This document shows positions 1 to 64,000 of a DNA stretch of 64,000 nucleotides, piece after piece. Made by a program: the position numbers and the translations under genes. How positions within the stretch are numbered: position 1 is the stretch's first letter; each line of letters begins with the position of its first letter. The stretch spans positions 64,001-128,000 of the forward strand of contig CAVRCF010000004.1 in NCBI GenBank assembly GCA_963719505.1. Direction: 5' to 3'. This DNA is from Halobacteriovoraceae bacterium (lineage in GTDB: Bacteria; Bdellovibrionota; Bacteriovoracia; Bacteriovoracales; Bacteriovoracaceae). The notes beneath the pieces are model-generated. The model saw only the letters and a list, made by a program, of their open reading frames with translations. It did not search any database and was not told the DNA's origin.

Positions 1-1
1 C

Positions 2-499
2 GCTCTATGGTCTGCATCAAGTGGAGTGATGGGTATCATTCAACAAATTAATAAGGTGCTCGAAGTTAAAGAGTCGAGAAATTATTTCAAATTGCGACTC
101 ATATCTACTGGTATTACAATCTTATTTGGTTTTCTAATCATAGCGACAATTACTTTTATTCTCTACCTTTCAAATTTTGATTCTTTATTCGTCGATTTTG
201 TGAACTACCTTGTCTCATTTTTAGTTGTTGTCCTCGTATTTGCTGGACTATATTATCTTACACCAAAGCCTTCTAAAAGATTTGAATTTATTTCTCCGGG
301 AAGCCTTTTTGGAGCCATTGGATTTATTCTCTTTGTTAATGGCTTTAAGCTCTACTTGTCTCACTTTAATAGTTATAGCAAAACTTATGGCTCTTTAGGG
401 GGGATGATTATTTTTATGCTTTGGCTTTATGTCATTGGGTTATTGATTCTGCTTGGAGCCGAAATTAATAAAACTATTGAAACGAAGAAAATGAGTTAG
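2..499 (+). CDS. YihY/virulence factor BrkB family membrane protein (5'-truncated by window edge)
   Basis: Frame open from base 2 (ALWSASSG...); hydrophobic helices; C-terminal YSKTYGSLGGMIIFMLWLY...GAEIN typical of YihY. Confidence 0.88.
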   Translation, partial: ALWSASSGVMGIIQQINKVLEVKESRNYFKLRLISTGITILFGFLIIATITFILYLSNFDSLFVDFVNYLVSFLVVVLVFAGLYYLTPKPSKRFEFISPGSLFGAIGFILFVNGFKLYLSHFNSYSKTYGSLGGMIIFMLWLYVIGLLILLGAEINKTIETKKMS

Positions 500-1001
500 A
501 TTTTTCTTGGTTTTCTATCTTGGTATTCAAAGCAGTTATGGCATCAGCCACTGACACTAGAGTTTTATCAATATCGTGAAACTTTTTGTCGACATGGTTT
601 TGAGGCTGGTGTTGTGGTGAGAATGTCTCTTTCACTTGTCTGATTGCTTCCACGATTTCTAAAACATTTACAGCACTTTGTTGCCTGATTTTCTTGCTTT
701 CGAAAATTTCTTCAATTCTAGATCTACTTGTCACCATCCTGATGAGTAAAGCCGTAATAACGAGAATTGGAGCTAGGGTCCAAACAACGCCTTTTAAAGT
801 CCCAAGTTCTATGCTTTGGGGTCCATAAAAAAGTGAGAGGCTCAGAGCAATCCCTAGTAGTGAGAAAGAAAAGAGGAAAGCTGAAATTTGTTTTATAAAA
901 GATAAAACAAGTACTTTATGGGTTTTATCTGCTGCAAACCTATTAAGGTCTTCAACTTGGTCTTGAAAAATTGATATTAAAAGACTTTTTACAAAATCCA
1001 T
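474..1001 (-). CDS. Membrane protein with two TM helices, possibly YqjE/phage-holin-like partner of DUF883
   Basis: 175-aa ORF, two hydrophobic segments, SD GGAG upstream, directly downstream of DUF883 gene. Confidence 0.55.
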   Translation of the reverse strand: MDFVKSLLISIFQDQVEDLNRFAADKTHKVLVLSFIKQISAFLFSFSLLGIALSLSLFYGPQSIELGTLKGVVWTLAPILVITALLIRMVTSRSRIEEIFESKKIRQQSAVNVLEIVEAIRQVKETFSPQHQPQNHVDKKFHDIDKTLVSVADAITALNTKIENQEKSNSFSSFQ

Positions 1002-1031
1002 TTTCAGCTCCCTTCTTTCTTTTTTTACTGA

Positions 1032-1250
1032 TTATTTCTTTCTTGTTAAAAGTGCTCCTACTGCGGCACCTGCAGCAGCTGCGATTCCAACTGATCTCCA
1101 TGGATGGCTTTTTACAGAATCGTCAACGGCTCTTGCTGTGTCCTTAGTCGTATCTGAAATCTTTCCATAGGACTCAGTTGCATAAGTTCTAATAGTATCT
1201 AATGCGTTTGAGATTTTTTCTTCTGGTGATAATTCTTTTTGTCTTGGCAT
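1032..1250 (-). CDS. DUF883 / ElaB-YqjD family tail-anchored protein
   Basis: C-terminal VKSHPWRSVGIAAAAGAAVGALL motif; SD AAGGAG. Confidence 0.85.
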   Translation of the reverse strand: MPRQKELSPEEKISNALDTIRTYATESYGKISDTTKDTARAVDDSVKSHPWRSVGIAAAAGAAVGALLTRKK

Positions 1251-1373
1251 GTAACGCTCCTTGTGTAAATGGTTCTTAACTATATTAGTTCAGATTCTTT
1301 TCCCGGTAACTACTGCTAAGTGCTCATTAAGTGTAGAATCGTAAACATCTTGGAAACAATTACGAAATAATCC

Positions 1374-1400
1374 TAAATTCCAGACTGGCTTTACCGATAG
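1374..1400 (+). promoter_or_regulatory. Sigma28 (FliA)-like promoter
   Basis: TAAA(1374-1377)-N15-ACCGATAG(1393-1400), 8 nt before ATG 1409. Confidence 0.55.
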
Positions 1401-1408
1401 GGGGACTG

Positions 1409-2074
1409 ATGAGAATTTCAGCCCTTTTACTTTTTTGCCTCTTTTCAAATGTTTTTGCATCTGACCTGTTGGATACTATATCCCAGTTAGAGTTGAACAA
1501 AAGAGATTTAAGCATCTTACAAAGTGAGATAACGTCTAATTTAGAGTTCGCTTTAGATTTTGAACAAGATCAAACCTCTCAGAATCTAAAGACAGATGTA
1601 GGGGAGATGGTCCACAAACAAGAGGCGATCTTGAGCTCATTCATTGTTTTTGAAAAGAAATTGGATTTTATTGAGCTCAAAGCAAAGTACCTTGAGATGA
1701 GAGATCTAAATGCTGAAATCGAAGATTATAAATCTCGACGAGTAAAGGTTCAAAGAATTTTGGATCGAGCATCTGGCTCAGCTAATTTAAAAAAATATTT
1801 TGATTTTTATTTGGGCAAAAAGTTCGATCAAGCCGCGATAGCTGAGCAAGGTCTAAACTTTCAAGAACTCTCTATTGTAAAATTGTATAAAACTGAAAGT
1901 GAGCTTTTACAGCGAGACCAGCTTCTTCAAGATCAAAGGCTCCACTCTCTTGAAAAAACTGAAGCAGAGGTTCAAAAAGAAATTGCTGGGTTCCAAAGCA
2001 TCTTTAAATCTTTATCTGACTTACATCAACTTTCTCAGAAGCTAAGACAAAATTTTAAACTAATAAACCTATAA
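1409..2074 (+). CDS. Secreted coiled-coil hypothetical protein
   Basis: Signal peptide MRISALLLFCLFSNVFA; heptad-like L/E/Q/K-rich body. Confidence 0.7.
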   Translation: MRISALLLFCLFSNVFASDLLDTISQLELNKRDLSILQSEITSNLEFALDFEQDQTSQNLKTDVGEMVHKQEAILSSFIVFEKKLDFIELKAKYLEMRDLNAEIEDYKSRRVKVQRILDRASGSANLKKYFDFYLGKKFDQAAIAEQGLNFQELSIVKLYKTESELLQRDQLLQDQRLHSLEKTEAEVQKEIAGFQSIFKSLSDLHQLSQKLRQNFKLINL

Positions 2075-2107
2075 TCCAAGACCAAGAGGCAATCGAGCTA
2101 TTGCTCC

Positions 2108-2127
2108 ATCTCATCAAAAGATGAGAT
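2108..2127. other. Perfect 8-bp stem hairpin (possible terminator or part of a structured RNA)
   Basis: ATCTCATC-aaaa-GATGAGAT. Confidence 0.45.
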
Positions 2128-2276
2128 AGGGCAGGAGTAAAGCTACACTCTGTACGGCCAAAACCTCCTTTATTGCTCGCAAGCTTAATTGAACCCTATA
2201 ATATATTCATTTTTATTATTCAAACCTCAGTAAAATTGATAGGTTAAGCAAAATTAGGACAATTAAGAGGTAATAA

Positions 2277-3686
2277 GTGAGTCAAAAGACTTTTCAGGAT
2301 TTTTCTTTAGATGAAGATTTGCTTTTGGCGCTTGAAAGGATGGGCTTCAAATGCCCAACTGAAATTCAAGATAAAGCTATTCCCGTCATTTTAGAAAGCA
2401 CCAACGATTTTGTTGGTCAGGCCCAAACCGGTACGGGAAAAACGTTTGCTTTTGCTCTTCCTGTCCTTCAAAAAATTGATCATTCTTCAGAAAAAGTCCA
2501 AGCTTTGATTCTGGCTCCGACTAGGGAACTTGCTCAGCAAGTGGAATTGGAGATAAAGAAGCTAACGCTTCATCAAAAAGTGAAATCAATCTGTTTGTTC
2601 GGTGGAACTGATTTTGAACCACAGCTTAGAGGCCTCCAAAAGAATCCACAAATAGTTGTCGGTACACCAGGGAGAGTTTTAGATCTTCTCAAGAAGAAGA
2701 AGTTAAAGCTCGAAAGTGCAAAGATCTGCGTTTTAGACGAAGCCGATGAGATGTTAACAATGGGTTTTATTGAAGATGTTGAGGATATTCTTAAATATTT
2801 TAATGGCAATAGGCAGCTCATCATGTTTTCAGCCACTATGCCAAAAAAGATCTCAACGCTTATTAAGTCAATATTTAGAAAACCCACATTTGTTAAAGTA
2901 GATAATGTCTCATTGAGTAATGACGATATAGAGCAAAGCTATTTCGTGGTAAAAGATAAACATTTTAAAGAAGCGCTCGCGAGACTTATTGATGAAGCTT
3001 CTAATATTTATGCGATGATCTTTTGCCGTACAAAGCTTGAGACTAAAACAGTCGCAGATGATCTGAAAAAACGAGGTCATTCTGTTGAAGTGCTCAATGG
3101 CGATATGGGGCAGCCCGAGCGCGACGACGCCATGAATAACTTTAAAAAGAAAAAGGTTAATCTCCTTGTTTGTACAGATGTAGCAGCTCGTGGGATTGAT
3201 GTTGATACCCTCACCCATGTTTTTAATTTTGGTCCACCAAGAGATAATGAGAGCTATGTTCATAGAATTGGAAGAACGGGCAGAGCAGGCGAGACGGGCA
3301 AGGCCTATACAATTATTGGTCCTGGTTCCATATCTGAGATCAGAAGTATCGAAGGACATATTAATAAAAAGATAGAGAAAAAATCTCTTCCAGCTATTTC
3401 GAGTCTAATAAGAAATATGGTAGAGAAAGAAGTTACTGCTGCTGGATTTATAAAGGAAGCTATTCAAACTAAAGGAGATGACTTTAAGGTTGATCCTTCT
3501 TTTGAAATTGTAAAAGAGGCGTTTGGAGATTTGAGTAAAGAAGATATTTTAAAAATTATGTTCGTTTGGAAATTCAATAAAGAGATGAGGCATTTAAATA
3601 ATTTGTCAGATATTGAAAAAATAAATCCTAATAAAAAAATAAAAATTAACAAAAAGAGAAAAAATGTTCGAAATCGGAAAAGTTAA
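2277..3686 (+). CDS. DEAD-box RNA helicase (DeaD/CshA-like)
   Basis: Q motif, AQTGTGKT, PTRELA, TPGR, DEAD, SAT, ARGID, HRIGRTGRAG. Confidence 0.97.
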   Translation: MSQKTFQDFSLDEDLLLALERMGFKCPTEIQDKAIPVILESTNDFVGQAQTGTGKTFAFALPVLQKIDHSSEKVQALILAPTRELAQQVELEIKKLTLHQKVKSICLFGGTDFEPQLRGLQKNPQIVVGTPGRVLDLLKKKKLKLESAKICVLDEADEMLTMGFIEDVEDILKYFNGNRQLIMFSATMPKKISTLIKSIFRKPTFVKVDNVSLSNDDIEQSYFVVKDKHFKEALARLIDEASNIYAMIFCRTKLETKTVADDLKKRGHSVEVLNGDMGQPERDDAMNNFKKKKVNLLVCTDVAARGIDVDTLTHVFNFGPPRDNESYVHRIGRTGRAGETGKAYTIIGPGSISEIRSIEGHINKKIEKKSLPAISSLIRNMVEKEVTAAGFIKEAIQTKGDDFKVDPSFEIVKEAFGDLSKEDILKIMFVWKFNKEMRHLNNLSDIEKINPNKKIKINKKRKNVRNRKS

Positions 3687-4503
3687 TACACTAACAATTG
3701 CTAGAGAAACAAAATCAGGCTTCTATCTAAAAGATGGAGACGAGTACGGAGAAGTCTTTCTTCCGCCTTCAATGGCCAATAAAGAGCTGGTGATTGGTGA
3801 CTCAATAGACGTCTTTTTATACATAGACACAAAAGATCAGGTGGTGGCAACTTGCTCAATACCATTTGCTCAGGTTGGTGAGTATGCCGTACTCGATTGC
3901 ATTGATGTTCAAGACTTTGGCGCTTTCTTTGACCTGGGAATTGAAAAACATTTGCTCGTTCCTGGAAATGAACAAAAAGAAAAAGTTTCGAAAAATAATG
4001 ACTATCTGGTTAGAGTTTGTCTTGAAGAGGGTACGGATAGAATTTTTGGAACGACTAAGCTTGGAAAGTATATTGAATCAAGTAAATTTGATATTGAAGC
4101 CAATGAGAAGGTTGAACTTTTTCTTGCCAGCGAAACAGATCTTGGAATAAGGGTCATTATCAACAAAAAGTTTATTGGTATCATTTATAATTCAGAAATC
4201 TTTACAAACGTAAAGCTTGGTACAACAGTGCCTGGTTACGTCAAAAAAATTAGAGAAGACGGATTCGTCGACTGTGCTCTCCAAATTCAGGGTATTAAGA
4301 ATCTAGATAAATCAAAAATTAAGATTATGGAATTTCTGCATAAGCATAACGGGAGAAGTCATCTCAACGATAAGAGCTCTCCTGAGGAAATTATGGATCT
4401 TCTTGGCATGAGTAAAAAAACATTTAAGAGCTCACTGGGTATGCTTTACAAGCAAAAAAAAGTCTTGATATCGAAAGACGGAATTGAGATCGTCAAAGGA
4501 TGA
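3664..4503 (+). CDS. cvfB: CvfB family S1 RNA-binding protein
   Basis: Tandem S1-like domains; C-terminal winged helix DKSSPEEI...MSKKTFK...GMLYKQ. Confidence 0.9.
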   Translation: MFEIGKVNTLTIARETKSGFYLKDGDEYGEVFLPPSMANKELVIGDSIDVFLYIDTKDQVVATCSIPFAQVGEYAVLDCIDVQDFGAFFDLGIEKHLLVPGNEQKEKVSKNNDYLVRVCLEEGTDRIFGTTKLGKYIESSKFDIEANEKVELFLASETDLGIRVIINKKFIGIIYNSEIFTNVKLGTTVPGYVKKIREDGFVDCALQIQGIKNLDKSKIKIMEFLHKHNGRSHLNDKSSPEEIMDLLGMSKKTFKSSLGMLYKQKKVLISKDGIEIVKG

Positions 4504-5069
4504 GTTCTCCTTACAAGATTATTCGACTCACATCGGAGGAGTTCTATCCTTACTACAACAAGTATAGGGATGAACTCTTTGACCATGACCACAGCTACCT
4601 TTTATGGGAGGCTCTTTCTGAAACTGAGCTCAACGGTGTTAAGCGCCTTAGAGATAGTTTGAAGCATAGAGTTGAATTCTATTTAGGAGCTTTTGATCAA
4701 GATGATACTTTTGTCGGTTGGAGCTGGGGATTTCAAGAGAGTTCTACGAGTTTCTATATGGCCAATTCGGCGGTCTTGGAAAGTCATCGAAGAAAAGGTG
4801 TGTACTCATCTTTGTTGAGGACTATGATAAAGACGGCGATTAGTGAAGGGTTCCAGGTTATTACTTCTCGGCATAACGCCACTAATAACGCAGTCTTAAT
4901 TCCCAAGCTAAAAGAAAACTTTATTATTTCAAAAATGGAACTTGATGATGTTTTTGGTGTTCTGATTCATCTTCATTATTATGCAAATGCAATAAGAAGA
5001 AAAATGATGGATTATCGAAGTGGTCAAGCAAAGCCTGACAATCAGATTAAAAAACTTTTAAAAATTTAG
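4500..5069 (+). CDS. GNAT family acetyltransferase
   Basis: Motif A V..HRRKGVYS..L; ATGA overlap with cvfB. Confidence 0.8.
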   Translation: MSSPYKIIRLTSEEFYPYYNKYRDELFDHDHSYLLWEALSETELNGVKRLRDSLKHRVEFYLGAFDQDDTFVGWSWGFQESSTSFYMANSAVLESHRRKGVYSSLLRTMIKTAISEGFQVITSRHNATNNAVLIPKLKENFIISKMELDDVFGVLIHLHYYANAIRRKMMDYRSGQAKPDNQIKKLLKI

Positions 5070-5077
5070 GAATCACT

Positions 5078-5887
5078 ATGAGCTTTAACCTCTTAACTCT
5101 TCTCGATGATATCACCTCAACAATGGATGATGTTGCTGTTATGACAAAACTTGCAATGAAAAATACAAGTGGACTCATCACTGATGACCTGGCCGTCAAT
5201 GTTGGACAGGTCGATGGAGTCGAACCTAAAGAAGAGCTTCCAATTGTTTTTAAAATCTTTTTAGGCTCCTTAGCAAATAAAGTTATTATTATCCCTTTCG
5301 TCTTACTCCTCACTTTCTATGCCCCAGTTGTCTTGAAGTATATTTTACTCTTAGGGGGGGCTTATCTTTGTTATGAAGGGGCTCATAAAATCTATGATAA
5401 AATTTTCGAAAAGAAGAAAGTAAAAGATGAGATCAGGTCAACAGATGTAAAGGGAAAGATTTGGGGGGCCATCAAAACCGACTTTGTTCTGTCAATTGAG
5501 ATAATGGTCATAGCTCAAAGTTCAATAAAAGGAGATGTACTATCACAATCTCTTACTCTTTCAGTTATTGGCCTAGCAGTCTCCTTACTTATTTATGGTC
5601 TTGTTGGCATTCTCGTCAAGATTGACGATCTTGGACTCTACCTCTCCTTAAACGGTTGGAAAAAGTTTGGAGTGTTTCTCATTAACCTTATGCCTAAGGT
5701 CATGAGAACGTTGTCAGTGGTTGGAGTCATTGCTATGTTTATCGTCGGTGGTGGTATCTTTAGTCATCATTTTCATTTTCAGTTCATTCCGATTGAGATC
5801 GTTCAAAATACTGTTGTTGGAGTTTGTATCGGCACTATAACACTCGTTTTTTTCTTTATTCCCAAGGTTTTTAAACGTATTTCTTAA
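5078..5887 (+). CDS. DUF808 (YedI) family inner membrane protein
   Basis: LLDDI..MDD, DDLAVN, GSLANK, GGAYLCYEGAHK, AIKTDFVLSIEIM motifs. Confidence 0.9.
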   Translation: MSFNLLTLLDDITSTMDDVAVMTKLAMKNTSGLITDDLAVNVGQVDGVEPKEELPIVFKIFLGSLANKVIIIPFVLLLTFYAPVVLKYILLLGGAYLCYEGAHKIYDKIFEKKKVKDEIRSTDVKGKIWGAIKTDFVLSIEIMVIAQSSIKGDVLSQSLTLSVIGLAVSLLIYGLVGILVKIDDLGLYLSLNGWKKFGVFLINLMPKVMRTLSVVGVIAMFIVGGGIFSHHFHFQFIPIEIVQNTVVGVCIGTITLVFFFIPKVFKRIS

Positions 5888-5964
5888 AAAAGTGGTGCAT
5901 CTTTTGTTTTGGCATTTAAAAGGGTATGCTTAGGATAAGATAAACTCTAAAAAAAGAAGAAAAT

Positions 5965-6489
5965 ATGGAAATTAATATATCTCAAAAAGTCGCTATCCTT
6001 GTCGATGGTAATAATATCGAAAGGTCAATTCATTCACTCTACAAGTCAGATCAAATTATGATCAACTTTGACAGCCTCGTTCCTTCTTTATTACAAGACA
6101 GATCCCTTTCTCGATTTATTTATTTTAGAGAAGGGAAAAGGATCTCAAGTAAGCTGGCCGACAGGCTTCAAGAGAAGTTTCACGGTTCAGTCCAGCCTTG
6201 CCATAAAAGTGCGGATATTCCGTTGACAATTAAGGCTACTCAATTGGCCTCTAAGGTAGACACCATCATTATTTGTTCTGGTGACTCTGATTATGTGGAA
6301 TTGGTCTCACATCTCAAAGGTGAAGGCGTCAGGGTTGAAATATGCGCAGTCGAGCAGACATTAGCGGGTATTTTGCTAGATGAAGCTGACTACTACCATC
6401 CAATCTCAAAGGTCGATTGTTATAATTTTCCCAAAGGTAAAAAAACAGCTAAAAAGACGTCAAAAAAACCGACCTCTAAAAAGGTGTAA
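5965..6489 (+). CDS. NYN (LabA/DUF88) domain protein
   Basis: VDGNN, K.AD, SGDSDY, G.RVE motifs. Confidence 0.9.
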   Translation: MEINISQKVAILVDGNNIERSIHSLYKSDQIMINFDSLVPSLLQDRSLSRFIYFREGKRISSKLADRLQEKFHGSVQPCHKSADIPLTIKATQLASKVDTIIICSGDSDYVELVSHLKGEGVRVEICAVEQTLAGILLDEADYYHPISKVDCYNFPKGKKTAKKTSKKPTSKKV

Positions 6490-6490
6490 C

Positions 6491-6518
6491 TAAAGGTTCT
6501 CATAAAACCGACCGATAT
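6491..6518 (+). promoter_or_regulatory. Sigma28 (FliA)-like promoter
   Basis: TAAAG(6491)...ACCGATAT(6511-6518), TAAA-N16; 6 nt before ATG 6525, no SD. Confidence 0.5.
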
Positions 6519-6524
6519 AGTTTT

Positions 6525-7484
6525 ATGAGGCTTTTTCAAATACTATTCCTTATTTTTTCGTTTTCTGTCGCTGCACAAGACACCCAGCTTTTCGATGACT
6601 ATTTAGCTGAAGTTAATGCGGGTAGAGTAACGAACTCTAATTCATTACAATACGTAAAAAGCGCTGAAGTAAAATTGTTTGAAAATATCTCGGTTTTATT
6701 TGATGAGCTTCACGTAAGTATGGATGAGGTTGGGTACATCTCTCCCAAGGATAGAGTTATAGAATTTTCCAGTGGTTGGAAAAAGCACTCTAAGGATCAA
6801 AAATTAGTAAAACTATTAAAGCGCTTAGTTGATGATCCAAAACTTGCCCTAAACGATCCAAGCATCCCCAAAACATTAAAGGATAATAGAAAGTTCTCTC
6901 AAATGCTTAGAGAGAGTTTTTATATTTTTGACCGAGATCATTCAGCTCCGAAAAGTTTGGAAAAAGTCGTTAAACCTTTTGGTAAATTAAATGACGCCAT
7001 CGTCGCAGGGAATCCAAATTTGATAGAGGAGTACTCTAAAAAAGTTCTAAAGGGTTATAATAACCTCGATACAGAATTGATACTCAAGGAATTTGACTTC
7101 ATCAGTAAAAGTGAATTTGATGACTTTTATAAAACGATAAAAAAAGATGTAAAAAGCCTTCTTGCTAAGCCAGCCCACACTGTTCATGATTTTCATACAC
7201 TGAGAAAGCAGCATAAAAAGTTTCTGACCATTTATTTTAATCTTGAAGGAGCTACTCCTCCGGCAAAGCTTAAAGTTTTAAATAATTACATTACTCAGTT
7301 GGGTGATCTAAATGATATCTATGTCGATATGAAAATGAGGCTTGGTGTTGATATTGACTCTCACACGATTGTTATTGATGATTCAATAAAAAGGAATATG
7401 AATAGAACGATGAGCTTTTTAGAAGAGGATATGATTAACGTAAAGCTTGGACCAAGTTGCTATTCCGCTTTTAAAGGCCTATGA
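6525..7484 (+). CDS. Secreted protein with CHAD-like domain
   Basis: Signal peptide; FGKLND, HDFHTLRKQHKK, LGDLND resemble CHAD motifs. Confidence 0.55.
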   Translation: MRLFQILFLIFSFSVAAQDTQLFDDYLAEVNAGRVTNSNSLQYVKSAEVKLFENISVLFDELHVSMDEVGYISPKDRVIEFSSGWKKHSKDQKLVKLLKRLVDDPKLALNDPSIPKTLKDNRKFSQMLRESFYIFDRDHSAPKSLEKVVKPFGKLNDAIVAGNPNLIEEYSKKVLKGYNNLDTELILKEFDFISKSEFDDFYKTIKKDVKSLLAKPAHTVHDFHTLRKQHKKFLTIYFNLEGATPPAKLKVLNNYITQLGDLNDIYVDMKMRLGVDIDSHTIVIDDSIKRNMNRTMSFLEEDMINVKLGPSCYSAFKGL

Positions 7485-7506
7485 TTTTCTCTCTATAGGA
7501 GAGAAC

Positions 7507-8076
7507 ATGATTATTTTATTAGCGTTACTATCGCTGCCCACCTTTGCCCACACAATTTCTCATTATCCTAATGCTCCTTTAGAGATTATAAAAATTGGGC
7601 ATCCAACACTCAGATTAACCGCAGAAGCTGTCTCGAACCAAGAGATTGAGTCTGAGCAGTTTCAAAATCTAATTAATGATATGATCACAACAATGAAGGC
7701 TGCTTCTGGTGTCGGTCTTGCTGCTCCACAAATAAATGTGTCTAAGAGACTATTTGTCATGAAACCCAGTATGTTTAAAAAAGCTGAGGCCATAATCAAC
7801 CCCGTTGTTGAATACTTAGCCGACTACGGAACCAAAGAGTCTACAGAGGGATGTCTGTCGATTCCTGGAAAGCAATTTACAGTTGAGAGGTATAAAAAGC
7901 TTCATATTCACTATCAAGATAGAACTGGAGAGGATAAGTTTGAGAAAGCTTCGGGTTTTAGAGCTATCGTTATTCAGCACGAATATGATCATCTCAATGG
8001 GAATCTTATTTCTGATATGTTTATTAAGTCATTGGATTTAAAGGATGACTTCGAATTCGTGATCCCACGAATGTAG
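7507..8076 (+). CDS. def: Peptide deformylase with predicted N-terminal signal peptide
   Basis: GVGLAAPQ, EGCLS, QHEYDHLNG motifs; SD AGGAG before ATG 7507 (start re-assigned from 7447). Confidence 0.92.
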   Translation: MIILLALLSLPTFAHTISHYPNAPLEIIKIGHPTLRLTAEAVSNQEIESEQFQNLINDMITTMKAASGVGLAAPQINVSKRLFVMKPSMFKKAEAIINPVVEYLADYGTKESTEGCLSIPGKQFTVERYKKLHIHYQDRTGEDKFEKASGFRAIVIQHEYDHLNGNLISDMFIKSLDLKDDFEFVIPRM

Positions 8077-8149
8077 TAAATCTTTCATTTAATATAGCAA
8101 GGCGTTAATTTTCTGATATACCTCCATGAATTCTACCCCTGGAGCAAAC

Positions 8150-8791
8150 ATGAAAAACCTTTTAGCAGGACTACTCTTAACGACAATCACTACAACAGCA
8201 AGTGCAAACTGTATCTACGCCTTTGAAGAAGCGGCGATTGATAGAGAGACGAGAAATAATATCCTCGTTGTGGCAGGTGTTGCAGCAGCGGCGATTACGA
8301 TTGCGATCCTGACTGAGGATGATGCTCCAGCAAGACCGCAGACAAGACGTGAACAACAAAGACAGATTCATCGCAGAAGATATAATAGAAGAACTTATGG
8401 AGTCGTCTATATTTCAACAACAAGCTCATCTGACGATAGGTGGTTTGGAAGCAATAACTTTGATAAAGTTCTAATTGCCTACAATGATGCAGTGATGGCG
8501 TACTCTCAAGGAGTGGTTAGAACTTATTCCACAGAATTAAATGATCTTAACAAAAAAGTTGCTAAGAAGATCATCCACATGGCCCGAAGACAAGGTGTTT
8601 TGGATAGTGTTCGCGACATCAAATCTGACAAAAACTTAACAAACGACGAAGACCTGAGAATTGTAAGAGATGAACTCATGAATGGAATGGAGCAAACGGC
8701 TTCTATGAACTTCTGTCCGCAAAATGACGCCATCAAAAGAGTCGACGTTATCGAGCTTCTTGCACAAAAAGTGATCGATAGCAGAAATTGA
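8150..8791 (+). CDS. Secreted/membrane hypothetical protein
   Basis: SD GGAG before ATG 8150; signal peptide, one internal hydrophobic helix, Arg-rich linker. Confidence 0.7.
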   Translation: MKNLLAGLLLTTITTTASANCIYAFEEAAIDRETRNNILVVAGVAAAAITIAILTEDDAPARPQTRREQQRQIHRRRYNRRTYGVVYISTTSSSDDRWFGSNNFDKVLIAYNDAVMAYSQGVVRTYSTELNDLNKKVAKKIIHMARRQGVLDSVRDIKSDKNLTNDEDLRIVRDELMNGMEQTASMNFCPQNDAIKRVDVIELLAQKVIDSRN

Positions 8792-8849
8792 CAGTAAATT
8801 TTCTGGGTGACACCATTTAGTGAGTTAAAATACTAAATGGAGTTTACCC

Positions 8850-9719
8850 CTGAGACTAATTCTCTTGCTATTTTTTATAGCGCTCAATTCAAAAGCCTAC
8901 TATGTCGAACTTCCAGTCATAGGAAAAATAAAAAAAAGCTATGATCTAAGTGCTATCAGCTGTATCGATCTTAATCGTTGTCTTATTGCCTCAGATGAAG
9001 CCACCTTTGTTCAAAGGGCCAAGATCGTTGCAGGCTCTCTTGTCGTCTCTGGAGAGAAAGTTAGCCTTGGAACCTCTTCAGATGAAAATGATATAGAAGG
9101 ATTGGCAAACGATGGAAAGTCATTCTATGCAGTTGGCTCCCACGCTCTTTCTCGTAAACATGGAAAGTTTCAACCCAGTCGATACCAATTTTTTAAAATT
9201 GATCTCAATAAAAATGGACTCTCAGTTTCCACTTATAGCTTGTCTACGGTTCTACGAGATGAGCCTCAGCTTAAAAAGTTTTACAAAAAACCTTTGGATG
9301 AAAATGGCATTAATATCGAAGGGCTCGCCTATCGAGATGGAAAAGTATTTCTTGGTTTTCGAGGTCCGATCATTGATTCAAAAGCTCAAATCCTCTCTTT
9401 TGACCTTGTGGCGTTTTTATCTACACAACAAATTGATTCCACACTTACCTCAATTGATTTAGGAGATGAAAGAGGGGTGAGGTCTTTAGAGTTTCATGGC
9501 GAGCTTCTCTATATTGTTGCTGGTGGAAATGATAGGTCTTTGAACTCTTTAAGTGAGATTAAAAGCTATAGTTTTAAGAGCAAAAGAATCATGCACTCTT
9601 ATGCGACCCCATTGGCCGAAGAAAAGTTAGAGGGCATAACATTTATAGGAAGTGGAAAAGTGATAACAATTTTTGACTCCCTTTTAAATGGCAACCCCTT
9701 TCAAGTTCACCTCTTTTAA
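8850..9719 (+). CDS. DUF3616-like secreted beta-propeller protein (possible CTG start at 8850; TTG at 8865)
   Basis: DIEGLA...YAVGSHA, GINIEGLA..GFRGP, KLEGI motifs. Confidence 0.75.
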   Translation: MRLILLLFFIALNSKAYYVELPVIGKIKKSYDLSAISCIDLNRCLIASDEATFVQRAKIVAGSLVVSGEKVSLGTSSDENDIEGLANDGKSFYAVGSHALSRKHGKFQPSRYQFFKIDLNKNGLSVSTYSLSTVLRDEPQLKKFYKKPLDENGINIEGLAYRDGKVFLGFRGPIIDSKAQILSFDLVAFLSTQQIDSTLTSIDLGDERGVRSLEFHGELLYIVAGGNDRSLNSLSEIKSYSFKSKRIMHSYATPLAEEKLEGITFIGSGKVITIFDSLLNGNPFQVHLF

Positions 9720-10255
9720 AAGACTCGTCCAAGATGAGAGTGAGTACCCACAGACGTATTTGCAATAATATCTTTTTGAAAAGTTTCAAGCTCTTTAAAA
9801 TGGGTTCTGACAAATTCTTTAGAGGAATCGTTGTGAGTGTGATCAAAAATCTTCTTTAGATTAATAGGTTGTTTTGCGATGAGAGACTTTAGGACCTCTA
9901 GGGTCTCTGATTCAATTGTGTTAATAATATAGATTCCCATTTGGGTCGGAGTGAGAACAAAGAAGTCGCTGTCTTTTCTTTTTTCATGTTTGATAAAATC
10001 TCCAATGAAGGCCCCTAGAATATTTTGCTTTGGAAAGATAAACTCAGCATCGTGAGATTCACTTGAGAGAACTCTTCCCGTTTTGTGAGAGAAGCCCAAG
10101 TCGGACAGCTTGTCTAAGAGATATTTTCTTTGGTCTTTAGATAAAAGATCTGCATCTGATCGATCATAATGAATATGCTCGAAAACACATACCAGGTTGT
10201 GTGGGGACTCTAGAAAGAAAAGATATTTGTCATTTTTTAGTTTTTCTATATTCAT
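9716..10255 (-). CDS. Hypothetical protein (paralog of 50002-50520)
   Basis: Shared DLLSK.QR.YL, FPK, TPTQ, QPIN motifs; leaderless TGGTATATT-N6-ATG. Confidence 0.8.
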   Translation of the reverse strand: MNIEKLKNDKYLFFLESPHNLVCVFEHIHYDRSDADLLSKDQRKYLLDKLSDLGFSHKTGRVLSSESHDAEFIFPKQNILGAFIGDFIKHEKRKDSDFFVLTPTQMGIYIINTIESETLEVLKSLIAKQPINLKKIFDHTHNDSSKEFVRTHFKELETFQKDIIANTSVGTHSHLGRVF

Positions 10256-10318
10256 GAAATAAATATACCATAAAATTTTGCGCTCATTTTTTTGTCAAAG
10301 TTATGTTAACGTCCAGAA

Positions 10319-11491
10319 ATGCGTGAAATTAGAACAGATATTGCAATTATTGGGGCTGGAGCATCGGGGATGATGGCCACGCACTTTTGTTCTGAGTTTG
10401 GAAAGTCTGTAACGGTTCTCGATCATAATAAGCAAATTGGAAGAAAAATTCTCATCTCAGGTGGAGGTAAGTGTAACTTTACGAATAGGTATGGAGAGTC
10501 AAAAGACTATTACTGTGAAAACTCTCATTTTGTAAAAAGTGCGATGTCTCGTTTTACAGGTTTGGATTTCCTCAAAATGATTGAAGACCATAACGTGGAA
10601 TATGAAGAGAGAAGGTTTGGTCAACTTTTTTGCAAGAAATCAGCTAAAGATATAAATACTATGCTGTTGTCTCAGGTTCAAAAAGATAATGTTGAAATTC
10701 TTCTTCAACAAAAAGATTTAAAAGTTACTCGGCTTGAAGATGAGAACTTCAAAATTGAAAATGATGCTTTAAGAGTTATTGCTAAAAAACTTGTCATTGC
10801 CACTGGTGGTTTGGTATTGCCCTCTATTGGTGCAAGTGATTTTGGTCATCGGCTGGCCAAAGAAATTGGTCATAAAATAATTCCGACCGTTCCAGCTCTC
10901 GTCCCCTTTATTCTTGAGGGATTTCAAAGTCTTGCTGGAAACGCTTTTGAAGCGGGTATTACGGTTAACGGACACTATCATGAAGAGCCAGTTCTTTTTA
11001 CGCATAAGGGACTTTCAGGACCTTGTATTCTAAAGACATCTCTCTTTTGGAATCATAATGATGTTATTACCGTCAACTGGCTTCCAAAAATTACTCTTGA
11101 TGAAATTTTAGAAAAGATGAAAGGGAAGTACCTGGTTATCAAATCCCTCAGACATCATCTTCCCAATAATTTTGTCGACATTCTTTTTGACAGGATTGGA
11201 CTCGATAAAAAAGTAACACTTGGAGGGCTGACAAAAGTTGATAGGGTCAAGCTTGAGCTCGAGCTCCATAAAATGAAACTCACACCCATTGGAACTGAAG
11301 GGTTTAGAAAAGCCGAGACAACGAGAGGTGGAATTGATACTTCAAAGGTGTCATCAAAAAATTTGGAGAGTAAACTCCAACCCGGAATTCACTTTATTGG
11401 AGAAGTTTTGGATGTCGCGGGCCAACTTGGTGGTCACAATTTTCAGTGGGCATGGGCCAGTGCTCATGCAGTAGGGGTATCTCTTCGCTAG
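10319..11491 (+). CDS. BaiN/RdsA (YhiN, HI0933) family flavoprotein
   Basis: GAGASG, GRKILISGGGKCNFTN, LFTHKGLSGP, TRGG, GE.LD..GGHNFQWAW. Confidence 0.93.
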   Translation: MREIRTDIAIIGAGASGMMATHFCSEFGKSVTVLDHNKQIGRKILISGGGKCNFTNRYGESKDYYCENSHFVKSAMSRFTGLDFLKMIEDHNVEYEERRFGQLFCKKSAKDINTMLLSQVQKDNVEILLQQKDLKVTRLEDENFKIENDALRVIAKKLVIATGGLVLPSIGASDFGHRLAKEIGHKIIPTVPALVPFILEGFQSLAGNAFEAGITVNGHYHEEPVLFTHKGLSGPCILKTSLFWNHNDVITVNWLPKITLDEILEKMKGKYLVIKSLRHHLPNNFVDILFDRIGLDKKVTLGGLTKVDRVKLELELHKMKLTPIGTEGFRKAETTRGGIDTSKVSSKNLESKLQPGIHFIGEVLDVAGQLGGHNFQWAWASAHAVGVSLR

Positions 11492-11544
11492 GAGAAACTT
11501 CTGTTACTGGCCTATCTTGGCAAAAGACTTGCAACAATTGATGT

Positions 11545-12471
11545 ATGAAAAAACTTATCTTACCACTCCTTTTAGTATCAACCGTCAGCTTTGGGCAAAG
11601 TAACTATCTTGCGCAACTGACGATTCCCCAGACCTCATCTGATAGCCTTTATGAAGGAGAGCTTTCTAGTTCTGGCATGAGACAAATCAAAGTTTCAAGT
11701 GCTTACTGTGAGATCTTTAAACTAAAAAGAGAAGAAATTCAGATGTATTCTGGAACAGATAGATTTTCCTCAGAATATGAAAAGCTCAGACCTCTAGAAA
11801 ATCTGTGTTACTTACAAATAGCAACGAACGATGATCAAGGTGGTCTTACGGGATTCTCAGTTTCAAGGCAGTTTGAAGGTGGCGGAGAGAGAAGTCTTCG
11901 ATTCGTTTTCGATAAAAGGGCCATGAATGACGCTCACTTAGAGATTACAGATGATTCCCAACTAACGGGAAGAATGTCTCACGACCTATTGGAGACGACT
12001 GTTCAGTTCATTCCGAGGCTTGTTATCCCTTATATTAAGTTAAATCAGGAATCGTTAGAAACGAAACGAGAAGTCGTTCTCTCAACGGGTGAGTCAGTTG
12101 TTATAGACTTTGCAAAAAGTAGCATTGTCGGTGGCGTCTTAGAATCTAGTCCCATTGATTTAGAACTTTCGAGGCATACGAGAAAATTTGTTGGTCTTAA
12201 GTATACAGGTTCTGGAATCATGATCCGGGCGGACAGAAGAGCTGGAACTCCAAGGCATATCTATAGGACTTCCTATAATTCTAATGAAAAGATCTCTAAA
12301 GCCACATTAACCTATCAAGGGGAGACTTGTTATATAGATAAGTCTCTTATATGGGCGAACTCTGATAACGCAAATCTAGGGGCCTATCTGCTCTATGAGA
12401 GTGATAAAGAGCTGATGGATAAAGTGATAACTCCAAAGTGTGGATGGGTGCTGGATACTGAGACTTTTTAG
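11545..12471 (+). CDS. Secreted hypothetical protein
   Basis: Signal peptide MKKLILPLLLVSTVSFG; 308 aa. Confidence 0.75.
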   Translation: MKKLILPLLLVSTVSFGQSNYLAQLTIPQTSSDSLYEGELSSSGMRQIKVSSAYCEIFKLKREEIQMYSGTDRFSSEYEKLRPLENLCYLQIATNDDQGGLTGFSVSRQFEGGGERSLRFVFDKRAMNDAHLEITDDSQLTGRMSHDLLETTVQFIPRLVIPYIKLNQESLETKREVVLSTGESVVIDFAKSSIVGGVLESSPIDLELSRHTRKFVGLKYTGSGIMIRADRRAGTPRHIYRTSYNSNEKISKATLTYQGETCYIDKSLIWANSDNANLGAYLLYESDKELMDKVITPKCGWVLDTETF

Positions 12472-12614
12472 TCAACTAATTAGACAAGCGTCAAAACTTT
12501 AAACAAGTAAACTTTTATTAAGGCAAAATATTCCAAATTAAGACTTCTTTAGTTAAATCCAATCTCTACGAGTAAAATACTCTTAATAGATTAATTTAAC
12601 AAAAGAGGAATCAA

Positions 12615-13850
12615 TTGAAATCATTGTTGTTTTTGGCCATCATCTTCACAGGTCTAAGCGGTAAAGCTTTTGGGGTAAATCTACAAAAATTTCATTTTTC
12701 AAATTCTCCCATTTTTGCCACTCTAGAAGATGGTCTTTTAAACGATGGTCTCATCACGACTGACTATAAGTACATTGTCGTTTCAAGTTACAATTATGTT
12801 CGCTCTCCTTTTATAGAAGTTGATGGAAATCAAAGAGATAAAACTATTATCGAGTGGATGCATACTCTCAATATTGGCGGCGCCTACCGATTTACAGATT
12901 ACTTTCAGATTGGTCTCAGCACTTTTTTCACTTATGAGGAACTAGAGCCTGCAGATGAGACTGAAAAAGAAAAAGTTTTTACAACAGGTGATACAACAAT
13001 TGATTTTAAATATAAGTTTTATGATAAAAACAGACTCTCACTTGCTTTTACACCAAGGGTTTATCTTCCAACAGGACAAGAAAAATTTTTCACCTCTGAT
13101 AACGGGGTTGGTTACTACCTGGGGTTTGCACTGGATAAGGCTTTTGACTACTTTCAGGTCGCTCTAAACTTTGGCCATAGAGAAAATCCAAATGCTCAAT
13201 ACGATATCGTTGATTACAGACGCCAGTTTCACACGTCGATAGGTGCTATTATCCCACTTCTAGGTCCACTCGATCTCACCGCTGAGTTCTATAGAGATAC
13301 ACCTTATGATGCTGAAAATGAACAGGTACCAAGCGAGGTCAATGTTGGTCTTCGCTATGCTAACGCCAAAGATAGTGCCTTTTTTGCTGGTATGGGAACA
13401 GGGTCTCTTGAAGAAGACAATTCAACAGATGCAAGAGTCTATTTCGGATACAAGTATTTCCCGTCAAAAGACTTAGAGAATAAAATTATTGAAGAAGAAA
13501 AAAAATATGGAATCTTTTATCAAAACCACAATATTCTTTTTCCAACGGGAAAAGCACAAGTTGTTGGGATTAACCAAAACAAATTGAATCTTATGGTTAA
13601 AAATTTAAAAAGTGATCCTTATATATCCAAAATAGTCGTCGAGGGATACGCCTCTCGAATGGGTGAGAAGGAAATGAATCAAGAGCTCTCTAATGAACGA
13701 GCTCAAGTGGTAAAGGACTATATCATTAGTCAGGGAATGCCAAAGAGTATGGTTGAGATCGTCTCATATGGAAACTCAAAGGCAGATAAAAAAATTATTA
13801 ATAAAAAAACAGATAGAAAAGTAGCGTTTCGAATTTATAGAAACAAATAG
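12615..13850 (+). CDS. Outer-membrane beta-barrel protein with C-terminal OmpA-like domain
   Basis: Signal peptide; alternating beta strands; VEGYAS..G...NQELSNERA.VV..G, DRKV motifs. Confidence 0.85.
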   Translation: MKSLLFLAIIFTGLSGKAFGVNLQKFHFSNSPIFATLEDGLLNDGLITTDYKYIVVSSYNYVRSPFIEVDGNQRDKTIIEWMHTLNIGGAYRFTDYFQIGLSTFFTYEELEPADETEKEKVFTTGDTTIDFKYKFYDKNRLSLAFTPRVYLPTGQEKFFTSDNGVGYYLGFALDKAFDYFQVALNFGHRENPNAQYDIVDYRRQFHTSIGAIIPLLGPLDLTAEFYRDTPYDAENEQVPSEVNVGLRYANAKDSAFFAGMGTGSLEEDNSTDARVYFGYKYFPSKDLENKIIEEEKKYGIFYQNHNILFPTGKAQVVGINQNKLNLMVKNLKSDPYISKIVVEGYASRMGEKEMNQELSNERAQVVKDYIISQGMPKSMVEIVSYGNSKADKKIINKKTDRKVAFRIYRNK

Positions 13851-13859
13851 AATCAAGGA

Positions 13860-14600
13860 TTGATTATGAAACTAACATTAGGTTTACTCTTATTAAGTTT
13901 GTTAACTTCTTGTGGCAAAAATGCTTTCTTGGAAAGTAAAGATACTGCCGGAAGGATTATTAGCGGTGTTGGTCCTGGAGAAGGTGATGGAGAAAACGAC
14001 GGTGGTGTTCGTGATCCTCAAGGATGTTCGCTCAAAGAAGTCGTCATTGAAGCAAAAAATAGAGATCTTAATAAAGCTGATCACCCTTTTAATTTTTGGC
14101 CCATGAGACAAGCTGAATACAACCGTTATGTTAAAGACGGAAAAAATAAACTTTATATGGTTGATTTTGGAATGATTATCCTAGACTTTAATCTCTCTTC
14201 TTTAAACATTGAAGATAAGAAAGTGAAAAAAGTTTATGTGAGTTTTAACTCTGATCAGTACTTTCAAATTGACGGAAGCTATGAACACGCATCTCAGATT
14301 TGTCATAATCAAAACTATGTTTGTTCCGGTGTTGAGAAGAGTATGGATGGTCACGTCATCAACACGCAGTATACTTGGATTGATGAGGACTTCTCTCACT
14401 ACGTTGATGCTATAGAGACCACGCAGAGATACCGTAAATGGGCTTTGAGAGAAATTCGTGGAGGCTATGATGTCACGAAAATGCTTTTAAACGGGCAGAC
14501 AGAGATCTCAACAAACGAGTTAAAGAGCGACTATAGTATTTTTATTACTGATAATCATAAGGTTACTTCGGCTAAGCTTGCTGTTTCTTATTGCCAGTAA
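13860..14600 (+). CDS. Lipoprotein, hypothetical
   Basis: Lipobox LLTSC; directly downstream of OmpA-like gene. Confidence 0.7.
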   Translation: MIMKLTLGLLLLSLLTSCGKNAFLESKDTAGRIISGVGPGEGDGENDGGVRDPQGCSLKEVVIEAKNRDLNKADHPFNFWPMRQAEYNRYVKDGKNKLYMVDFGMIILDFNLSSLNIEDKKVKKVYVSFNSDQYFQIDGSYEHASQICHNQNYVCSGVEKSMDGHVINTQYTWIDEDFSHYVDAIETTQRYRKWALREIRGGYDVTKMLLNGQTEISTNELKSDYSIFITDNHKVTSAKLAVSYCQ

Positions 14601-15012
14601 CTTTAAAGACCTTCTTTTCGCGTAGGTTTTTTAAAATTTCTAATTGCTCATCTGTCGGAATACATCGGCAGTATGGGCAAGTGATCCAGTCTGGTTCTAA
14701 GTCCTCATTGCACTGAAGACAATTGGGGTCACTGTTATCAACCCACCGATCGTTTTTGTGATAAATAATCTGACCAATAATGACGACTACAGGTATTGTT
14801 GTTGCTATTTGTTTGACTAAAAATATTGTTGAATTCTCAATCCAAGCAGTCAAGGTCAATATCCCAAAGCCCATTGCGAGCATTACATGGTAGATCATTG
14901 AGAGATCTCTTACTTCTTTGTGAATTTGGATCTTGTAGATTTGAAACCAATAGCTCGTAGATAATAACACTACCGCAGCCCAAGAAAGAATCTTTATAAA
15001 CTCTGGTGACAT
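14572..15012 (-). CDS. PQ-loop/SemiSWEET-like membrane protein fused to a zinc ribbon
   Basis: SYWFQIYKI...VRDLS with three TMs; C-terminal CLQC-x10-CPYC. Confidence 0.7.
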   Translation of the reverse strand: MSPEFIKILSWAAVVLLSTSYWFQIYKIQIHKEVRDLSMIYHVMLAMGFGILTLTAWIENSTIFLVKQIATTIPVVVIIGQIIYHKNDRWVDNSDPNCLQCNEDLEPDWITCPYCRCIPTDEQLEILKNLREKKVFKVTGNKKQQA

Positions 15013-15227
15013 ATATTTACCCTTTAATTTGTTCGACTCGCTATTTTATCTACTAAGCTTTGTTAATGTCAAATTATGGCAGATCAAATGTATAAGTGAT
15101 ATAGTTAGTGCGAGGGGATTTCTAGCATTTTCTAAGTTTTAACGCCTTGTTGTGTCGCTATTTGGATCCCAAGATCTTCATATCCACAAGATATGATGCA
15201 GTGAATTTTAAAGAGAGATAATGATAA

Positions 15228-16016
15228 ATGAATGATCAAATTCTTAGAGTTTCTATATTCGTTTTGACCTTAGTGAGCTTTACATTGTTAGAGCTCAAAT
15301 TTGAATATAGACCCAGACTTTTAAAAAGAAAGGATCGTTGGGGGGCCAATATTGGAATGGTGATATTTTCATCGGCCTTATTGAGACTAATTGCTCCTTT
15401 GGGTTTATTTTATTTTTGCCACATGGGCCAGGAGAGATCTTTGGGTTTCTTCCATCTGGTTGATATGAATATATTCGTGGAAATTATTATATCTTTAATT
15501 CTTTTGGACTTTCTTATCTACCTGCAACATCGTCTCTTTCATCACTTCGATTTTTTATGGAGATTTCATAGAGTTCATCATGCCGATGTTGATTTGGATG
15601 CTAGCTCAGCGCTGCGTTTTCACCCTCTAGAAATACTTTTTTCATTTCTCTACAAAGCTGTCTTTATTTTATTATTTGGATTTAGTTTCGAGTCAGTTTT
15701 CTTCTTTGAAATTATTCTCAGCAGCATGGCCATTTTCAATCATTCTAATCTCTATATTCCTCACAAAATTGAGAGACTTCTTAGACTCATTTTTGTCACT
15801 CCTCAAATGCATATTATTCATCACAGTGTGAAGCAGATCCAAAGTGATTCAAATTTTGGATTTAATCTTTCTTGTTGGGATAGAATATTGAAAAGCTATA
15901 CTGATAAATTTGATCAGAATTCTAAAATTGGACAAAACTATTATCGCGATAGACAATCACATAGACTTTTAAAACTAATAGGACTGCCTTTTAAAAATGA
16001 AAATAATCTCAAGTAA
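15228..16016 (+). CDS. Sterol desaturase / fatty acid hydroxylase family protein
   Basis: His boxes HRLFH, HRVHH, HSN, HIIHH; RFHP; NFG..WDR. Confidence 0.92.
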   Translation: MNDQILRVSIFVLTLVSFTLLELKFEYRPRLLKRKDRWGANIGMVIFSSALLRLIAPLGLFYFCHMGQERSLGFFHLVDMNIFVEIIISLILLDFLIYLQHRLFHHFDFLWRFHRVHHADVDLDASSALRFHPLEILFSFLYKAVFILLFGFSFESVFFFEIILSSMAIFNHSNLYIPHKIERLLRLIFVTPQMHIIHHSVKQIQSDSNFGFNLSCWDRILKSYTDKFDQNSKIGQNYYRDRQSHRLLKLIGLPFKNENNLK

Positions 16017-16758
16017 TATCAGATTTAATAACCCCGCTGACAAAGAAAATGCGTGGCCTCATAGAAAGTCTTTTCTTACAAATCTTCTTCTGTCTTATCA
16101 TCCGGATATTATCGGTACACAGGAGGGAAGAGAGCCACAAATACGAGAACTATTGTCCTTGTTGCCAGGAAGATTATTGGTCGATGGTCACCGTAAATGG
16201 ATCGAGCAAAGAATGTACCCCTGCCTTTTTGTGAGTCATAATATTCTAGTAGAGAAGTCCGCTGACATTTGGTTTTCAAAGACTCCCCATGTTCCTGGAA
16301 CTAAGCTCGAAGATTCTGCTTTTCCTAGAATGGCGACGTTTGCTATAATCAGTATAGACAAGAAACAAATTCTCGTGGCAAATATGCACTTAGATCACAC
16401 AGCTGATCCCGTTAGAGAAGATCAGATTGATATCTTCATAAAAGAAATAAAAAATATTGAGTTTGATGGGCCTTTGATAATTTGTGGTGATTTTAATTCT
16501 AAAGTTGATGGTGCCGTTTATAAGAAACTCATCGACGAACTCAGCCTAGTCGACCCATGGAAAACTCTGTCGTTAAAGGAAGAGACGAGCTTTCACCAAT
16601 TTATGGGAACGTTGGATACGGGGCATAGAATCGACTGGATATTGCATTCTGAGCATTTTATGTGCAAAGAAATTAAACTCTTAAAAGACACTGAGAATGG
16701 GCTTTATCCATCAGACCATTTTCCAGTTTTTTGTGATATAGTATTAAAAAAAGAGTAA
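15997..16758 (+). CDS. Endonuclease/exonuclease/phosphatase (EEP) family protein
   Basis: SNIR, GTQE, HLD, GDFNS, RIDWI, SDHFPV. Confidence 0.92.
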   Translation: MKIISSNIRFNNPADKENAWPHRKSFLTNLLLSYHPDIIGTQEGREPQIRELLSLLPGRLLVDGHRKWIEQRMYPCLFVSHNILVEKSADIWFSKTPHVPGTKLEDSAFPRMATFAIISIDKKQILVANMHLDHTADPVREDQIDIFIKEIKNIEFDGPLIICGDFNSKVDGAVYKKLIDELSLVDPWKTLSLKEETSFHQFMGTLDTGHRIDWILHSEHFMCKEIKLLKDTENGLYPSDHFPVFCDIVLKKE

Positions 16759-16768
16759 AGGAATATAT

Positions 16769-16978
16769 ATGGATGATTCAAAATTAGGAAAATGGGTAGA
16801 AGTTGAATTGGTTAATGGTAAAAAATGGGTAGGTCGTCTTGAAGAGTGGGATGAAGAAGCTGTTTTTATCAGTAATGGCTTTAAGTTTGGCCATACAAAT
16901 CATAAAGGTGCAGAGTGCGCCAGTAGCGAAGTAAAAGAACTTTCTACGACAGAAAAGTCGGAATTTAGCGTTTCTTAA
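16769..16978 (+). CDS. Small Sm/LSm-fold-like protein
   Basis: GKWVEVELVNGKKWVGRLEEWD resembles Sm1 motif; SD AAGGA. Confidence 0.55.
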   Translation: MDDSKLGKWVEVELVNGKKWVGRLEEWDEEAVFISNGFKFGHTNHKGAECASSEVKELSTTEKSEFSVS

Positions 16979-17309
16979 AAATCAAACTCATTATTGTCAC
17001 ACTTAAAAAAGCACTAAATCCAAGTGTGCCACCTAAATTGATACCTAGGGTCGCAGTTTGGTTAAAAATGAAAACAAAAAGAACAGATCCAAAGAGAATA
17101 TGAGAGCTCCTTAGAACTTTTAAGGAAGTCATGCCAACAAAGCTAGAGCCGTAAATAATGGGCTGTAGACTTTGGTCGTTAGGAAAGATGGCCATCGCTA
17201 ATAAGGATAAAATAAGGGTTGATAGGATCGATGAAAGCACAATCGATATTCTGTGCCCAAGAGCCGTCGTTATTGCACAACTTGATATCGCAAAAGCAAA
17301 AGCTATCAA
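16965..17309 (-). CDS. Small membrane protein (second of a homologous pair)
   Basis: YGSSFVGM and GGTLGFSAF motifs; TTGA overlap with upstream paralog. Confidence 0.7.
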   Translation of the reverse strand: MIAFAFAISSCAITTALGHRISIVLSSILSTLILSLLAMAIFPNDQSLQPIIYGSSFVGMTSLKVLRSSHILFGSVLFVFIFNQTATLGINLGGTLGFSAFLSVTIMSLIFKKR

Positions 17310-17665
17310 AACAACTCCACAAAGAGATTAACCGAACAACCGATAAAGGCAATTGTTCCCAATTTCCCACCAAATCCGATGAGACGGTTCTCAAGTGCGA
17401 TGAAAGCCAAGGCTGAAATAAATGATGCCGTTATTAAAAAAAATATATTATCGATATTCCCCATGGCGATAAAAGATCCACAATATAGCAAACCATCATT
17501 TTTGTAAGTTTTGAAAATAAGTCTATGAATAGCGATAAAGAATAAACTGGCAAGACAAGAAGCTATGACAGCTGAGAAGAAAGCTTTCAAATAGAATGTT
17601 CCAAATGAGCCAATTAAAATAGGCAAAAAAATATTAAGGAAGAGGGCAAAATACTTCGAGATCAT
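17306..17665 (-). CDS. Small membrane protein (first of a homologous pair)
   Basis: YCGSFIAM and GFGGKLGTIAF motifs; start uncertain (17665 or 17695). Confidence 0.7.
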   Translation of the reverse strand: MISKYFALFLNIFLPILIGSFGTFYLKAFFSAVIASCLASLFFIAIHRLIFKTYKNDGLLYCGSFIAMGNIDNIFFLITASFISALAFIALENRLIGFGGKLGTIAFIGCSVNLFVELF

Positions 17666-17778
17666 ATCTAACAGTCCGAATTCATGAAGGGGCAAATAAA
17701 GAGATATATAAAGTCTAAATATCTTTTATAATTCAAGATGACAAGAAAGCTAACCAAAGTCAAAAAATAAGGAATCAA

Positions 17779-18093
17779 ATGAAAAAAATTATCTTAATGA
17801 CCTTTCTCCTTCTATCTTTTATGAGCTATTCAAATGATTCTGAAAAAGAAGAAGGCAATATTAGTGAGCGTAAAAAAATGCGTCAAGAAAAGCGCAAAGC
17901 TCGAAAAGCCCACATGAAAACTCTAACCAAAGATCAAAGAAAAGATATGAGGGCTGAATTCAAAGCTAAAAAACAACAGCATTATGAAAACTCTAGTGAT
18001 GAAAAGAAGGCCAAGATGGACAAAAGAAAAGCCAGAAGACAAGAAATGAGAAAGAAGAGAAAGGCAGAAAGGCTAAAAAAGAAAGAATCTTAA
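17779..18093 (+). CDS. Secreted, highly basic (K/R-rich) helical protein
   Basis: SD AAGGA; signal peptide; K/R-rich low-complexity mature part. Confidence 0.75.
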   Translation: MKKIILMTFLLLSFMSYSNDSEKEEGNISERKKMRQEKRKARKAHMKTLTKDQRKDMRAEFKAKKQQHYENSSDEKKAKMDKRKARRQEMRKKRKAERLKKKES

Positions 18094-18110
18094 AAAGATT
18101 ATTTACACCT

Positions 18111-18130
18111 GGAGTAGCGAAGGCTACTCC
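18111..18130. terminator. Hairpin terminator between convergent genes
   Basis: GGAGTAGC-gaag-GCTACTCC. Confidence 0.7.
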
Positions 18131-18565
18131 TTAGCGGCATTTAAAGATGATCATTTTATCTCCACCAAATTGAGAGAAGTTTGAGAGATATTTTCCCTCT
18201 CCCCCGGAGCTATTTTCGAATCTTCCAAAGAAAAAATCATCTTGATCTAACTCAAGGTATTTATCATAAAGGAAGATCTCTTTTATTCTGTAAGGGGTAT
18301 CCTTGATATTTGCTAAAACTGTTGAGCTTGTAAACTCCACAACATGTCTTTCACTATCAAATGTTTTTACATCCAATATCTGTTCTTGAGAAGATGTTTT
18401 GACAACGATAGAAGAGTTGATCAAGAATGGATTTTGTCTGAAGTCCTCTGTGTCATGGATAATATCAAGGACAACCTCAGTCTGGTTTAAAAGGGCTACA
18501 CACTCTAGATTTTTGATCTCCGAGTGTGCAGTAAATGATAAAAAGATGAGAGCTAAAAATTTCAT
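18131..18565 (-). CDS. Secreted hypothetical protein
   Basis: Signal peptide; start overlaps glucoamylase stop. Confidence 0.7.
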   Translation of the reverse strand: MKFLALIFLSFTAHSEIKNLECVALLNQTEVVLDIIHDTEDFRQNPFLINSSIVVKTSSQEQILDVKTFDSERHVVEFTSSTVLANIKDTPYRIKEIFLYDKYLELDQDDFFFGRFENSSGGEGKYLSNFSQFGGDKMIIFKCR

Positions 18566-19914
18566 TATTTCTTCATCTTTAGGACTTTAGAACGAGCGTT
18601 AACCGCTGTAATAAAAGCTCCATAACTCCAAGTTAAATGTGGGGCACCAGTCATATAACCAGAGTATCTTCCAAATTGTTCGTCAAGTTGGAGAGTCGAT
18701 CCAGAGTGGATTTTGATTCTTTCTAAGTTTTCATCTCCAAGTTCAGTAAGGGTGTCGACCAGTCTTTTTATAACTCCAGAATGAGAGATCGTTGCAGGGG
18801 CTAGGTTCATCTTTAAAATATTATTAAAGAATCCCATATTGTCAGATGTTATATTTACCTTACCGTTTTCTTTAATCATTAAAGCGAGTTCATAATAGTA
18901 CTCACTCAAAGCCGCTGTTAAAAGGAACCATGGCTGTCCACCAAAGTATGTATCTTCAGCATATCTTCCAATTCCTACTCCAACGAAAGTGTTGTTGATT
19001 GGATAGATTTCTTTAAATTTCAAAACGAGTTTTTCAACTGTTCTTAAAATTCTATTATCGAGGTGGTTGTAACTAAATTGTCTTACACCACTGTGAAGAA
19101 CGGCTAAGATTGTCGAAGCATCTAACCTTGAAGGCTTAACAAGTCCACCAGTTCTATCTATTGTAGAGAGAATATAGTTTCTGTCTTTAGACCAAAATGT
19201 TCTAAGTTTTGCATTGAGATCTTGGGCCTTGGCAAAATACCAAGTTGCAGCTGCCTCATCTCCCATGAGTTTTGCAACTTTACTTCCCATAAGAAGAGCT
19301 TTTCTTTGTGCCATTTTTGTATAAAAATGTGTCCCTTTAATTTCTTCCCAAAGGTCGAAATCATCCTCTTGAAAATGATGAGACGTATATTCAAGATCAA
19401 CCTTTAAGACTGTTCTTGCTGGAAGGCTAGGGTTGTATAAGTGCTTTTTAACAAATTCTATCTCGCCTTGGTCAATAAGTTTCAAAGCGTATTGAGCAAG
19501 TGTGATAACTCTCAAAGCCGGACCATCGTTTTGAGGTCTACCCCAAGGTCCTGTAAAACTTGTTCCGTCTGGATTAAATTTTGGCTCACCTTGATTGGTT
19601 AACTTGGAAACATTTTGATGATGAGAGACAAGATTAATATAGTCCTCCACCATTGGCTTAAACTTCTCAGCGCTCAGGGTCTCTTGAAGAGAACTCATCA
19701 CTAGTGCAGCGTCTCTTACCCAGTGGAAATAATAATTAGGGTATGACTTAGAAGGAGCAGCTATGATAAAGCCAGGTCGTGTATCGGGTCTACTGGTGTG
19801 GTCTAAAATACGTTTAAGACTATAGTCGTATTGATCTTTAACCCATTTTTCAGAAACGGTCTGTGCGAATGAATGAGCTGATAAAAGTAAAGAAAGCATT
19901 ACAATAAATTTCAT
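18565..19914 (-). CDS. Secreted glucoamylase (glycoside hydrolase family 15)
   Basis: YYFHWVRDAAL, GEPKFN.DG, WGRPQNDGPALR, DLWEE, GRY.ED.Y.GG.PW, EQF, LTWSY motifs; signal peptide. Confidence 0.95.
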   Translation of the reverse strand: MKFIVMLSLLLSAHSFAQTVSEKWVKDQYDYSLKRILDHTSRPDTRPGFIIAAPSKSYPNYYFHWVRDAALVMSSLQETLSAEKFKPMVEDYINLVSHHQNVSKLTNQGEPKFNPDGTSFTGPWGRPQNDGPALRVITLAQYALKLIDQGEIEFVKKHLYNPSLPARTVLKVDLEYTSHHFQEDDFDLWEEIKGTHFYTKMAQRKALLMGSKVAKLMGDEAAATWYFAKAQDLNAKLRTFWSKDRNYILSTIDRTGGLVKPSRLDASTILAVLHSGVRQFSYNHLDNRILRTVEKLVLKFKEIYPINNTFVGVGIGRYAEDTYFGGQPWFLLTAALSEYYYELALMIKENGKVNITSDNMGFFNNILKMNLAPATISHSGVIKRLVDTLTELGDENLERIKIHSGSTLQLDEQFGRYSGYMTGAPHLTWSYGAFITAVNARSKVLKMKK

Positions 19915-19989
19915 TTATTTCTCCCCAATAATGTGTGCAATGCAATTTGTTAGCAATTATGGGTTGAGCTGACAAGGGTAACTTGTTAA

Positions 19990-20018
19990 TTGACACTTAA
20001 TATTCACAGCGATAAAAG
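19990..20018 (+). promoter_or_regulatory. Sigma70-like promoter for the symporter-kinase operon
   Basis: TTGACA-N17-TAAAAG, bracketed by inverted repeat GTAACTTG/CAAGTTAC. Confidence 0.4.
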
Positions 20019-20047
20019 CAAGTTACATAAATTTCAATAGGATACAA

Positions 20048-21640
20048 ATGATTACACTCTCTTCACTCGATTACGGGCTAATAGGCCTCTACTTCCTTGT
20101 TGTTTTTGGCCTGGCTTACATGGTTACAGGAAAAAAATCCTCTCAAGATTCTGAGGAATACTTTTTGGCCGGCAGAAACCTCGGTTGGTTTGTCGTTGGA
20201 GCGTCTATTTTTGCCTCAAATATCGGTTCCGAACATCTCATAGGTCTTGCGGGCTCAGGAGCTACAACGGGCGTGATTGTGGCCCAATTTGAACTGATTG
20301 CTTGCTTTGTGCTTCTTCTTTTAGGATGGGTTTTTGCTCCCTTTTATATCAAGTCGGGTGTTGTAACGATGCCTGAGTTTCTTGAAAAGCGTTACTCTAA
20401 AGCCGCAAGAGATTACCTTACATATGTCTCTATTATTGCCTACGTGCTCACAAAAATTTCAGTAACAATCTATGCGGGTAGTGTTTTATTTGAAAGTATA
20501 GGTGTGTCTTTTTGGGATGGGGCTTTAATTGTCGTTATCGCCACTGGTATCTATACTATTTTTGGCGGACTTAAAGCCGTCATCTACACCGATATGATTC
20601 AAATGATCGTAATGCTAGTTGGTTCAACTTTGATCGTCTATTTTGGATTGGATGAGCTCGGTGGTTTGGGTGAATTAAAAACGACTCTTAGTCCTAGCTT
20701 CTTTTCCATGTGGCGAACAATGGATGATCCCAGTTTTCCTTGGACAGGTATTTTATTTGGAGCTCCCATTTTAGGGGTTTGGTATTGGTGTACCGACCAG
20801 TTTGTTGTTCAAAGAGTCCTGTCTGCTAAAAATATTAAAGAAGCACGTAAAGGAACAATTTTCGCTGGATTCCTAAAGGTACTTCCACTCTATCTTTTTG
20901 TCCTCCCAGGGATGATTTGTTTTGCCCTGTCTCAAAAAGGTCTTTTAACCCTAGAGCGAAGTGATCAAGCCCTTCCTGTATTGGCCTCGTTCGTCCTTCC
21001 AAACGGAGTAAGGGGATTTTTTGTTGCCGGTTTACTCGCAGCTCTTATGAGTTCATTGTCTTCAGTTTTTAATTCGTGTTCAACCCTTGTGACCTATGAA
21101 ATATTTAAGAGAAAAAACCCTAGTCTTTCAGAGAAAAAGTTAGTTCAGATTGGGAGAATTTCAACTGTCGTCTTGGTCGTTTTAGGTATCGCTTGGATTC
21201 CAATGATGAAACATATCTCAGGAGAGCTTTTTACTTACATCCAAAGCGTTCAGGCCTATATCTCGCCTCCTATAGCCGCAGTCTTTTTTCTCGGGCTCTT
21301 TATAAAGAGAATTAATGCAAAGGCTGCTATCACCGCTTTATATGCTGGGCTGTTCGTGGGACTTTTTAGGCTCATCTTAGAAATTCAAAAAGCAAATATA
21401 GATGGAATCTTATTAGAATTTGCCACGATGAATTTCTTGCATTTTGCAGCCTTCTTATTTGTGTTTGTCTCAGTTTTAATGATTGTTGTGAGTCTTCTTA
21501 CAGCTAAGGATGATAAAGATCTCTCTAGCGTTACTTACAATGGAGATATGTTAAAACTTATGAAGGGTACGAAGACTGAGTATGTTCTTTCTGCCCTTCT
21601 TGTTTTTACAGTTCTCTTTATTTGGTGGTTCTACCGATGA
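20048..21640 (+). CDS. Sodium:solute symporter (SGLT-like sugar transporter)
   Basis: YFLAGR, ASNIGSEH.IGLAG, GGLKAVIYTD, WYWCTDQFVVQR, AALMSS. Confidence 0.95.
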   Translation: MITLSSLDYGLIGLYFLVVFGLAYMVTGKKSSQDSEEYFLAGRNLGWFVVGASIFASNIGSEHLIGLAGSGATTGVIVAQFELIACFVLLLLGWVFAPFYIKSGVVTMPEFLEKRYSKAARDYLTYVSIIAYVLTKISVTIYAGSVLFESIGVSFWDGALIVVIATGIYTIFGGLKAVIYTDMIQMIVMLVGSTLIVYFGLDELGGLGELKTTLSPSFFSMWRTMDDPSFPWTGILFGAPILGVWYWCTDQFVVQRVLSAKNIKEARKGTIFAGFLKVLPLYLFVLPGMICFALSQKGLLTLERSDQALPVLASFVLPNGVRGFFVAGLLAALMSSLSSVFNSCSTLVTYEIFKRKNPSLSEKKLVQIGRISTVVLVVLGIAWIPMMKHISGELFTYIQSVQAYISPPIAAVFFLGLFIKRINAKAAITALYAGLFVGLFRLILEIQKANIDGILLEFATMNFLHFAAFLFVFVSVLMIVVSLLTAKDDKDLSSVTYNGDMLKLMKGTKTEYVLSALLVFTVLFIWWFYR

Positions 21641-22524
21641 TCTTAGGTATTGATATTGGTGGAACAAATACAAAGCTTGGTGTCGTTGATGATAAGGGGC
21701 GCGTTTTAACAAAAACTGTTTTTCCAACCATGGCGGACCAAGATATCTCCATGTTTCTCGACAATTTAAAACGAGAAGTCGATAAGATTTCTAAGCAGTA
21801 TCCTTTTACTAAAATAGGCGTGGGGTCTCCAAACTATTCTTCGAAGACTGGATTTCTCGCTTCACCCCCGAACCTTTCATGGGGAAGTGTAAATTTAAAA
21901 AAATTAATCAACGAAGCGTTGCCATCATTTGAAATCAATATTGAAAATGATGCGAACATAGCCGCTGTGGGCGAGAAGATTTACGGAGAGGCACAGTCTC
22001 TTAGTGACTTTATTGTGATCACAGTGGGGACTGGTATTGGTTCTGGAATTTTTATTGAAAACAAACTTTTCACTGGATTATCGGGACTAGCTGCCGAGGC
22101 AGGGCATATTCAAATTGCAAGTGAAAATAGAGCTTGTGGTTGTGGTGGCAGAGATCACTTTGAAAGCTATTGTTCAGTTAGTGGCATTAAGCAGACCTAC
22201 AAAGAGGTGACCGGTAAGGATGAAGTTAGCTATAGAGGACTTGTTGGTGAGTTTAATGATGGTGATCCTATTGCGCTAGAGGTTTTTACTAAAACGGCTA
22301 TTCACTTCGCTAATGGCTTAAGCTCCATTGCCGCTTTATTTTCTCCTGAGAGATTCATACTCACTGGTGGTGGGATGACCAATGGTGAGAAATTTTTAAA
22401 TCTTATTCAAAAAGAGTTTTCGGCCAGGGCCTATAGCTTACAAAAACATATACCTATCGAGATTTCCTCGATTGCAAAAGAGGATGGTGCGATTTTAGGC
22501 GCAGCAGCTTCTGCTTCTCTTTAG
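21637..22524 (+). CDS. ROK family sugar kinase (glucokinase-like)
   Basis: GIDIGGT, ENDAN, GTGIG, EAGH...CGCG; ATGA overlap with symporter. Confidence 0.92.
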   Translation: MILGIDIGGTNTKLGVVDDKGRVLTKTVFPTMADQDISMFLDNLKREVDKISKQYPFTKIGVGSPNYSSKTGFLASPPNLSWGSVNLKKLINEALPSFEINIENDANIAAVGEKIYGEAQSLSDFIVITVGTGIGSGIFIENKLFTGLSGLAAEAGHIQIASENRACGCGGRDHFESYCSVSGIKQTYKEVTGKDEVSYRGLVGEFNDGDPIALEVFTKTAIHFANGLSSIAALFSPERFILTGGGMTNGEKFLNLIQKEFSARAYSLQKHIPIEISSIAKEDGAILGAAASASL

Positions 22525-22535
22525 CTTTTAAACTT

Positions 22536-24017
22536 TTAAAGTAAAAATTTGAGCAGCCAAGATGGGAGTGAAAGGAGTCTCATTTGCGTTAACCCACCCG
22601 GGTGATGACCGAAGCGATTAACTTCTTCTTTTGTTCTATTATCTCTCGCCTTTCTTTTTGCTAATATTTCCAAGCCATGGGAAATTCTAAGTTTAACATT
22701 ATCTGCGACTTCATCATAAAGTTTTTTACTTCCTTTGCAAAAGAGACCAAGCTCTGAATTGTAATGGTTGGATCTATTGTCTACATTATAGGTACTAACC
22801 ATAAATTCTAAGGTGTCATGACTTTCAAAAAGGTAAGTTTTTGAATGCGTACCCCACCGAGCATCTTTAATAGCGGGACTTATAACTTCTGTTTCAGGGA
22901 TAAATGAACCTTGATGGAGATTCGTTTTAATACCTTTTTTTCTCCACCTATAAACATCTTTGTAGAGGTTTGCTGCTACATATACGGCGTCTGTAGAAGA
23001 CAGTGAATTAGTATAAGTTTCAATTTCGACACCTTTTTCAAGCATCTTGTCCATTAATCTTCGCGAGTATTTATTGTTCAAAAGATAGGGAGATGAAATC
23101 GTCACTTTTTTATCTGTGGAACTCATTTTGTCGTAAAGTGTTTTTCTTAAATATCTATAGTCGTCTGAGTATGAGTCAACAAGTCTTCTCCAAAAAGTTG
23201 CCCCCGGTCTATCTGTAGACCAAGTGACTTCGGGGCAGAGACTAGAAGTGGCTTTGCTTAAAATGTTTTTTCCTAGGTTTCTTATTTTTGATAGTTTATT
23301 TTCATCTTGTTCAGATCTTACTAGGGTTTGCTGTGCTTTTTTCAAAAGAAGATCATAGTCTTTAGGTTTTTTGTCTTCGAGAATTGGAAAATTCACTCTT
23401 TGTGAAATTCTATGATCAAAATATTCATCAAAACTGGCTGCGATCGTTTTGACTAAAGGTCCTTCGACAACAACATCTCTATCTATAAAATTATATGTCT
23501 CTGATAGGTCAAAATAATCGTCTCCTATATTTCGTCCACCAATAATTGCGATTTCATCGTCGGCGATAAGAATCTTTCTATGGTTTCTAAACTGAATTGT
23601 TGAGACTCTGTAAAGGGGAGCTGAATTGTAGAATCTTAACTCCACACCATTTTGAGAGAGAACTTGGGAGTCGTATTTATCTAAGCTTACGATGGGCATT
23701 GATTTGTCTACCAATAGTCTGACTGAAACTCCTCTTTTTGCTGCTGCGACAAGTTCCTGGAGAATGATTCTTCCTGATAGATCCTTTTCAAAAATAAAAT
23801 ACTCTACCTCAATCGAGGTTTTAGCGTTTTGGATGAGTTGAATTCGTTTTTCAAGTGATCCTATCCCAGAGTTTAGAATAGTTAGGTAGTTGTTTTGATT
23901 ATTTTGCGCCGATTGAACTTCATAGTAAGGATATGGAATCCCTTGAGACAGTAAGGCCTCTTGTGCGATGGCACCAAGGGAGAGAACGAGCAAAAATGCT
24001 AAAATAAATTTCTTCAT
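22536..24017 (-). CDS. Secreted phospholipase D family protein (ClsC-like)
   Basis: HRKILIAD...GGRNIGDDY; second motif HSKTYLFE...STYNVDNRS; signal peptide. Confidence 0.9.
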   Translation of the reverse strand: MKKFILAFLLVLSLGAIAQEALLSQGIPYPYYEVQSAQNNQNNYLTILNSGIGSLEKRIQLIQNAKTSIEVEYFIFEKDLSGRIILQELVAAAKRGVSVRLLVDKSMPIVSLDKYDSQVLSQNGVELRFYNSAPLYRVSTIQFRNHRKILIADDEIAIIGGRNIGDDYFDLSETYNFIDRDVVVEGPLVKTIAASFDEYFDHRISQRVNFPILEDKKPKDYDLLLKKAQQTLVRSEQDENKLSKIRNLGKNILSKATSSLCPEVTWSTDRPGATFWRRLVDSYSDDYRYLRKTLYDKMSSTDKKVTISSPYLLNNKYSRRLMDKMLEKGVEIETYTNSLSSTDAVYVAANLYKDVYRWRKKGIKTNLHQGSFIPETEVISPAIKDARWGTHSKTYLFESHDTLEFMVSTYNVDNRSNHYNSELGLFCKGSKKLYDEVADNVKLRISHGLEILAKRKARDNRTKEEVNRFGHHPGGLTQMRLLSLPSWLLKFLL

Positions 24018-24075
24018 AAAACAGTCCTTTAGACTATTTTACTGTTCTTTGGGGTTTTTACGAGGTGGTTGACGA

Positions 24076-24091
24076 GGTTTACATAGGGGTG
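24076..24091 (+). repeat. 16-bp target site duplication of IS copy 1 (left)
   Basis: GGTTTACATAGGGGTG, repeated at 25417-25432. Confidence 0.95.
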
Positions 24092-25416
24092 TATAGAAAC
24101 TAGACGATTATGTCCTATCCTTATTTCTCAGCGATTATGTCCTATTCAATAATATTTATGTACCCTGATTCCAATCAGTTATTAGGGGAATTGAATGGGA
24201 AAAGTCACTATGTCACAAAAAGAATTGAAGCAGTATCGCCTGGCCATGGATGTTATTGAAGGTAAGTTAACTATAATTTCCTTCTCTGAACAGATTGGAA
24301 AATCGTATCGACAATCTCAGAGAATTATCAATAAAGTTAAGGCCAAGGGTTCGATTGGTGTCTTACATGGAAACATTAATCGAACTCCTCACAATAAAAC
24401 TCCATTCGAAGTTGAAGAAAAAATAGTCTCTCTTCTAAAAAATCAATATCGAAACTTTAATCTAACTCATTTTCGAGAAAAGATAGAAGAGTATGAGGAA
24501 ATTAAAATCAAAAAAGATGCACTTCACTCAATTGCTAGGAAACATTGCCTTGTAAAACATCCTAAACGAAGAGGAAGACGGTGCCATAAACCAAGAGCAA
24601 GACTTCCAAAAGAAGGGATGATGATTCAGTTTGATGGAAGTGATCATACTTGGTTCGGTGATGAAAGAACTGATTTGATTGGAGGAATTGATGATGCTAC
24701 CGGGATTGTTGTTGGTGCTGAATTTTTCTATGGAGAGACGTCAAATAACTCTCTGAAGGTGATTAGGGAGATCGTTGATAACTATGGATTGCCAGAAAGT
24801 TTCTATATGGACCAAGCAGGTATTTATGGTAAGAAAGAGCGCGAGTGGGAATCACAAATTTCGAGAGCATTTGATCAAACAGGAATTCAATTAATCTTAG
24901 CAGGTTCTTCTCAAGCAAAGGGAAGAATAGAGAGACTCTGGAGAACATTCCAAGACAGACTGGTAGCGGAGTTAGAATTTAATCACATAACAAATATTGA
25001 AGAAGCCAATTATTACTTAAAAGAGATTTTTATTCCTGCATACAATTTTCAATTCTCAGTCAAAGCCGAAGAAGAAGAAGAAAAAGCCTGGAGAAAAAAT
25101 GTTTTTGGAGACCTAGATATTATATTTTGTAAAAAGATTAGGCGAAAAATTATGGTTGGAAATGTATTTAGTTGGGAGAATGTGACTTGGGTGTTGGATG
25201 AAAAAAGGTGTTTCTATGGACGAGAAATCAATATAAATATTCACCTTGATGGAAGCTACAGCTTCGATGTGATGGGCAGAAAAGTTCAATGTAAAGTTAG
25301 TAATAGGAAAAGATTAAGTGACTATGGTGATAAGTCGAAACACAGAAAAAGCGCTTAAAGTCTGATAGGACATAATCGCTCAGAAATTAACCGGACATAA
25401 TTGCCCAGAAACAACA
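24092..25416 (+). mobile_element. IS1202-family (ISNCY) insertion sequence, copy 1, 1325 bp
   Basis: Ends TAT.../...ACA defined by comparison with copy 2; two ATTATGTCC-core subterminal repeats at each end in inverted orientation; 16-bp TSD. Confidence 0.93.
24195..25358 (+). CDS. DDE transposase (IS1202/ISNCY family)
   Basis: N-terminal HTH, QFDGS.H.W, IDDATG, YMDQAG, AKGRIERLWRTFQDRL. Confidence 0.95.
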   Translation: MGKVTMSQKELKQYRLAMDVIEGKLTIISFSEQIGKSYRQSQRIINKVKAKGSIGVLHGNINRTPHNKTPFEVEEKIVSLLKNQYRNFNLTHFREKIEEYEEIKIKKDALHSIARKHCLVKHPKRRGRRCHKPRARLPKEGMMIQFDGSDHTWFGDERTDLIGGIDDATGIVVGAEFFYGETSNNSLKVIREIVDNYGLPESFYMDQAGIYGKKEREWESQISRAFDQTGIQLILAGSSQAKGRIERLWRTFQDRLVAELEFNHITNIEEANYYLKEIFIPAYNFQFSVKAEEEEEKAWRKNVFGDLDIIFCKKIRRKIMVGNVFSWENVTWVLDEKRCFYGREININIHLDGSYSFDVMGRKVQCKVSNRKRLSDYGDKSKHRKSA

Positions 25417-25432
25417 GGTTTACATAGGGGTG
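25417..25432 (+). repeat. 16-bp target site duplication of IS copy 1 (right)
   Basis: Identical to 24076-24091. Confidence 0.95.
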
Positions 25433-25433
25433 T

Positions 25434-26444
25434 TTAAATTTTAGACAGCTTTGCGATACCCTCTAAGTCTTTGTATTGTTTTGATGTTTTAAAAAATCTT
25501 AGTGAATGATTATAAATCTCTTCCTCTGAAAAATTTAGTATTTTTCGGTAAGAATACTCTTTTCTTAAAAGCTTAATAAACTCGAAAGATACTTTTGGTA
25601 TGATTGTGCAGTCAAAGTTTTTGACATTATGACGAGCGTGAAAGTCTCTTTCACATGCGTAATTAGTCATTGCCGGTAGATCAAAGACTTGAATATTAAA
25701 AGTTTCTAACTCTTCTTTCATTTTTTCATGAATTTTAATTATCGCCGGGTTTTGATTGTAGAGAGTTTTCTTGTTTACAAGCTTTGCGATATTGAATTCT
25801 CCAAGGCCTGAAATTAAAAGAAGTCTCGAAAAACTAATCTTTCCTTCAATACTTTCCACGGTAATATTGGGGTTTGATAGATAGTCAAAATGAGTAAATT
25901 TATGAATGAGAATGTTTTGCATCTGTTCAGGGGCCAGGGTGATAGTGTCGCTATTGATAAGCATAAGGTTTTTAGCTTTTCCTTGTGAATCAGATGTGAG
26001 CATTGAGCCACTTGAACGTCTCGGACCTAAGGGCATGACATAAATTGAGCCATAAATGATTGAATCAGGATATTCTCTAATATATCTTTCTCTTGCTTTA
26101 TCAACTTCGCTCTCTATAAGGCTTGAGTTCTGAATGATCCTTTGACCGTGGATTTCGTAGAGCTCAAAGGCTGCCCAGAGATCTATTTTTTTACTAAGGG
26201 CGCCAGCTGGGTCAGTCCAAATCAACTTTGAATAAAGCGGCGCAAATTTCCCTTCCACGATTTCGTCCCAAAGTTCTAGTCTCTGGTAAAGGGGCTTTGA
26301 CTTAGCTTTATTCCAAAAAGCCTCAAAGCGAGCGGAGATATCAACGTAGTCAATATTATTTGTTTGAGTTACTTTGACCGGTGTGGAGCTACAGCCCCAG
26401 ACGGATATTCCTATAAAAAGAAATAGAATGAATGTGTTTGACAT
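25434..26444 (-). CDS. Lipoprotein, degenerate Zn-metalloprotease-like (DUF2268-like)
   Basis: SD GGAG before ATG 26444; lipobox VWGC; HKFTH in place of HExxH. Confidence 0.6.
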   Translation of the reverse strand: MSNTFILFLFIGISVWGCSSTPVKVTQTNNIDYVDISARFEAFWNKAKSKPLYQRLELWDEIVEGKFAPLYSKLIWTDPAGALSKKIDLWAAFELYEIHGQRIIQNSSLIESEVDKARERYIREYPDSIIYGSIYVMPLGPRRSSGSMLTSDSQGKAKNLMLINSDTITLAPEQMQNILIHKFTHFDYLSNPNITVESIEGKISFSRLLLISGLGEFNIAKLVNKKTLYNQNPAIIKIHEKMKEELETFNIQVFDLPAMTNYACERDFHARHNVKNFDCTIIPKVSFEFIKLLRKEYSYRKILNFSEEEIYNHSLRFFKTSKQYKDLEGIAKLSKI

Positions 26445-26472
26445 GCCAAACTCCGATTTGTATGCTGAAGCG

Positions 26473-27774
26473 ATGAACAATTCACTTAATCACATCATCT
26501 TGGTGGCGTCTATTATTTTGGCGCAAGTTTCTTATGCGGCACAAGGAAGTCTTGTGGATCAGAAACTTCAAAAATACATAAAAACTTTTGTTATCTCATC
26601 TCCTAAAACAGTTCCTGGTCGTGGCTCTAAAAAATTTGAATTTGGCAAAATGCTTTTTGAAGACAATGATCTCTCAGTGTCAAAAAATATAAGTTGTCTG
26701 TCTTGTCATAATCCCACGTTGGGATCATCAGATGCTTTGCCTTTTTCTATCGGCTCAGGCGGTGTTCACAATGGTTTAAAAAGTAAGCAGCTCTTGGCAA
26801 AACTCACTTCTCGAAGTTCTCCGCATCTTTACAATAAAGGGCATGACTCTTTTAGAACTATGTTTTGGGACGGGAGAGTTTTTTATGATGATTTTGAAGA
26901 CGCATACGAGACACCTGAGCCTGGACTCAATGGAAAGGCTCCCGTGTACAATGATATTGTTGAAAAGATAGAAAATGTTTTGAGCATGCAAGCACTTTTT
27001 CCGATTGCTTCAAGTGTGGAGATGAGAGGAGAGAGCTTTAAAGGTCTTAGTAATAGAGAGGTTTGGAAAAAAATTTCTGATAGAATTGCCAATAAAAAAA
27101 TCTATAAACAGTACATCACTCACGATTTCAATATTGCCGATATTGCGAATGCATTGGCTTTTTATCAAAAAGTTGAGTTTCAGGTCAACGACACACCCTT
27201 TGACCAATATATTGCTGGAGATCTTCAGGTTCTTTCTGATAAAGAGAAAGAGGGAGCTGTCGTATTTTTCGAAAAAGGGAGATGTTCTCGTTGTCATCAC
27301 GGTGCTCTTTTATCTAATCAAGCCTTTCAAGGGGTGGGAGTTCCTCAAATTGGACCAGGGCATACTAAAGATAAAAATGATGAGGGGAGATATCTGATAA
27401 CGGGAAAAGAATTTCACAAGTATGGCTTTCTCACCCAGCCACTGAGAAATATAGCATTAACAGCTCCCTTCATGCACGATGGATCTTTAAAGGATTTAGA
27501 AGCAGTTGTCGTCCATTATAATAATCCTTCTCGATCGATAGATGATTATTCCGTTAGAGACTTGCAGACACTATATAGTGGGATTTTCAACGATTTTATC
27601 TACGTTGATAAAAACCCTTATAGAAATATCTACAGAAAGCAGGCTATAGCTCCTCCTATAAAAGCACCACTGGGGCTTAACTCAAGAGAAATAGATTCCT
27701 TAGTTTGCTTTTTAAAAAAATCATTAACCCAACAGAAGTATCATTTTCAAGTTAATTTTTCTCAGTGCCAATAA
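26473..27774 (+). CDS. Di-heme cytochrome c peroxidase / MauG family protein
   Basis: CLSCH, MFWDGR, CSRCH, LRNIALTAPFMHDGS; start re-assigned to ATG 26473. Confidence 0.92.
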   Translation: MNNSLNHIILVASIILAQVSYAAQGSLVDQKLQKYIKTFVISSPKTVPGRGSKKFEFGKMLFEDNDLSVSKNISCLSCHNPTLGSSDALPFSIGSGGVHNGLKSKQLLAKLTSRSSPHLYNKGHDSFRTMFWDGRVFYDDFEDAYETPEPGLNGKAPVYNDIVEKIENVLSMQALFPIASSVEMRGESFKGLSNREVWKKISDRIANKKIYKQYITHDFNIADIANALAFYQKVEFQVNDTPFDQYIAGDLQVLSDKEKEGAVVFFEKGRCSRCHHGALLSNQAFQGVGVPQIGPGHTKDKNDEGRYLITGKEFHKYGFLTQPLRNIALTAPFMHDGSLKDLEAVVVHYNNPSRSIDDYSVRDLQTLYSGIFNDFIYVDKNPYRNIYRKQAIAPPIKAPLGLNSREIDSLVCFLKKSLTQQKYHFQVNFSQCQ

Positions 27775-27782
27775 GTCTTTTC

Positions 27783-28025
27783 TTAGACCCAGCCTTGTTT
27801 CCAGGAGGATTCATTCTCTAGTTGCCTGTGGTTTATCTGATATGTTTTTCCTGTAAATATTGCTGTTAGGACGATGAAGTCGATGATCTGAGGATCGTTA
27901 TCATTAAGTTTGACTTCGGTAACGGTGAAATGCTTTTCTTTGTTTTTAGGTTCAGCTGCAGTCCACTTACTATTGAGTAGTTTCTTTTTATTAGGGTGAT
28001 TTTTATTTTTCATATCTTTTTCCAT
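27783..28025 (-). CDS. TIGR02450 family Trp-rich protein
   Basis: KLLNSKWTA..P.NKEKHF.V...W.QGW. Confidence 0.85.
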   Translation of the reverse strand: MEKDMKNKNHPNKKKLLNSKWTAAEPKNKEKHFTVTEVKLNDNDPQIIDFIVLTAIFTGKTYQINHRQLENESSWKQGWV

Positions 28026-28041
28026 GGACTAGTATTTTAGT

Positions 28042-29238
28042 ATGCATTCCACAGGACTTAAATCAAATATTCAAAAGATCTATGCCTTAAAGTTTTTTGG
28101 AATGTTTCTCGTTCTTATGCCAATTATAGTACCCTTTTTTCAGTCAAAGGGAATAGGCATGAAAGGCGTATACCTACTCCAGTCAATCTTTGCAATAACG
28201 GTTTTCATAATGGAGGTTCCCTCTGGTTATATTTCAGATCTTTTGGGAAGGAAGTCGACTCTTATTGTGGCAGGTTTTCTAAAAGCTGTTGGGTTCTCTT
28301 TATTTCCACTTGCGGATGATATCAATATTTTAATTTTTGCTGAAGTGATTCTTGGAATCGGAGCATCCTTGAGTTCTGGAACAGATATTGCCTTGATCTA
28401 TGATACGCTAGCGATAACGGCACCTAAAAAAGCTCACATAAAGATTTTGGGAAGGACCTTGTCTTACCTCTCTTTGGGTGAGGCTGTCGCGGCTTTTATT
28501 GCCTCGGTCCTGATGTTGTTGAGCGTGAATATGCAAAACTTGGCGATTGTATCTGCAGCAGTGAGCTGGATTCCTTTTTTTATAGCCTTTAGTTTATGTG
28601 AGCCTAAAAGAAAACTTATGAATTCAACTCATAGGGAAAATGCCACCTATATCTATCTAAAGCTTTTTAGAGAGTCTCAAGTGTTACGTCTCATTATTTT
28701 AAATTCAGTTCTCATCTCTTCCGGTACGCTTTTCGCCGTTTGGCTTTTTCAAAAATACTGGGAAAATATATCGATTCCGATTGTCTATTTTGGTTTTCTT
28801 TGGGCGATGACAAACTTGATTGTATCCGTCGTTAGCAAACGGGCCCATAAAATAGAGAAAAAATGGGGAAGTGCAAAGACTCTAGTCATCATTGGTATTC
28901 TTCCCATTATTGGATATTTCGGAATAGCATTGACCAACTCTGTCTTTGGTCTTGTTTTTTGTTTTTGTTTTCAGCTCACTCGAGGACTTGCACAAATAAT
29001 TTTAAAAGACGCCATCAATAGAAGAATTTCAGCCGATTTTCGAGCAACAGCAAATAGTGTTACTCAAATGGGTGTAAGAGTTCTCTTTGTCTTCTTTGGA
29101 CCACTCCTTGGCTTCATCATAGACCTGAAAGGATTAAGTTTCGCTTGTTTCATCATGGGATCTGCTTATATCGGTGTTTTTTGCTTTTCAACTCTTAGAC
29201 TTCTTTCTAAAAAATCAGAATTTATACCAATAAAATAA
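28042..29238 (+). CDS. MFS transporter
   Basis: EVPSGYISDLLGRK motif A; about 12 TM; RATANS. Confidence 0.9.
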   Translation: MHSTGLKSNIQKIYALKFFGMFLVLMPIIVPFFQSKGIGMKGVYLLQSIFAITVFIMEVPSGYISDLLGRKSTLIVAGFLKAVGFSLFPLADDINILIFAEVILGIGASLSSGTDIALIYDTLAITAPKKAHIKILGRTLSYLSLGEAVAAFIASVLMLLSVNMQNLAIVSAAVSWIPFFIAFSLCEPKRKLMNSTHRENATYIYLKLFRESQVLRLIILNSVLISSGTLFAVWLFQKYWENISIPIVYFGFLWAMTNLIVSVVSKRAHKIEKKWGSAKTLVIIGILPIIGYFGIALTNSVFGLVFCFCFQLTRGLAQIILKDAINRRISADFRATANSVTQMGVRVLFVFFGPLLGFIIDLKGLSFACFIMGSAYIGVFCFSTLRLLSKKSEFIPIK

Positions 29239-29239
29239 T

Positions 29240-30634
29240 TTACTTTAATTTCTCGTAGGCAGGCTGGATCTTTTCAAAATCAAAGCTCCAATTTGTAGTG
29301 GACTCAATTTCATTTTTAAATTGTCTCTTAGAGTGACCTAAAATAATAGCATCATAAAGAAAAGAAGCCTCTCTAATCATTTTCATTCTTAAACTTAAGA
29401 TGGGACTTCTAATTTTAAAATTTGGATAAAGAAGATTACCATCTCCGTTTCCTCCAAAGTTATAGGTATCTAGCAGAGGATTAACACCAAACCTGGAAAG
29501 TTTCCACTGCTCAATTGAGTTATAATAGAGCAGTCCAGTGATGGGGTACCGAAGAGATAAAAGATAAAACATGTAGATGTCCTGTGCGTCTGCTTCGATG
29601 GAGAGATCAGGAGTTCCTGTCTTGTCGTGAATCAGTCCTGGATTTGGATACTGCGGACTTGAAGTATACTCTCTCGATGGGCCACAGCCATGACTCATGC
29701 AACTGATGTACATCCACAACTCAGAACCCGCATCAATTATTTCCTTAGAACTTTGTTCATCTATATGTTCAGCGACGGGACAATAGATATCAATTTCAAG
29801 ATCAGAATTATAACTAGTCGTGACCATTGTAGATACACTGGGATGTCTTTTTTTAAGATCAGTGAGACTCTTTTTGAGGGCGACAAATTCATCACCAAAA
29901 GGCTCATCCCATACATAAAACCAAGGGTTTTTGAGAATGTTTTTACTTAGCAGCTTATCTATTTCGCCGTTGATTGGGATATTGGTTTGGGTTATTCCAT
30001 TTTTTGACACATATGTTTCAAATCGATCATGCCTTTTTTCATTATAGGGTTCAAGCCATGACTTAATAGGGCGAACTCTATGTTTAAGCGCTTCCCTATG
30101 GGCCTGTAAGGCAAGACTTTCGTCTTCTTTTTTATAAGTTCCACGGTTGAGACCGAGTGAATAGGCATAGGGCTCAATTGGAATAAACAGGTTGAGCTTT
30201 GGTTTAAGAGAGGACTTTTTTAGTTTATCAATGGAGATTTCAATATTTTCAAGTTTAAAGGACTCACTGGTTTCAAAAAAAGCGTAGTCAGTTCGTCCAC
30301 AGTTTTCTGCAGTCAGAGGCTTAAGGGCATCGTAGTAAATACCCGTAGCATAATCCCTTGCAGAGGGATGATCGATTTGAATTGGGAGTATGGCAAAGGC
30401 CAGTCCTTGGAGCTTACAAATTTCACCTGTAAAAATAAAGCCTGTCGTTTGATTTTTAAAAATAGTTCTTTTTAAAGTATCGACCCAATCATCTTTTTTT
30501 ATTTCGTGAGGCTTTTGAAGATAACGTGCAACTTTTAAAGGACCTCTTTTTATGAATGACTTTTTACTCGTTTGTTCTTTAGGGTTTTGGCAGGAAATGA
30601 AAATAAAAAGAAGGGCGAGGATTAGCTTTATCAT
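29240..30634 (-). CDS. Lipoprotein with DUF4091-like C-terminal domain
   Basis: Lipobox FISC; YVWDEP, GLLYY, NGDGNLLYP, SLRMKMIRE. Confidence 0.7.
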   Translation of the reverse strand: MIKLILALLFIFISCQNPKEQTSKKSFIKRGPLKVARYLQKPHEIKKDDWVDTLKRTIFKNQTTGFIFTGEICKLQGLAFAILPIQIDHPSARDYATGIYYDALKPLTAENCGRTDYAFFETSESFKLENIEISIDKLKKSSLKPKLNLFIPIEPYAYSLGLNRGTYKKEDESLALQAHREALKHRVRPIKSWLEPYNEKRHDRFETYVSKNGITQTNIPINGEIDKLLSKNILKNPWFYVWDEPFGDEFVALKKSLTDLKKRHPSVSTMVTTSYNSDLEIDIYCPVAEHIDEQSSKEIIDAGSELWMYISCMSHGCGPSREYTSSPQYPNPGLIHDKTGTPDLSIEADAQDIYMFYLLSLRYPITGLLYYNSIEQWKLSRFGVNPLLDTYNFGGNGDGNLLYPNFKIRSPILSLRMKMIREASFLYDAIILGHSKRQFKNEIESTTNWSFDFEKIQPAYEKLK

Positions 30635-30647
30635 AAGGAGTAGGGAT

Positions 30648-30673
30648 AAGCCCCCGATTAAATCGAGGGCTTT
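30648..30673 (-). terminator. Hairpin terminator after 30679-31095 gene
   Basis: AAGCCCCCGATT-aa-ATCGAGGGCTT imperfect stem. Confidence 0.55.
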
Positions 30674-30678
30674 ATATT

Positions 30679-31095
30679 TTATCTAAGTGTTGATCTACAG
30701 TTTGCAAAAGCTGATCTATGCGTATTGTTTTGTCTTACTCTCATTGTAAAGTTGTGGTTATCGTTTTCAAAAACTTGATTTGGAACTTCAAAAGTAATTC
30801 CTCTAATTCCTGAAAAATCTGTATTGATACATGTGCTATTTCCAGAACATCTTGCTCTATTGGTCCAAAGTCTATTGAAGACTTCGTAGCCTGGTCCAAA
30901 CATGTCTCTGATAACGAGAGTTGTTCCTGAAACATCTTCTTTTTCAACATTCATAAAATCTAGATCTGCTCTTCTGAAAACGACATTTCCAAAAGTACCC
31001 TCAACAACAAGCGGTCCACTAACACTACAGTTAATGTCTGCAGTTCCAGCAAAAACGGAAGTCGTAAGCATTAACGCTAAAATAAGCTTTTTCAT
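30679..31095 (-). CDS. Secreted hypothetical protein
   Basis: SD AAGGAG; signal peptide; 4 Cys. Confidence 0.75.
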   Translation of the reverse strand: MKKLILALMLTTSVFAGTADINCSVSGPLVVEGTFGNVVFRRADLDFMNVEKEDVSGTTLVIRDMFGPGYEVFNRLWTNRARCSGNSTCINTDFSGIRGITFEVPNQVFENDNHNFTMRVRQNNTHRSAFANCRSTLR

Positions 31096-31149
31096 AAAAT
31101 CTCCTTAAGGTTTTTTATCTTTTTTTCACACTCTGGCATTCAAGTCAAC

Positions 31150-31890
31150 TCAGTATGAGTTTGTTATATAGTATTCAAGTATTTGCACCAGCTCAATTTT
31201 CTTCTCTTTCAGGGTCTCTTTCTGGTCTTTATTCGTATTTGTGATCATTTGGCTTAGGAACTTAAAAAAACGCTCATTCAACTCATTGTTTTCATTGAGT
31301 GACTTGGTAAATAGAGCAAAAGCAGATTCAACCTGTTCGTAGGTCTTTGCTTTTTTCAGTGCCCTTTGAATTTTTAACCTTCTGTTTATTCTTTGTTTGG
31401 AAATATCTTTGAGAAGAGGCAGATTGCTTCTAATCAATTCTCGCTGACCATCATTGATATAGCCAAAAAAGCCATCGTATTTTTTGGCCACCGTTTTTAC
31501 TGTCATTTCATCAGCTTGTTCTTTAACGCTTTCGTTTTTCTCTTCTTGAAGCTTAAAAAACTCTTTCTTTTGTTCAACGGAAAGTTTGAAGTAGTATTTG
31601 GTAATAAGAGGCATCAATCTGTTGGTAATCTCTATGTATTGCTCTTTTAATCCTTCGATGGGGATGGGGCTATTGACATCCAGCTTGGAGATTTTCTTCT
31701 TGAGCAGCTTAGCTGTCTCTTTGTTTTGGTTGAGAAACTTTTTTACATCGACTCTCAGTTCGTCTTCTTGTTGGTCATTTAAGTTTAGTTCTCCGGCAAT
31801 TTTACTAGTCATAAGGTAGTCTAGCTTTGAGACGATGAGGCTTTTAAAAGAGCACGATGCTGATAGTAAGAGTATAAGGATTAATTTCAT
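31150..31890 (-). CDS. Lipoprotein (DUF6279-like helical protein)
   Basis: Lipobox SASC; LN.QQ and LS.EQ helical repeats. Confidence 0.6.
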   Translation of the reverse strand: MKLILILLLSASCSFKSLIVSKLDYLMTSKIAGELNLNDQQEDELRVDVKKFLNQNKETAKLLKKKISKLDVNSPIPIEGLKEQYIEITNRLMPLITKYYFKLSVEQKKEFFKLQEEKNESVKEQADEMTVKTVAKKYDGFFGYINDGQRELIRSNLPLLKDISKQRINRRLKIQRALKKAKTYEQVESAFALFTKSLNENNELNERFFKFLSQMITNTNKDQKETLKEKKIELVQILEYYITNSY

Positions 31891-32016
31891 AACTTTATCC
31901 TATCCAATAATGAACAAAATGTTGTGTAGATTAGTTCAAATTTGATTTTGGTGTACAGCGATATATCTATGGGTTAAGATGGAGGTTAATTTTTTTTTGG
32001 TCACTAAGGATTTGTT

Positions 32017-32853
32017 TTGTTATTAAAGTTGTTTTGCGTTGCACTGTTAGCCTTTCCTGTTTACTCACAAGTTTCGAGAAATTTTAATAAATCTTCACAG
32101 CCTAGGTTTGAAGGTGGTGTGGGCGCCATTGGTTTAAATATTCCAAACTACCCGGGAGCTGGCTCAAACACTGTTCGTTATATTCCTTTTCCTTGGATTA
32201 TTTATCGAAGCGATTTTCTTCATTCTGATGAAGAAGGGACGCGGGCAAAACTTATTCAATCTGAAAACTTTGAACTGGGACTCAGTGGTGGATTAAACTT
32301 TCCAATTGATTCGAATGCCAATTCCTCAAGAGAGGGAATGCCAGATACTGATATCCTGATTGGAGTTGGGCCAGCCCTCATCTATAGGATTGTAGAAGGG
32401 CACGATACGCATAAACTGACAGCTGGTTTAGGATTAAGGTTAAACCTCTCAATTGATGATCAGTGGGGATTAACACACCAAGGCTGGATTGTTGAACCAA
32501 ACCTTAGGTATTGGGCCACACTTACTGATAGCATTACTCTCTTTACAGGTTTAAGTTTTGCTTATGCCGATAAGAAATACAATCGTTTCTTCTACGAAGT
32601 TCCAGTGGAGTTTGCAACCTCTTCGAGAGAGGCCTATTCCGCTCAAGAAGGAACAGTAGATATCGCTGGATCCTTGGGTTTCTCTTACGACTACTCCAGT
32701 AAACTTGCTTTTTTTGCAGGCCAGTTCTACAGCAACCTCTCTACAGCATCGAATAAAGATTCACCCCTAGTCGAGAATATTCATAACAGTGGATACATCG
32801 TGGGTTTTAGATGGCAATTTTTTGAATCAGACGAAATGATAAAAAGAAAATAA
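32017..32853 (+). CDS. MipA/OmpV family outer membrane protein
   Basis: PNYPGA...PFP..YRS, REGMPD, Y.RFFYEV, DSPLVE. Confidence 0.85.
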   Translation: MLLKLFCVALLAFPVYSQVSRNFNKSSQPRFEGGVGAIGLNIPNYPGAGSNTVRYIPFPWIIYRSDFLHSDEEGTRAKLIQSENFELGLSGGLNFPIDSNANSSREGMPDTDILIGVGPALIYRIVEGHDTHKLTAGLGLRLNLSIDDQWGLTHQGWIVEPNLRYWATLTDSITLFTGLSFAYADKKYNRFFYEVPVEFATSSREAYSAQEGTVDIAGSLGFSYDYSSKLAFFAGQFYSNLSTASNKDSPLVENIHNSGYIVGFRWQFFESDEMIKRK

Positions 32854-32946
32854 AAATCTCTTTCCTGACTTTTTGACTCTGCTATTGCCCCCTTATTTTG
32901 TCTTACATTGACTAGAAAGATCGATTTCTTTGATCTAGCATTAGCT

Positions 32947-33615
32947 ATGAAAATTTTTATCCTACTTCTGTTGTGTTCTTTTAGTTCAGCCCTTTACGCT
33001 AATACCTGTTGTATTTGTCAAACGGGCGCCAAACCTGAAAATCAAACCCATTGGTTTAAAAAAGGTTGTCATGCTTGGTTATCTAAACAAAAGTCTTGCA
33101 CCAGTAAGAAGATTGTCGGCATTGAAAAAGATTCGATTATTGAAAGTGCGGCCAGCTGTGAAGATGGAAAAGTTAAACTTGGTTATGTTGGCCACTGGGG
33201 AAACTCTAATGAGTTGATTAATTTTATCGAAAACTCCTTGGCCCCCACCATTAAGTATTACAATGTCGAAGTTGATTACGATCAAACGGCTTGTACCTCT
33301 ATGAATAAGCCTCGTGTTATTGAGAGATTCTTCAAGACACTCAACTTGAATCGAAAACTGACAATTAAAGGCAATCAAGTTACAAGCACAGGTATCTGGG
33401 ACGATTATCTTCCACATAAAACAAATTTTTGGGCAAAGATTGATAGCGAAGAAAAAAAGATTGAGTTTCCAAGTTGCTCAGAATTTGAAAATAAGACCTG
33501 TTTTGGAAAATATCAAAAAAATGAATTCGGTAAATGTGTTGAAAGTGGCTCAATCGTAAAGCTATTTTGCGAAAAGGTTAGCTTTACAACTTATAAGTGG
33601 AAAAGAGATGAATAA
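32947..33615 (+). CDS. Secreted cysteine-rich hypothetical protein
   Basis: Signal peptide from ATG 32947; CCIC and further Cys; stop overlaps next start. Confidence 0.7.
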   Translation: MKIFILLLLCSFSSALYANTCCICQTGAKPENQTHWFKKGCHAWLSKQKSCTSKKIVGIEKDSIIESAASCEDGKVKLGYVGHWGNSNELINFIENSLAPTIKYYNVEVDYDQTACTSMNKPRVIERFFKTLNLNRKLTIKGNQVTSTGIWDDYLPHKTNFWAKIDSEEKKIEFPSCSEFENKTCFGKYQKNEFGKCVESGSIVKLFCEKVSFTTYKWKRDE

Positions 33616-35011
33616 ATTAATTGTCGGGTTACTTTTATTAAATATGAGTTTTGCCTCAGACCGTCTTCAGCGCTCTGAAACTGCGAAAACAGAACTTGAA
33701 AATTTAAATTTCTTTACCAAGGGTAGAGGGATGGTGATATCTCCTGATTTAATCAACATGTATGAAATTCTAAAAAAGACTGGCATAGGCTTAAGCACTA
33801 ATGGAATTTTAAATAAGCGTTGGGGATTGAATTTATTAGATAAAGAAGTAAAAGGACTTTTTAATATACCTTATAAAAATATGAATATGGGCGTTCTGGG
33901 ATGTGTGGCCTGTCACTCTGGAAGAGCAGCTGGTCAATGGATTATAGGTTTAGGTAACAAAAATATTGATGTTGGGCAGGTTGGTAAAGATGCCTATTTG
34001 GCCGAACTTATTTGGGGAATGGCACCAAGGCCTTCTAAACCAGAGTTTAGAGAAATTCACAACAGAGCACTGGCCTTCACGAAAATTTTAAAAAATGATA
34101 ATATTAATAATCTCACTCAAGGGCTTGTTCCAACCTCTTTGGTGAAAACTTGGTTTTATGAAATAAATGATGTTGAGATACCAAAACGATTTGGTAGGGG
34201 ACAAGTAAAAGTTCCCCATCTTTGGGGCTATGGAGAAAAAAGAAAAAGTGGCTCCTTTTGGGATGGTTTTGCCGATGGAGTCTATCCGGGCTGGGCCGTT
34301 GCCGTTGAGCTTAGAGGTGGTCAGTCTGTTGAAAACGTTAGAGGCTACGTAGATAAAGTTCATCATGCTGAAGATCTATTAGGCGACCTTCTTCCTCCTC
34401 GCTATCCCTTTGAGATCGATCAAGCTAGTGCCGCGAGAGGTTCAAAGACTTTTAATAAGTTTTGCATAAAATGTCACGGTGAACACGTAAGGGATGAGAA
34501 CGATCTACCTATTTTCAAAGAGTCAAAAGTGATTCCATGGAAGTATGTAAAAACTGATTATGAGAGGCTTGAATTTGTGACTGATGAGTTCTTGAGTTTA
34601 ATTGATAGCTCGCCCCTAAATGATCTTATGAAGTATAAAGACCGTGAAGGGAAAGGCTATGTCGCTCCAAGGCTTTGGGGTGTGTGGTCAAGGTTTCCCT
34701 ATCTCCACAATGGTTCAGTGCCTACTGTAAGAGACCTTTTAAGTTTACCAAAAGATAGACCAATTGTTTTCAATTTGCATAGAGCTGGAGAGTTGGATCG
34801 TTACGACCGTGAAAAATTTGGATTAATAGTTAATAGAGATCCCAATTCAAAGTCCTATAAAAAAATGCTTCGCGCGGCGAAACGAGGAAAGAGAAGTCTT
34901 TATTTTACTGAGAGAATGGGCCATGGCAATCAAGGTCATGCTTTTGAATTTTATAAAGAGTTAACGGAAGGTGATAAAGATGATCTGATAGAGCATCTCA
35001 AAACCTTATGA
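33608..35011 (+). CDS. Secreted di-heme c-type cytochrome, RoxA-like
   Basis: CVACH, CIKCH, GYVAPRLWGVW..PYLHNGSVPT, GNQGH.F, LIEHLKTL. Confidence 0.8.
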   Translation: MNKLIVGLLLLNMSFASDRLQRSETAKTELENLNFFTKGRGMVISPDLINMYEILKKTGIGLSTNGILNKRWGLNLLDKEVKGLFNIPYKNMNMGVLGCVACHSGRAAGQWIIGLGNKNIDVGQVGKDAYLAELIWGMAPRPSKPEFREIHNRALAFTKILKNDNINNLTQGLVPTSLVKTWFYEINDVEIPKRFGRGQVKVPHLWGYGEKRKSGSFWDGFADGVYPGWAVAVELRGGQSVENVRGYVDKVHHAEDLLGDLLPPRYPFEIDQASAARGSKTFNKFCIKCHGEHVRDENDLPIFKESKVIPWKYVKTDYERLEFVTDEFLSLIDSSPLNDLMKYKDREGKGYVAPRLWGVWSRFPYLHNGSVPTVRDLLSLPKDRPIVFNLHRAGELDRYDREKFGLIVNRDPNSKSYKKMLRAAKRGKRSLYFTERMGHGNQGHAFEFYKELTEGDKDDLIEHLKTL

Positions 35012-36096
35012 CCCAAAAACACTACCTTCATAAACTGGATTCTCTCAGAGGTATTGCGGCCTTTATGGTCGTTATTCTTCACTTCCAAGACTATCTCGCT
35101 CCGATTATAAATGAACTTCTGCTCAAAGTGACTCCCTTTATACATAGATCCTACATCTTAGTTGATATGTTTTTCATTCTCTCCGGGTTTGTCATGAGCT
35201 ATACGTATCATGAAAAATTCAAAGACGGTGTTAACCTTTCTAAATATAAAAAATTTATGCTTAAAAGGTTTTTCAAGTTATACCCTCTTCACATCGCAAC
35301 ATTTTTGTTTCTTGTTATTTTCCATCGTTTCTTTTTACCATTTTTTGATATCCCACCAAGTGATTTTGTTTTAAATCGAAACAATTTTCATATTTTGACA
35401 AATCTTACACTTTTGCAATCATCTGGTATTGGGTGGGGGGATTGTTTTAATTGTTCAAGCTGGAACTATCCTTCGTGGTCCATTTCTGTTGAGTGGATTA
35501 GCTATTTCTTCATTCCCTTATTGATGTGGATTTTTCGCCGAAATAAATTTTTAAGTTTTGGTCTGGTCTCCGTTTTGTATCTAGCTTTTTATTTTCTTGT
35601 CGAAGTTCCCATCGGAAATACAGATGTCCTAACACTAAGAGGTATTGTCAGATGTTTAATTGGTATGGCTTTTGGTATAAGTATTTTTTACCACGCTTAT
35701 AAAAAGTTCGAAGTAAAGAATGCTTTATTCTATCTCTCATTTTTTGTAGCCTTTCTCTCTTTGCACTTTGTTCCCATTGATACAATTTGTATTGTTTTGA
35801 TGGGTATAATGCTGATGCTAACTTCCAATCTTAAAGAAAGTAATTTTTTGGATTCTAAAGTCCTTCTATGGCTTGGTAAGAGATCTTTTTCCATCTATAT
35901 GGTTCATGTCTTAGTTCAAGACTCAGTCGACTTTGCCATTAGATTTGTCTTTGATAGAAGTCTTTATGACGCCAGCGCATGGCTGCAAATAATTGTTTTT
36001 TTAGGGGCCATTTGCCTCGTCTTTCTAGTCGCCGAGATAAGTTATAAACTGATAGAAAAACGACTTAATTCGTTCTTAAGAAGTAAGTTTTTGTAA
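35008..36096 (+). CDS. Acyltransferase-3 (OafA-like) membrane O-acyltransferase
   Basis: LDSLRGIAA..V...H, VDMFFILSGFV, R..KLYP, SWSISVE, GKRSFSIYMVH, SYKLIE. Confidence 0.92.
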   Translation: MTQKHYLHKLDSLRGIAAFMVVILHFQDYLAPIINELLLKVTPFIHRSYILVDMFFILSGFVMSYTYHEKFKDGVNLSKYKKFMLKRFFKLYPLHIATFLFLVIFHRFFLPFFDIPPSDFVLNRNNFHILTNLTLLQSSGIGWGDCFNCSSWNYPSWSISVEWISYFFIPLLMWIFRRNKFLSFGLVSVLYLAFYFLVEVPIGNTDVLTLRGIVRCLIGMAFGISIFYHAYKKFEVKNALFYLSFFVAFLSLHFVPIDTICIVLMGIMLMLTSNLKESNFLDSKVLLWLGKRSFSIYMVHVLVQDSVDFAIRFVFDRSLYDASAWLQIIVFLGAICLVFLVAEISYKLIEKRLNSFLRSKFL

Positions 36097-36201
36097 AAAA
36101 ATTTAGACATCTTTGTTTCTTTACATTTTTTGAGTCTTTGGTCATTATTTATTTATGCTCGAAAAATGAGCAGACAAATTTTTATGAACAAGGAACAGAT
36201 T

Positions 36202-36396
36202 ATGAGTACAGGTACAGTAAAATTTTTTAATGAAACGAAAGGTTTTGGTTTCATCACACAAGACGACAATGGAGAGGACCTTTTTGTTCACATCTCAGCA
36301 ATTGAAAGCGGAGAACTTCGTGAGAATGATAAGGTTGAGTACGAAGTTGGAGAGGGAAGGAAAGGTCCTTGTGCTGTAAATGTAAAAAAGCTTTAA
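36202..36396 (+). CDS. Cold-shock protein (CspA family)
   Basis: [28 protein letters not shown] before ATG 36202. Confidence 0.97.
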
Positions 36397-36414
36397 ATAT
36401 TTTTTATATTGGAG

Positions 36415-36440
36415 AAGGAAGCTAGTAGGCTTCCTTTTTT
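36415..36440 (+). terminator. Rho-independent terminator of the csp gene
   Basis: AAGGAAGC-tagtag-GCTTCCTT followed by T run. Confidence 0.75.
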
Positions 36441-37108
36441 ATTTCGATCTCTTCAAGCTCTTCACTAATTTTATATTCCCATTTTTTATATGCAGGTAAT
36501 CTTTTTCTAAAAAATGGATAAACCATAAGTCCCGTAAAAACACCTATAAAAAATCCGATATAGTGAGCTAAATAGCTTGTCGTGGGTGAGTAGCTAGTAG
36601 GAACAAGTAAAATAAAAAAAATGGCCAAAACTTTTACCAGTCTTCTTGCAAAGCTAATAGTCTCATCAATAAATAGGTAGAGAACAAACCAAAAACCCCA
36701 AAGATAGTAGATGACGCCAGATATGCCAACAAGTGTTGTGTTGTCTTTAAAAGTATAGAGGACGCAAAGGTTAATAAACGCACCCATGACAAGACTTAAA
36801 GGAATTGAGACAAAATATCCATAAAAAGATGAAACAAAATATGTGAGAAATAAAAGCATGAGACTATTACTCAGAAGGTGTTCAATATCACCATGAGCGA
36901 AGAGGGTTGTAAAAAGTCTCCAATACTCCTTCGCCTTAAAAATATTTTCTGGATTGGCGCCAATCAATTTTGATAATTGAAAATCATCATTCCAATAGAA
37001 GAGACTTGTAATAATACAGGCCGAAAGAAAGAAAGCTGAAACAACCAGACCGAAGTTATACTTTTTTTTACTGAGATATGTGTCAACAAGTTTTGATTCA
37101 ATTATCAT
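36422..37108 (-). CDS. Rhomboid family intramembrane serine protease
   Basis: WRL, H.D.EHLLSN, GISG, AHY.G. Confidence 0.92.
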   Translation of the reverse strand: MIIESKLVDTYLSKKKYNFGLVVSAFFLSACIITSLFYWNDDFQLSKLIGANPENIFKAKEYWRLFTTLFAHGDIEHLLSNSLMLLFLTYFVSSFYGYFVSIPLSLVMGAFINLCVLYTFKDNTTLVGISGVIYYLWGFWFVLYLFIDETISFARRLVKVLAIFFILLVPTSYSPTTSYLAHYIGFFIGVFTGLMVYPFFRKRLPAYKKWEYKISEELEEIEIKKEAY

Positions 37109-37366
37109 GTTAAGAATATGAGGTTGAAAAGATTTTTGTCAACCTTCAGCCCCTTTGCCAATATATCATTTTAGAGACATTGAATTCACAGATAAACGTT
37201 CGATAGGGACAAAGAAAACAAAACCCTTATGATCTTTTATCCTTATATTTCAAGTATTTGAGGGAGTCTCAAAGGACTTAAATTTCTCTGAGAGAGTCTA
37301 TGTAAATTATTTATAGAGGTTTGATTTTGGGTGGTCAGTTGATTTTGGTTGTGCTACGTTGCGCAA

Positions 37367-37858
37367 ATGAAAACTATAGATACAAAAACTCCAAAAAAGA
37401 AGAATCCTGCACCTATTGATCCAGGGGCCCATAACTTTGGCCGCCTAAGTCGTGAGGATAGGTTTACCACTGTTTATATTGGCAATATGTCTTATGAAAA
37501 AGATGAGTTTGAGATTAAAAAGCTTTTTTCAACCTACGGAAAAGTAACTTATGTAAGGCTTGTTAAAGATCAAAAAACCAGTAGAAGTAAAGGGTTTGCT
37601 TTTGTTCAAATGCCTACTGAAAAGGATGCTCTCTATGCTATCGAGAGGCTAAATGGATCGAAGATGGATGGCAGAACTTTAAAAGTTTCTGTAGCCGTTG
37701 AGAACGATACGATTATTAAAACAAGAAATGGTGAACCTACAAGTGGCCCTATCAAAAGAGTTAAAGGTGAAGATGCTCCTGAGGTTGAAGCACCAAGAAA
37801 CAGAAGAAGAGATAAGAAAAAAGGCCTTGACCTTTTATTCGAAAATACTAGATCTTAA
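37367..37858 (+). CDS. RRM (RNP-1) RNA-binding protein
   Basis: VYIGNM (RNP2), KGFAFVQM (RNP1), GRTLKV; start re-assigned to ATG 37367. Confidence 0.92.
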   Translation: MKTIDTKTPKKKNPAPIDPGAHNFGRLSREDRFTTVYIGNMSYEKDEFEIKKLFSTYGKVTYVRLVKDQKTSRSKGFAFVQMPTEKDALYAIERLNGSKMDGRTLKVSVAVENDTIIKTRNGEPTSGPIKRVKGEDAPEVEAPRNRRRDKKKGLDLLFENTRS

Positions 37859-38849
37859 TTGCAAGTCCAAAAACTGGAATAGTAAATAGCCTCTCATTGA
37901 GGCTATTTTTTTTGATTTCTTTCTTTAAAAAGGTTTTTGGATCATTGTAACCCTCGTCGGTAAGTTTAAAAGTTCCAAAATGAATTCCTATCATCGTCTT
38001 TGTTTCCAGATCTTTGAAAGCTTCAATAGCATCAGCAGGATTCATATGGGCAGCTTTCATAAACCATCTTGGCTCGTAGGCGCCAATAGGTAAAAGAGAG
38101 ACATCTGGCGCCCCTAATTTTTCTTTGATCATTTTAAAAAATGATCCATAGCCCGTGTCTCCAGCGAAATAAATTGATCTTGATCCTTTTAGATAAAATC
38201 CTCCCCAAAGCATTTCTCTTCTATCGAAGAGTCCTCTGGCAGACCAGTGCTGAGCCGGAACAAAAGTAATTTTTAGATTTCCTTGTGAGACCTCTTGCCA
38301 CCAGTCTAAGTCTTGAGCTTTTTCGATTCCTTGTTCAGCTAAAAAATCTTTGGTTTCTAGCCCGGCTAAAATCTTTGGTTTATGCTTTTTTGCGATGATC
38401 CTTAAACTATCAAGGTCGAGATGATCATAGTGGTTGTGAGAAATAAGGACGATATCTATTAGTGGAAGGTCATCTATTGCAATTCCAGGTTTTACGACTC
38501 TCTTTGGTCCAATAAAGCTAAAAGGGGAGGCCCTTTGTGAAAAATGAGGATCAGTAAGAATATTGATATTATCGATCTGGATGAGAGCGGTTGCATGATT
38601 GATTACGGTGATCACAAGCTCATTAGATCTTTCAAAAAGTGGCTTATATTGTTTTGACTCTACTTGATCTGGCCACGGGACTGAGTTTTCTATCCCTCGA
38701 ATTTTCCACTCCAAAAGTTTAAAAAGACTTTTATCGGCAAAAGGCTCAATATTTTGGAATTGGTCTCCAATTCTTTTAGCCCCTTGATTTGCGCTCCAGG
38801 CAAGTGAGTTCACGTAAATAAGGGAAATTATTAGTAAAAGTATATTCAT
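37848..38849 (-). CDS. MBL-fold metallohydrolase (NAPE-PLD/RomA-like), secreted
   Basis: ILTDP, SHNHYDHLD, PAQHWS, FAGDTG, PIGAYEP, IHFGTF. Confidence 0.92.
   Translation of the reverse strand: MNILLLIISLIYVNSLAWSANQGAKRIGDQFQNIEPFADKSLFKLLEWKIRGIENSVPWPDQVESKQYKPLFERSNELVITVINHATALIQIDNINILTDPHFSQRASPFSFIGPKRVVKPGIAIDDLPLIDIVLISHNHYDHLDLDSLRIIAKKHKPKILAGLETKDFLAEQGIEKAQDLDWWQEVSQGNLKITFVPAQHWSARGLFDRREMLWGGFYLKGSRSIYFAGDTGYGSFFKMIKEKLGAPDVSLLPIGAYEPRWFMKAAHMNPADAIEAFKDLETKTMIGIHFGTFKLTDEGYNDPKTFLKKEIKKNSLNERLFTIPVFGLAIKI
37884..37913 (+). terminator. Rho-independent terminator of the RRM gene
   Basis: AAATAGCCTC-tcatt-GAGGCTATTT plus T run. Confidence 0.7.
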
Positions 38850-38890
38850 CAGTAGTCCTTTTTAGAGTATAATATGCCCTTGGAGGCACT

Positions 38891-39442
38891 ATGAAAAAGG
38901 TATTTCTTTTCATCATTCTATTATCAAATGCTTATTCAGCCCAGATTGAATGGCCTAAAAACAATGCTGTCGCGTATATCGCGCAAAAGACCATGTTTTT
39001 TTTCAAAGATGTTACCGTCATAGGTATAAATTCAAATATAGCCTTTAGTAAAGCCACTTTAAATGAAGGAATCATTTTGACAATGAGTATTCCAATCGCT
39101 GACTTTAAAAGCGGCGATGAGGATAGAGATGAGGAAGTGAGAGAGATTTTAAAGGTCAAAAAGAGTAAGTTCTTAATTTTTCGCTCAGTCAAAATGAGTA
39201 AAAAAGATTATCAACAAATGCTTGAAGGCGATCCCTTTTATGTCGATGGACTATTGGCGATTGGAGACAAGAATTTTCAAGTTAAATTTAGAAGTCTAAG
39301 AGAAGATCAACATATGTTATTTGACTTTGAAACGACATTTAGTAACTTTGATATAGAACCTCCAAGTGTGGCTTTTGGAGCAGTTGCTAAAGCCAAAGAT
39401 TACCTTGTACTGAAAGCAAAAATTAATATCAATGACTTCTAA
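38891..39442 (+). CDS. YceI-like secreted protein
   Basis: FKSGDEDRD, G.L.IG, F.IEPP motifs; TATAAT and SD GGAGG upstream. Confidence 0.75.
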   Translation: MKKVFLFIILLSNAYSAQIEWPKNNAVAYIAQKTMFFFKDVTVIGINSNIAFSKATLNEGIILTMSIPIADFKSGDEDRDEEVREILKVKKSKFLIFRSVKMSKKDYQQMLEGDPFYVDGLLAIGDKNFQVKFRSLREDQHMLFDFETTFSNFDIEPPSVAFGAVAKAKDYLVLKAKININDF

Positions 39443-39451
39443 AGGATGCAT

Positions 39452-39628
39452 ATGTTTGGCTTATTTAAAAAGAACCCGTTGAAAGACCTAGAAAAGCAAT
39501 ATGCGAAAAAGCTTGAGGAAGCTATGAACGCCCAAAGAAATGGTAAAATGGACGTCTATGCCAAGCTTTCCACAGAAGCGGAAGAAATTGGAAAGAAAAT
39601 GGATGAGCTAAAACTGTCTAAAAATTAG
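39452..39628 (+). CDS. DUF6435 (Lacal_2735-like) small protein
   Basis: MFGLFKK.P...L.KQY..KLEEAM.AQRNG....YA. Confidence 0.75.
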   Translation: MFGLFKKNPLKDLEKQYAKKLEEAMNAQRNGKMDVYAKLSTEAEEIGKKMDELKLSKN

Positions 39629-39629
39629 A

Positions 39630-39645
39630 CGTATCCCTGTAAAAT
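39630..39645 (+). repeat. 16-bp target site duplication of IS copy 2 (left)
   Basis: CGTATCCCTGTAAAAT, repeated at 40971-40986. Confidence 0.95.
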
Positions 39646-40970
39646 TGTTGTTTCTGGGCAATTATGTCCGGTTAATTTCTGAGCGATTATGTCCTATCAG
39701 ACTTTAAGCGCTTTTTCTGTGTTTCGACTTATCACCATAGTCACTTAATCTTTTCCTATTACTAACTTTACATTGAACTTTTCTGCCCATCACATCGAAG
39801 CTGTAGCTTCCATCAAGGTGAATATTTATATTGATTTCTCGTCCATAGAAACACCTTTTTTCATCCAACACCCAAGTCACATTCTCCCAACTAAATACAT
39901 TTCCAACCATAATTTTTCGCCTAATCTTTTTACAAAATATAATATCTAGGTCTCCAAAAACATTTTTTCTCCAGGCTTTTTCTTCTTCTTCTTCGGCTTT
40001 GACTGAGAATTGAAAATTGTATGCAGGAATAAAAATCTCTTTTAAGTAATAATTGGCTTCTTCAATATTTGTTATGTGATTAAATTCTAACTCCGCTACC
40101 AGTCTGTCTTGGAATGTTCTCCAGAGTCTCTCTATTCTTCCCTTTGCTTGAGAAGAACCTGCTAAGATTAATTGAATTCCTGTTTGATCAAATGCTCTCG
40201 AAATTTGTGATTCCCACTCGCGCTCTTTCTTACCATAAATACCTGCTTGGTCCATATAGAAACTTTCTGGCAATCCATAGTTATCAACGATCTCCCTAAT
40301 CACCTTCAGAGAGTTATTTGACGTCTCTCCATAGAAAAATTCAGCACCAACAACAATCCCGGTAGCATCATCAATTCCTCCAATCAAATCAGTTCTTTCA
40401 TCACCGAACCAAGTATGATCACTTCCATCAAACTGAATCATCATCCCTTCTTTTGGAAGTCTTGCTCTTGGTTTATGGCACCGTCTTCCTCTTCGTTTAG
40501 GATGTTTTACAAGACCATGTTTCCTAGCAATTGAGTGAAGTGCATCTTTTTTGATTTTAATTTCCTCATACTCTTCTATCTTTTCTCGAAAATGAGTTAG
40601 ATTAAAGTTTCGATATTGATTTTTTAGAAGAGAGACTATTTTTTCTTCAACTTCGAATGGAGTTTTATTGTGAGGAGTTCGATTAATGTTTCCATGTAAG
40701 ACACCAATCGAACCCTTGGCCTTAACTTTATTGATAATTCTCTGAGATTGTCGATACGATTTTCCAATCTGTTCAGAGAAGGAAATTATAGTTAACTTAC
40801 CTTCAATAACATCCATGGCCAGGCGATACTGCTTCAATTCTTTTTGTGACATAGTGACTTTTCCCATTCAATTCCCCTAATAACTGATTGGAATCAGGGT
40901 ACATAAATATTATTGAATAGGACATAATCGCTGAGAAATAAGGATAGGACATAATCGTCTAGTTTCTATA
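39646..40970 (-). mobile_element. IS1202-family (ISNCY) insertion sequence, copy 2, 1325 bp
   Basis: Reverse complement of copy 1, same length and ends, own 16-bp TSD. Confidence 0.93.
39704..40867 (-). CDS. DDE transposase (IS1202/ISNCY family)
   Basis: 387 aa, identical to copy 1 except KHGL versus KHCL. Confidence 0.95.
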   Translation of the reverse strand: MGKVTMSQKELKQYRLAMDVIEGKLTIISFSEQIGKSYRQSQRIINKVKAKGSIGVLHGNINRTPHNKTPFEVEEKIVSLLKNQYRNFNLTHFREKIEEYEEIKIKKDALHSIARKHGLVKHPKRRGRRCHKPRARLPKEGMMIQFDGSDHTWFGDERTDLIGGIDDATGIVVGAEFFYGETSNNSLKVIREIVDNYGLPESFYMDQAGIYGKKEREWESQISRAFDQTGIQLILAGSSQAKGRIERLWRTFQDRLVAELEFNHITNIEEANYYLKEIFIPAYNFQFSVKAEEEEEKAWRKNVFGDLDIIFCKKIRRKIMVGNVFSWENVTWVLDEKRCFYGREININIHLDGSYSFDVMGRKVQCKVSNRKRLSDYGDKSKHRKSA

Positions 40971-40986
40971 CGTATCCCTGTAAAAT
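40971..40986 (+). repeat. 16-bp target site duplication of IS copy 2 (right)
   Basis: Identical to 39630-39645. Confidence 0.95.
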
Positions 40987-41057
40987 TAATTTCTAAGACC
41001 AAGTCATTTAAAAACTGAGTTACTCTCTAGGGAAATAATATTTCTTGGAGAATACCT

Positions 41058-42095
41058 ATGATGTTTAAAAACAAGACCGCTTCAGCCTTAATTCTAATGT
41101 CTCTTGCCCTAACACTTCCTTCGTGTGAGATGGCAGACAATGCCGCTAAAGCTTCTGAAAACTCCGGAAAGGCGGCTAAGGCCGCAAGTGACTCAAGAGA
41201 GGAAATTGCCAATTCAAGATTAATGGCCAGATCAGGTGCCGCTTCCGCTTCGAGAAGAGAAGCCCTTGAAGGTATTATGGCGATGGATTCAATAAGTATG
41301 AAAATTACTGAGGCTTCAAAATACGTTAAATCCTTTGAGTTTCAACTCTGGACGGGTCAAAGGTACGATACTCAGGCTTATAAAGAAAGTATGTATGAAG
41401 ACGCTATGAGTGAGCTTTTTAGGTCGGTAGAGGAGCTTTATGGCAAACCTATAGCAGGGCAGGAATTATCTCCCTTTAAAGCCTTTAGTGGAGCAAAGAA
41501 CAACAACATGAATGTCTATGCTCTTGCAGTCTCAATGCACGGAGTTCATCAAGTCCAAGGTGTCTCAACAACCAATAAAGCCTATAAAGGTGAAGATTCA
41601 ATCTACGATATTATCAAAAACTCATTGAGGTCTATCAAAAAGGTAGAAAATGGGACGGAGTCTTTCAGTTCGCTCAAAGAGCATGAAATAGTCGTTTATA
41701 ATTACAAAGAGGAAGCTCTCGCTTTAATTCAGGCCCGCTATAATATGCTTCTGACAATGAATCTTGCAAAAGTGTCAGATCTTAAAAAAAGTACCGTTTC
41801 GGGTTTGAGTCTTTTGTATTTTAAAAAGTCATTTGATTCAAAAATTACGAATATCAACCTTGGTGAGCAAAAAGAAGCTAATAAGTATTTAGATGCAGCG
41901 CTTAAGGTTCAAGACTTTATGCAGGAGATTGGTGAGAGGACTATCGTCAACGATAAGATAGCAAAGATCTATTCAAAAATGAGAATTTCCCAAACTGACT
42001 CGGTCATCATCTCGGATATAACAACGATGGAACAAAGACAAAGTAACAGTAATGTTGATGAACATAAATCTTTGTTAGACAAACTTGGTTTATAG
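41058..42095 (+). CDS. Lipoprotein, hypothetical
   Basis: SD GGAG; lipobox LPSC. Confidence 0.75.
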   Translation: MMFKNKTASALILMSLALTLPSCEMADNAAKASENSGKAAKAASDSREEIANSRLMARSGAASASRREALEGIMAMDSISMKITEASKYVKSFEFQLWTGQRYDTQAYKESMYEDAMSELFRSVEELYGKPIAGQELSPFKAFSGAKNNNMNVYALAVSMHGVHQVQGVSTTNKAYKGEDSIYDIIKNSLRSIKKVENGTESFSSLKEHEIVVYNYKEEALALIQARYNMLLTMNLAKVSDLKKSTVSGLSLLYFKKSFDSKITNINLGEQKEANKYLDAALKVQDFMQEIGERTIVNDKIAKIYSKMRISQTDSVIISDITTMEQRQSNSNVDEHKSLLDKLGL

Positions 42096-42114
42096 GATAA
42101 ATATTTATAGTCTT

Positions 42115-42147
42115 AAAAAAGCTGTGACTAATCACAGCTTTTTTTTT
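42115..42147 (+). terminator. Rho-independent terminator (bidirectional shape)
   Basis: AAAAAAGCTGTGA-ctaa-TCACAGCTTTTTTTTT. Confidence 0.85.
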
Positions 42148-42155
42148 GGAATAAG

Positions 42156-42836
42156 ATGAGTTTATTTACCGCAAAAACATTTAAATACTTTGATGAGGCC
42201 AACAAAAACGCTAAATCTGAAACTTGGTTTGACGAAAACAAAGACCTGTACAATGAGCAAGTTAAAGATCCCTTTGGTGAGCTCTTAAATGTGCTTGATG
42301 CAAGGTTTGCTGATGACCTTGAAAGTATCTCAATATCACCTCGAAACCTCTCAAAGCCAAAGCGACCCAAGAACAAATGGGCTGACAAAGGAGTTAACAA
42401 AGACTTTGCCGGCTTTCTTTTAGCTCAAAAAAGATCCTCACTGTTTGAGTGGAATCCTGGTATTCATTTTCAACTTGGATCGCCGCGCGATGATAATCAT
42501 ATTGGAATGGGTCTGTACATGGTCTCTAGTCGACAAATGAAGCGGCTGCGTGAAGCTTTAGTGAATGATTTTGATTCGCTAGAGGAAATTATGGCTGATA
42601 AAAGATTTATCAGCCACTGGGGCGAAATTGTAGGGGAGAGATATAAACGTCTTCCTGCAGGACTCCCTGAGAAGCATAAGGCATTAGACTACTTTTTTTA
42701 TAAGCAATTTTATATTTCTAAAAGTTTTACGAGAACTGAGGTGAAGAAAGCCTCATTCCTGGGTGAGGTTATCGATTCAATTGATGCAGGCTTGCCTCTT
42801 CTTCGGTGGATCAGAAGATCAGTGGGAGTCCATTAA
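42156..42836 (+). CDS. DUF2461 (TIGR02453) family protein
   Basis: TFKYF...N....WF.ENK..Y...VKDPF; G..YKR.P.G. Confidence 0.75.
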   Translation: MSLFTAKTFKYFDEANKNAKSETWFDENKDLYNEQVKDPFGELLNVLDARFADDLESISISPRNLSKPKRPKNKWADKGVNKDFAGFLLAQKRSSLFEWNPGIHFQLGSPRDDNHIGMGLYMVSSRQMKRLREALVNDFDSLEEIMADKRFISHWGEIVGERYKRLPAGLPEKHKALDYFFYKQFYISKSFTRTEVKKASFLGEVIDSIDAGLPLLRWIRRSVGVH

Positions 42837-43015
42837 CTTCTGGTGATATTTAATTGAGGGCTTTCGGGGTCAGAAAAATCAACCTCGTACTCAATAGGCC
42901 TACAACAGACTTCACAGTCAATAATCATTTGCTGTTTTGTACCATCTGAAGGGTAGAACTCCATCCAAATATTTTCACCACAAAAGGGACAATTTAAGTT
43001 AAACTCGTTAATCAT
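42833..43015 (-). CDS. CPXCG motif-containing cysteine-rich protein
   Basis: CPFCGE...DCEVCCRPI. Confidence 0.9.
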   Translation of the reverse strand: MINEFNLNCPFCGENIWMEFYPSDGTKQQMIIDCEVCCRPIEYEVDFSDPESPQLNITRS

Positions 43016-43031
43016 TATGGGATTATAGCAA

Positions 43032-44345
43032 ATGAAAAAGACTTATTCTATCATTGATATTGAGACAACCGGTGGATATCGAAATGGCAATAAAATCACA
43101 GAGATTGCCATCATTAACTTCGACGGAAAACAAATCCTTGAAGAGTACTCAACCTTGATAAATCCACAGATTAATATACCCTTTACCATTACAAGGCTTA
43201 CTGGAATTACTAACGAGATGGTTGCCGATGCCCCTAAGTTTTATGAGGTTGCAAAGAAAATTGTCCAAATGACTGAGGGAAATATTTTTGTAGCCCATAA
43301 TGTCTTTTTTGATTACAACTTTATTAAACACGAGTTTAGTGAACTTGGGTTTAACTTTAAAAGAGATAAGCTTTGTACCGTGAGACTGGCAAGAAAGTTT
43401 CTTCCAGGTCATAGTAGCTACTCTCTAGGTAAAATCTGTCATGACTTGGGCATTGAAATAACGGCTAGGCACCGAGCCATGGGGGACGCCAAAGCCACGG
43501 TTGAATTATTGAAGATGATTCTTGCGAAAAAGGACTTTGGTAGTGAACAGTTTGTAGAGAGTAAGAAAATAAGTCTTCCCAAAAATGTCGATCGAAAATC
43601 TTTTGAAGCTTTGCCATCCAAACCTGGAGTTTACTACTTTTATGATTTAACAGGAAATTTGCTCTATGTTGGAAAAAGTAAAGAGATAAAGAAAAGAGTC
43701 TCGAGTCATTTTAGACCAGACATGAAGCGCAAAAAAGATATAGAACTTAAAAACGCTATAGCACATATAGACTTTACGGTGCTGGGCTCAGAGTTAGCGG
43801 CACTTCTTTTTGAAGGGAGTCAGATTAATGAATTAAAGCCAAGATTTAATACTGCTCTCAAAGGATCACACTTTCCCATAAGGGTAAGTTTATCAAAAGC
43901 CTCTGCTGTCCACGCTTTAAAAAAAAGTAGTCAAGTTAATGAGGGAAGTGAGCTTTACTCATTTAAAAACAAAAAGAATGCTCAAACGTTTATCAATAGT
44001 ATCTACCAGAGTTTTTTGAATGTTGACGAGGACTCTTTGGAGTTTGAAAATAGGAAGAATCAGTTTATAGAAAAGTTTGGAGTGGATTTGTTTAATAATT
44101 TTCTATCTTCAAATCTTAATCGTTTGATTCCTAAAAAAGATTCGTTCATGTTAAAACTCAATGGCCGCATAAGAGGTGAAGTTTGCTTTTTGATTGTTGA
44201 AAAATTTATCCCGAAAAAACTCGTTTTTTTGTCAGAAGACAAAGAAGTTGTTCCACTGAGGTCTACTCCACAGATGCAAAGATTGCTTTATAATTATATT
44301 AAAAAGTACAAGCTGAAGATTATGGATTTGGAAACTGACTTATAA
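43032..44345 (+). CDS. DEDDh 3'-5' exonuclease (DnaQ-like) fused to GIY-YIG (Cho/UvrC-like) domain
   Basis: DIETTG, AHNVFFD, HRAMGDA; LPSKPGVYYF...YVGKS...RVSSHF. Confidence 0.93.
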   Translation: MKKTYSIIDIETTGGYRNGNKITEIAIINFDGKQILEEYSTLINPQINIPFTITRLTGITNEMVADAPKFYEVAKKIVQMTEGNIFVAHNVFFDYNFIKHEFSELGFNFKRDKLCTVRLARKFLPGHSSYSLGKICHDLGIEITARHRAMGDAKATVELLKMILAKKDFGSEQFVESKKISLPKNVDRKSFEALPSKPGVYYFYDLTGNLLYVGKSKEIKKRVSSHFRPDMKRKKDIELKNAIAHIDFTVLGSELAALLFEGSQINELKPRFNTALKGSHFPIRVSLSKASAVHALKKSSQVNEGSELYSFKNKKNAQTFINSIYQSFLNVDEDSLEFENRKNQFIEKFGVDLFNNFLSSNLNRLIPKKDSFMLKLNGRIRGEVCFLIVEKFIPKKLVFLSEDKEVVPLRSTPQMQRLLYNYIKKYKLKIMDLETDL

Positions 44346-45054
44346 ATGCTTCTCTAACATTATGGGTTCCACCTAGTTGTTCAAGATTTTGGTAGAGTGT
44401 TATAAGGTAGACTCCAAGAAAAATAAAATCTGTCCTGATCTCGACCTCATGCTCCACGAAAAACTTAAAAAGTTCAGCAAAAGAGTCGTTGAAGGCATCC
44501 AATTTGAACTCGACTTGTGTTTGGTCTCCACTTCCAAAATGATTTATAAAGAGTCCTTTTAACTCTAGGACTTCTTCGTCATTGAGGTCGGTGGATAGTC
44601 CTAGATCAGACAAAGCTTTTACAAAAGTGGTATGTTCTTCGAAATAAAAGCTTTTATATAGCTCAATTAAAGCTTTTCGAAAGTCGTCTTTCATTTTGTA
44701 CCATGTACTATTTGGCTTCCAATGAACGACAGAGCCAGACTGAGAAAAATGCTGAGATCTCATATCTAGGACCAAGCCTTTTTCATTCTTCAATTGCCCA
44801 AAGTACAACTTAAGAATCTCTTGGCCTAAACTTTGGTCAACCGTACTTTGTGTACTTTTGTTCACAATTTTTAAATTCTTGCCTTCAAGATATTGCAAGG
44901 TGCCAAAAAACTTCGGCTCCAGCTCAGACTTACCAAAACGCAGAAGGAAAGGAGCTGCCTCCTTGAGAACCTCTTTGATATTGACCGATTTGAGGATTAT
45001 CGTTGGAAGATTACTGAGGATTTCTTTGAGAATTTTTGGAGCGAATAATAACAT
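44320..45054 (-). CDS. Hypothetical protein with weak resemblance to ABC1/UbiB kinase C-lobe
   Basis: 244-aa ORF; C-terminal FIFLG.YL..LY..LEQLG...NVR. Confidence 0.5.
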   Translation of the reverse strand: MLLFAPKILKEILSNLPTIILKSVNIKEVLKEAAPFLLRFGKSELEPKFFGTLQYLEGKNLKIVNKSTQSTVDQSLGQEILKLYFGQLKNEKGLVLDMRSQHFSQSGSVVHWKPNSTWYKMKDDFRKALIELYKSFYFEEHTTFVKALSDLGLSTDLNDEEVLELKGLFINHFGSGDQTQVEFKLDAFNDSFAELFKFFVEHEVEIRTDFIFLGVYLITLYQNLEQLGGTHNVREAFISQFPNP

Positions 45055-45118
45055 GGTCCTAATCTAAAGTAATTCGGAATCATTGTCCAATTGGATTTAG
45101 ATCTGATACTTTAACTCT

Positions 45119-46480
45119 ATGAAAACAATCGCAATTGCTGGAGCCTCAGGGTTCGTGGGCAGAAAAGTTATTCAAGAAATACTCAATCGAAGCGATGACA
45201 AGATCATCGCTCTTTCCAGGTCTCATAGAGAATCTACCCAAAGAGTTTCTTGGAAAAAATGTGATTTATTTTCACGTAAGGAAATAGAGGCTTCAATCAA
45301 AGGGGCTGATGTACTTATTTATCTTGTTCACAGTATGGAGCCTAGTGCCAGGCTAGATCAAGCGCGCTTTGATGACTACGATCTGTTTTTGGCCGACAAC
45401 TTTGGACGAATCGCTGAGAAGTTGGGAATTAAGAAATTCATTTACTTGGGAGGAATTATTCCCAGTGGTATTGAGTTATCAAAACATCTCGAGTCAAGAC
45501 TTGAAGTTGAATACGCTCTTAGAGAATACATTCCCAATTACGTCTGTTTAAGAGCAGGTTTGGTTTTAGGAAGTGGTGGAAGTTCTTATAATATACTCAT
45601 CAATCTTGTGAAAAGACTCCCTGTTCTTATTTGCCCTAAATGGTCTTTAAACGAAACCAGCCCAGTTCACGTCTCACAAGTTGTTGAATCTATTCTCTTT
45701 GCCTTTAACAGTGATAGCGTAAATAAATCAGTCATTAATCTCACATCAAAAGATAAGGTCTCATACTTTGATCTTTTGAAAAAAACGGCCGGTTTTTTAA
45801 ATAAGAAAAGAAAATTTATAAAGATTAATATTCCCATACTGACCATATCAAGGTTTTGGGTTTCTCTTTTTTCTGGAGCATCGAGAAGGCTAGTATATCC
45901 TTTGCTTGAATCTCTTAGGCATCCGATGCTTGTGAGCGAAAGAAATAAAGGTTTAGGTGTCAAGATTTACACTGTAGATGAGGCATTGAAAAAAACTGTT
46001 GAGGAGGGTGAAGACAAACCCTATAAGTTTAAAAGTGGAACGAATCACGAAAGCTTTGTGCGATCAGTACAGCGAGCGAGACTACCAGGTGCTTTAACTG
46101 CAAAAGATGCAGCCCATGAGTATATGGTTTGGTTGCCTCGGTTTTTATTTCCTTTTGTTATTGTTGTGGTGGATGGTCCGTGGATTACTTTTTCAGTTAT
46201 TGTCCCTCAACTAAAGATTTTAATTTTAAAAAGAAGGCAAGAATCTACCAGTGATCTCCAATCTTTTCGAATCAAAGGTGGTTTGTTGGCCCTTAAGCAC
46301 GACAAAGGACGTCTTGAATTCAGAGAGGTTTTGGATGGGAAGTATCTTTTGATGTCTATCCATGACTTTTATCCTTCGCTTCCTTGGTATATTTATCGTT
46401 ACTCTCAAGCTGTGATGCACTTGTTTGTGATGAATTCATTTAAAAATTATCTATCTCGATTAGGAGCTAAGCATGACTAA
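45119..46480 (+). CDS. NAD(P)-binding atypical SDR/epimerase (YbjT-like) with C-terminal domain
   Basis: GASGFVG, YLVHSM, IYLGG, SKHLESRLEVE, RAG.V.G.GGSSY. Confidence 0.85.
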   Translation: MKTIAIAGASGFVGRKVIQEILNRSDDKIIALSRSHRESTQRVSWKKCDLFSRKEIEASIKGADVLIYLVHSMEPSARLDQARFDDYDLFLADNFGRIAEKLGIKKFIYLGGIIPSGIELSKHLESRLEVEYALREYIPNYVCLRAGLVLGSGGSSYNILINLVKRLPVLICPKWSLNETSPVHVSQVVESILFAFNSDSVNKSVINLTSKDKVSYFDLLKKTAGFLNKKRKFIKINIPILTISRFWVSLFSGASRRLVYPLLESLRHPMLVSERNKGLGVKIYTVDEALKKTVEEGEDKPYKFKSGTNHESFVRSVQRARLPGALTAKDAAHEYMVWLPRFLFPFVIVVVDGPWITFSVIVPQLKILILKRRQESTSDLQSFRIKGGLLALKHDKGRLEFREVLDGKYLLMSIHDFYPSLPWYIYRYSQAVMHLFVMNSFKNYLSRLGAKHD

Positions 46481-47687
46481 AATTTTAATAATCGGTGCCT
46501 CTGGATTTGTTGGGTCAAATCTACTTAATCATTTTGAAGGTCTCTCTACTTCAGTTAGAGTTATGTCTAGAAACCCAAAAAAAATAAATTCTGACAGTTC
46601 CTTGACTGAAATAGTCGAGGGCGATTTAGATAATCCTGAAACTCTAGGAGCAGCTGTCGCGGGAATTGAAACCATATACTATCTGTCTCATGCCATGGGG
46701 TATGCCGGGTCTGATTTTGAACGGCAAGAGAAAGTTCAAGCTGAAAACCTTCTCTCTGTGATTGATCAGAATGTGAAGATTATCTATCTTTCGGGAATAA
46801 TTCCCTCCAGTGTTCTCAGCAAACATTTGCGATCACGAAAACAAGTTGGTGATATCTTACGTTCAGCCGGAAATATTGTAATTGAGTTTAGAGCTTCTAT
46901 TATCATCGGAGAGGGGTCGACTTCTTTTGAGATGATAAGGTCACTGGTTAATAGAGTTCCATTTATTCTCAGTGCTAAGTGGTCTCAAAGCTTCTGCCAA
47001 CCTATCTCTATTGTTAATGTTGTTCAGTTTTTGGCACTTGCTGAATCCAAAGAATTTGAAAACCCTGAGTATTTTGATATTGGGGACAAGGATATATTTA
47101 AGTACAAAGACCTCTTAGTTGAATACGCGAAATCTGAAAACCTAAGAAGACCAGAGATTAAAGTTGATGACTTCCCAAAGGAACTTGCCGCTAAACTTCT
47201 AGGTGTCGTTATTCCAGAGTACAGTCTCGTTGGCGAAAAGCTTATAGAAAGTATCGAGCACGAAACAATTTTGACTGATAGTAAAGCGGCAAAGACCTTC
47301 GGGATAGAGCCTTTACCTTTTGATCAGGTTTTAAATCTTGTGCCAAAGATAAAGCTTGAGGAGAGAAACTTTGATTCTTTCTTTCGGTTTTTGCAAAACA
47401 ACAAAGACTTGCCAGATTACTTAAAAGGGCAAGTCCTAATGTATACAATAGAGGTTAGTGATTCTTTTGATATCGCTAGTTGGATCGACAATCTCAATTC
47501 GATACCGCTTTTAAAAATATCTAAAGATCAGACCAAAGGTTTTATTTTAAAGATTCCTTTTGTTGGACAAATTGGAATCAAACTTTCTCCTGATAATAAA
47601 AAACTTCTCCTTGCTGTCGAGGCTAAGTATTTCTTTCAAAAAGCTGGCTTCGGTCTTGTGAATGCCGTTTTAAGTAAGATTAAATGA
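46473..47687 (+). CDS. NAD(P)-binding atypical SDR/epimerase (YbjT-like), second paralog
   Basis: GASGFVG, YYLSHAM, SKHLRSR.QVG, RASIIIGEGSTSFEM. Confidence 0.85.
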   Translation: MTKILIIGASGFVGSNLLNHFEGLSTSVRVMSRNPKKINSDSSLTEIVEGDLDNPETLGAAVAGIETIYYLSHAMGYAGSDFERQEKVQAENLLSVIDQNVKIIYLSGIIPSSVLSKHLRSRKQVGDILRSAGNIVIEFRASIIIGEGSTSFEMIRSLVNRVPFILSAKWSQSFCQPISIVNVVQFLALAESKEFENPEYFDIGDKDIFKYKDLLVEYAKSENLRRPEIKVDDFPKELAAKLLGVVIPEYSLVGEKLIESIEHETILTDSKAAKTFGIEPLPFDQVLNLVPKIKLEERNFDSFFRFLQNNKDLPDYLKGQVLMYTIEVSDSFDIASWIDNLNSIPLLKISKDQTKGFILKIPFVGQIGIKLSPDNKKLLLAVEAKYFFQKAGFGLVNAVLSKIK

Positions 47688-48925
47688 AAGTTCTCTTCCT
47701 GCTGTTTCTTTCCATCAGTCTTTACGCTTTTGAAATCGAAATAGAGGGAAATACAAAAACTCAATCCAATATAATAAGAATTGAACTTGCAGATCTGACA
47801 TCAAGAAAAATAGATTCAAATCTTCTTGATGAGATCGAAAGAAGAATATGGAATTTGAGACTTTTTTCTAAGGTCGATATTAAACCAAAAGATGAAAGTG
47901 TTTTAATTACAGTCTCTGAGAGGTGGACGACAATACCAATAGCCAAGTTTTCCTCTGGGGGAGACTCAACTTATATTGCCCTTGGGGCTTACGACATCAA
48001 TACCCTAGGAAGAAACCTCGAGATTGGTGCCCAGTATGAAGAACTCAATGACAGACCAGCTGGAGTTTTATGGTTTCGAAAACCTCAATTCTTAGACAAT
48101 AGAAATTTAAATATTGGAATGGATTTTTGGACGATTAATAGGATTCGTGTTTTTTACGATAGTAATGGCGAAGAGAATGGGGCATTTACACTTATTCGCA
48201 AGAGGCTGAATACCTTTGTTGAGCAAAAATGGGATAGTGACTTTTTCTTATTAGGTCTTCAATTTGATTTCCATAACGATGAAATTTCGGAGTTTGGCAT
48301 CGGTGACGAATTAGAGGACGAGAATAGGGAAAATAATTTAGTTTTTGATCAGCGCTCGATTAGTAAGTTTCTTAGAATCTATTTTCGAGTAGGGCGAGTA
48401 AACTTTCAAAATTATTTAGTCGATGGATCTGATGTTCAGGTCGAATCGGCTGTTGTCTATTCCTCAGTAGAAGATAACGCTTTGTCTGATTCTAAACTAA
48501 TATTTAGGCATTTTACCCTTCTTCCTAATCACATCAATGTGGCCTGGCAGTTTTCTATGGAAACGACAAATTTAGAAAATATTCAATATCAAAAGTTCGT
48601 TGGAGGTTTCTCTGAAGTCAGGGGTTATAGAGATGGTCAGTTTTATGACAACGCCTTTTGGAATAACAATGTAGAAGTCAGATTTGATGCTTGGGAAAAT
48701 AGTTTAGGAGTTGTTCAAGGGGCCATTTTTTCTGATCAAGCTAAAGAGGGTGAAAGCATCAAGGAGAGTTTTAATTCTGAGGAAAGAGTTTTGGTATCTT
48801 CGGGTTTTGGCATTCGATTAATTTCTCCTAAAATTTTCAGATTTGTAGCCAGGCTCGATTATGCAATAACGCATACCCGTTTTATCGACCAAAATCTTTC
48901 TTTTGATATTCAACAGTTTTTTTAG
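47684..48925 (+). CDS. Omp85/BamA-TamA-like outer membrane protein with one POTRA domain
   Basis: IEGNTKT...I..EL, V.ERWT, VRGY, GFGIR, C-terminal QFF. Confidence 0.85.
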   Translation: MKVLFLLFLSISLYAFEIEIEGNTKTQSNIIRIELADLTSRKIDSNLLDEIERRIWNLRLFSKVDIKPKDESVLITVSERWTTIPIAKFSSGGDSTYIALGAYDINTLGRNLEIGAQYEELNDRPAGVLWFRKPQFLDNRNLNIGMDFWTINRIRVFYDSNGEENGAFTLIRKRLNTFVEQKWDSDFFLLGLQFDFHNDEISEFGIGDELEDENRENNLVFDQRSISKFLRIYFRVGRVNFQNYLVDGSDVQVESAVVYSSVEDNALSDSKLIFRHFTLLPNHINVAWQFSMETTNLENIQYQKFVGGFSEVRGYRDGQFYDNAFWNNNVEVRFDAWENSLGVVQGAIFSDQAKEGESIKESFNSEERVLVSSGFGIRLISPKIFRFVARLDYAITHTRFIDQNLSFDIQQFF

Positions 48926-48927
48926 TT

Positions 48928-50013
48928 ATGGAACCTTTTAAAAATAAATTTAATCCAAATTCAATCAAGCTTCTGTCGGAGTCTTTCGCATATTTCGATG
49001 AATCTTTTAATCGAGATAGCTTTATAAATGAGGCTTGTCAGAATCTTGCCTCACTAGAGATGAAAGACAGGGCCGTCCAGATATCTGAAGCTTTCTCCAA
49101 TCAATTAAGTGGTACAAAAACAGCGAAAGCGCGGAAGATTAAAGCATTTTTAATGAAAACCCAGCTTTCAGGCTTTATTCTTTGGCCAATTTCTATTTAT
49201 ATCGAAAGGCACTTCATAGATGATTTTAAGCTAGGAATGGATCTGTTAACCGAACTCACAAAAGTTTTTACCAGTGAGTTCGGTGTAAGACCTTTCTTAG
49301 AGAATTATCCTTTAGAAACTTATGCTTATTTAAAAAGTAAGTGTGATCACAAAAATGAGCATGTGCGACGGTGGATAACAGAGGGAACGAGACCTAATTT
49401 GCCGTGGGGAATGAATATCTCTCATTTAAATAATAATCTTTCTCAAAATATAGAGTTATTAGAACATCTCAAAGAAGATTCTTCTCTCTATGTGCGAAAA
49501 TCAGTCGCAAACCATATGAGTGATATTTCAATGATAAATTCAGCTTTGGCCTTAAAGACTTTAAAGAGATGGAATGCAAAAGGTTCTGTTCATGTTAGGT
49601 GGATCGTAAAGCAAGCTTTGAGAAATTTAATTAAGGCTGGGAATAAAGAAGCATTGTCCATTCTTGGGTTTAAAGAAGACTTTGCCATTACCCAGATAAA
49701 AATCTCTTTTAATCCAAAAAATATTAGACCCCCTGAAGATGGAAGACTCAAATTTTCTTTCCAATCTGATAAAGACCAAAATCTCATGATTGACTACATT
49801 CTCCATTTTCTAAAGAAAAATGGTACCTATTCTCAAAAGGTATTCAAATTAAAATCAAATCAATATTTAGCTGGCAAAAGTGTTCTTATAGAAAAGAAGA
49901 TTAGCTTTAAGTCTATAAGTACTAGAACTTATTACCCAGGCCTTTATAAAATTGATATCCAAGTCAATGGTGATCTTGTTGCAGGGACAAGGTTTAACCT
50001 TCTAGAAGGTTGA
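48928..50013 (+). CDS. DNA alkylation repair protein (HEAT-repeat AlkC-like) with C-terminal Ig-like domain
   Basis: LTK.FTSEF.VRPF, HVRR..EGTRP.LPW, D.SLYVRKSVAN, TR.YYPG...QVNG. Confidence 0.9.
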   Translation: MEPFKNKFNPNSIKLLSESFAYFDESFNRDSFINEACQNLASLEMKDRAVQISEAFSNQLSGTKTAKARKIKAFLMKTQLSGFILWPISIYIERHFIDDFKLGMDLLTELTKVFTSEFGVRPFLENYPLETYAYLKSKCDHKNEHVRRWITEGTRPNLPWGMNISHLNNNLSQNIELLEHLKEDSSLYVRKSVANHMSDISMINSALALKTLKRWNAKGSVHVRWIVKQALRNLIKAGNKEALSILGFKEDFAITQIKISFNPKNIRPPEDGRLKFSFQSDKDQNLMIDYILHFLKKNGTYSQKVFKLKSNQYLAGKSVLIEKKISFKSISTRTYYPGLYKIDIQVNGDLVAGTRFNLLEG

Positions 50014-50520
50014 ATCTATTTGGTTCTTGTATCTGAGAGCTGTCGTTCTTAGAGCATAATCCTGTTCTTGTTTAAGCTGCGCTAATAGTTCTTTTTCCAA
50101 AGGAAAATAGCGAGTTAACTTATCAATATTTATTGGTTGAGAATAAATTAAGTCTATGATTTTTTCTTTGGGTGCTTTGTTCTCTCTCATGAGATAATAG
50201 GCATATTGCGTTGGTGTGATGGCATAAATAGCACTGGGATCTTTTGCAAAAACTTCTTGTTTTGGGAAAAAAGATCTGATCTTGTATTTTGGAAAGACTA
50301 TATTTGGGTACTGAGTTTCGCTTTTAAGGATGCTTCCAGAGAACCAAATATAATTAAAATCGATTAATGACTTTTTTAAATAGTCTCTTTGAACCTTTGA
50401 GAGGATATCATAGTCGTTATAATCATACTCTTTAGTACAGAAGACAGTTATAAAATTGATTTCTTCTTCATGAAGAAGAAGGTAATCATCTTTTTTTATT
50501 CTCTCTCTAAACTTTTGCAT
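50002..50520 (-). CDS. Hypothetical protein (paralog of 9716-10255)
   Basis: DILSK.QR.YL, FPK, TPTQ, QPIN. Confidence 0.8.
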   Translation of the reverse strand: MQKFRERIKKDDYLLLHEEEINFITVFCTKEYDYNDYDILSKVQRDYLKKSLIDFNYIWFSGSILKSETQYPNIVFPKYKIRSFFPKQEVFAKDPSAIYAITPTQYAYYLMRENKAPKEKIIDLIYSQPINIDKLTRYFPLEKELLAQLKQEQDYALRTTALRYKNQIDSTF

Positions 50521-50554
50521 CGTTGTGTTAAGCTCTTTTTATTAAAGAAGAGGT

Positions 50555-52036
50555 TTAGCTTTCTTCGGTTTCAGATTCAGGATTACTTTTAATTTCTACC
50601 GTGACACCTTGTTTTTCCATCTTTAAAGCCCACTGATCGAGATGATCTTTGATCGTCGGATCTAGATATTGAACTTCTCGAAGACAAACCTCTAGGTTGG
50701 AGGGATAGTTTTCACCCGCATCTTTAAGTTCTCGGTTGAGGACTGGAAGATCTAAGAATGATAACTTACCTGTAAAGGTTAAAACTTTATTTCCATACTC
50801 TTCTTTGACAACCAAATCGTACTTTAGGACTTCGAACAGGAGGATAAAAATGGCGACGAGAAATCCTGCTACAACACCGATGAGTAAGTCGACAGTTATC
50901 GTAAGGATAAAAGTTGTAGCAAATATCCATGAGGTCTTATTATATTTCTTTATATAGTCAAGAATATGAGACAGATCTAAAAGCTTAAAGCCTATGAAAA
51001 AGAGAATACCAACTAGGGAGGCGATTGGGATCAGTTCTAAAACAGCAGGGATAAAGAAAATGAGCATGATCCACACAGCATGGAGGATACCTGCAAGTTT
51101 TGTTTTAGCTCCTGCCTCAACGTTTGCGGCACTTCTAGATATAACTCCAACCACAGGTATAGTTCCTATAAACCCAGCAAATAGATTTCCAATCCCTTGG
51201 GCAAGAATTGTTTTATTGTACTTGGAATGGGTGTGAGTCATTTTATCGAGGGCACTTACACAAAGCATCGTTTCAACACTTGCAACAAAGGCGAAACCTA
51301 TTGAATACAATACAAGGTTAATATTCAACGACTCTATCGCATTAGAGTAATGTATATTAGCAAAAATTTCACTGAAACTACTCGAGAGATGAACTTTTGG
51401 AATGTCCCAGCCAAATATTGATGTAATAGCTGCGGTTATAATAACGGCAACAAGAGACCCAGGGATGAGGTGAAAGATGATAGATTTTTGTCTCGACCAA
51501 AAAATCATAATTCCTAAAACGAGAACAACGATAGTTCCACCAAAAATTAATGAGTCACTACCACTTGAAAAGCCGGAACTTACAACATTTGGTAGGTTAA
51601 AAATATTCATATAACTATCACTACTCATGGGTTGACCAAAGAAGATAAAGACTTGGGAAATAATGATGAGAAAGCCAATTCCAGAGAGCATTGCCTTCAC
51701 CAGAGCTGGTGGGGTCGCCTGAAAGAGATGCCCAACCTTAAAAAGAGCAATTGAAATTTGAAAGACTCCTGTAATGACACCAAGAGAAATGAGCGCCGAT
51801 GCACCAAAGTTTTGAACGACGTGAAGAACCATTACGGCCAATCCCGTGGATGGACCACTTATCTGTAAAGGGGAGCCAGTAAGTGTCGATGCTACGAGTC
51901 CACCAATTATTGCACAAGTAAGCCCAAGGTAGGGTTCAACTCCTGCCGCAACAGCAACTCCCAGAGAGATTGGCAGGGCCACCAAAAAGACAACAAGGGA
52001 CGAGAATATATCTTTTGTTATAATTTTCTTGTTCAT
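50555..52036 (-). CDS. SulP family inorganic anion transporter with short STAS-like tail
   Basis: VVFLVALP.SLG.A, ISGP, AQG.GN, VISRS.ANV.AGA. Confidence 0.93.
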   Translation of the reverse strand: MNKKIITKDIFSSLVVFLVALPISLGVAVAAGVEPYLGLTCAIIGGLVASTLTGSPLQISGPSTGLAVMVLHVVQNFGASALISLGVITGVFQISIALFKVGHLFQATPPALVKAMLSGIGFLIIISQVFIFFGQPMSSDSYMNIFNLPNVVSSGFSSGSDSLIFGGTIVVLVLGIMIFWSRQKSIIFHLIPGSLVAVIITAAITSIFGWDIPKVHLSSSFSEIFANIHYSNAIESLNINLVLYSIGFAFVASVETMLCVSALDKMTHTHSKYNKTILAQGIGNLFAGFIGTIPVVGVISRSAANVEAGAKTKLAGILHAVWIMLIFFIPAVLELIPIASLVGILFFIGFKLLDLSHILDYIKKYNKTSWIFATTFILTITVDLLIGVVAGFLVAIFILLFEVLKYDLVVKEEYGNKVLTFTGKLSFLDLPVLNRELKDAGENYPSNLEVCLREVQYLDPTIKDHLDQWALKMEKQGVTVEIKSNPESETEES

Positions 52037-52244
52037 AAAATTTTCCTCTTGAATGTGAAAGTACCTTTAATTTTGCCGTTTTAAACCCCTGTAGGCAATA
52101 AAAATGGCATAGACACGGTTTCGTGACTATTTTTTTTGCACAGCACAGTAAAAGTGCGTTGCACTGATGATTGCTGACAATGTCTTCGATGTAAGGCATA
52201 TTATTAACTTTGGTTCCCAAAAATTATAGTTCAGGGCAAGTATT

Positions 52245-52475
52245 ATGAAATTTCACTTCGACAAAAGTAAGCTCAGCGATCATTTGAGAGAAAAACAAAA
52301 AATTAAAGGCACGTTTGACTCACCATGCATGTCTATTTGTAACTACGACAGCGCGACAAGTGTGTGTCAAACCTGTGGGCTAATGAAAGAGGAGAAGAAG
52401 CTTTGGAAAGTCTCTGATGACTCCGTCAAAGAGAAGATCGCAACTTCCGTTATTGAAAGAACTGAGCATAAATAA
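52245..52475 (+). CDS. DUF1289 domain protein
   Basis: SPC.S.C......C..CG...EE...W. Confidence 0.75.
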   Translation: MKFHFDKSKLSDHLREKQKIKGTFDSPCMSICNYDSATSVCQTCGLMKEEKKLWKVSDDSVKEKIATSVIERTEHK

Positions 52476-52830
52476 GCACAAGACTTAGAATCATCAATGT
52501 AAGCAGTGTAAAAAGCATTCCTGAAACTCTAAACTTTATGATATCAGAGACAATTCCTTTAAAGTGGAGGAGTCTACCTATAAAAATCATCAGCCCCAGT
52601 ACAGTAATAAATGAGTTGGGTAGCGCTGCTGTGTTTTCAAGTAAGAATAAAAGAATAAGGAGAAAAGGAGTATAAGCTTGAAAGTTTGAGTGTGCACTCA
52701 TTGCTTTGAGCATCTGGGGATTATTGCCATCACCCAAAGAAATCTTTAAACGTCTTCTTGTTTTGATAACGAATACAGAGAGGTAGAAGTAAAAGACTCC
52801 GAGGATGGCCGCGATAATAGAGGTGATCAT
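52450..52830 (-). CDS. MAPEG family membrane protein (YecN-like)
   Basis: RR..ISLGDG, AHSNF..Y.P, GRLLH, RV.GM..T. Confidence 0.88.
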   Translation of the reverse strand: MITSIIAAILGVFYFYLSVFVIKTRRRLKISLGDGNNPQMLKAMSAHSNFQAYTPFLLILLFLLENTAALPNSFITVLGLMIFIGRLLHFKGIVSDIIKFRVSGMLFTLLTLMILSLVLIYAQFFQ

Positions 52831-52840
52831 ATATTCTCCT

Positions 52841-53725
52841 TTAAATAAAGTTTTCTATTCTTTTATTAATTTCTTGCTCTAATCTCATGCGACTTTCTTT
52901 GCTCTCTTTTGTCAAAAATGAAAGATGGGTTTTGGATATCTTGCGGTCAAACCAAAAATGACCGCTTTCAAAAGAGTGACATATTAAGAAACAAATTGTG
53001 TCAGCTCCCATTTGAGTTGTTCTAAGTCTATTTCCCATATTCGTATAGAATCCTGGAAGAGCATCTTTGACCGCTTTGGTTTCAACCCATCCCGGATGGA
53101 TGGTCGCAAAATTAAAGTCTGGATACTTCTTGGCCAAAATTTCACCCATGATAACCTGAGCTCTTTTAACATTGGCATAGGTTGCAACCTTGTCATAGCT
53201 ATCGTTGGAAAAAAGATTCTTTAGGTTTAATTTCTTTAGCAACATCCCACCAGAACTTGTGATGATGATTTTGGCATTCTTACTAAGTTTCTTGGCGTTG
53301 TTTAATCGATGAAATAAAATAATATGACCTAGGAGTTGGCTGGCGCATTGAAGCTCCACGCCCTGTGAGTTTTCTTTATATTCACTGGGCATGGCCCCGG
53401 CATTTAAGATGAGATTGTCAATAATTGGAAGTGTACTAATAAAAGAATCGATATCACTCCAACAAGAGACATCCCACTCAATAAATGTTCTCTTACTTTT
53501 TTGGACGTATTTATCTTTATTCCTTCCAACGACAAAAACTTCTTCGCCTTCAAAAAAGTCTGCGACAGCTTCCCCAATGCCGCTCGTTCCACCTGTGATA
53601 AATATAGTTCCGGGATGATCTTTTTTCAACTTATCAAAGTATTCTTTTTTATGTCTTTTGAAGCCGCTTCTGTCAAAGGAGAAAAAGATTGATTTATCTA
53701 GTAATGTGTTCCAAAGTTTCTTCAT
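52841..53725 (-). CDS. SDR oxidoreductase (DHRS12-like)
   Basis: TGGTSGIG, LNAG, SSGGM, YANVKRAQV, HPGWV.T. Confidence 0.9.
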   Translation of the reverse strand: MKKLWNTLLDKSIFFSFDRSGFKRHKKEYFDKLKKDHPGTIFITGGTSGIGEAVADFFEGEEVFVVGRNKDKYVQKSKRTFIEWDVSCWSDIDSFISTLPIIDNLILNAGAMPSEYKENSQGVELQCASQLLGHIILFHRLNNAKKLSKNAKIIITSSGGMLLKKLNLKNLFSNDSYDKVATYANVKRAQVIMGEILAKKYPDFNFATIHPGWVETKAVKDALPGFYTNMGNRLRTTQMGADTICFLICHSFESGHFWFDRKISKTHLSFLTKESKESRMRLEQEINKRIENFI

Positions 53726-53767
53726 AGAGAAATCCTAACTTAAAGTTCATGAAAAGGAAAAAATGCT

Positions 53768-54121
53768 ATGGCAAAAAACGTATTAGGCACGCAGCTAGAG
53801 TCTTGTAGCCATGACCCATTAACGGGTTGGTTTAGAGATGGTTGTTGTAATACAGACCTTGGAGACGAGGGAATTCATACGGTCTGTGGAATAATGACTG
53901 AGGATTTCTTGGATTATATGGTCTCTGTTGGAAATGACTTAAAGTCATCAAACCCACACTTTCCTGGTCTGAAAGCTGGAGACTCTTGGTGTTTGTGTGC
54001 CTGGGCTTGGCTTAGGGCTTATAAAGAGGGAGTTGCGTGTAAGGTTAATCTTGCTGCAACCCATGAAGAAACGTTGGCCATGATCTCCTTAGATGCTTTG
54101 AAGACTTACTCACATGTCTAG
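53768..54121 (+). CDS. DUF2237 family protein
   Basis: NVLG..L..CS.DP.TG.FRDGCC, H.VC, GNDL, FPGL..GD.WCLCA. Confidence 0.93.
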   Translation: MAKNVLGTQLESCSHDPLTGWFRDGCCNTDLGDEGIHTVCGIMTEDFLDYMVSVGNDLKSSNPHFPGLKAGDSWCLCAWAWLRAYKEGVACKVNLAATHEETLAMISLDALKTYSHV

Positions 54122-54184
54122 TCTTATTTAATTGATCATTGATATTTTGAAAAGAATTTAAAGTGGGGCGGTTTTGGTTATAAA

Positions 54185-54213
54185 GTAGAGGAAAGCTTGA
54201 TACTTTCCTCTAC
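54185..54213. terminator. 11-bp stem hairpin between convergent genes
   Basis: GTAGAGGAAAG-cttgata-CTTTCCTCTAC. Confidence 0.75.
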
Positions 54214-54231
54214 ATTGGCATTACTTATTTT

Positions 54232-54408
54232 TTACTCTTCGTCTTCCATTCCAGCAGAAGTATCTTCAGACTCATCGTCCTCAAAAACATCTTCAGATGT
54301 AGTTGTAGTCATAGACGAATCGTCATCTTCACCGGATGCATGAGCTACTTGAGCACCAACTGACATGATAAACACAAAAAGAGCTAGCATGCTTAGTAAT
54401 TTTGTCAT
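54232..54408 (-). CDS. 58-aa secreted acidic peptide (absent from ORF track)
   Basis: SD AGGAG; MTKLLSMLALFVFIMSVGAQVAHA-SGEDDDSSMTTTTSEDVFEDDESEDTSAGMEDEE*; terminator downstream. Confidence 0.85.
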   Translation of the reverse strand: MTKLLSMLALFVFIMSVGAQVAHASGEDDDSSMTTTTSEDVFEDDESEDTSAGMEDEE

Positions 54409-54501
54409 TTCTTTTCTCCTAAATCCTATTTAAAGGTTTGGTCTAATTTTAGACCGGTGGTTTGGTTTTTAAGGCCAAACACGTTGTTACTTTTTCATAC
54501 T

Positions 54502-54529
54502 CATTCGGAACAGAACAAACTTCGCTTTA
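54502..54529 (-). promoter_or_regulatory. Sigma28 (FliA)-like promoter for the acidic peptide gene
   Basis: Minus strand TAAA-N16-TCCGAATG. Confidence 0.45.
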
Positions 54530-54699
54530 AATATATTTGCATAAGTTTTATCTTTTCTTCTCTTTCTCTTCTCCCTATAGCAGCTATGCTAGGAGAACAG
54601 ATATTGAGTATCTTTGGCTATTGTAATCCAAACCTGTCTGAGCGCCAAGAAAATTGTGAAGGGTAGCTTTTGGTAGGAAGAAAAATAGTGATCAAGCTG

Positions 54700-54717
54700 T
54701 CCCCCAGATCTGGGGGA
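54700..54717. terminator. Perfect 18-bp palindrome downstream of photolyase
   Basis: TCCCCCAGATCTGGGGGA. Confidence 0.55.
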
Positions 54718-54734
54718 GCCAAAGTGGAGGAAGG

Positions 54735-56033
54735 CTAGTTTAAGCCTTCTTTATAGAACGCCAATGCTCGATGATAGGATTCTCTATGGTCCACCATCTC
54801 CTTTGGGTAATCATCTGATCCATATTCGGGGACCCATTTCTTGATGTACTCAAATTGTGGATCGAACTTCTTTTGTTGCGTATAGGGGTTGAAAATTCGG
54901 AAATAAGGGGCGGCATCGCATCCAGTTCCGGCAACCCATTGCCAATTACCATTATTAGCAGACAGTTCAAAGTCGAGAAGCTTCTTTGCAAAGTAGCGTT
55001 CACCCCAGCGCCAATCAATGAGCAGATGTTTAACGAGGAAGCTTCCGGCCATCATTCTGACTCGGTTGTGCATAAAACCCGTCTCATTTAGCTCCCTCAT
55101 GCCAGCGTCGACAATAGGGTAACCTGTGCGTCCATCACACCATTTTTGAAACTCTTTTTTGTCATTTTTCCACTTGAGTGAGGAGTATTTTTCCTTAAAA
55201 GGAGCATCCACGACATGGGGAAAGTGATAAAGTATCTGCATGAAAAACTCTCGCCAAACCAACTCTGAGAGCCAAACTTGATTGAGAGCATGACCCACTT
55301 TTACACACTTTCTTACTGAGACAACCCCAAATCTTAGGTGAAGACCCAAATGTGTTGTGCCCACTATCGCCGGAAAATCTCTGTTTTTGTCATAGTTCTC
55401 TACGATCGGTTTCTTTATACTACTCACTTTGTTGTGAACTTGTGCTTTTTCAAAACCCATGGACTTTAAAGTTGGAATATTTGTCTTCTTTTGTTGAAAA
55501 ATATTCTTTAGTAATTTTTTAGAGCCAAAGGCCTCGCATAGACTGATATCAAATTGGGAGAGCCATTTGTTTTTAAAAGGGGTGAAAACGGTATAAGGTT
55601 TTCCATCATTTTTTAAGACATCATCTTTATGAAAAATGACTTGATCTTTAAATGAATGAAACTTTATTTGGTTTTTCTCTAATAACTTTGAGATCTTCTC
55701 ATCTCTTTTGATCGCGTAGGGCTCGTAGTCTTCATTGGTGAATACTTCATCGATATCATAATCCTCTATGATCTTTTTCCAAGCCTCCAAAGGAGAGGAA
55801 TAATAAAAGCTTATGCCGCCGCCATTTTTAGCAAGTTCTTCATTCATATCACTGAGATTGTCGTGAATAAATTGAAGCCTTGCATCCTCTTTATCTTCAA
55901 GTTTCTCGAGAATTTCTTTATCAAAAATAAAAACCGGTAGAACTTTATTTTTGCCCTTTAGAGCGTGGTAAAAGCCTGCGTTGTCATCGAGTCTCAAATC
56001 TCTTCGAAACCAAAAGATATTAATTTTGCCCAT
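54735..56033 (-). CDS. phrB: Deoxyribodipyrimidine photolyase (CPD photolyase)
   Basis: WFRRDLRL.DN, WREFF, GRTGYPIVDAGMREL, HNRVRM, NNGNWQW, PYFRIFNP. Confidence 0.97.
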   Translation of the reverse strand: MGKINIFWFRRDLRLDDNAGFYHALKGKNKVLPVFIFDKEILEKLEDKEDARLQFIHDNLSDMNEELAKNGGGISFYYSSPLEAWKKIIEDYDIDEVFTNEDYEPYAIKRDEKISKLLEKNQIKFHSFKDQVIFHKDDVLKNDGKPYTVFTPFKNKWLSQFDISLCEAFGSKKLLKNIFQQKKTNIPTLKSMGFEKAQVHNKVSSIKKPIVENYDKNRDFPAIVGTTHLGLHLRFGVVSVRKCVKVGHALNQVWLSELVWREFFMQILYHFPHVVDAPFKEKYSSLKWKNDKKEFQKWCDGRTGYPIVDAGMRELNETGFMHNRVRMMAGSFLVKHLLIDWRWGERYFAKKLLDFELSANNGNWQWVAGTGCDAAPYFRIFNPYTQQKKFDPQFEYIKKWVPEYGSDDYPKEMVDHRESYHRALAFYKEGLN

Positions 56034-56041
56034 ATTTGCCT

Positions 56042-57418
56042 CTACTTGGAAAAATGATTCCCAATTACCTTCTTGCGATAATTGAAAATACTTTCTACAT
56101 CTCGTTTAACATACCAACCGGCTACGGTTCTACCAAAACTCCCCAGAGGTAGTTTGTAGACGACATGATCCTTTATTAAGGTTCCGCCATTAACCTCGGT
56201 AAAGGTATGAGTGTGAACCCACTTGTTGTAAGGTCCCTTCTGTTGCTGATCTATAAACATTTCATTCTCTTCAAACTTACTAATAAGTGTTTTCCATTTA
56301 AAAGGAATTCCTCGAAGCTTTAGTTTGTAGTCAATTAAGGAGCCTTTTTGTATATTATCTGTGCTCATTCCTAGAACTTTAAATTGAAGATATTCCGGAG
56401 TTATTTTTTCAAGATTCTTTGCTTCTTTAAAAAAATCAAAAACAACATCCTTAGGCTCTTCTATCCATTGCTGTTCAAGTAAGAGTCCTTCTCCTTGCAC
56501 TTCGAATCGAAGAAGATTTCTCAGGGCATCTTCTAACTCTGAGAATTTAAACTTAAAGCCACTTTTTATAAAAGAGGTCGGCTCTATTCTTTGAGAAGAG
56601 AGAACAATTTTTGACATTTGTCCTAAAATTAACTTTAGAATCATTGCTGGTACAGGAAGAAAGGTTATTTTTCCTAAGACTTTATTTAATGTTTTTGTAA
56701 ATTGAGCGTTAGTCACTGGTTTTAATGAAACACCATTGAAGATTGTTTGAGTGGTTTCATTCTCAATAAGATAAATAAACATAGAGACAAGGTCATCGAT
56801 ATGAATCCAACTCATGAACTGATCACCACTGCCTAAACGTCCACCCAAATTAAATTTAAAGGCGGGAAGCATCTTTTGAAGGGCCCCACCTTGGGTAGAC
56901 AGAACAATACCAATTCTAATAATTGCTTTTGTTATTCCCTCTTGAGTATCTTGTAATAAAGTGTCTTCCCACTGCTTACACACATCGGCAAGAAAACCAT
57001 CTGCAGCTTTTTGCTCTTCATTAATAAGTTGTTCTGAACAGTCGCCATAAATTCCTATCGCTGAAGCTTGAATAAATTTAGTCTTCTGATTTGGATATTT
57101 TTTTAAAGCATCTATTAACAACTTAGTTGAATCGACACGAGAGTTGAGAATTCTGCGCTTGGTTTCTTCTGTCCAATATGATGCTACATTTTCTCCTGCC
57201 AGGTGAACAATATAGTCAACTCCCTCCACAGCTTTATCTTCTAGAGATTTTCTTTCAACATCCCACTCATAAAATGAAAGGGGAAGAAGGATCTCCTTTT
57301 TTGCTTTGGTGGCGTCTCTCGTTAAGATTCTTATCTCATAGCGATTAGACTCTATGAGAGCATCGAGCAGATGTGTTCCTACTAAACCCGTGGCACCAGT
57401 GATAAGTATTGTTTTCAT
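56042..57418 (-). CDS. TIGR01777 family epimerase fused to SRPBCC domain
   Basis: TGATGLVG, HLAGE, GSGDQFMSWIHIDD; C-terminal F.D.Q.KGPY..W.H.H.F, IFNYR. Confidence 0.92.
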   Translation of the reverse strand: MKTILITGATGLVGTHLLDALIESNRYEIRILTRDATKAKKEILLPLSFYEWDVERKSLEDKAVEGVDYIVHLAGENVASYWTEETKRRILNSRVDSTKLLIDALKKYPNQKTKFIQASAIGIYGDCSEQLINEEQKAADGFLADVCKQWEDTLLQDTQEGITKAIIRIGIVLSTQGGALQKMLPAFKFNLGGRLGSGDQFMSWIHIDDLVSMFIYLIENETTQTIFNGVSLKPVTNAQFTKTLNKVLGKITFLPVPAMILKLILGQMSKIVLSSQRIEPTSFIKSGFKFKFSELEDALRNLLRFEVQGEGLLLEQQWIEEPKDVVFDFFKEAKNLEKITPEYLQFKVLGMSTDNIQKGSLIDYKLKLRGIPFKWKTLISKFEENEMFIDQQQKGPYNKWVHTHTFTEVNGGTLIKDHVVYKLPLGSFGRTVAGWYVKRDVESIFNYRKKVIGNHFSK

Positions 57419-57871
57419 TTATTTTCCTATGAGGTCTTTTTTCATTTCTTCTTTGGCCGGATACTTTCCAATCCACGGGGCGAGCGCTAGTTTTGCTATC
57501 GTGGCTTCACTACTTTCATGAGTGACCTTGCCATTTTTAGAAATCGTGAGTTTTTGGTTTTCTGTTTTGAGTTCAAGTGTGTCACCTTCTTTCAAATCAG
57601 AGGTCGTTTCAATGAGCCATTTCTTGGCCTTAATCTCTTCAGGTTTTGTGTACTTCTCAAGGCCTGTCTCCCAACCTTCAACTGAATACTTTTTTTCTAC
57701 GTCACGCAGGTACTTTAACGAAATCTTTTGGTTCTCCCCATCTTTTAGGTATGAAGCTTTGTAGACGTCAATACCAAACATCGTAACTTCTAACAGGTGA
57801 GTTCCAATTAATTTGTATTGACCTGCAATTGCCGAGGAGACGATGAGAAATAAGAGGATAATTTTTTTCAT
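57419..57871 (-). CDS. Chalcone-isomerase-like secreted protein
   Basis: FGIDVY.A.Y, L.YLRDV, D..EGD.L, WIG..P. Confidence 0.7.
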   Translation of the reverse strand: MKKIILLFLIVSSAIAGQYKLIGTHLLEVTMFGIDVYKASYLKDGENQKISLKYLRDVEKKYSVEGWETGLEKYTKPEEIKAKKWLIETTSDLKEGDTLELKTENQKLTISKNGKVTHESSEATIAKLALAPWIGKYPAKEEMKKDLIGK

Positions 57872-58605
57872 GTAAGTTTTCCTTTGATTTTTATAATTCC
57901 TAGAAAATGGAGGACTTTTGCTATTTGATAAGTGACATCCACTTCAAAAAAGCGATAGGCAAAATTCATTCTTTTACCGTTTTTATGGTGATTGTTTTGA
58001 TAAAGCTCGCCCATCAGTAAGAAGTCTACTGGTAGCGTATTTTTACTATTATCTCCTAAATCAAAGTTACTGTAACCAAATTTATGTCCGGCGTAATTGA
58101 CGATTGCTCCCTGTATAGGCCCCATAAAGAAATGAACCAATAAAAACGGGTAAAAGTACCACTGTACGTCAAAGAAAAAATACATAACGAAGTAGATGGC
58201 AATCCAAAGTATCGTATTCCAATGGCTTTGTGAGAAACGGTCTAAACCTTTCCAATCCTTAAAATGAAGAGAAGTCTGGTGGTCTAACTGATTTGAGTCA
58301 TCAATTAAGCCCATATATTTTTCATATGTTTTTAACATCAAACGAACGAGATTTGGCTCTTGAATCGGTGAATGGGGATCAAGCTCTGTATCAGAGTGTT
58401 TATGATGTTCCATATGCATTAAAGCGTAGCTACTTGGGTGAAGAAAGCTTGGACCCTGAGTGAGCCAAGTTAAAAAATAAAAAGTCCTTTCCCAAAATGA
58501 GGATAGTTTATACATCTCGTGAGAGCAGTATCGATGTAGGAAAAATGTTTGAAAAAACAGCGAACTAAACCAGTGGGCCGTAATTAAAATAAGTACTGTC
58601 AGCAT
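57868..58605 (-). CDS. Acyl-CoA / fatty acid desaturase
   Basis: HRYCSH, HMEHH..SD...DPHSP, GELYQNNHH. Confidence 0.92.
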   Translation of the reverse strand: MLTVLILITAHWFSSLFFQTFFLHRYCSHEMYKLSSFWERTFYFLTWLTQGPSFLHPSSYALMHMEHHKHSDTELDPHSPIQEPNLVRLMLKTYEKYMGLIDDSNQLDHQTSLHFKDWKGLDRFSQSHWNTILWIAIYFVMYFFFDVQWYFYPFLLVHFFMGPIQGAIVNYAGHKFGYSNFDLGDNSKNTLPVDFLLMGELYQNNHHKNGKRMNFAYRFFEVDVTYQIAKVLHFLGIIKIKGKLT

Positions 58606-58823
58606 AAAATCCTCTTTATGTGGTTATTGTAGTGCCTAGAAAATGGAATTTCTACATTGTCGAACTCATGTATACATTTTATTGCAACCTTATTACTGGG
58701 AACTTTGGAAAAAGGTTACACACAATCGTATATGTGTAGAATATTACAAGGTTACTAATTTTGTTTTATTTCACTCTACATATGTCTATAATTTGACAAA
58801 ATAAATTTAAATAGGGGTTTCAA

Positions 58824-59600
58824 TTGACATTTATAATGCTCTTCGTCTTTTTTAATGTTTTCTATGTTATAGCGCGGTTTAAGAATGACTACGGTATCAT
58901 CGATGTCGCTTGGGGCTTGGCATTTTTCATTATCTTTTTAAGTTCCAATTATAGCGCCGTCCTCGCTGGTGATATAAGATACAATGTTTTGGGACTCGCG
59001 GTTTTTTTATGGGCCGTTAGACTCTCTGGATATATCCTCTATCGAAATTTGAAGTCTAATCACGAAGATAAACGCTATAAAGAGATGCGAGAAGATTATG
59101 GCGATAAAGTTGAAATAAAGATGTACATAAGAGTTTATATGCTCCAAGCAGTCTTGGCTTTAGTCCTTGGGATTGAACTGTACTTAATTTCATTTGACCA
59201 CTTTGAAAACTATAATACTTTTGGTTCAAAAACTGACCTCATTGGCCTTTTTATTTTTATCATTGGTTTTATTTGCGAAGCCCTAGCAGACTATCAAAAA
59301 GACCAGTTCAAATCTAAGCCTGGAAATACAAACAAAACCTGTAAAGTTGGTCTTTGGAGATATTCTCGACATCCCAATTACTTTGGCGAGTCTTTGTTGT
59401 GGTTTGGAATAGGTATTATTTGTCTAAACTATCTTCCTTTATATTTGGCATTTATTGGGCCATTATTGTTGACTATCTTTCTTTTAAAAGTCTCAGGAGT
59501 AACAATGCTTGAGAAAACTTACTCGGACAGAGAAGACTTTGAAGAATACAAGGAGAGGACAAGTGCGTTCATTCCTTGGTTTCCTAAGGAGAAAAAATGA
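58824..59600 (+). CDS. DUF1295 (steroid 5-alpha reductase-like) membrane protein
   Basis: IDVAWG, EDKRY, ADYQK, GLWRYSRHPNYFGE, SG..MLE, F.PWFP. Confidence 0.93.
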   Translation: MTFIMLFVFFNVFYVIARFKNDYGIIDVAWGLAFFIIFLSSNYSAVLAGDIRYNVLGLAVFLWAVRLSGYILYRNLKSNHEDKRYKEMREDYGDKVEIKMYIRVYMLQAVLALVLGIELYLISFDHFENYNTFGSKTDLIGLFIFIIGFICEALADYQKDQFKSKPGNTNKTCKVGLWRYSRHPNYFGESLLWFGIGIICLNYLPLYLAFIGPLLLTIFLLKVSGVTMLEKTYSDREDFEEYKERTSAFIPWFPKEKK

Positions 59601-59926
59601 ACAAGAAAATTTTGATCATCCTCTTTTTGACGTTATTTGCATTAATGTTGGGCTCCACCATCTATGCGTCTGGCCATCAAAACTTATTCACCGAGTTCTC
59701 TTTTTCTGGAAGCCCAGAGTGGTTTAAGGCCACGTTAATTGATTTCTATATTAACCAGTTCATTATTTGGCTTGCAAGTTGTTACTTTGTTCGTGGAAGC
59801 TTTAAGCGCTTTATTTGGTTAATCGTTTTTATTACTCTCGGGAGTATGGGAACATGCGCCTTTTTACTAATAAGACTATTTCAAAATAAATCTCTTGTCC
59901 AAAGAGACCATAAGGAGCTTATGTGA
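59597..59926 (+). CDS. DUF1475 family membrane protein
   Basis: WFKATLIDFY...GS..TC. Confidence 0.8.
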   Translation: MNKKILIILFLTLFALMLGSTIYASGHQNLFTEFSFSGSPEWFKATLIDFYINQFIIWLASCYFVRGSFKRFIWLIVFITLGSMGTCAFLLIRLFQNKSLVQRDHKELM

Positions 59927-60948
59927 TTGATTCGATGATAGGTAATGGCATTGTGCCTGACTTTGCTTTAAGACTTGGTATTAACAACCTTCTTAAGAAA
60001 AGACTTGAAGATGAATACGGAGATGATTTTGATAAGGCCGATAAAAGTAGGTTAGAGCTTATTGAGGAATTAAAAAATTCACCAGTGGCCATTGAGACTG
60101 ATAAAGCTAACGATCAACACTATATGGTTCCCCCAGAATTTTTTGTTAAATGTCTTGGTAAAACTCTGAAATACAGCAGCTGCCACTGGGATAAAGCAAA
60201 AAATTTAGATGAGGCAGAAATTGAGATGCTGGAGCTTACGATAAAGAGAGCTGGCATAAAAGATGGAGATAAGATTCTTGAGCTTGGTCATGGCTGGGGA
60301 TCCATCACTCTTTTTATGGCCCAAAAATTCCCTAATTCTAAAATTACAGCCGTGTCAAACTCTAAGTTTCAAGGTGACTTTATCATGGACCGAGCTAAAG
60401 AGAGAGGCCTTGATAATATCACCATCAATACTGCTGATGTCACAACCTTGGAACTTGATGAGAAATTTGATCGTGTCATTTCTATCGAGATGTTTGAGCA
60501 CATGAGAAATTACAAAGAATTGTTAAAAAGAATTTCTAGCTGGTTAAATCCAGAGGGAACACTTTTTGTTCATATTTTTGTTCACAAAGAATTAAGCTAT
60601 AAGTTTGACGTGGTCGATGAAACGGACTGGATGAGTAAGTATTTTTTCTCTGGTGGAATTATGCCAAGTGAACATCTATTGTATTATTTCAAAGACGACA
60701 TGGTTGTGGATCAACATTGGAGAGTCAACGGAACTCACTATGCTAAGACGGCAAGAGCTTGGCTTGAGAATCAAGACAACAATAAAGAATTTATCATGAA
60801 TCTTTTTGAGAAACATTATCCTAAAGGCGAAGCGAAGAAGTGGTTTAACTACTGGAGAGTCTTTTATATGGCGTGTGAGGAACTTTGGAATTACAAAGAT
60901 GGAACTGAGTGGTTCGTAGGTCACTACCTTTTAAAGAAGAATTCCTAA
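59923..60948 (+). CDS. SAM-dependent methyltransferase (CFA-synthase / coclaurine N-methyltransferase-like)
   Basis: ANDQHY.VP, KYS, LELGHGWGS, SIEMFEHMRN, WM.KYFF.GG.MP. Confidence 0.92.
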   Translation: MIDSMIGNGIVPDFALRLGINNLLKKRLEDEYGDDFDKADKSRLELIEELKNSPVAIETDKANDQHYMVPPEFFVKCLGKTLKYSSCHWDKAKNLDEAEIEMLELTIKRAGIKDGDKILELGHGWGSITLFMAQKFPNSKITAVSNSKFQGDFIMDRAKERGLDNITINTADVTTLELDEKFDRVISIEMFEHMRNYKELLKRISSWLNPEGTLFVHIFVHKELSYKFDVVDETDWMSKYFFSGGIMPSEHLLYYFKDDMVVDQHWRVNGTHYAKTARAWLENQDNNKEFIMNLFEKHYPKGEAKKWFNYWRVFYMACEELWNYKDGTEWFVGHYLLKKNS

Positions 60949-62192
60949 TGAAGAAACTAGCAATAATTGGCTCTGGCATCGCCGGTATGAGTGCTGCTTA
61001 TTTTCTAAAAGACGATTTTGAAATTACCCTATTCGAAAAAGGTAGCTATATTGGTGGGCATACAAATACAGTTGATGTTCATGATGGAGAAAAAGAGTGT
61101 CCTATGGATACAGGTTTTATGGTTTTTAATGAAAAGACCTATCCTTATCTGTTGAAACTTTTTAATAAGCTTGGTGTTCCCTACAAAAATACAGACATGA
61201 GTTTTAGCGTGAGAAATGAGCAGCTAGACTTAGAATTTAACGGGTCTTCATTGAGTGGTATCTTTTCACAAAGAAAAAATATTTTTAATTTTAAATTTTT
61301 GAAAATGATTAGAGAAATTTTAAAGTTTAATTCACATGCTCCAATAGTCATCGAGGATCCAAGGTATAAAGAAATGTCTATAGGCTCCTACCTTGCTGAA
61401 CGTGGCCATTCTGACTATTTTTTTGAAAATTTTCTCGCACCCATGAGTTCTGCTGTTTGGTCTACACCGACAAGTAAAATGAAGGATTTCCCCGCACGGT
61501 CTTTGGTACAGTTTTTTTATAACCACGGGTTTGTAGGAGTTAATACTCAGCTTCAATGGAAGACAGTTGATGGAGGAAGTCGAGTTTATAGGGATATCTT
61601 AATTGATTCTTTTAAGGATCAGATAAGGATCAATTCGGAAGTTGTTGGAGTGATTCAAAATGAGACAGGCTTTACCGTTCAAACCAATAAAGAAATAATT
61701 GAATTTGATAAGGTTATTATTTGTTCACATGCAGATGAAGCTTTAAAAATGCTAGAGAACCCAACCAAAGACCAAAAAGATGTCTTGAGCAAGTTTAAGT
61801 ATCAACTTAATATGGCCACCGTTCATACGGATAAAACTGTAATGCCAAACCTAAAAGCAAATTGGTCTTCTTGGAACTTTTTGATGAATAAGAGCAAGCA
61901 GTATACTGTCTATTACATGAACAGACTTCAAGGTGTGAGTGATAAAAAAGATTTCTTTGTCAATATCAACGGCGAGGAATTTGTTGATAAAAGTAAGATT
62001 ATTCAATCTATAGAATATCATCATCCTATCTTTGACGTCGAAAGTGCTATTGCTCAGACTAAAATTGATCAATTAAATGCCCAAGGAGAGATTCATTTTT
62101 CCGGTAGCTATTACCGTTATGGTTTCCACGAAGATGCGCTTTTATCTTCGGTTGAACTTTGTTCGACGATTTTAGGTAAGAGAGTTCTCTGA
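60948..62192 (+). CDS. FAD-dependent oxidoreductase (COG2907 / UfaD-like)
   Basis: IIGSGIAG, GGHTNT, DTGFMVFN, F.NHG, Y.MN.LQ, Y.HP, GFHED; start at ATG 60948. Confidence 0.92.
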   Translation: MKKLAIIGSGIAGMSAAYFLKDDFEITLFEKGSYIGGHTNTVDVHDGEKECPMDTGFMVFNEKTYPYLLKLFNKLGVPYKNTDMSFSVRNEQLDLEFNGSSLSGIFSQRKNIFNFKFLKMIREILKFNSHAPIVIEDPRYKEMSIGSYLAERGHSDYFFENFLAPMSSAVWSTPTSKMKDFPARSLVQFFYNHGFVGVNTQLQWKTVDGGSRVYRDILIDSFKDQIRINSEVVGVIQNETGFTVQTNKEIIEFDKVIICSHADEALKMLENPTKDQKDVLSKFKYQLNMATVHTDKTVMPNLKANWSSWNFLMNKSKQYTVYYMNRLQGVSDKKDFFVNINGEEFVDKSKIIQSIEYHHPIFDVESAIAQTKIDQLNAQGEIHFSGSYYRYGFHEDALLSSVELCSTILGKRVL

Positions 62193-62962
62193 TGCATTCC
62201 CTTGTTAACTTTGAAGTTTTGCATGCTCGGCATACTCCAAAGAAGTACAAATTTACTCATAGCTTTTTCTGGTTTAAATTTGACCTCGATAAGCTAGAGG
62301 ATTTTCCCTCTCAACTTCTTAGTGTTAATAAAGCAGGTCTCTATTCTTTTTGGGATAAGGATCATATGGACTTTGGCGCTGAGACGGCAAAAGAGAACTT
62401 TTTAAAATTCGCAAAGGAAAGTGGTTTTACCGGGAATGCAAAAAAAGTTATTCTCTATACTCAAACACGTTTTTTAGGCTATATATTCAATCCGGTTAGC
62501 TTTATTTTAATAACGGATGAACAAAATAGAGATCATGCTATCATAGAGATAGGAAATACCTTCAATGAACTCAAACCTTTTTTTGTTCACAACGATCACT
62601 TTAAAGACGATGGCTTTGTCTTTGACACTATTAAACATTTTTATATTTCTCCATTTATTGCCCTCGATAATAGGATGACCTTTAGATTCAAGAAGAATAA
62701 TGATCATCTTAGTATCCATATAGATGATTATAGTAAGACTGAAAAAACTCTGACTGTGGTCTTTAAAGGAAGTGAGATTGAAGCTTCTACGAAGAATCTT
62801 TTAATTAACACATTAAAATTTCCTTTTATTACTCTTAAAATAATAGGTCTCATTCATTTTCATGCTTTTGTCCTATGGATCAAAGGCATTAAGTACTATA
62901 AAAAATCAGAAAATATAGATATTCAAAAAGGAAACTTACCGTGGAAAAAAAAGAAAAAGTAG
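62192..62962 (+). CDS. DUF1365 family protein (UfaO-like)
   Basis: H.R..P, GY.FNPVSF, E..NTF.E, K.FYISPF, IH.HA..LW.KG. Confidence 0.93.
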   Translation: MHSLVNFEVLHARHTPKKYKFTHSFFWFKFDLDKLEDFPSQLLSVNKAGLYSFWDKDHMDFGAETAKENFLKFAKESGFTGNAKKVILYTQTRFLGYIFNPVSFILITDEQNRDHAIIEIGNTFNELKPFFVHNDHFKDDGFVFDTIKHFYISPFIALDNRMTFRFKKNNDHLSIHIDDYSKTEKTLTVVFKGSEIEASTKNLLINTLKFPFITLKIIGLIHFHAFVLWIKGIKYYKKSENIDIQKGNLPWKKKKK

Positions 62963-64000
62963 AATCTAAGGCATCTGTTTATCAAAAGATAGTCTTAAGT
63001 CTCCTTAAAAAATTTAAAAAAGGAAGCCTGGAACTTACTCTTCACACGGGAGAAGTTATTAATGTTGGAGATGGTAATGGCCATCATGCCCAGATTCATA
63101 TTCATGATATCTCTTTTTACAAAAGATGTGTTTTTTACGGTGACATTGGTTTCTCTGAAAGCTTTATGGATGGTCATTGGACAACGAATGACTTAACAAT
63201 GGTTGTTCGTTGGATTATAGACAATATTGAAACCTCTGGTGTCATGTCAGGATCTAAAGCAAAAACAATAGGTCTCAATTTTCTCGAAAAAATTAATAGG
63301 GCAAAACATTTATTTAATAAAAACTCTAAAGGTGGATCGGCAGCAAACATCTCCTACCACTACGATCTTAGTAATGAGCTCTATATGCTTATGCTTGATT
63401 CGACAATGAGTTACTCCTGTGGAATTTTTGACAAACCTGATACTGACTTACACCAAGCTCAACTTAATAAGTTAAAAACACTTTGTACCGATTTAGATAT
63501 TCAAGCCTCTGATCATATTTTAGAAATAGGATGTGGCTGGGGTGGTTTTGCTGTCTATGCGGCAAAAAACTATGGCTGTCGAATAACCGGAATTACGATC
63601 TCTAAAGAGCAGCTACAATACGCCAAAGCCTTAGTAAAAAAAGAAGGTCTTGAAGATAAGATCAATTTGATCTTTAAAGACTATAGAGAACTTGAAGGTA
63701 AGTTTGATAAGGTGGTTTCTATTGAAATGATCGAAGCCGTTGGAGATGAATTTTTACCGGAATATTTTGAGTGCATCGATCGACTTCTCAAAGATGATGG
63801 AGTAACCACTATTCAAGCAATCACAAGTCCAGATGCTCGTTATGAGTCTTTTAGAGATGGCGTCGATTTTATCCAAAAGCATATTTTTCCAGGCTCACTT
63901 TTGCCCTCAGTAAGAAAAATGAGTGATTCTTGTCGAAATACTCAGTTACAATTGGTCAATCTTAGAGATATTGGACCTCACTATGCCAAGACTTTGCGAA
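62941..64000 (+). CDS. cfa: Cyclopropane-fatty-acyl-phospholipid synthase family methyltransferase (UfaM/CfaS-like), truncated by window edge
   Basis: GTG start with SD AAGGA; NISYHYDLSN, MSYSC, LEIGCGWGG, SIEMIEAVG, FIQKHIFPG (missing from ORF track because no stop in window). Confidence 0.93.
   Translation, partial: MEKKEKVESKASVYQKIVLSLLKKFKKGSLELTLHTGEVINVGDGNGHHAQIHIHDISFYKRCVFYGDIGFSESFMDGHWTTNDLTMVVRWIIDNIETSGVMSGSKAKTIGLNFLEKINRAKHLFNKNSKGGSAANISYHYDLSNELYMLMLDSTMSYSCGIFDKPDTDLHQAQLNKLKTLCTDLDIQASDHILEIGCGWGGFAVYAAKNYGCRITGITISKEQLQYAKALVKKEGLEDKINLIFKDYRELEGKFDKVVSIEMIEAVGDEFLPEYFECIDRLLKDDGVTTIQAITSPDARYESFRDGVDFIQKHIFPGSLLPSVRKMSDSCRNTQLQLVNLRDIGPHYAKTLR

Follow-up and report, generated by a model that had tools for sequence, protein, structure and literature searches.

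The window, a stretch of 64,000 nucleotides from a Halobacteriovoraceae bacterium, contains two copies of an insertion sequence, here called IS-A, which are 99.8% identical to one another and encode a single protein; the copies and the features that border them are listed below.

22536..24017, - strand: PLD-family gene (PLDc_2, 4.4e-28); 74 bp separate its start from the facing left end of copy 1
24076..24091, + strand: left target-site duplication of IS-A copy 1, 16 bp, final bases TG; the same as 25417-25432
24092..25416, + strand: IS-A copy 1, 1325 bp; ends read
24195..25358, + strand: transposase gene of copy 1, 387 aa; ATG 103 bp from the left tip
25417..25432, + strand: right target-site duplication of IS-A copy 1, a perfect match to the left copy
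25431..25448, no strand assigned: host palindrome beside copy 1, TGTTTAAATTTTAGACAG; a matrix from other genomes scores it at 21.4 (p = 2e-6)
39614..39631, no strand assigned: host palindrome at copy 2, CTGTCTAAAAATTAGACG; score 20.8 with the same cross-genome matrix
39630..39645, + strand: right-end (IRR-side) target-site duplication of IS-A copy 2, identical to 40971-40986
39646..40970, - strand: IS-A copy 2, 1325 bp; transposase gene 39704-40867 (-)
40971..40986, + strand: left-end (IRL-side) target-site duplication of IS-A copy 2, a perfect match to 39630-39645
41058..42095, + strand: gene downstream of copy 2; 87 bp separate its start from the facing left end of the element

At both copies the palindrome lies immediately outside the right-end (IRR-side) duplication, and the two share the outer TG of the palindrome (CA on the opposite strand), these being the final two bases of the duplication. 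The palindrome at copy 1 overlaps the stop codon of the ORF 25434-26480(-), and its pre-insertion position is ~74 bp upstream of the PLD-family gene; the palindrome at copy 2 overlaps the stop codon of the ORF 39446-39628(+). The left tip (IRL) of IS-A, TATAGAAACTAGAC, is itself motif-like, the right end (IRR) closes with ...AACAACA, and each end carries two ATTATGTCC repeats. Genome G000 holds eight IS-A copies with identities of 99.8-100%.

IS-A is an IS1202-family, ISTde1-like insertion sequence. Its transposase matches NCBIfam NF033594 ISNCY_2 (E 2.7e-93, 313 bits, cut-off 250), a model which we take to stand for the IS1202 group. Residues D147, D166-D167, D206, E246 and Q253 are invariant in an alignment of four clade members; PMC10132070 characterises the DDE transposase of the family by a conserved DD located between D residues one and two, and by a Q at position +7 from the E. 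In the family the ends are 5'-TGT...ACA-3' and the transposase-binding part of the inverted repeat recurs further inside; IS-A has both a right end finishing in ACA and the doubled repeats. Like the ISTde1 subgroup, IS-A is ~1.3 kb long with a transposase of ~390 aa, doubled end repeats and duplications of 15-17 bp, these being found in 11 of the 13 G000 copies read, with copies A5 and A6 having no target duplication; however, the left end is TGT in the ISTde1 subgroup, and in the IS-A clade it begins with TAT, or in some relatives TCT, and is unlike the right end. According to PMC10132070, a left-end Ta/gT is reported for the IS1202 subgroup only. IS-B is a sister of IS-A (72% identical), and in the tree of collected relatives the targeting elements IS-A, IS-B and their relatives form a single clade of Bdellovibrionota insertion sequences, with members from Halobacteriovoraceae and Bacteriovoracaceae; targeting and non-targeting transposases are equally long, at 380-387 aa.

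The right ends of IS-A and IS-B sit 15-17 bp from TGTCTAAAnTTTAGACA. Among the first 23 right-end flanks, taken from G000 and six other genomes, the motif is present at an offset of 15-17 bp, a range chosen as the best fit, in 21 (16 bp, n=16; 15 bp, n=3; 17 bp, n=2). An independent second set comprised 23 distinct new metagenome flanks, most of the relatives deriving from metagenome bins; 19 of these score at least 10 (p <= 4e-5 per position), three score 4-10 and one shows nothing. With a weight matrix built solely from 10 sites outside G000, p(x3 offsets) is < 6e-4 for 12 of the 13 G000 right-end flanks and < 3e-5 for 10 of them; none of 13 left-end flanks scores (best -2.6), and none of 13 symmetric-tip relatives scores at least 4 against the motif matrix. 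The exact sequence GTCTAA-N3-TTAGAC occurs four times in G000, three times abutting IS-A or IS-B, the mean count for permuted half-site palindromes there being 0.38 (180 patterns); IS-A or IS-B is present at 9 of the 29 best motif sites of the genome. The association between element and palindrome is far beyond chance. The sequence-only reading described the two window copies correctly, at 1325 bp each with perfect 16-bp duplications, and its proposal of a site-selective element with fixed register, orientation and motif, made with the proviso that two sites might coincide by accident, has held in 21 of 23 first-set and 22 of 23 new flanks (19 strong, 3 weak); the motif recurs at the same register in most G000 copies and in relatives, which rules coincidence out. 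Its TGTAAA box inside the duplication does not survive as part of the target, the columns carrying at most 0.5 bit over 21 sites.

As read from the sequences of these flanks, the clade inserts site-specifically beside a host palindrome of consensus TG|TCTAAAnTTTAGACA(S). The staggered cuts fall at TG|T, the edge of the palindrome, and 15-17 bp away, so the right end is always nearest the palindrome with the duplication between them; the left end faces the next gene in the finished insertion.

The palindrome belongs to the host, as the sequence-only reading had supposed. An exact match is present in 88 of 101 family genomes, which together hold ~313 motif sites against ~29 for the reversed control (sums by hand), and the motif is also found where the transposase has no match, in G022 (15 sites) and G147 (9 sites). 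Enrichment varies by family across the phylum; the motif is conserved in several Bdellovibrionota families, and it flags an uncharacterised cis-element there. The motif is not carried by the element, since IS-A copies that are 99.8-100% identical adjoin motifs that differ. A PLD homologue in another genus (G152; 37% identity, E 3e-103) is preceded at 69 bp by the palindrome and has no insertion sequence there. Among 30 loci drawn from as many genomes, 28 have a gene start facing the motif at no more than 250 bp, and none has gene ends on both sides; motif sites are 40-140 bp upstream of start codons. Landing at gene ends, the earlier description, results from short spacers between tandem genes, and the site is better placed by the start of the next gene, which the motif precedes by 50-110 bp; the shared KLSKx* tails come about because two of the three frames of the extended motif run into TAA or TAG. 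The genes beside the motif have no common family, and the motif is absent from the vicinity of the three HU/IHF genes in G000.

Against the target matrix the left tip of IS-A gives p = 5e-5 and the right tip p = 0.1; left tips across the clade give p = 8e-6 to 3e-3, and those of symmetric-tip relatives p > 0.1. The clade pattern is T(A/C)TA(G/A)...(T/C)(T/A)(A/G)GAC. By this comparison the left tip copies the palindrome and occupies the exact register that the displaced motif held relative to the next gene. The right tip lacks the motif, yet is processed.

A second kind of element, IS-C, is found at the same site. Its transposase matches Pfam PF03050 (DDE_Tnp_IS66) at 3.5e-26 and scores 162.8 bits against NCBIfam IS66, under the cut-off of 180; its copies have ends GTAACTGC and 8-bp duplications, in keeping with the IS66 family, which is typified by GTAA ends and an 8-bp duplication. 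The transposases of IS-C and IS-A have no detectable similarity (best E 0.38). In six of nine IS-C copies a motif-like site begins 7-8 nt from an end, directly past the 8-bp duplication, two of the six sites being left tips of other elements, those of copies A8 (IS-A) and B4 (IS-B). IS-C relatives (41-66% identity) are at the motif in four of nine loci read (two copies in G314, one in G433 and, weakly, one in G215). An unrelated IS66-family element at the edge of the same palindrome points to a landing pad provided by the host and shared between elements.

The preferred reading, held at about 45%, is that a putative host protein bound to the palindrome acts as a landing beacon. A conserved DNA-binding protein of the host would bind the palindrome; the distance of 40-140 bp between the sites and the start codons that follow makes a transcription factor probable. 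The protein at the chromosomal site would serve as the beacon for the incoming element. The same protein on the motif-like left tip, or a distortion that it imposes at the edge of the site, may bring the left end to the palindrome edge; the left end would join there and the right end 16 bp further on, and the IS66-family IS-C would use the same beacon. As possible by-products, the downstream gene may retain an operator-like sequence in register, and the same regulator may come to control the transposase gene, which begins 103 bp from the tip. The sequence-only reading had allowed for recognition directly or through a host protein, either of which fits its proposal; the host-bound protein is favoured over the transposase alone because IS-C shares the target, the transposases are equally long, and the motif-less right tip is still processed. 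The association of IS-C with the motif, at 6-7 of 9 copies, is not absolute and could represent a separate specificity, which counts against a shared beacon; so do the want of a common family among the genes beside the motif and the absence of the motif near the HU/IHF genes. A fuller version holds that the left tip is a working copy of the operator of a host regulator, that the chromosome-bound regulator is the beacon, that the downstream gene receives an in-register replacement operator, that the transposase is under the same regulator, and that the IS66 lineage exploits the same protein; taken together this is rather unlikely. If true, the replacement operator would keep the cost of insertion low, and a host transcription factor would be a general transposon landing pad in these marine predatory bacteria.

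Ranked second, and regarded as possible but short of even odds, is direct recognition, in which the palindrome is mistaken for a left end by the transposase itself; the bound protomer would pair with the ends of the element, the left end joining at the tip of this pseudo-end and the right end attacking 16 bp outside it, as in a right-left circle junction. Such a scheme resembles the end-targeted insertion of IS30 and IS911. The geometry fits this equally well: the left end is joined at the very G|T position at which a genuine left end is cut, and one consensus in one register is common to left tip and target. The right ends of A5 and of the G058 element are exactly 16 bp from the inverted left tip of another element; in two symmetric-tip relatives, L153 and L178, 16 bp separate the right end from a real left end of another copy, which speaks against a beacon inasmuch as end recognition by the transposase could suffice. 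The element encodes a single protein, and the authors of PMC10132070 place the specificity of the dif-hunting subgroup 'probably' in the transposase. However, the tip sequence is not needed for catalysis, as the processing of the right tip indicates, the targeting transposases have no extra domain relative to their non-targeting sisters, and direct recognition leaves unexplained why an IS66 transposase lands at the same edge, left tips included.

Homing to promoters, with the element seeking -35-like TTGACA boxes at ~16 bp and the palindrome being two back-to-back -35 boxes, is improbable. The motif halves do read TAGACA or TTGACA, the sites are promoter-proximal, and where the halves are unequal the TTGACA-type half is distal in ~10 sites and proximal in one (L080), as counted by eye; however, both halves are equally conserved (~1-2 bits per column), the right end is 24 bp, and not 16 bp, away from the distal box, and the proximal box points towards the element. 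TAnnnT starting 17-19 nt past the motif is found in 0 of 34 oriented rows, a simple promoter scan finds none between left ends and downstream genes, and next to 7 of the 13 copies in G000 the closest ORF on the side of the motif terminates towards the element, at 5-34 bp; nine symmetric-tip relatives have no common box on either side.

DNA structure alone, with the AT-rich palindrome extruding a cruciform or hairpin whose base several DDE families attack, is very improbable. Two unrelated elements cut at the edge of the palindrome and the dyad symmetry at the sites often extends past 17 bp, but the targets have sequence in common and not just symmetry, and imperfect half-sites and weakly symmetric left tips are targeted as well; by occurrence in G000, permuted palindromes of like composition are as scarce as noted above, and the motif has 7 sites where the reversed control has 2. 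Selection acting on random insertions, by which only copies in harmless intergenic spots beside the motif survive, agrees with the intergenic sites and with most copies lying beyond the motif as seen from the upstream gene, but is scarcely credible, for it cannot fix register to 1 bp or orientation in >40 independent sites, nor account for elements that have landed in the left tips of others.

Tn7 (TnsD/attTn7) and the 'res hunters' of the Tn5053 type insert where a protein of the host or of a plasmid is bound to the DNA, and IHF binds both ends and the hot spot of IS1; unlike these, IS-A has no accessory transposition genes and its marking protein is putative. IS30, and IS911 without OrfA, show end-targeted insertion beside a sequence resembling their own ends, at a spacing equal to the target duplication; these are other families with 2-4 bp spacings, whereas for IS-A the end-like sequence is a conserved host motif common to unrelated insertion sequences. 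What appears new is one targeting clade whose left tip mimics the palindrome in register, together with an unrelated IS66-family element at the same edge.

The known targeted branch of IS1202 is that of the 'dif-site hunters' ISAjo2/ISAba32 (PMC10132070; bioRxiv 10.1101/2022.12.17.520857), which are, like IS-A, single-transposase members of the family; a different host site is targeted here. Both insert in one orientation at a duplication-length distance from a palindrome (a host protein-binding one for the dif hunters) and both have a subterminal second transposase-binding repeat; however, the dif hunters make 5-6 bp duplications, 5 bp from the XerC arm of dif/pdif, compared to 16 bp for IS-A, and their XerC/XerD target has two 11-bp arms and a 6-bp spacer. 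The IS-A target is not dif-like, as the sequence-only reading had stated: it is a 17-bp palindrome with a centre of 1-3 nt, is found ~30 times per genome and is promoter-proximal, and IS-A, unlike the dif hunters, has a left tip that mimics it. According to Siguier et al., xrs is targeted by the 5-bp group only, and PMC10132070 describes the long-duplication IS1202 groups as untargeted; contrary to this, the long-duplication clade here targets a specific host site, near-absolutely. Whether single-gene insertion sequences pick their sites alone or via host proteins is now directly testable, a clean element pair and a 17-bp site sufficing as material, and the system offers a compact one-protein tool for site-directed insertion.

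PF01797 (RAYT) was not found in G000 (genome 83.5% complete), and its ~29 strong motif sites are below the >100 copies of a REP/RAYT system. In the REP-targeting insertion sequences (Tobes and Pareja 2006, PMC1525189), several species per genome home to one short extragenic palindrome, as here; REP sites number hundreds per genome, whereas the present palindrome occurs ~30 times and is conserved across several families of the phylum.

Two copies of the IS1202-family insertion sequence IS-A, 99.8% identical to each other, lie in the window in inverted orientation:

24092-25416, + strand, IS-A copy 1, 1325-bp insertion sequence with a perfect 16-bp duplication
39646-40970, - strand, IS-A copy 2, 1325-bp insertion sequence with a perfect 16-bp duplication

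The right ends of both copies face inward at a separation of 14.2 kb (window 24092-40970); the pair is no composite transposon, since each copy has its own duplication, and inverted copies of this kind are a substrate for inversion. The sole ORF of IS-A (387 aa) scores 313 bits with NCBIfam NF033594 (ISNCY_2; cut-off 250), and its transposase residues D147, D166-D167, D206, E246 and Q253 match the DD-plus-Q signature described for the IS1202 family in the available text of Siguier et al. (bioRxiv 10.1101/2022.12.17.520857). IS-A fits the ISTde1-type subgroup in its size, in the length of its duplication (15-17 bp) and in the doubled ATTATGTCC repeats near its ends, a placement by these features. 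The ends of IS-A are unlike each other; the right tip (IRR, read inward) is TGTTGTTTCTGGGC and the left tip (IRL) is TATAGAAACTAGAC, and the right-tip type occurs at both ends in more distant relatives.

The sequence-only reading had proposed a site-selective element that reads a host motif. Beside both window copies the duplication on the IRR side closes with TG, after which comes the motif, a 17-bp palindrome, as TTTAAATTTTAGAC (copy 1) or TCTAATTTTTAGAC (copy 2); the proposal also holds in other copies of the source genome and in relatives, where the motif lies at a fixed distance (21 of the first 23 right-end flanks positive). The TGTAAA box that it placed within the duplication shows no conservation. 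The source genome, G000 (5 contigs, 3.69 Mb, 83.5% complete), carries 8 copies of IS-A and 5 of IS-B, a 72%-identical sister, and the motif is found 15-17 bp from the end in 11/13 of their right-end flanks. Next to the right end of copy A5 lies a 31-bp piece of IS-B left end, inverted and with its tip in motif register, and the flank of copy A6 is devoid of the motif (1/13); both copies have probably been rearranged after insertion:

G000 C1:698290-699614, IS-A copy A5, without target duplication
G000 C1:1060370-1061694, IS-A copy A6, without target duplication and without motif

Outside G000 the motif is present in 10/10 flanks from six genomes (G095, twice; G379; seven genome-collection loci of five assemblies), the relatives coming mostly from metagenome-assembled genomes. 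The logo of the 21 motif-bearing flanks reads T G | T C T A A A n T T T A G A C A (G/C), in which the defined columns carry 1-2 bits each. A scoring matrix made from the 10 foreign sites only was then used on the G000 flanks, where 12/13 right-end flanks score at p < 6e-4, three offsets being allowed for, and 0/13 left-end flanks score. With the matrix fixed beforehand, 80 metagenome loci were fetched as an independent test; end positions came from automatic calling, three being changed by eye, and a right-end flank of at least 34 nt was readable in 41/80, among them 3 duplicates within the set and 2 repeats of earlier loci. Among the 23 new flanks of targeting type, assigned by at least 56% identity to IS-A or, for locus L169, by an L080-like right tip, which is partly circular, 19 score at least 10, 3 score 4-10 and 1 (L133) gives no score; 0/13 flanks of symmetric-tip relatives score as high as 4. 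As the duplications differ at every site, these insertions are separate events.

At both window sites (25434-25451 and 39611-39628) the motif extends over the final codons of the gene upstream. Its extended form AAAsTGTCTAAAnTT(TAG/TAA) encodes the KLSKx* tails noted earlier, which two unrelated ORFs share. When the left flank of copy 2 was searched against the DNA of 41 relatives, the sole match was a 77%-identical piece in G003; there, the orthologue of the small ORF near copy 2 has a different end with at most a half-motif downstream. The nearest available approximation to an empty site is a homologue of the PLD gene beside copy 1 (37% identity, E 3e-103) in G152, where the motif stands 69 bp upstream without any IS. 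Of the public runs only two, both metagenomes, have small shares, and their coverage falls on pieces inside the IS, with no flank and no joint.

The palindrome belongs to the host. Exact TGTCTA-N5-TAGACA is present in 88/101 family genomes, with ~313 sites as against ~29 for the backward-read pattern (hand-summed totals over the 101 genomes), and two genomes without a transposase match carry it as well (G022, 15 sites; G147, 9 sites). Within the phylum it is common in families f1 (61/67), f4 (19/20), f6 (30/34), f14 (25/34) and f23 (6/6), and scarce in f3 (1/9), f7 (0/9) and f11 (0/14). At 30 loci of 30 genomes the motif lies within an ORF of at least 80 aa in just 2/30; a gene start faces it at no more than 250 bp in 28/30, and gene ends lie on both sides in 0/30. 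The typical G000 layout is the end of gene 1, 5-34 bp, the motif, 50-110 bp and the start of gene 2; most IS copies are situated between the motif and gene 2, and IS-B copy B5 is on the opposite side. The 29 G000 loci scoring at least 17.5 comprise 9 with IS-A or IS-B, 1 with the IS66-family element IS-C, and 19 that are free. No gene family common to the motif's surroundings was found among 50 neighbour proteins (Pfam) and 63 clustered, which gave three pairs only. Three known types of site were considered and rejected for the motif: an intrinsic terminator, as a T-run is absent after the motif in the direction of the upstream gene; a REP/RAYT element, no RAYT being found in the 83.5% complete G000; and an IHF/HU autoregulation site, 0/3 HU/IHF genes of G000 lying beside the motif. 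At one locus only (L047), an HU-family gene adjoins it.

A tree built from 42 transposases groups the targeting elements together (nine rows, support 100/97); a wider 12-row clade (90/85) adds L080, L083 and L008, the last with a weak site only, and sister elements with symmetric TGT tips are without the motif. Scored in target register, the IS-A left tip gives p = 5e-5 and the right tip p = 0.1; tips of other clade members, such as TCTAGTTTCTAGAC or TATAAACTTTAGAC, give p from 8e-6 to 3e-3, and symmetric tips p > 0.1. The left tip of the targeting clade mimics the target, and because the duplication is repeated it stands, with respect to the downstream gene, exactly where the motif stood. At L005 (G058, 1383-2766) a right end is followed directly by a 31-bp inverted left-end-like terminus, and the composite as a whole has on either side a 15-bp repeat that resembles the left tip; it may have three ends or a captured end.

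IS-C (1750 bp, 8-bp duplications, Pfam IS66 domain 3.5e-26) is an unrelated element with 9 full copies, its transposase having no detectable similarity to that of IS-A:

G000 C1:1015656-1017405 (L100), IS-C, IS66 family; 8 further copies, none within the window
G000 C2:393977-397059 (L101), IS-A copy A8 with inserted IS-C
G000 C2:178699-181766, IS-B copy B4 with inserted IS-C, in the orientation opposite to that in A8

A motif-like site begins 7-8 nt from one end of IS-C in 6/9 copies, and a seventh adjoins a 16-nt palindrome of similar kind. Two of the six sites are the left tips of A8 and B4, where the 8-bp target is ATTATGTC, directly after the motif-like tip; the tips of A8 and B4 appear replaced because IS-C inserted in the left ends, and once its true tips are put back A8 shows a perfect duplication of 16 bp. 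Relatives of IS-C in other genera use the motif edge in 4/9 loci read (G314 twice, G433, and weakly G215). Two IS66 copies of G314 (L187, L195) have exchanged their duplications of 8 bp, the footprint of an inversion between them. In another genus, the start of a DUF772 transposase ORF lies 84 bp away from the palindrome (L044, G410, 1501-2302); this ORF may represent a third IS family in the vicinity of the motif.

The available text of Siguier et al. confines xrs targeting to the 5-bp subgroup, and the IS-A clade therefore gives the IS1202 family a second targeted branch, different from the first; no description of a target for ISTde1-type elements was found in the literature as available, and supplementary tables could list insertion sites. 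New here are the grouping of targeting elements in one clade, the mimicry of the target by the left tip, and the sharing of the site by the unrelated IS-C.

Judged by sequence, the cut positions are shown: the left end joins TG|T at the motif edge and the right end joins 16 bp off, which fixes the orientation. The favoured reading, given a probability of about 45%, is that a host protein bound to the palindrome would read the motif for insertion. It is favoured because two unrelated transposases use the same edge, mimic tips included, because transposase architecture does not differ between targeting and non-targeting elements, and because the motif behaves like a conserved operator; further, the right tip works without a motif, so the left-tip motif must serve something besides catalysis. 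A DNA-binding domain common to the IS-A and IS-C transposases was sought, and none was detectable. More speculatively, the left tip would restore the operator for the downstream gene and would regulate the IS-A transposase gene, 103 bp away; the left end holds one promoter-like match only (24125-24153, 9/12 positions), no better than shuffled sequence.

Direct recognition of the palindrome as a pseudo-left-end accounts for the geometry as well as a host protein does and is in keeping with the 'right end - 16 bp - left end' arrangements in A5, the G058 element, L153 and L178; it leaves the insertion of IS-C at the motif unexplained and is considered the less likely of the two. DNA structure alone and selection alone are each unlikely. 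Targeting of a promoter -35 box does not fit: both halves of the motif are conserved, the spacing differs, a -10 at fixed distance is absent, a promoter scan of the flanks gave no matches, and the symmetric-tip sisters (9 loci) have no common box. The usually distal position of the TTGACA-type half may hint at a link.

On the metagenome contigs L153 and L178, which carry symmetric-tip relatives, 16 bp separate a right end from the left end of a second copy in head-to-tail arrangement; the arrangement could represent a circle junction or a tandem dimer, and would fit copy-out-paste-in with a 16-bp spacer.

Follow-up and report, generated by a model that had tools for sequence, protein, structure and literature searches.

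The two inverted elements in the window (the whole 64,000-nucleotide stretch analysed) are copies of a site- and orientation-specific insertion sequence (IS) of the ISTde1 subgroup of the IS1202 family, whose left tip resembles the host palindrome beside which it inserts by more than chance. The best explanation of the whole, to which we give a probability of roughly 55%, is that this IS integrates beside a host palindrome, that its left tip is a degenerate copy of that palindrome, and that the same agent recognises both.

The inverted arms in the window (24078-25452 and 39610-40984) spanned 1375 nt at 99% identity, and the IS borders within them were placed via end alignments (Table 1). Taken from the transposase-proximal (IRL) side of each IS copy, the terminal 15 bases were reverse complements of each other (24091-24105 and 40957-40971), and on re-reading both the positions and the letters proved to be as a preliminary description of this DNA had given them. 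At both copies the host palindrome directly adjoined the duplication on the right-end (IRR) side. The palindrome at copy 1 overlapped the stop codon of an ORF on the minus strand (25434..26480), and the small ORF that ends within the palindrome at copy 2 had a 77%-identical coding stretch in a same-genus genome. The border between IS and duplication was ambiguous by up to two bases, because the left tip and the target 15-mer begin with the same two bases. At a copy inserted at a weak site (C4:173859-175184), at least the second ambiguous base was IS sequence, in agreement with the earlier division of the 15-mer into 14 bp of IS and the first duplicated base.

Table 1. Positions of the two IS copies, their parts and the adjoining host features within the window.
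Feature	Position	Strand	Remarks
Phospholipase-D-domain gene	22536..24017	-	Pfam PLDc_2, 98 bits; start faces the left end of copy 1 at 74 bp
Target-site duplication, copy 1, left	24076..24090	+	15 bp; same as 25417-25431
IS copy 1 (IS-A)	24091..25416	+	1326 bp; ISTde1-type IS1202-family element
Left (IRL) tip, copy 1	24091..24105	+	6-3-6 palindrome, one mismatch; target-like
9-base subterminal repeat	24107..24142	+	Two direct copies (24107-24115, 24134-24142); sequence reading
Transposase gene, copy 1	24195..25358	+	387 aa; NCBIfam NF033594, 313 bits vs cut-off 250
Target-site duplication, copy 1, right	25417..25431	+	15 bp; same as 24076-24090
Host palindrome, landing site of copy 1	25432..25446		6-3-6, one mismatch; 18.0 bits, foreign-trained matrix
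Small ORF	39446..39628	+	60 aa; stop codon within palindrome 39616-39630
Host palindrome, landing site of copy 2	39616..39630		Perfect 6-3-6; 20.5 bits, foreign-trained matrix
Target-site duplication, copy 2, IRR side	39631..39645	+	15 bp; same as 40972-40986
IS copy 2	39646..40971	-	1326 bp; 99.85% identity to copy 1
Transposase gene, copy 2	39704..40867	-	Open reading frame
Left (IRL) tip, copy 2	40957..40971	-	15-mer; 6-3-6 palindrome, one mismatch
Target-site duplication, copy 2, IRL side	40972..40986	+	15 bp; same as 39631-39645
Gene without Pfam family	41058..42095	+	345 aa; lipoprotein-like N-terminus; start 87 bp from the left end of copy 2

Across the genome we identified eight copies of IS-A (99.8-100% identity) and five of a 66% relative; the genome being 83.5% complete, further copies may be missing. 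Duplications of 15-16 bp (up to 17 bp with the ambiguous bases) flanked 11 of the 13 copies, and the order IRR, 15-16 bp duplication, palindrome was found at 10 of the 13. Nine of those 10 palindromes scored at least 14.9 bits on a matrix derived from other genomes only, one of whose nine training sequences was, by mistake, a left tip; on this foreign-trained matrix the whole genome held 52 positions at 14 bits or more.

Family placement rested on the transposase and on the architecture of the ends. The transposase matched the NCBIfam model "ISNCY family transposase" (NF033594) well above its cut-off, while its Pfam integrase-core match fell below threshold (17.6 versus 26). Since the IS1202 group was formerly placed within ISNCY (PMC10132070; 10.1101/2022.12.17.520857), we infer that this model corresponds to the IS1202 group. 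Compared by description, the element is close to ISTde1 (1327 bp, 17-bp duplication, 394-aa transposase; PMC10132070), having 1326 bp, a 387-aa transposase, duplications of 15-17 bp, and repeated inner binding sites at both ends. It departs from the ISTde1 subgroup in its asymmetric ends and strict target. The three-base terminus described as conserved at both ends in that subgroup (10.1101/2022.12.17.520857) was present at the right end, and at the left end only when the preceding target base was counted, a base that differed in two of the eight IS-A copies. Members of the IS1202 family are also described as repeating the inner part of their terminal repeat once more, internally, at each end (PMC10132070), which fits the 9-base repeat found twice near each end; near the right end of copy 1 both repeats are inverted. 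These subterminal repeats are presumed to be transposase binding sites. For the IS1202-family groups with long duplications, the available portions of the family accounts record no target as having been found (PMC10132070; 10.1101/2022.12.17.520857), and the tip-bearing clade analysed here brings a strict target, base-precise spacing and a fixed orientation to such long-duplication elements.

The left tip was scored against a target matrix built from the 10 target 15-mers of this genome, with the tips left out of training. It reached 10.4 bits in IS-A and 11.9 bits in the 66% relative, versus -30.5 and -28.0 bits for the respective right tips, and the end alignments revealed no palindrome-like 15-mer at the right tip of the IS, bearing out the asymmetry of the ends that had been described. 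Genomic 15-mers at 10 bits or more made up a fraction of 4.0e-5, and those at 12 bits or more 1.9e-5. The further statement, that the left junction reproduces the target as it stood before insertion, also held, in that a palindrome-like 15-mer abuts an identical 15 bases, the "empty site" of this comparison being inferred from the duplications. Both flanks of copy 2, compared with three other same-genus genomes, returned short coding matches on different contigs and not an empty allele, those genomes being too diverged for the purpose; three metagenome runs yielded only IS-internal contig pieces, none of which spanned a junction, and were thus uninformative on circles, tandems and empty sites. 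The two bases that are ambiguous between IS and duplication might suggest that the resemblance is fortuitous, or an artefact of a mis-set IS boundary. This reading is already very unlikely, given that a score such as the tip's, found at one set place, is reached by a fraction of 4e-5 across the genome, that the resemblance recurs in 10 tip-bearing elements with 49-80% transposase identity, that six independent events used the tip as a target (below), and that one copy (copy B) shows at least one ambiguous base to belong to the IS.

We then turned to related elements. Nine distinct loci in other genomes combined a palindromic left tip with right-flank sequence; these scored 14.9, 14.2, 17.4, 6.7, 12.1, 19.6, 18.7, 9.6 and 17.0 bits, the palindrome being located 43-78 bp past the transposase stop. 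At the corresponding place, none of 22 loci from symmetric-end relatives reached 9.6 bits. The tip-bearing elements formed a single, supported transposase clade (13 rows, support 0.99) that included no symmetric-end row, while sister elements had symmetric ends and neither a palindromic tip nor a palindrome target (0 of 22 loci). On the tree, tip and target arose jointly once, so that their association is one evolutionary event, not repeated covariation. At finer scale, the covariation between left end and target that the preliminary description had proposed to look for was not seen: the target consensus was constant and the tips varied, those of two relatives (L001 and L002) scoring only 3.4 bits beside canonical targets.

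The palindrome itself is a host feature, present at roughly 25 places in the genome. On the foreign-trained matrix, 24 sites of this genome scored 16 bits or more, versus 5.3 ± 3.6 (maximum 20) for 100 column-permuted palindromic matrices, and 10 sites scored 18 bits or more, versus 0.94 ± 1.2, the permuted control covering this genome only. At E<=3, a profile built from 20 sites had matches in 149 of the bacterial family's 151 genomes, and as many as 56 in a single genome, although E-values for so short a profile are rough and 54 candidates were scored per genome. Among the matching genomes were seven (G003, G004, G017, G031, G032, G139 and G170) in which neither transposase was found at the thresholds applied (E<=1e-20 in the IS1202-type search, E<=1e-30 in the IS66-type search). 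The best 20 sites, from 19 other genomes, were all intergenic, with a gene start 2-262 bp away; the palindrome contains stop codons in four of six frames, which by itself biases it towards intergenic DNA and gene ends. Flanking genes encoded a hydrophobic N-terminal segment in 25 of 29 cases in other genomes and 19 of 27 in this genome, against a high background of 44% (1694 of 3866 ORFs of this genome) for what is a crude test. As a conserved sequence that precedes many genes for exported proteins in Bacteriovorax-like predators, the palindrome is itself a candidate regulon signal.

Searches around the motif for a binding protein found no regulator gene recurring beside the best sites. Pfam assigned no family to 24 of the 29 flanking ORFs in other genomes, and neither among these nor among the 27 flanking genes in this genome, which shared no function, did it reveal a common family or a recurrent regulator; BLAST clustering of 56 flanking proteins joined two pairs only. 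Among three orthologous sites in same-genus genomes, one was partly kept (11 of 15 bases) and two were absent.

The palindromes and tips were also used by an unrelated element. An IS66-family element (Pfam DDE_Tnp_IS66, 92.8 bits) was present in nine copies in this genome, five of which stood off such a palindrome by a single 8-bp duplication and 0-1 further base; for two of these five the palindrome was a left tip of the two IS types. In the loci examined, four of 19 IS66-type ends had a match of at least 10 bits at an offset of 8-9 bases, where 0.0008 per end was expected. In two further genomes (loci L047 and L071), left tips of relatives had likewise been hit by an IS66-type element, and the left tip of a related element was the neighbour, 15 bases off, of one IS copy (C1:698290-699615) and of one relative (L004). 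All six tip insertions (four by IS66-type elements, two by IS relatives) were on the inner side of the tip. These events support the conclusion that the left tip behaves as a target, and the sharing of the site with an IS66-type element points to a host landmark. The suggestion that the tip regenerates a target for tandem insertion therefore stands as regards the targeting, seen in six cases, but no tandem array was present among the 13 copies. The preliminary description had counted related elements with the same target and unrelated left ends as evidence against its proposal; the IS66-type element, which shares the target and has unrelated ends, is such a case in part.

A different account, which we consider rather unlikely, places the specificity in the transposase, which would read the left tip and hence its genomic look-alikes, the host motif being no more than a convenient look-alike. 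The right junction (IRR, 15-16 bases, palindrome) mirrors a circle junction (IRR, left-flank bases, IRL); the geometry being the same, target choice would be the circle-formation reaction itself, akin to the inverted-repeat targeting of IS30 and IS911. Consistent with this, palindromic tip and palindrome target co-occur in one clade, and two IS relatives had, as noted above, the left tip of a related element 15 bases away. Furthermore, in ISKpn21, of the same family, the two ends are described as enclosing the left-flank repeat at the circle junction, with a proposed attack of the right end on the left (10.1101/2022.12.17.520857); a dual specificity is described for IS30, and insertion beside its own ends for IS911 (PMC9333248). 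However, the IS66-family transposase, though unrelated, goes to these same palindromes and tips with a fixed offset of its own, the palindrome is over-represented where a genome lacks the IS, and tips drift to 3.4 bits while the target is unchanged. Moreover, the duplications here are normal, unlike in the one-ended inverted-repeat targeting described for IS30 (PMC9333248), and the transposase alignment showed no clade-specific inserted domain. The sites shared with the IS66-type element and the two drifted tips weaken the alternative offered in the preliminary description, a single transposase specificity for end and target.

Under the preferred explanation, in which one agent recognises palindrome and tip, the landing site is a conserved host cis-element consisting of the 15-bp palindrome, or 17-21 bp with its flanks, and is over-represented throughout the bacterial family. 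Integration would involve a 15-16 bp staggered cut abutting the palindrome, and the right end is always on the palindrome side. The outermost 14-15 bases of the left end would have been remodelled, in the tip-bearing clade, from symmetric ends into a degenerate palindrome copy, so that after insertion the far side, where there is usually a promoter and a gene start, regains a palindrome-like 15-mer at exactly the original distance; the divergent transposase gene has the tip 15-mer about 104 bp upstream of its start. The agent that marks the palindrome as a target would also recognise the left tip, and is most likely a dimeric host DNA-binding protein exploited by both the IS1202-type and the unrelated IS66-type transposases. 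What the sequences show is the site specificity and its geometry, the likeness of tip and target, the spread of the motif among hosts and the targeting of left tips; the binding of a host protein to palindrome and tip, and any effect of it on the neighbouring gene or on transposition, are predictions. More tentatively, the palindrome could be the operator of a conserved regulator acting on exported-protein genes, with both transposases using the bound regulator as a beacon and the tip being a working operator copy. If true, each insertion would give the displaced promoter a replacement operator, put the transposase gene under the same regulator and create a new beacon for other elements to hit.

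The surroundings of the insertions bear on what the tip may do for the genes beside it. In eight of nine intact insertions the left end faced a gene start 56-481 bp away, with the IS between palindrome and start, while in three of the nine a gene start faced the palindrome side too. At two sites, reading by eye, a -35-like hexamer was present within the duplication and a -10-like hexamer 17 bases on. A fixed promoter geometry was considered and rejected, the -35/-10-like hexamers standing at varying distance from the palindrome.

Selection may have shaped the tip to restore the host operator of the displaced downstream gene, making insertion nearly neutral, as the preliminary description chiefly inferred, a possibility that is compatible with recognition of palindrome and tip by one agent but that we hold short of probable. 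Going by the duplications, the tip has the same position against the duplicated bases that the palindrome had, the IS separates palindrome and gene start in nearly all intact insertions, two sites have promoter-like hexamers of which the first lies inside the duplication, and the motif is upstream of genes throughout the bacterial family; as the landing place is always alike, selection for a built-in replacement would be constant. These features make a restored regulation of the downstream gene by the tip plausible, and are consistent with it. Yet the tip is weaker than natural sites (10-15 versus 17-22 bits), it has decayed in L001 and L002, the promoter lies at varying distances from the palindrome, and the palindrome side has its own gene start in a third of the insertions. 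The target-copying end offers a direct way to ask if an IS compensates for its own regulatory damage.

The tip could also be an operator of the transposase gene's own promoter, taken over from a regulon of the host, in which case an effect on the neighbouring gene, if any, would be incidental. This is again compatible with the preferred explanation, though to our minds somewhat doubtful. In all tip-bearing elements the transposase start follows the tip by 101-110 bp, a distance within the 2-262 bp that separate the best host palindromes from genes, and a symmetric palindrome could serve both directions, but the presumed subterminal transposase-binding repeats stand between tip and gene.

Several known systems resemble this one in part. 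The ISAba32/ISAjo2 subgroup of the IS1202 family is described as targeting XerCD dif/pdif (xrs) sites, its insertions lying at a 5-bp spacing from the XerC arm of a dif-like site (11-6-11) and having the left end nearest to it (10.1101/2022.12.17.520857; PMC10132070). In both groups insertion has a set orientation and takes place right next to a host site that is short and dyad-symmetric, the duplication separating IS and site, and several elements can share one site. In contrast to the dif-like site, the target here is a 6-3-6 palindrome, repeated around the genome, with the right end proximal and a spacing and duplication of 15-16 bp in place of 5-6 bp. Here, moreover, the end away from the site bears a copy of it, a feature that the available parts of the accounts of the dif-targeting group do not report (10.1101/2022.12.17.520857; PMC10132070). 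The opposite orientation provides a second, contrasting case for site choice in a family of TnsB-like transposases.

Dual target choice of the IS30/IS911 type offers another parallel (PMC9333248, whose references include Loot et al. 2002). For IS30 and IS911, both hot spots and the elements' own inverted repeats are described as targets (PMC9333248). The likeness is that an element prefers as targets its own end as well as a class of sites in the genome, with an orientation-specific junction. The difference is that those elements use one-ended transfer and form end-to-end junctions, whereas here duplications are normal (11 of 13 copies), no end-to-end junction lacking one was found among the 13 copies, the end is hit from its inner side, and an unrelated IS shares the target.

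Sites for IHF were reportedly found by Gamas et al. (1987) both at the ends of IS1 and at the hot spot it uses in pBR322. IS1 is thereby a precedent for one host DNA-binding protein acting on an IS end and a preferred target, and IS5 one for a host-factor site at one end only; targeting here is far more precise, with a fixed base offset, and the host protein would be a prediction, supported indirectly by the family-wide presence of the motif and by a second IS family that uses palindromes and tips alike. The sites in question are described for the IS1 ends, its pBR322 hot spot and one end of IS5 (PMC11043490).

REP-targeting IS of several families, for which short host palindromes serve as landing sites at fixed positions (PMC1525189), are similar in that unrelated IS families land at short host palindromes. 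They differ in that their insertions fall inside the REP, a far more abundant sequence, whereas the elements studied here insert next to the palindrome and one of them has a copy of it. That the palindrome is itself the end of a MITE or part of a REP cluster was ruled out by an all-against-all BLAST of 255-bp windows around 31 sites, which found only the IS itself and a motif of 17-27 bp. A C-rich extension accompanied the palindrome at only about 7-8 of 34 sites.

The 15 bases at 40957-40971 are the reverse complement of those at 24091-24105. A 1326-bp IS1202-type insertion sequence (IS) is present here as an inverted pair, and each of the two 15-mers is the extreme tip of one copy, at its transposase-proximal end; we set the borders of both copies by aligning the IS ends together with their flanks. 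The arms of the inverted repeat (24078-25452 and 39610-40984) were 99% alike. The left tip formed a 6-3-6 palindrome with one mismatch, and the right tip was unrelated to it, so that sequence and end alignments bore out the coordinates, tip palindrome and asymmetric ends of the preliminary description. Because the left tip and the target 15-mer share their first two bases, the border between IS and duplication was ambiguous by up to two bases, of which at least the second is IS sequence, as shown by the copy at a weak site (below). Each copy had its own duplication and they were therefore independent insertions, not one composite move. Their right ends face inward around a 14.2-kb segment (25417-39645), which recombination between the copies could invert.

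Coordinates of the insertion sequences, duplications and palindromes (window positions unless a contig or locus is named)
Feature	Position	Strand	Remarks
IS copy 1	24091-25416	+	end and flank alignment
IS copy 2	39646-40971	-	end and flank alignment
15-bp direct duplication, copy 1	24076-24090 = 25417-25431		
15-bp direct duplication, copy 2	39631-39645 = 40972-40986		
Palindrome at copy 1	25432-25446		6-3-6, one mismatch; directly after right-end (IRR-side) duplication
Palindrome at copy 2	39616-39630		perfect 6-3-6; directly after right-end (IRR-side) duplication
Further palindrome in window	12490-12504		
IS66-family element	G000:C2:394000-395749 and 8 other places in the source genome, none in window; also L041:101-1850		

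The 387-aa transposase scored 313 bits on the NCBIfam model NF033594 ('ISNCY family transposase'; cut-off 250). The IS is 1326 bp long, duplicates 15-17 bp of target and carries a 9-base repeat in two copies near each end. In these features it resembles the IS1202-family subgroup ISTde1, the subgroups being those defined in the accessible text of 10.1101/2022.12.17.520857; ISTde1 itself, according to the available part of PMC10132070, measures 1327 bp, duplicates 17 bp and encodes a transposase of 394 aa.

BLAST searches of the source genome, in which the window spans G000:C4:64001-128000, recovered eight copies of the IS (99.8-100% identity) and five of a relative with 66% identity. Duplications flanked 11 of these 13 copies, and the palindrome directly followed the right-end duplication in ten (5/8 IS, 5/5 relative), the right end being always the palindrome-proximal one in both types. 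Nine of the ten targets scored at least 14.9 bits on a matrix made from other genomes' targets only, while the whole genome holds 52 positions of at least 14 bits. As for the remaining three, one lay at a weak match (8/12 specified bases), one had no duplication and nothing palindrome-like in that place, and one had an inverted left tip of the relative in the place of the palindrome and lacked its left duplication, which indicates a later rearrangement. The two IS copies without duplications were at C1:698290-699615 and C1:1060370-1061695 of the source genome (G000). Next to the former is an isolated 30-bp left end of the relative, the remainder of which is gone, pointing to an adjacent deletion or recombination between copies.

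A gene start faced the left end, 56-481 bp off, in eight of nine intact insertions, and a gene end faced the palindrome side in five, so that the IS usually lies between the palindrome and the promoter region of the next gene; by the logic of the duplication, the left tip occupies the exact former place of the palindrome. At two sites, read by eye, a -35-like hexamer lay inside the duplication with a -10-like hexamer 17 bases on, an arrangement that was not general. On a matrix built from the source genome's ten targets, with tips kept out of training, the left tips scored 10.4 bits (IS) and 11.9 bits (relative), levels of at least 10 and at least 12 bits being reached by fractions of 4.0e-5 and 1.9e-5 of genomic 15-mers; the right tips scored -30.5 and -28.0 bits. 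The relative's left tip differs in one base from a free 15-mer at G000:C2:222914-222928, which has a multicopper-oxidase ORF (L089) 93 bp downstream.

A like arrangement was present at five loci in metagenome-assembled genomes of Halobacteriovoraceae, Bdellovibrionales, Bdellovibrionaceae, Bacteriovoracaceae and Pseudobdellovibrionaceae. A search across 238 genomes of the class, with a match in 31, added further loci of this kind. Under uniform scoring, nine distinct loci with a palindromic left tip and a right flank had best downstream palindromes of 14.9, 14.2, 17.4, 6.7, 12.1, 19.6, 18.7, 9.6 and 17.0 bits, 43-78 bp past the transposase stop, the 6.7-bit match being the left tip of another element. 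Palindromic left tips lay 101-110 bp upstream of the transposase start and ranged from 3.4 to 20.6 bits. None of 22 loci of symmetric-end relatives reached 9.6 bits in that place (best 9.1 bits, 176 bp away); among these loci are four copies of a single element, flanked by clean 17-bp duplications. In the transposase tree, tip-bearing rows formed one clade (13 rows, support 0.99, two with tips unread) that contained no symmetric-end row. Tip and target thus arose together, once. Covariation of left end and target, which the preliminary description proposed to check, extended to this joint origin only: at fine scale none was seen inside the clade, where tips vary under a constant target consensus. 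Recognition of both left tip and target by the transposase alone would account for the joint origin, as well as for the likeness of the right junction to the circle junction of the family, as described in the accessible text of 10.1101/2022.12.17.520857; the drifting tips, however, are unexplained by it.

The transposase alone likewise leaves unexplained a 1750-bp IS66-family element at the same sites, present in nine copies in the source genome with 8-bp duplications (transposase 92.8 bits on Pfam DDE_Tnp_IS66, and 162.9 bits on NCBIfam IS66, under the 180-bit cut-off). Five of the nine adjoined the palindrome at one duplication plus 0-1 base (8-9 bases), two of them using the left tips of both IS1202-type elements, on the inner side and at equal position; two or three further copies adjoined weaker dyads. 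Among loci of other genomes, 4/19 IS66-family ends had a match of at least 10 bits at offset 8-9 (expected 0.0008 per end). Relatives' left tips were struck by this element in two further genomes (L047, L071), and in two genomes without the IS1202-type element (G039, G181) it lay beside the palindrome. In two cases, an IS1202-type element itself lay 15 bases from a related element's left tip. The suggestion that the tip regenerates an insertion target thus holds for these insertions of both types, six independent events in all, but not for tandem arrays, which were found at none of the 13 copies.

Also unexplained by the transposase alone is the family-wide occurrence of the palindrome. On a matrix of nine entries from other genomes' targets, one of which is in fact a left tip, the source genome had 24 sites of at least 16 bits vs 5.3 ± 3.6 (maximum 20) for 100 column-permuted palindromic matrices, and 10 vs 0.94 ± 1.2 at 18 bits or more. 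Twenty sites aligned as a 17-21 bp dyad. At E≤3 (E-values rough), a sequence-only profile of them had matches in 149/151 genomes of the bacterial family, as many as 56 in a single genome (counting both strands; 54 candidates scored per genome). By these rough E-values, motif-rich genomes include G003, G004, G017, G031, G032, G139 and G170, in which neither transposase was found (IS1202-type E≤1e-20; IS66-type E≤1e-30). The best 20 sites in 19 other genomes all lay between genes, 2-262 bp from a gene start. By a crude test, a hydrophobic N-terminal segment was encoded by 25/29 flanking genes in other genomes and 19/27 in the source genome, against a background of 1694/3866 source-genome ORFs. 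Pfam revealed no common function, 24/29 and 16/27 flanking genes, respectively, being without a family; those with one included phospholipase D, trypsin-like and subtilase peptidases, amidase and multicopper oxidase. No regulator gene recurred beside the sites in the source or other genomes. Orthologous sites in same-genus genomes were partly kept in one of three comparisons and absent in two. Four of the six reading frames of the palindrome contain stop codons, and this alone drives it from gene interiors towards gene ends (e.g., 25434 and 39626-39628).

On the best-supported reading, the palindrome would be a cis-element of the host to which a putative dimeric protein probably binds; two unrelated transposases would read it as a landing mark; and the left tip would be a built-in, weaker copy recognised by the same agent. 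The palindrome is a candidate operator of a putative regulon. The roles proposed for the tip, namely restored regulation of the neighbouring gene, control of the transposase gene and assembly of the transposition complex, are mutually compatible.

The nearest known case, in the available text of PMC10132070 and 10.1101/2022.12.17.520857, is the dif-targeting ISAba32 subgroup, which unlike the IS here has a site-proximal left end, 5-6 bp duplications and a dif-like site. For long-duplication IS1202 groups, the accessible parts of the same sources report that no target was found, and titles and abstract starts from 2023 on yielded no later report of one; flanks in the preprint supplement may bear on this point. 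Parts of the picture have precedents, as far as the available text of each source goes: IHF sites occur both at the ends of IS1 and in an IS1 hot spot (PMC11043490), IS of several families target REP sequences (PMC1525189), and IS30 and IS911 target their own ends (PMC9333248).

Intergenic palindrome sites number in the tens per genome family-wide (e.g., L136-L155, near position 1501), and most lie 2-262 bp ahead of a gene whose product has a hydrophobic N-terminus. A 60-aa ORF (39446-39628) ends within the palindrome, and its same-genus counterpart (L038) has another C-terminus and no palindrome. Finally, a C run and then a -35-like hexamer followed about 7-8 of 34 strong palindromes (e.g., 24076-24090, reverse strand), and in another genome (L047) the same flank adjoined a left tip.
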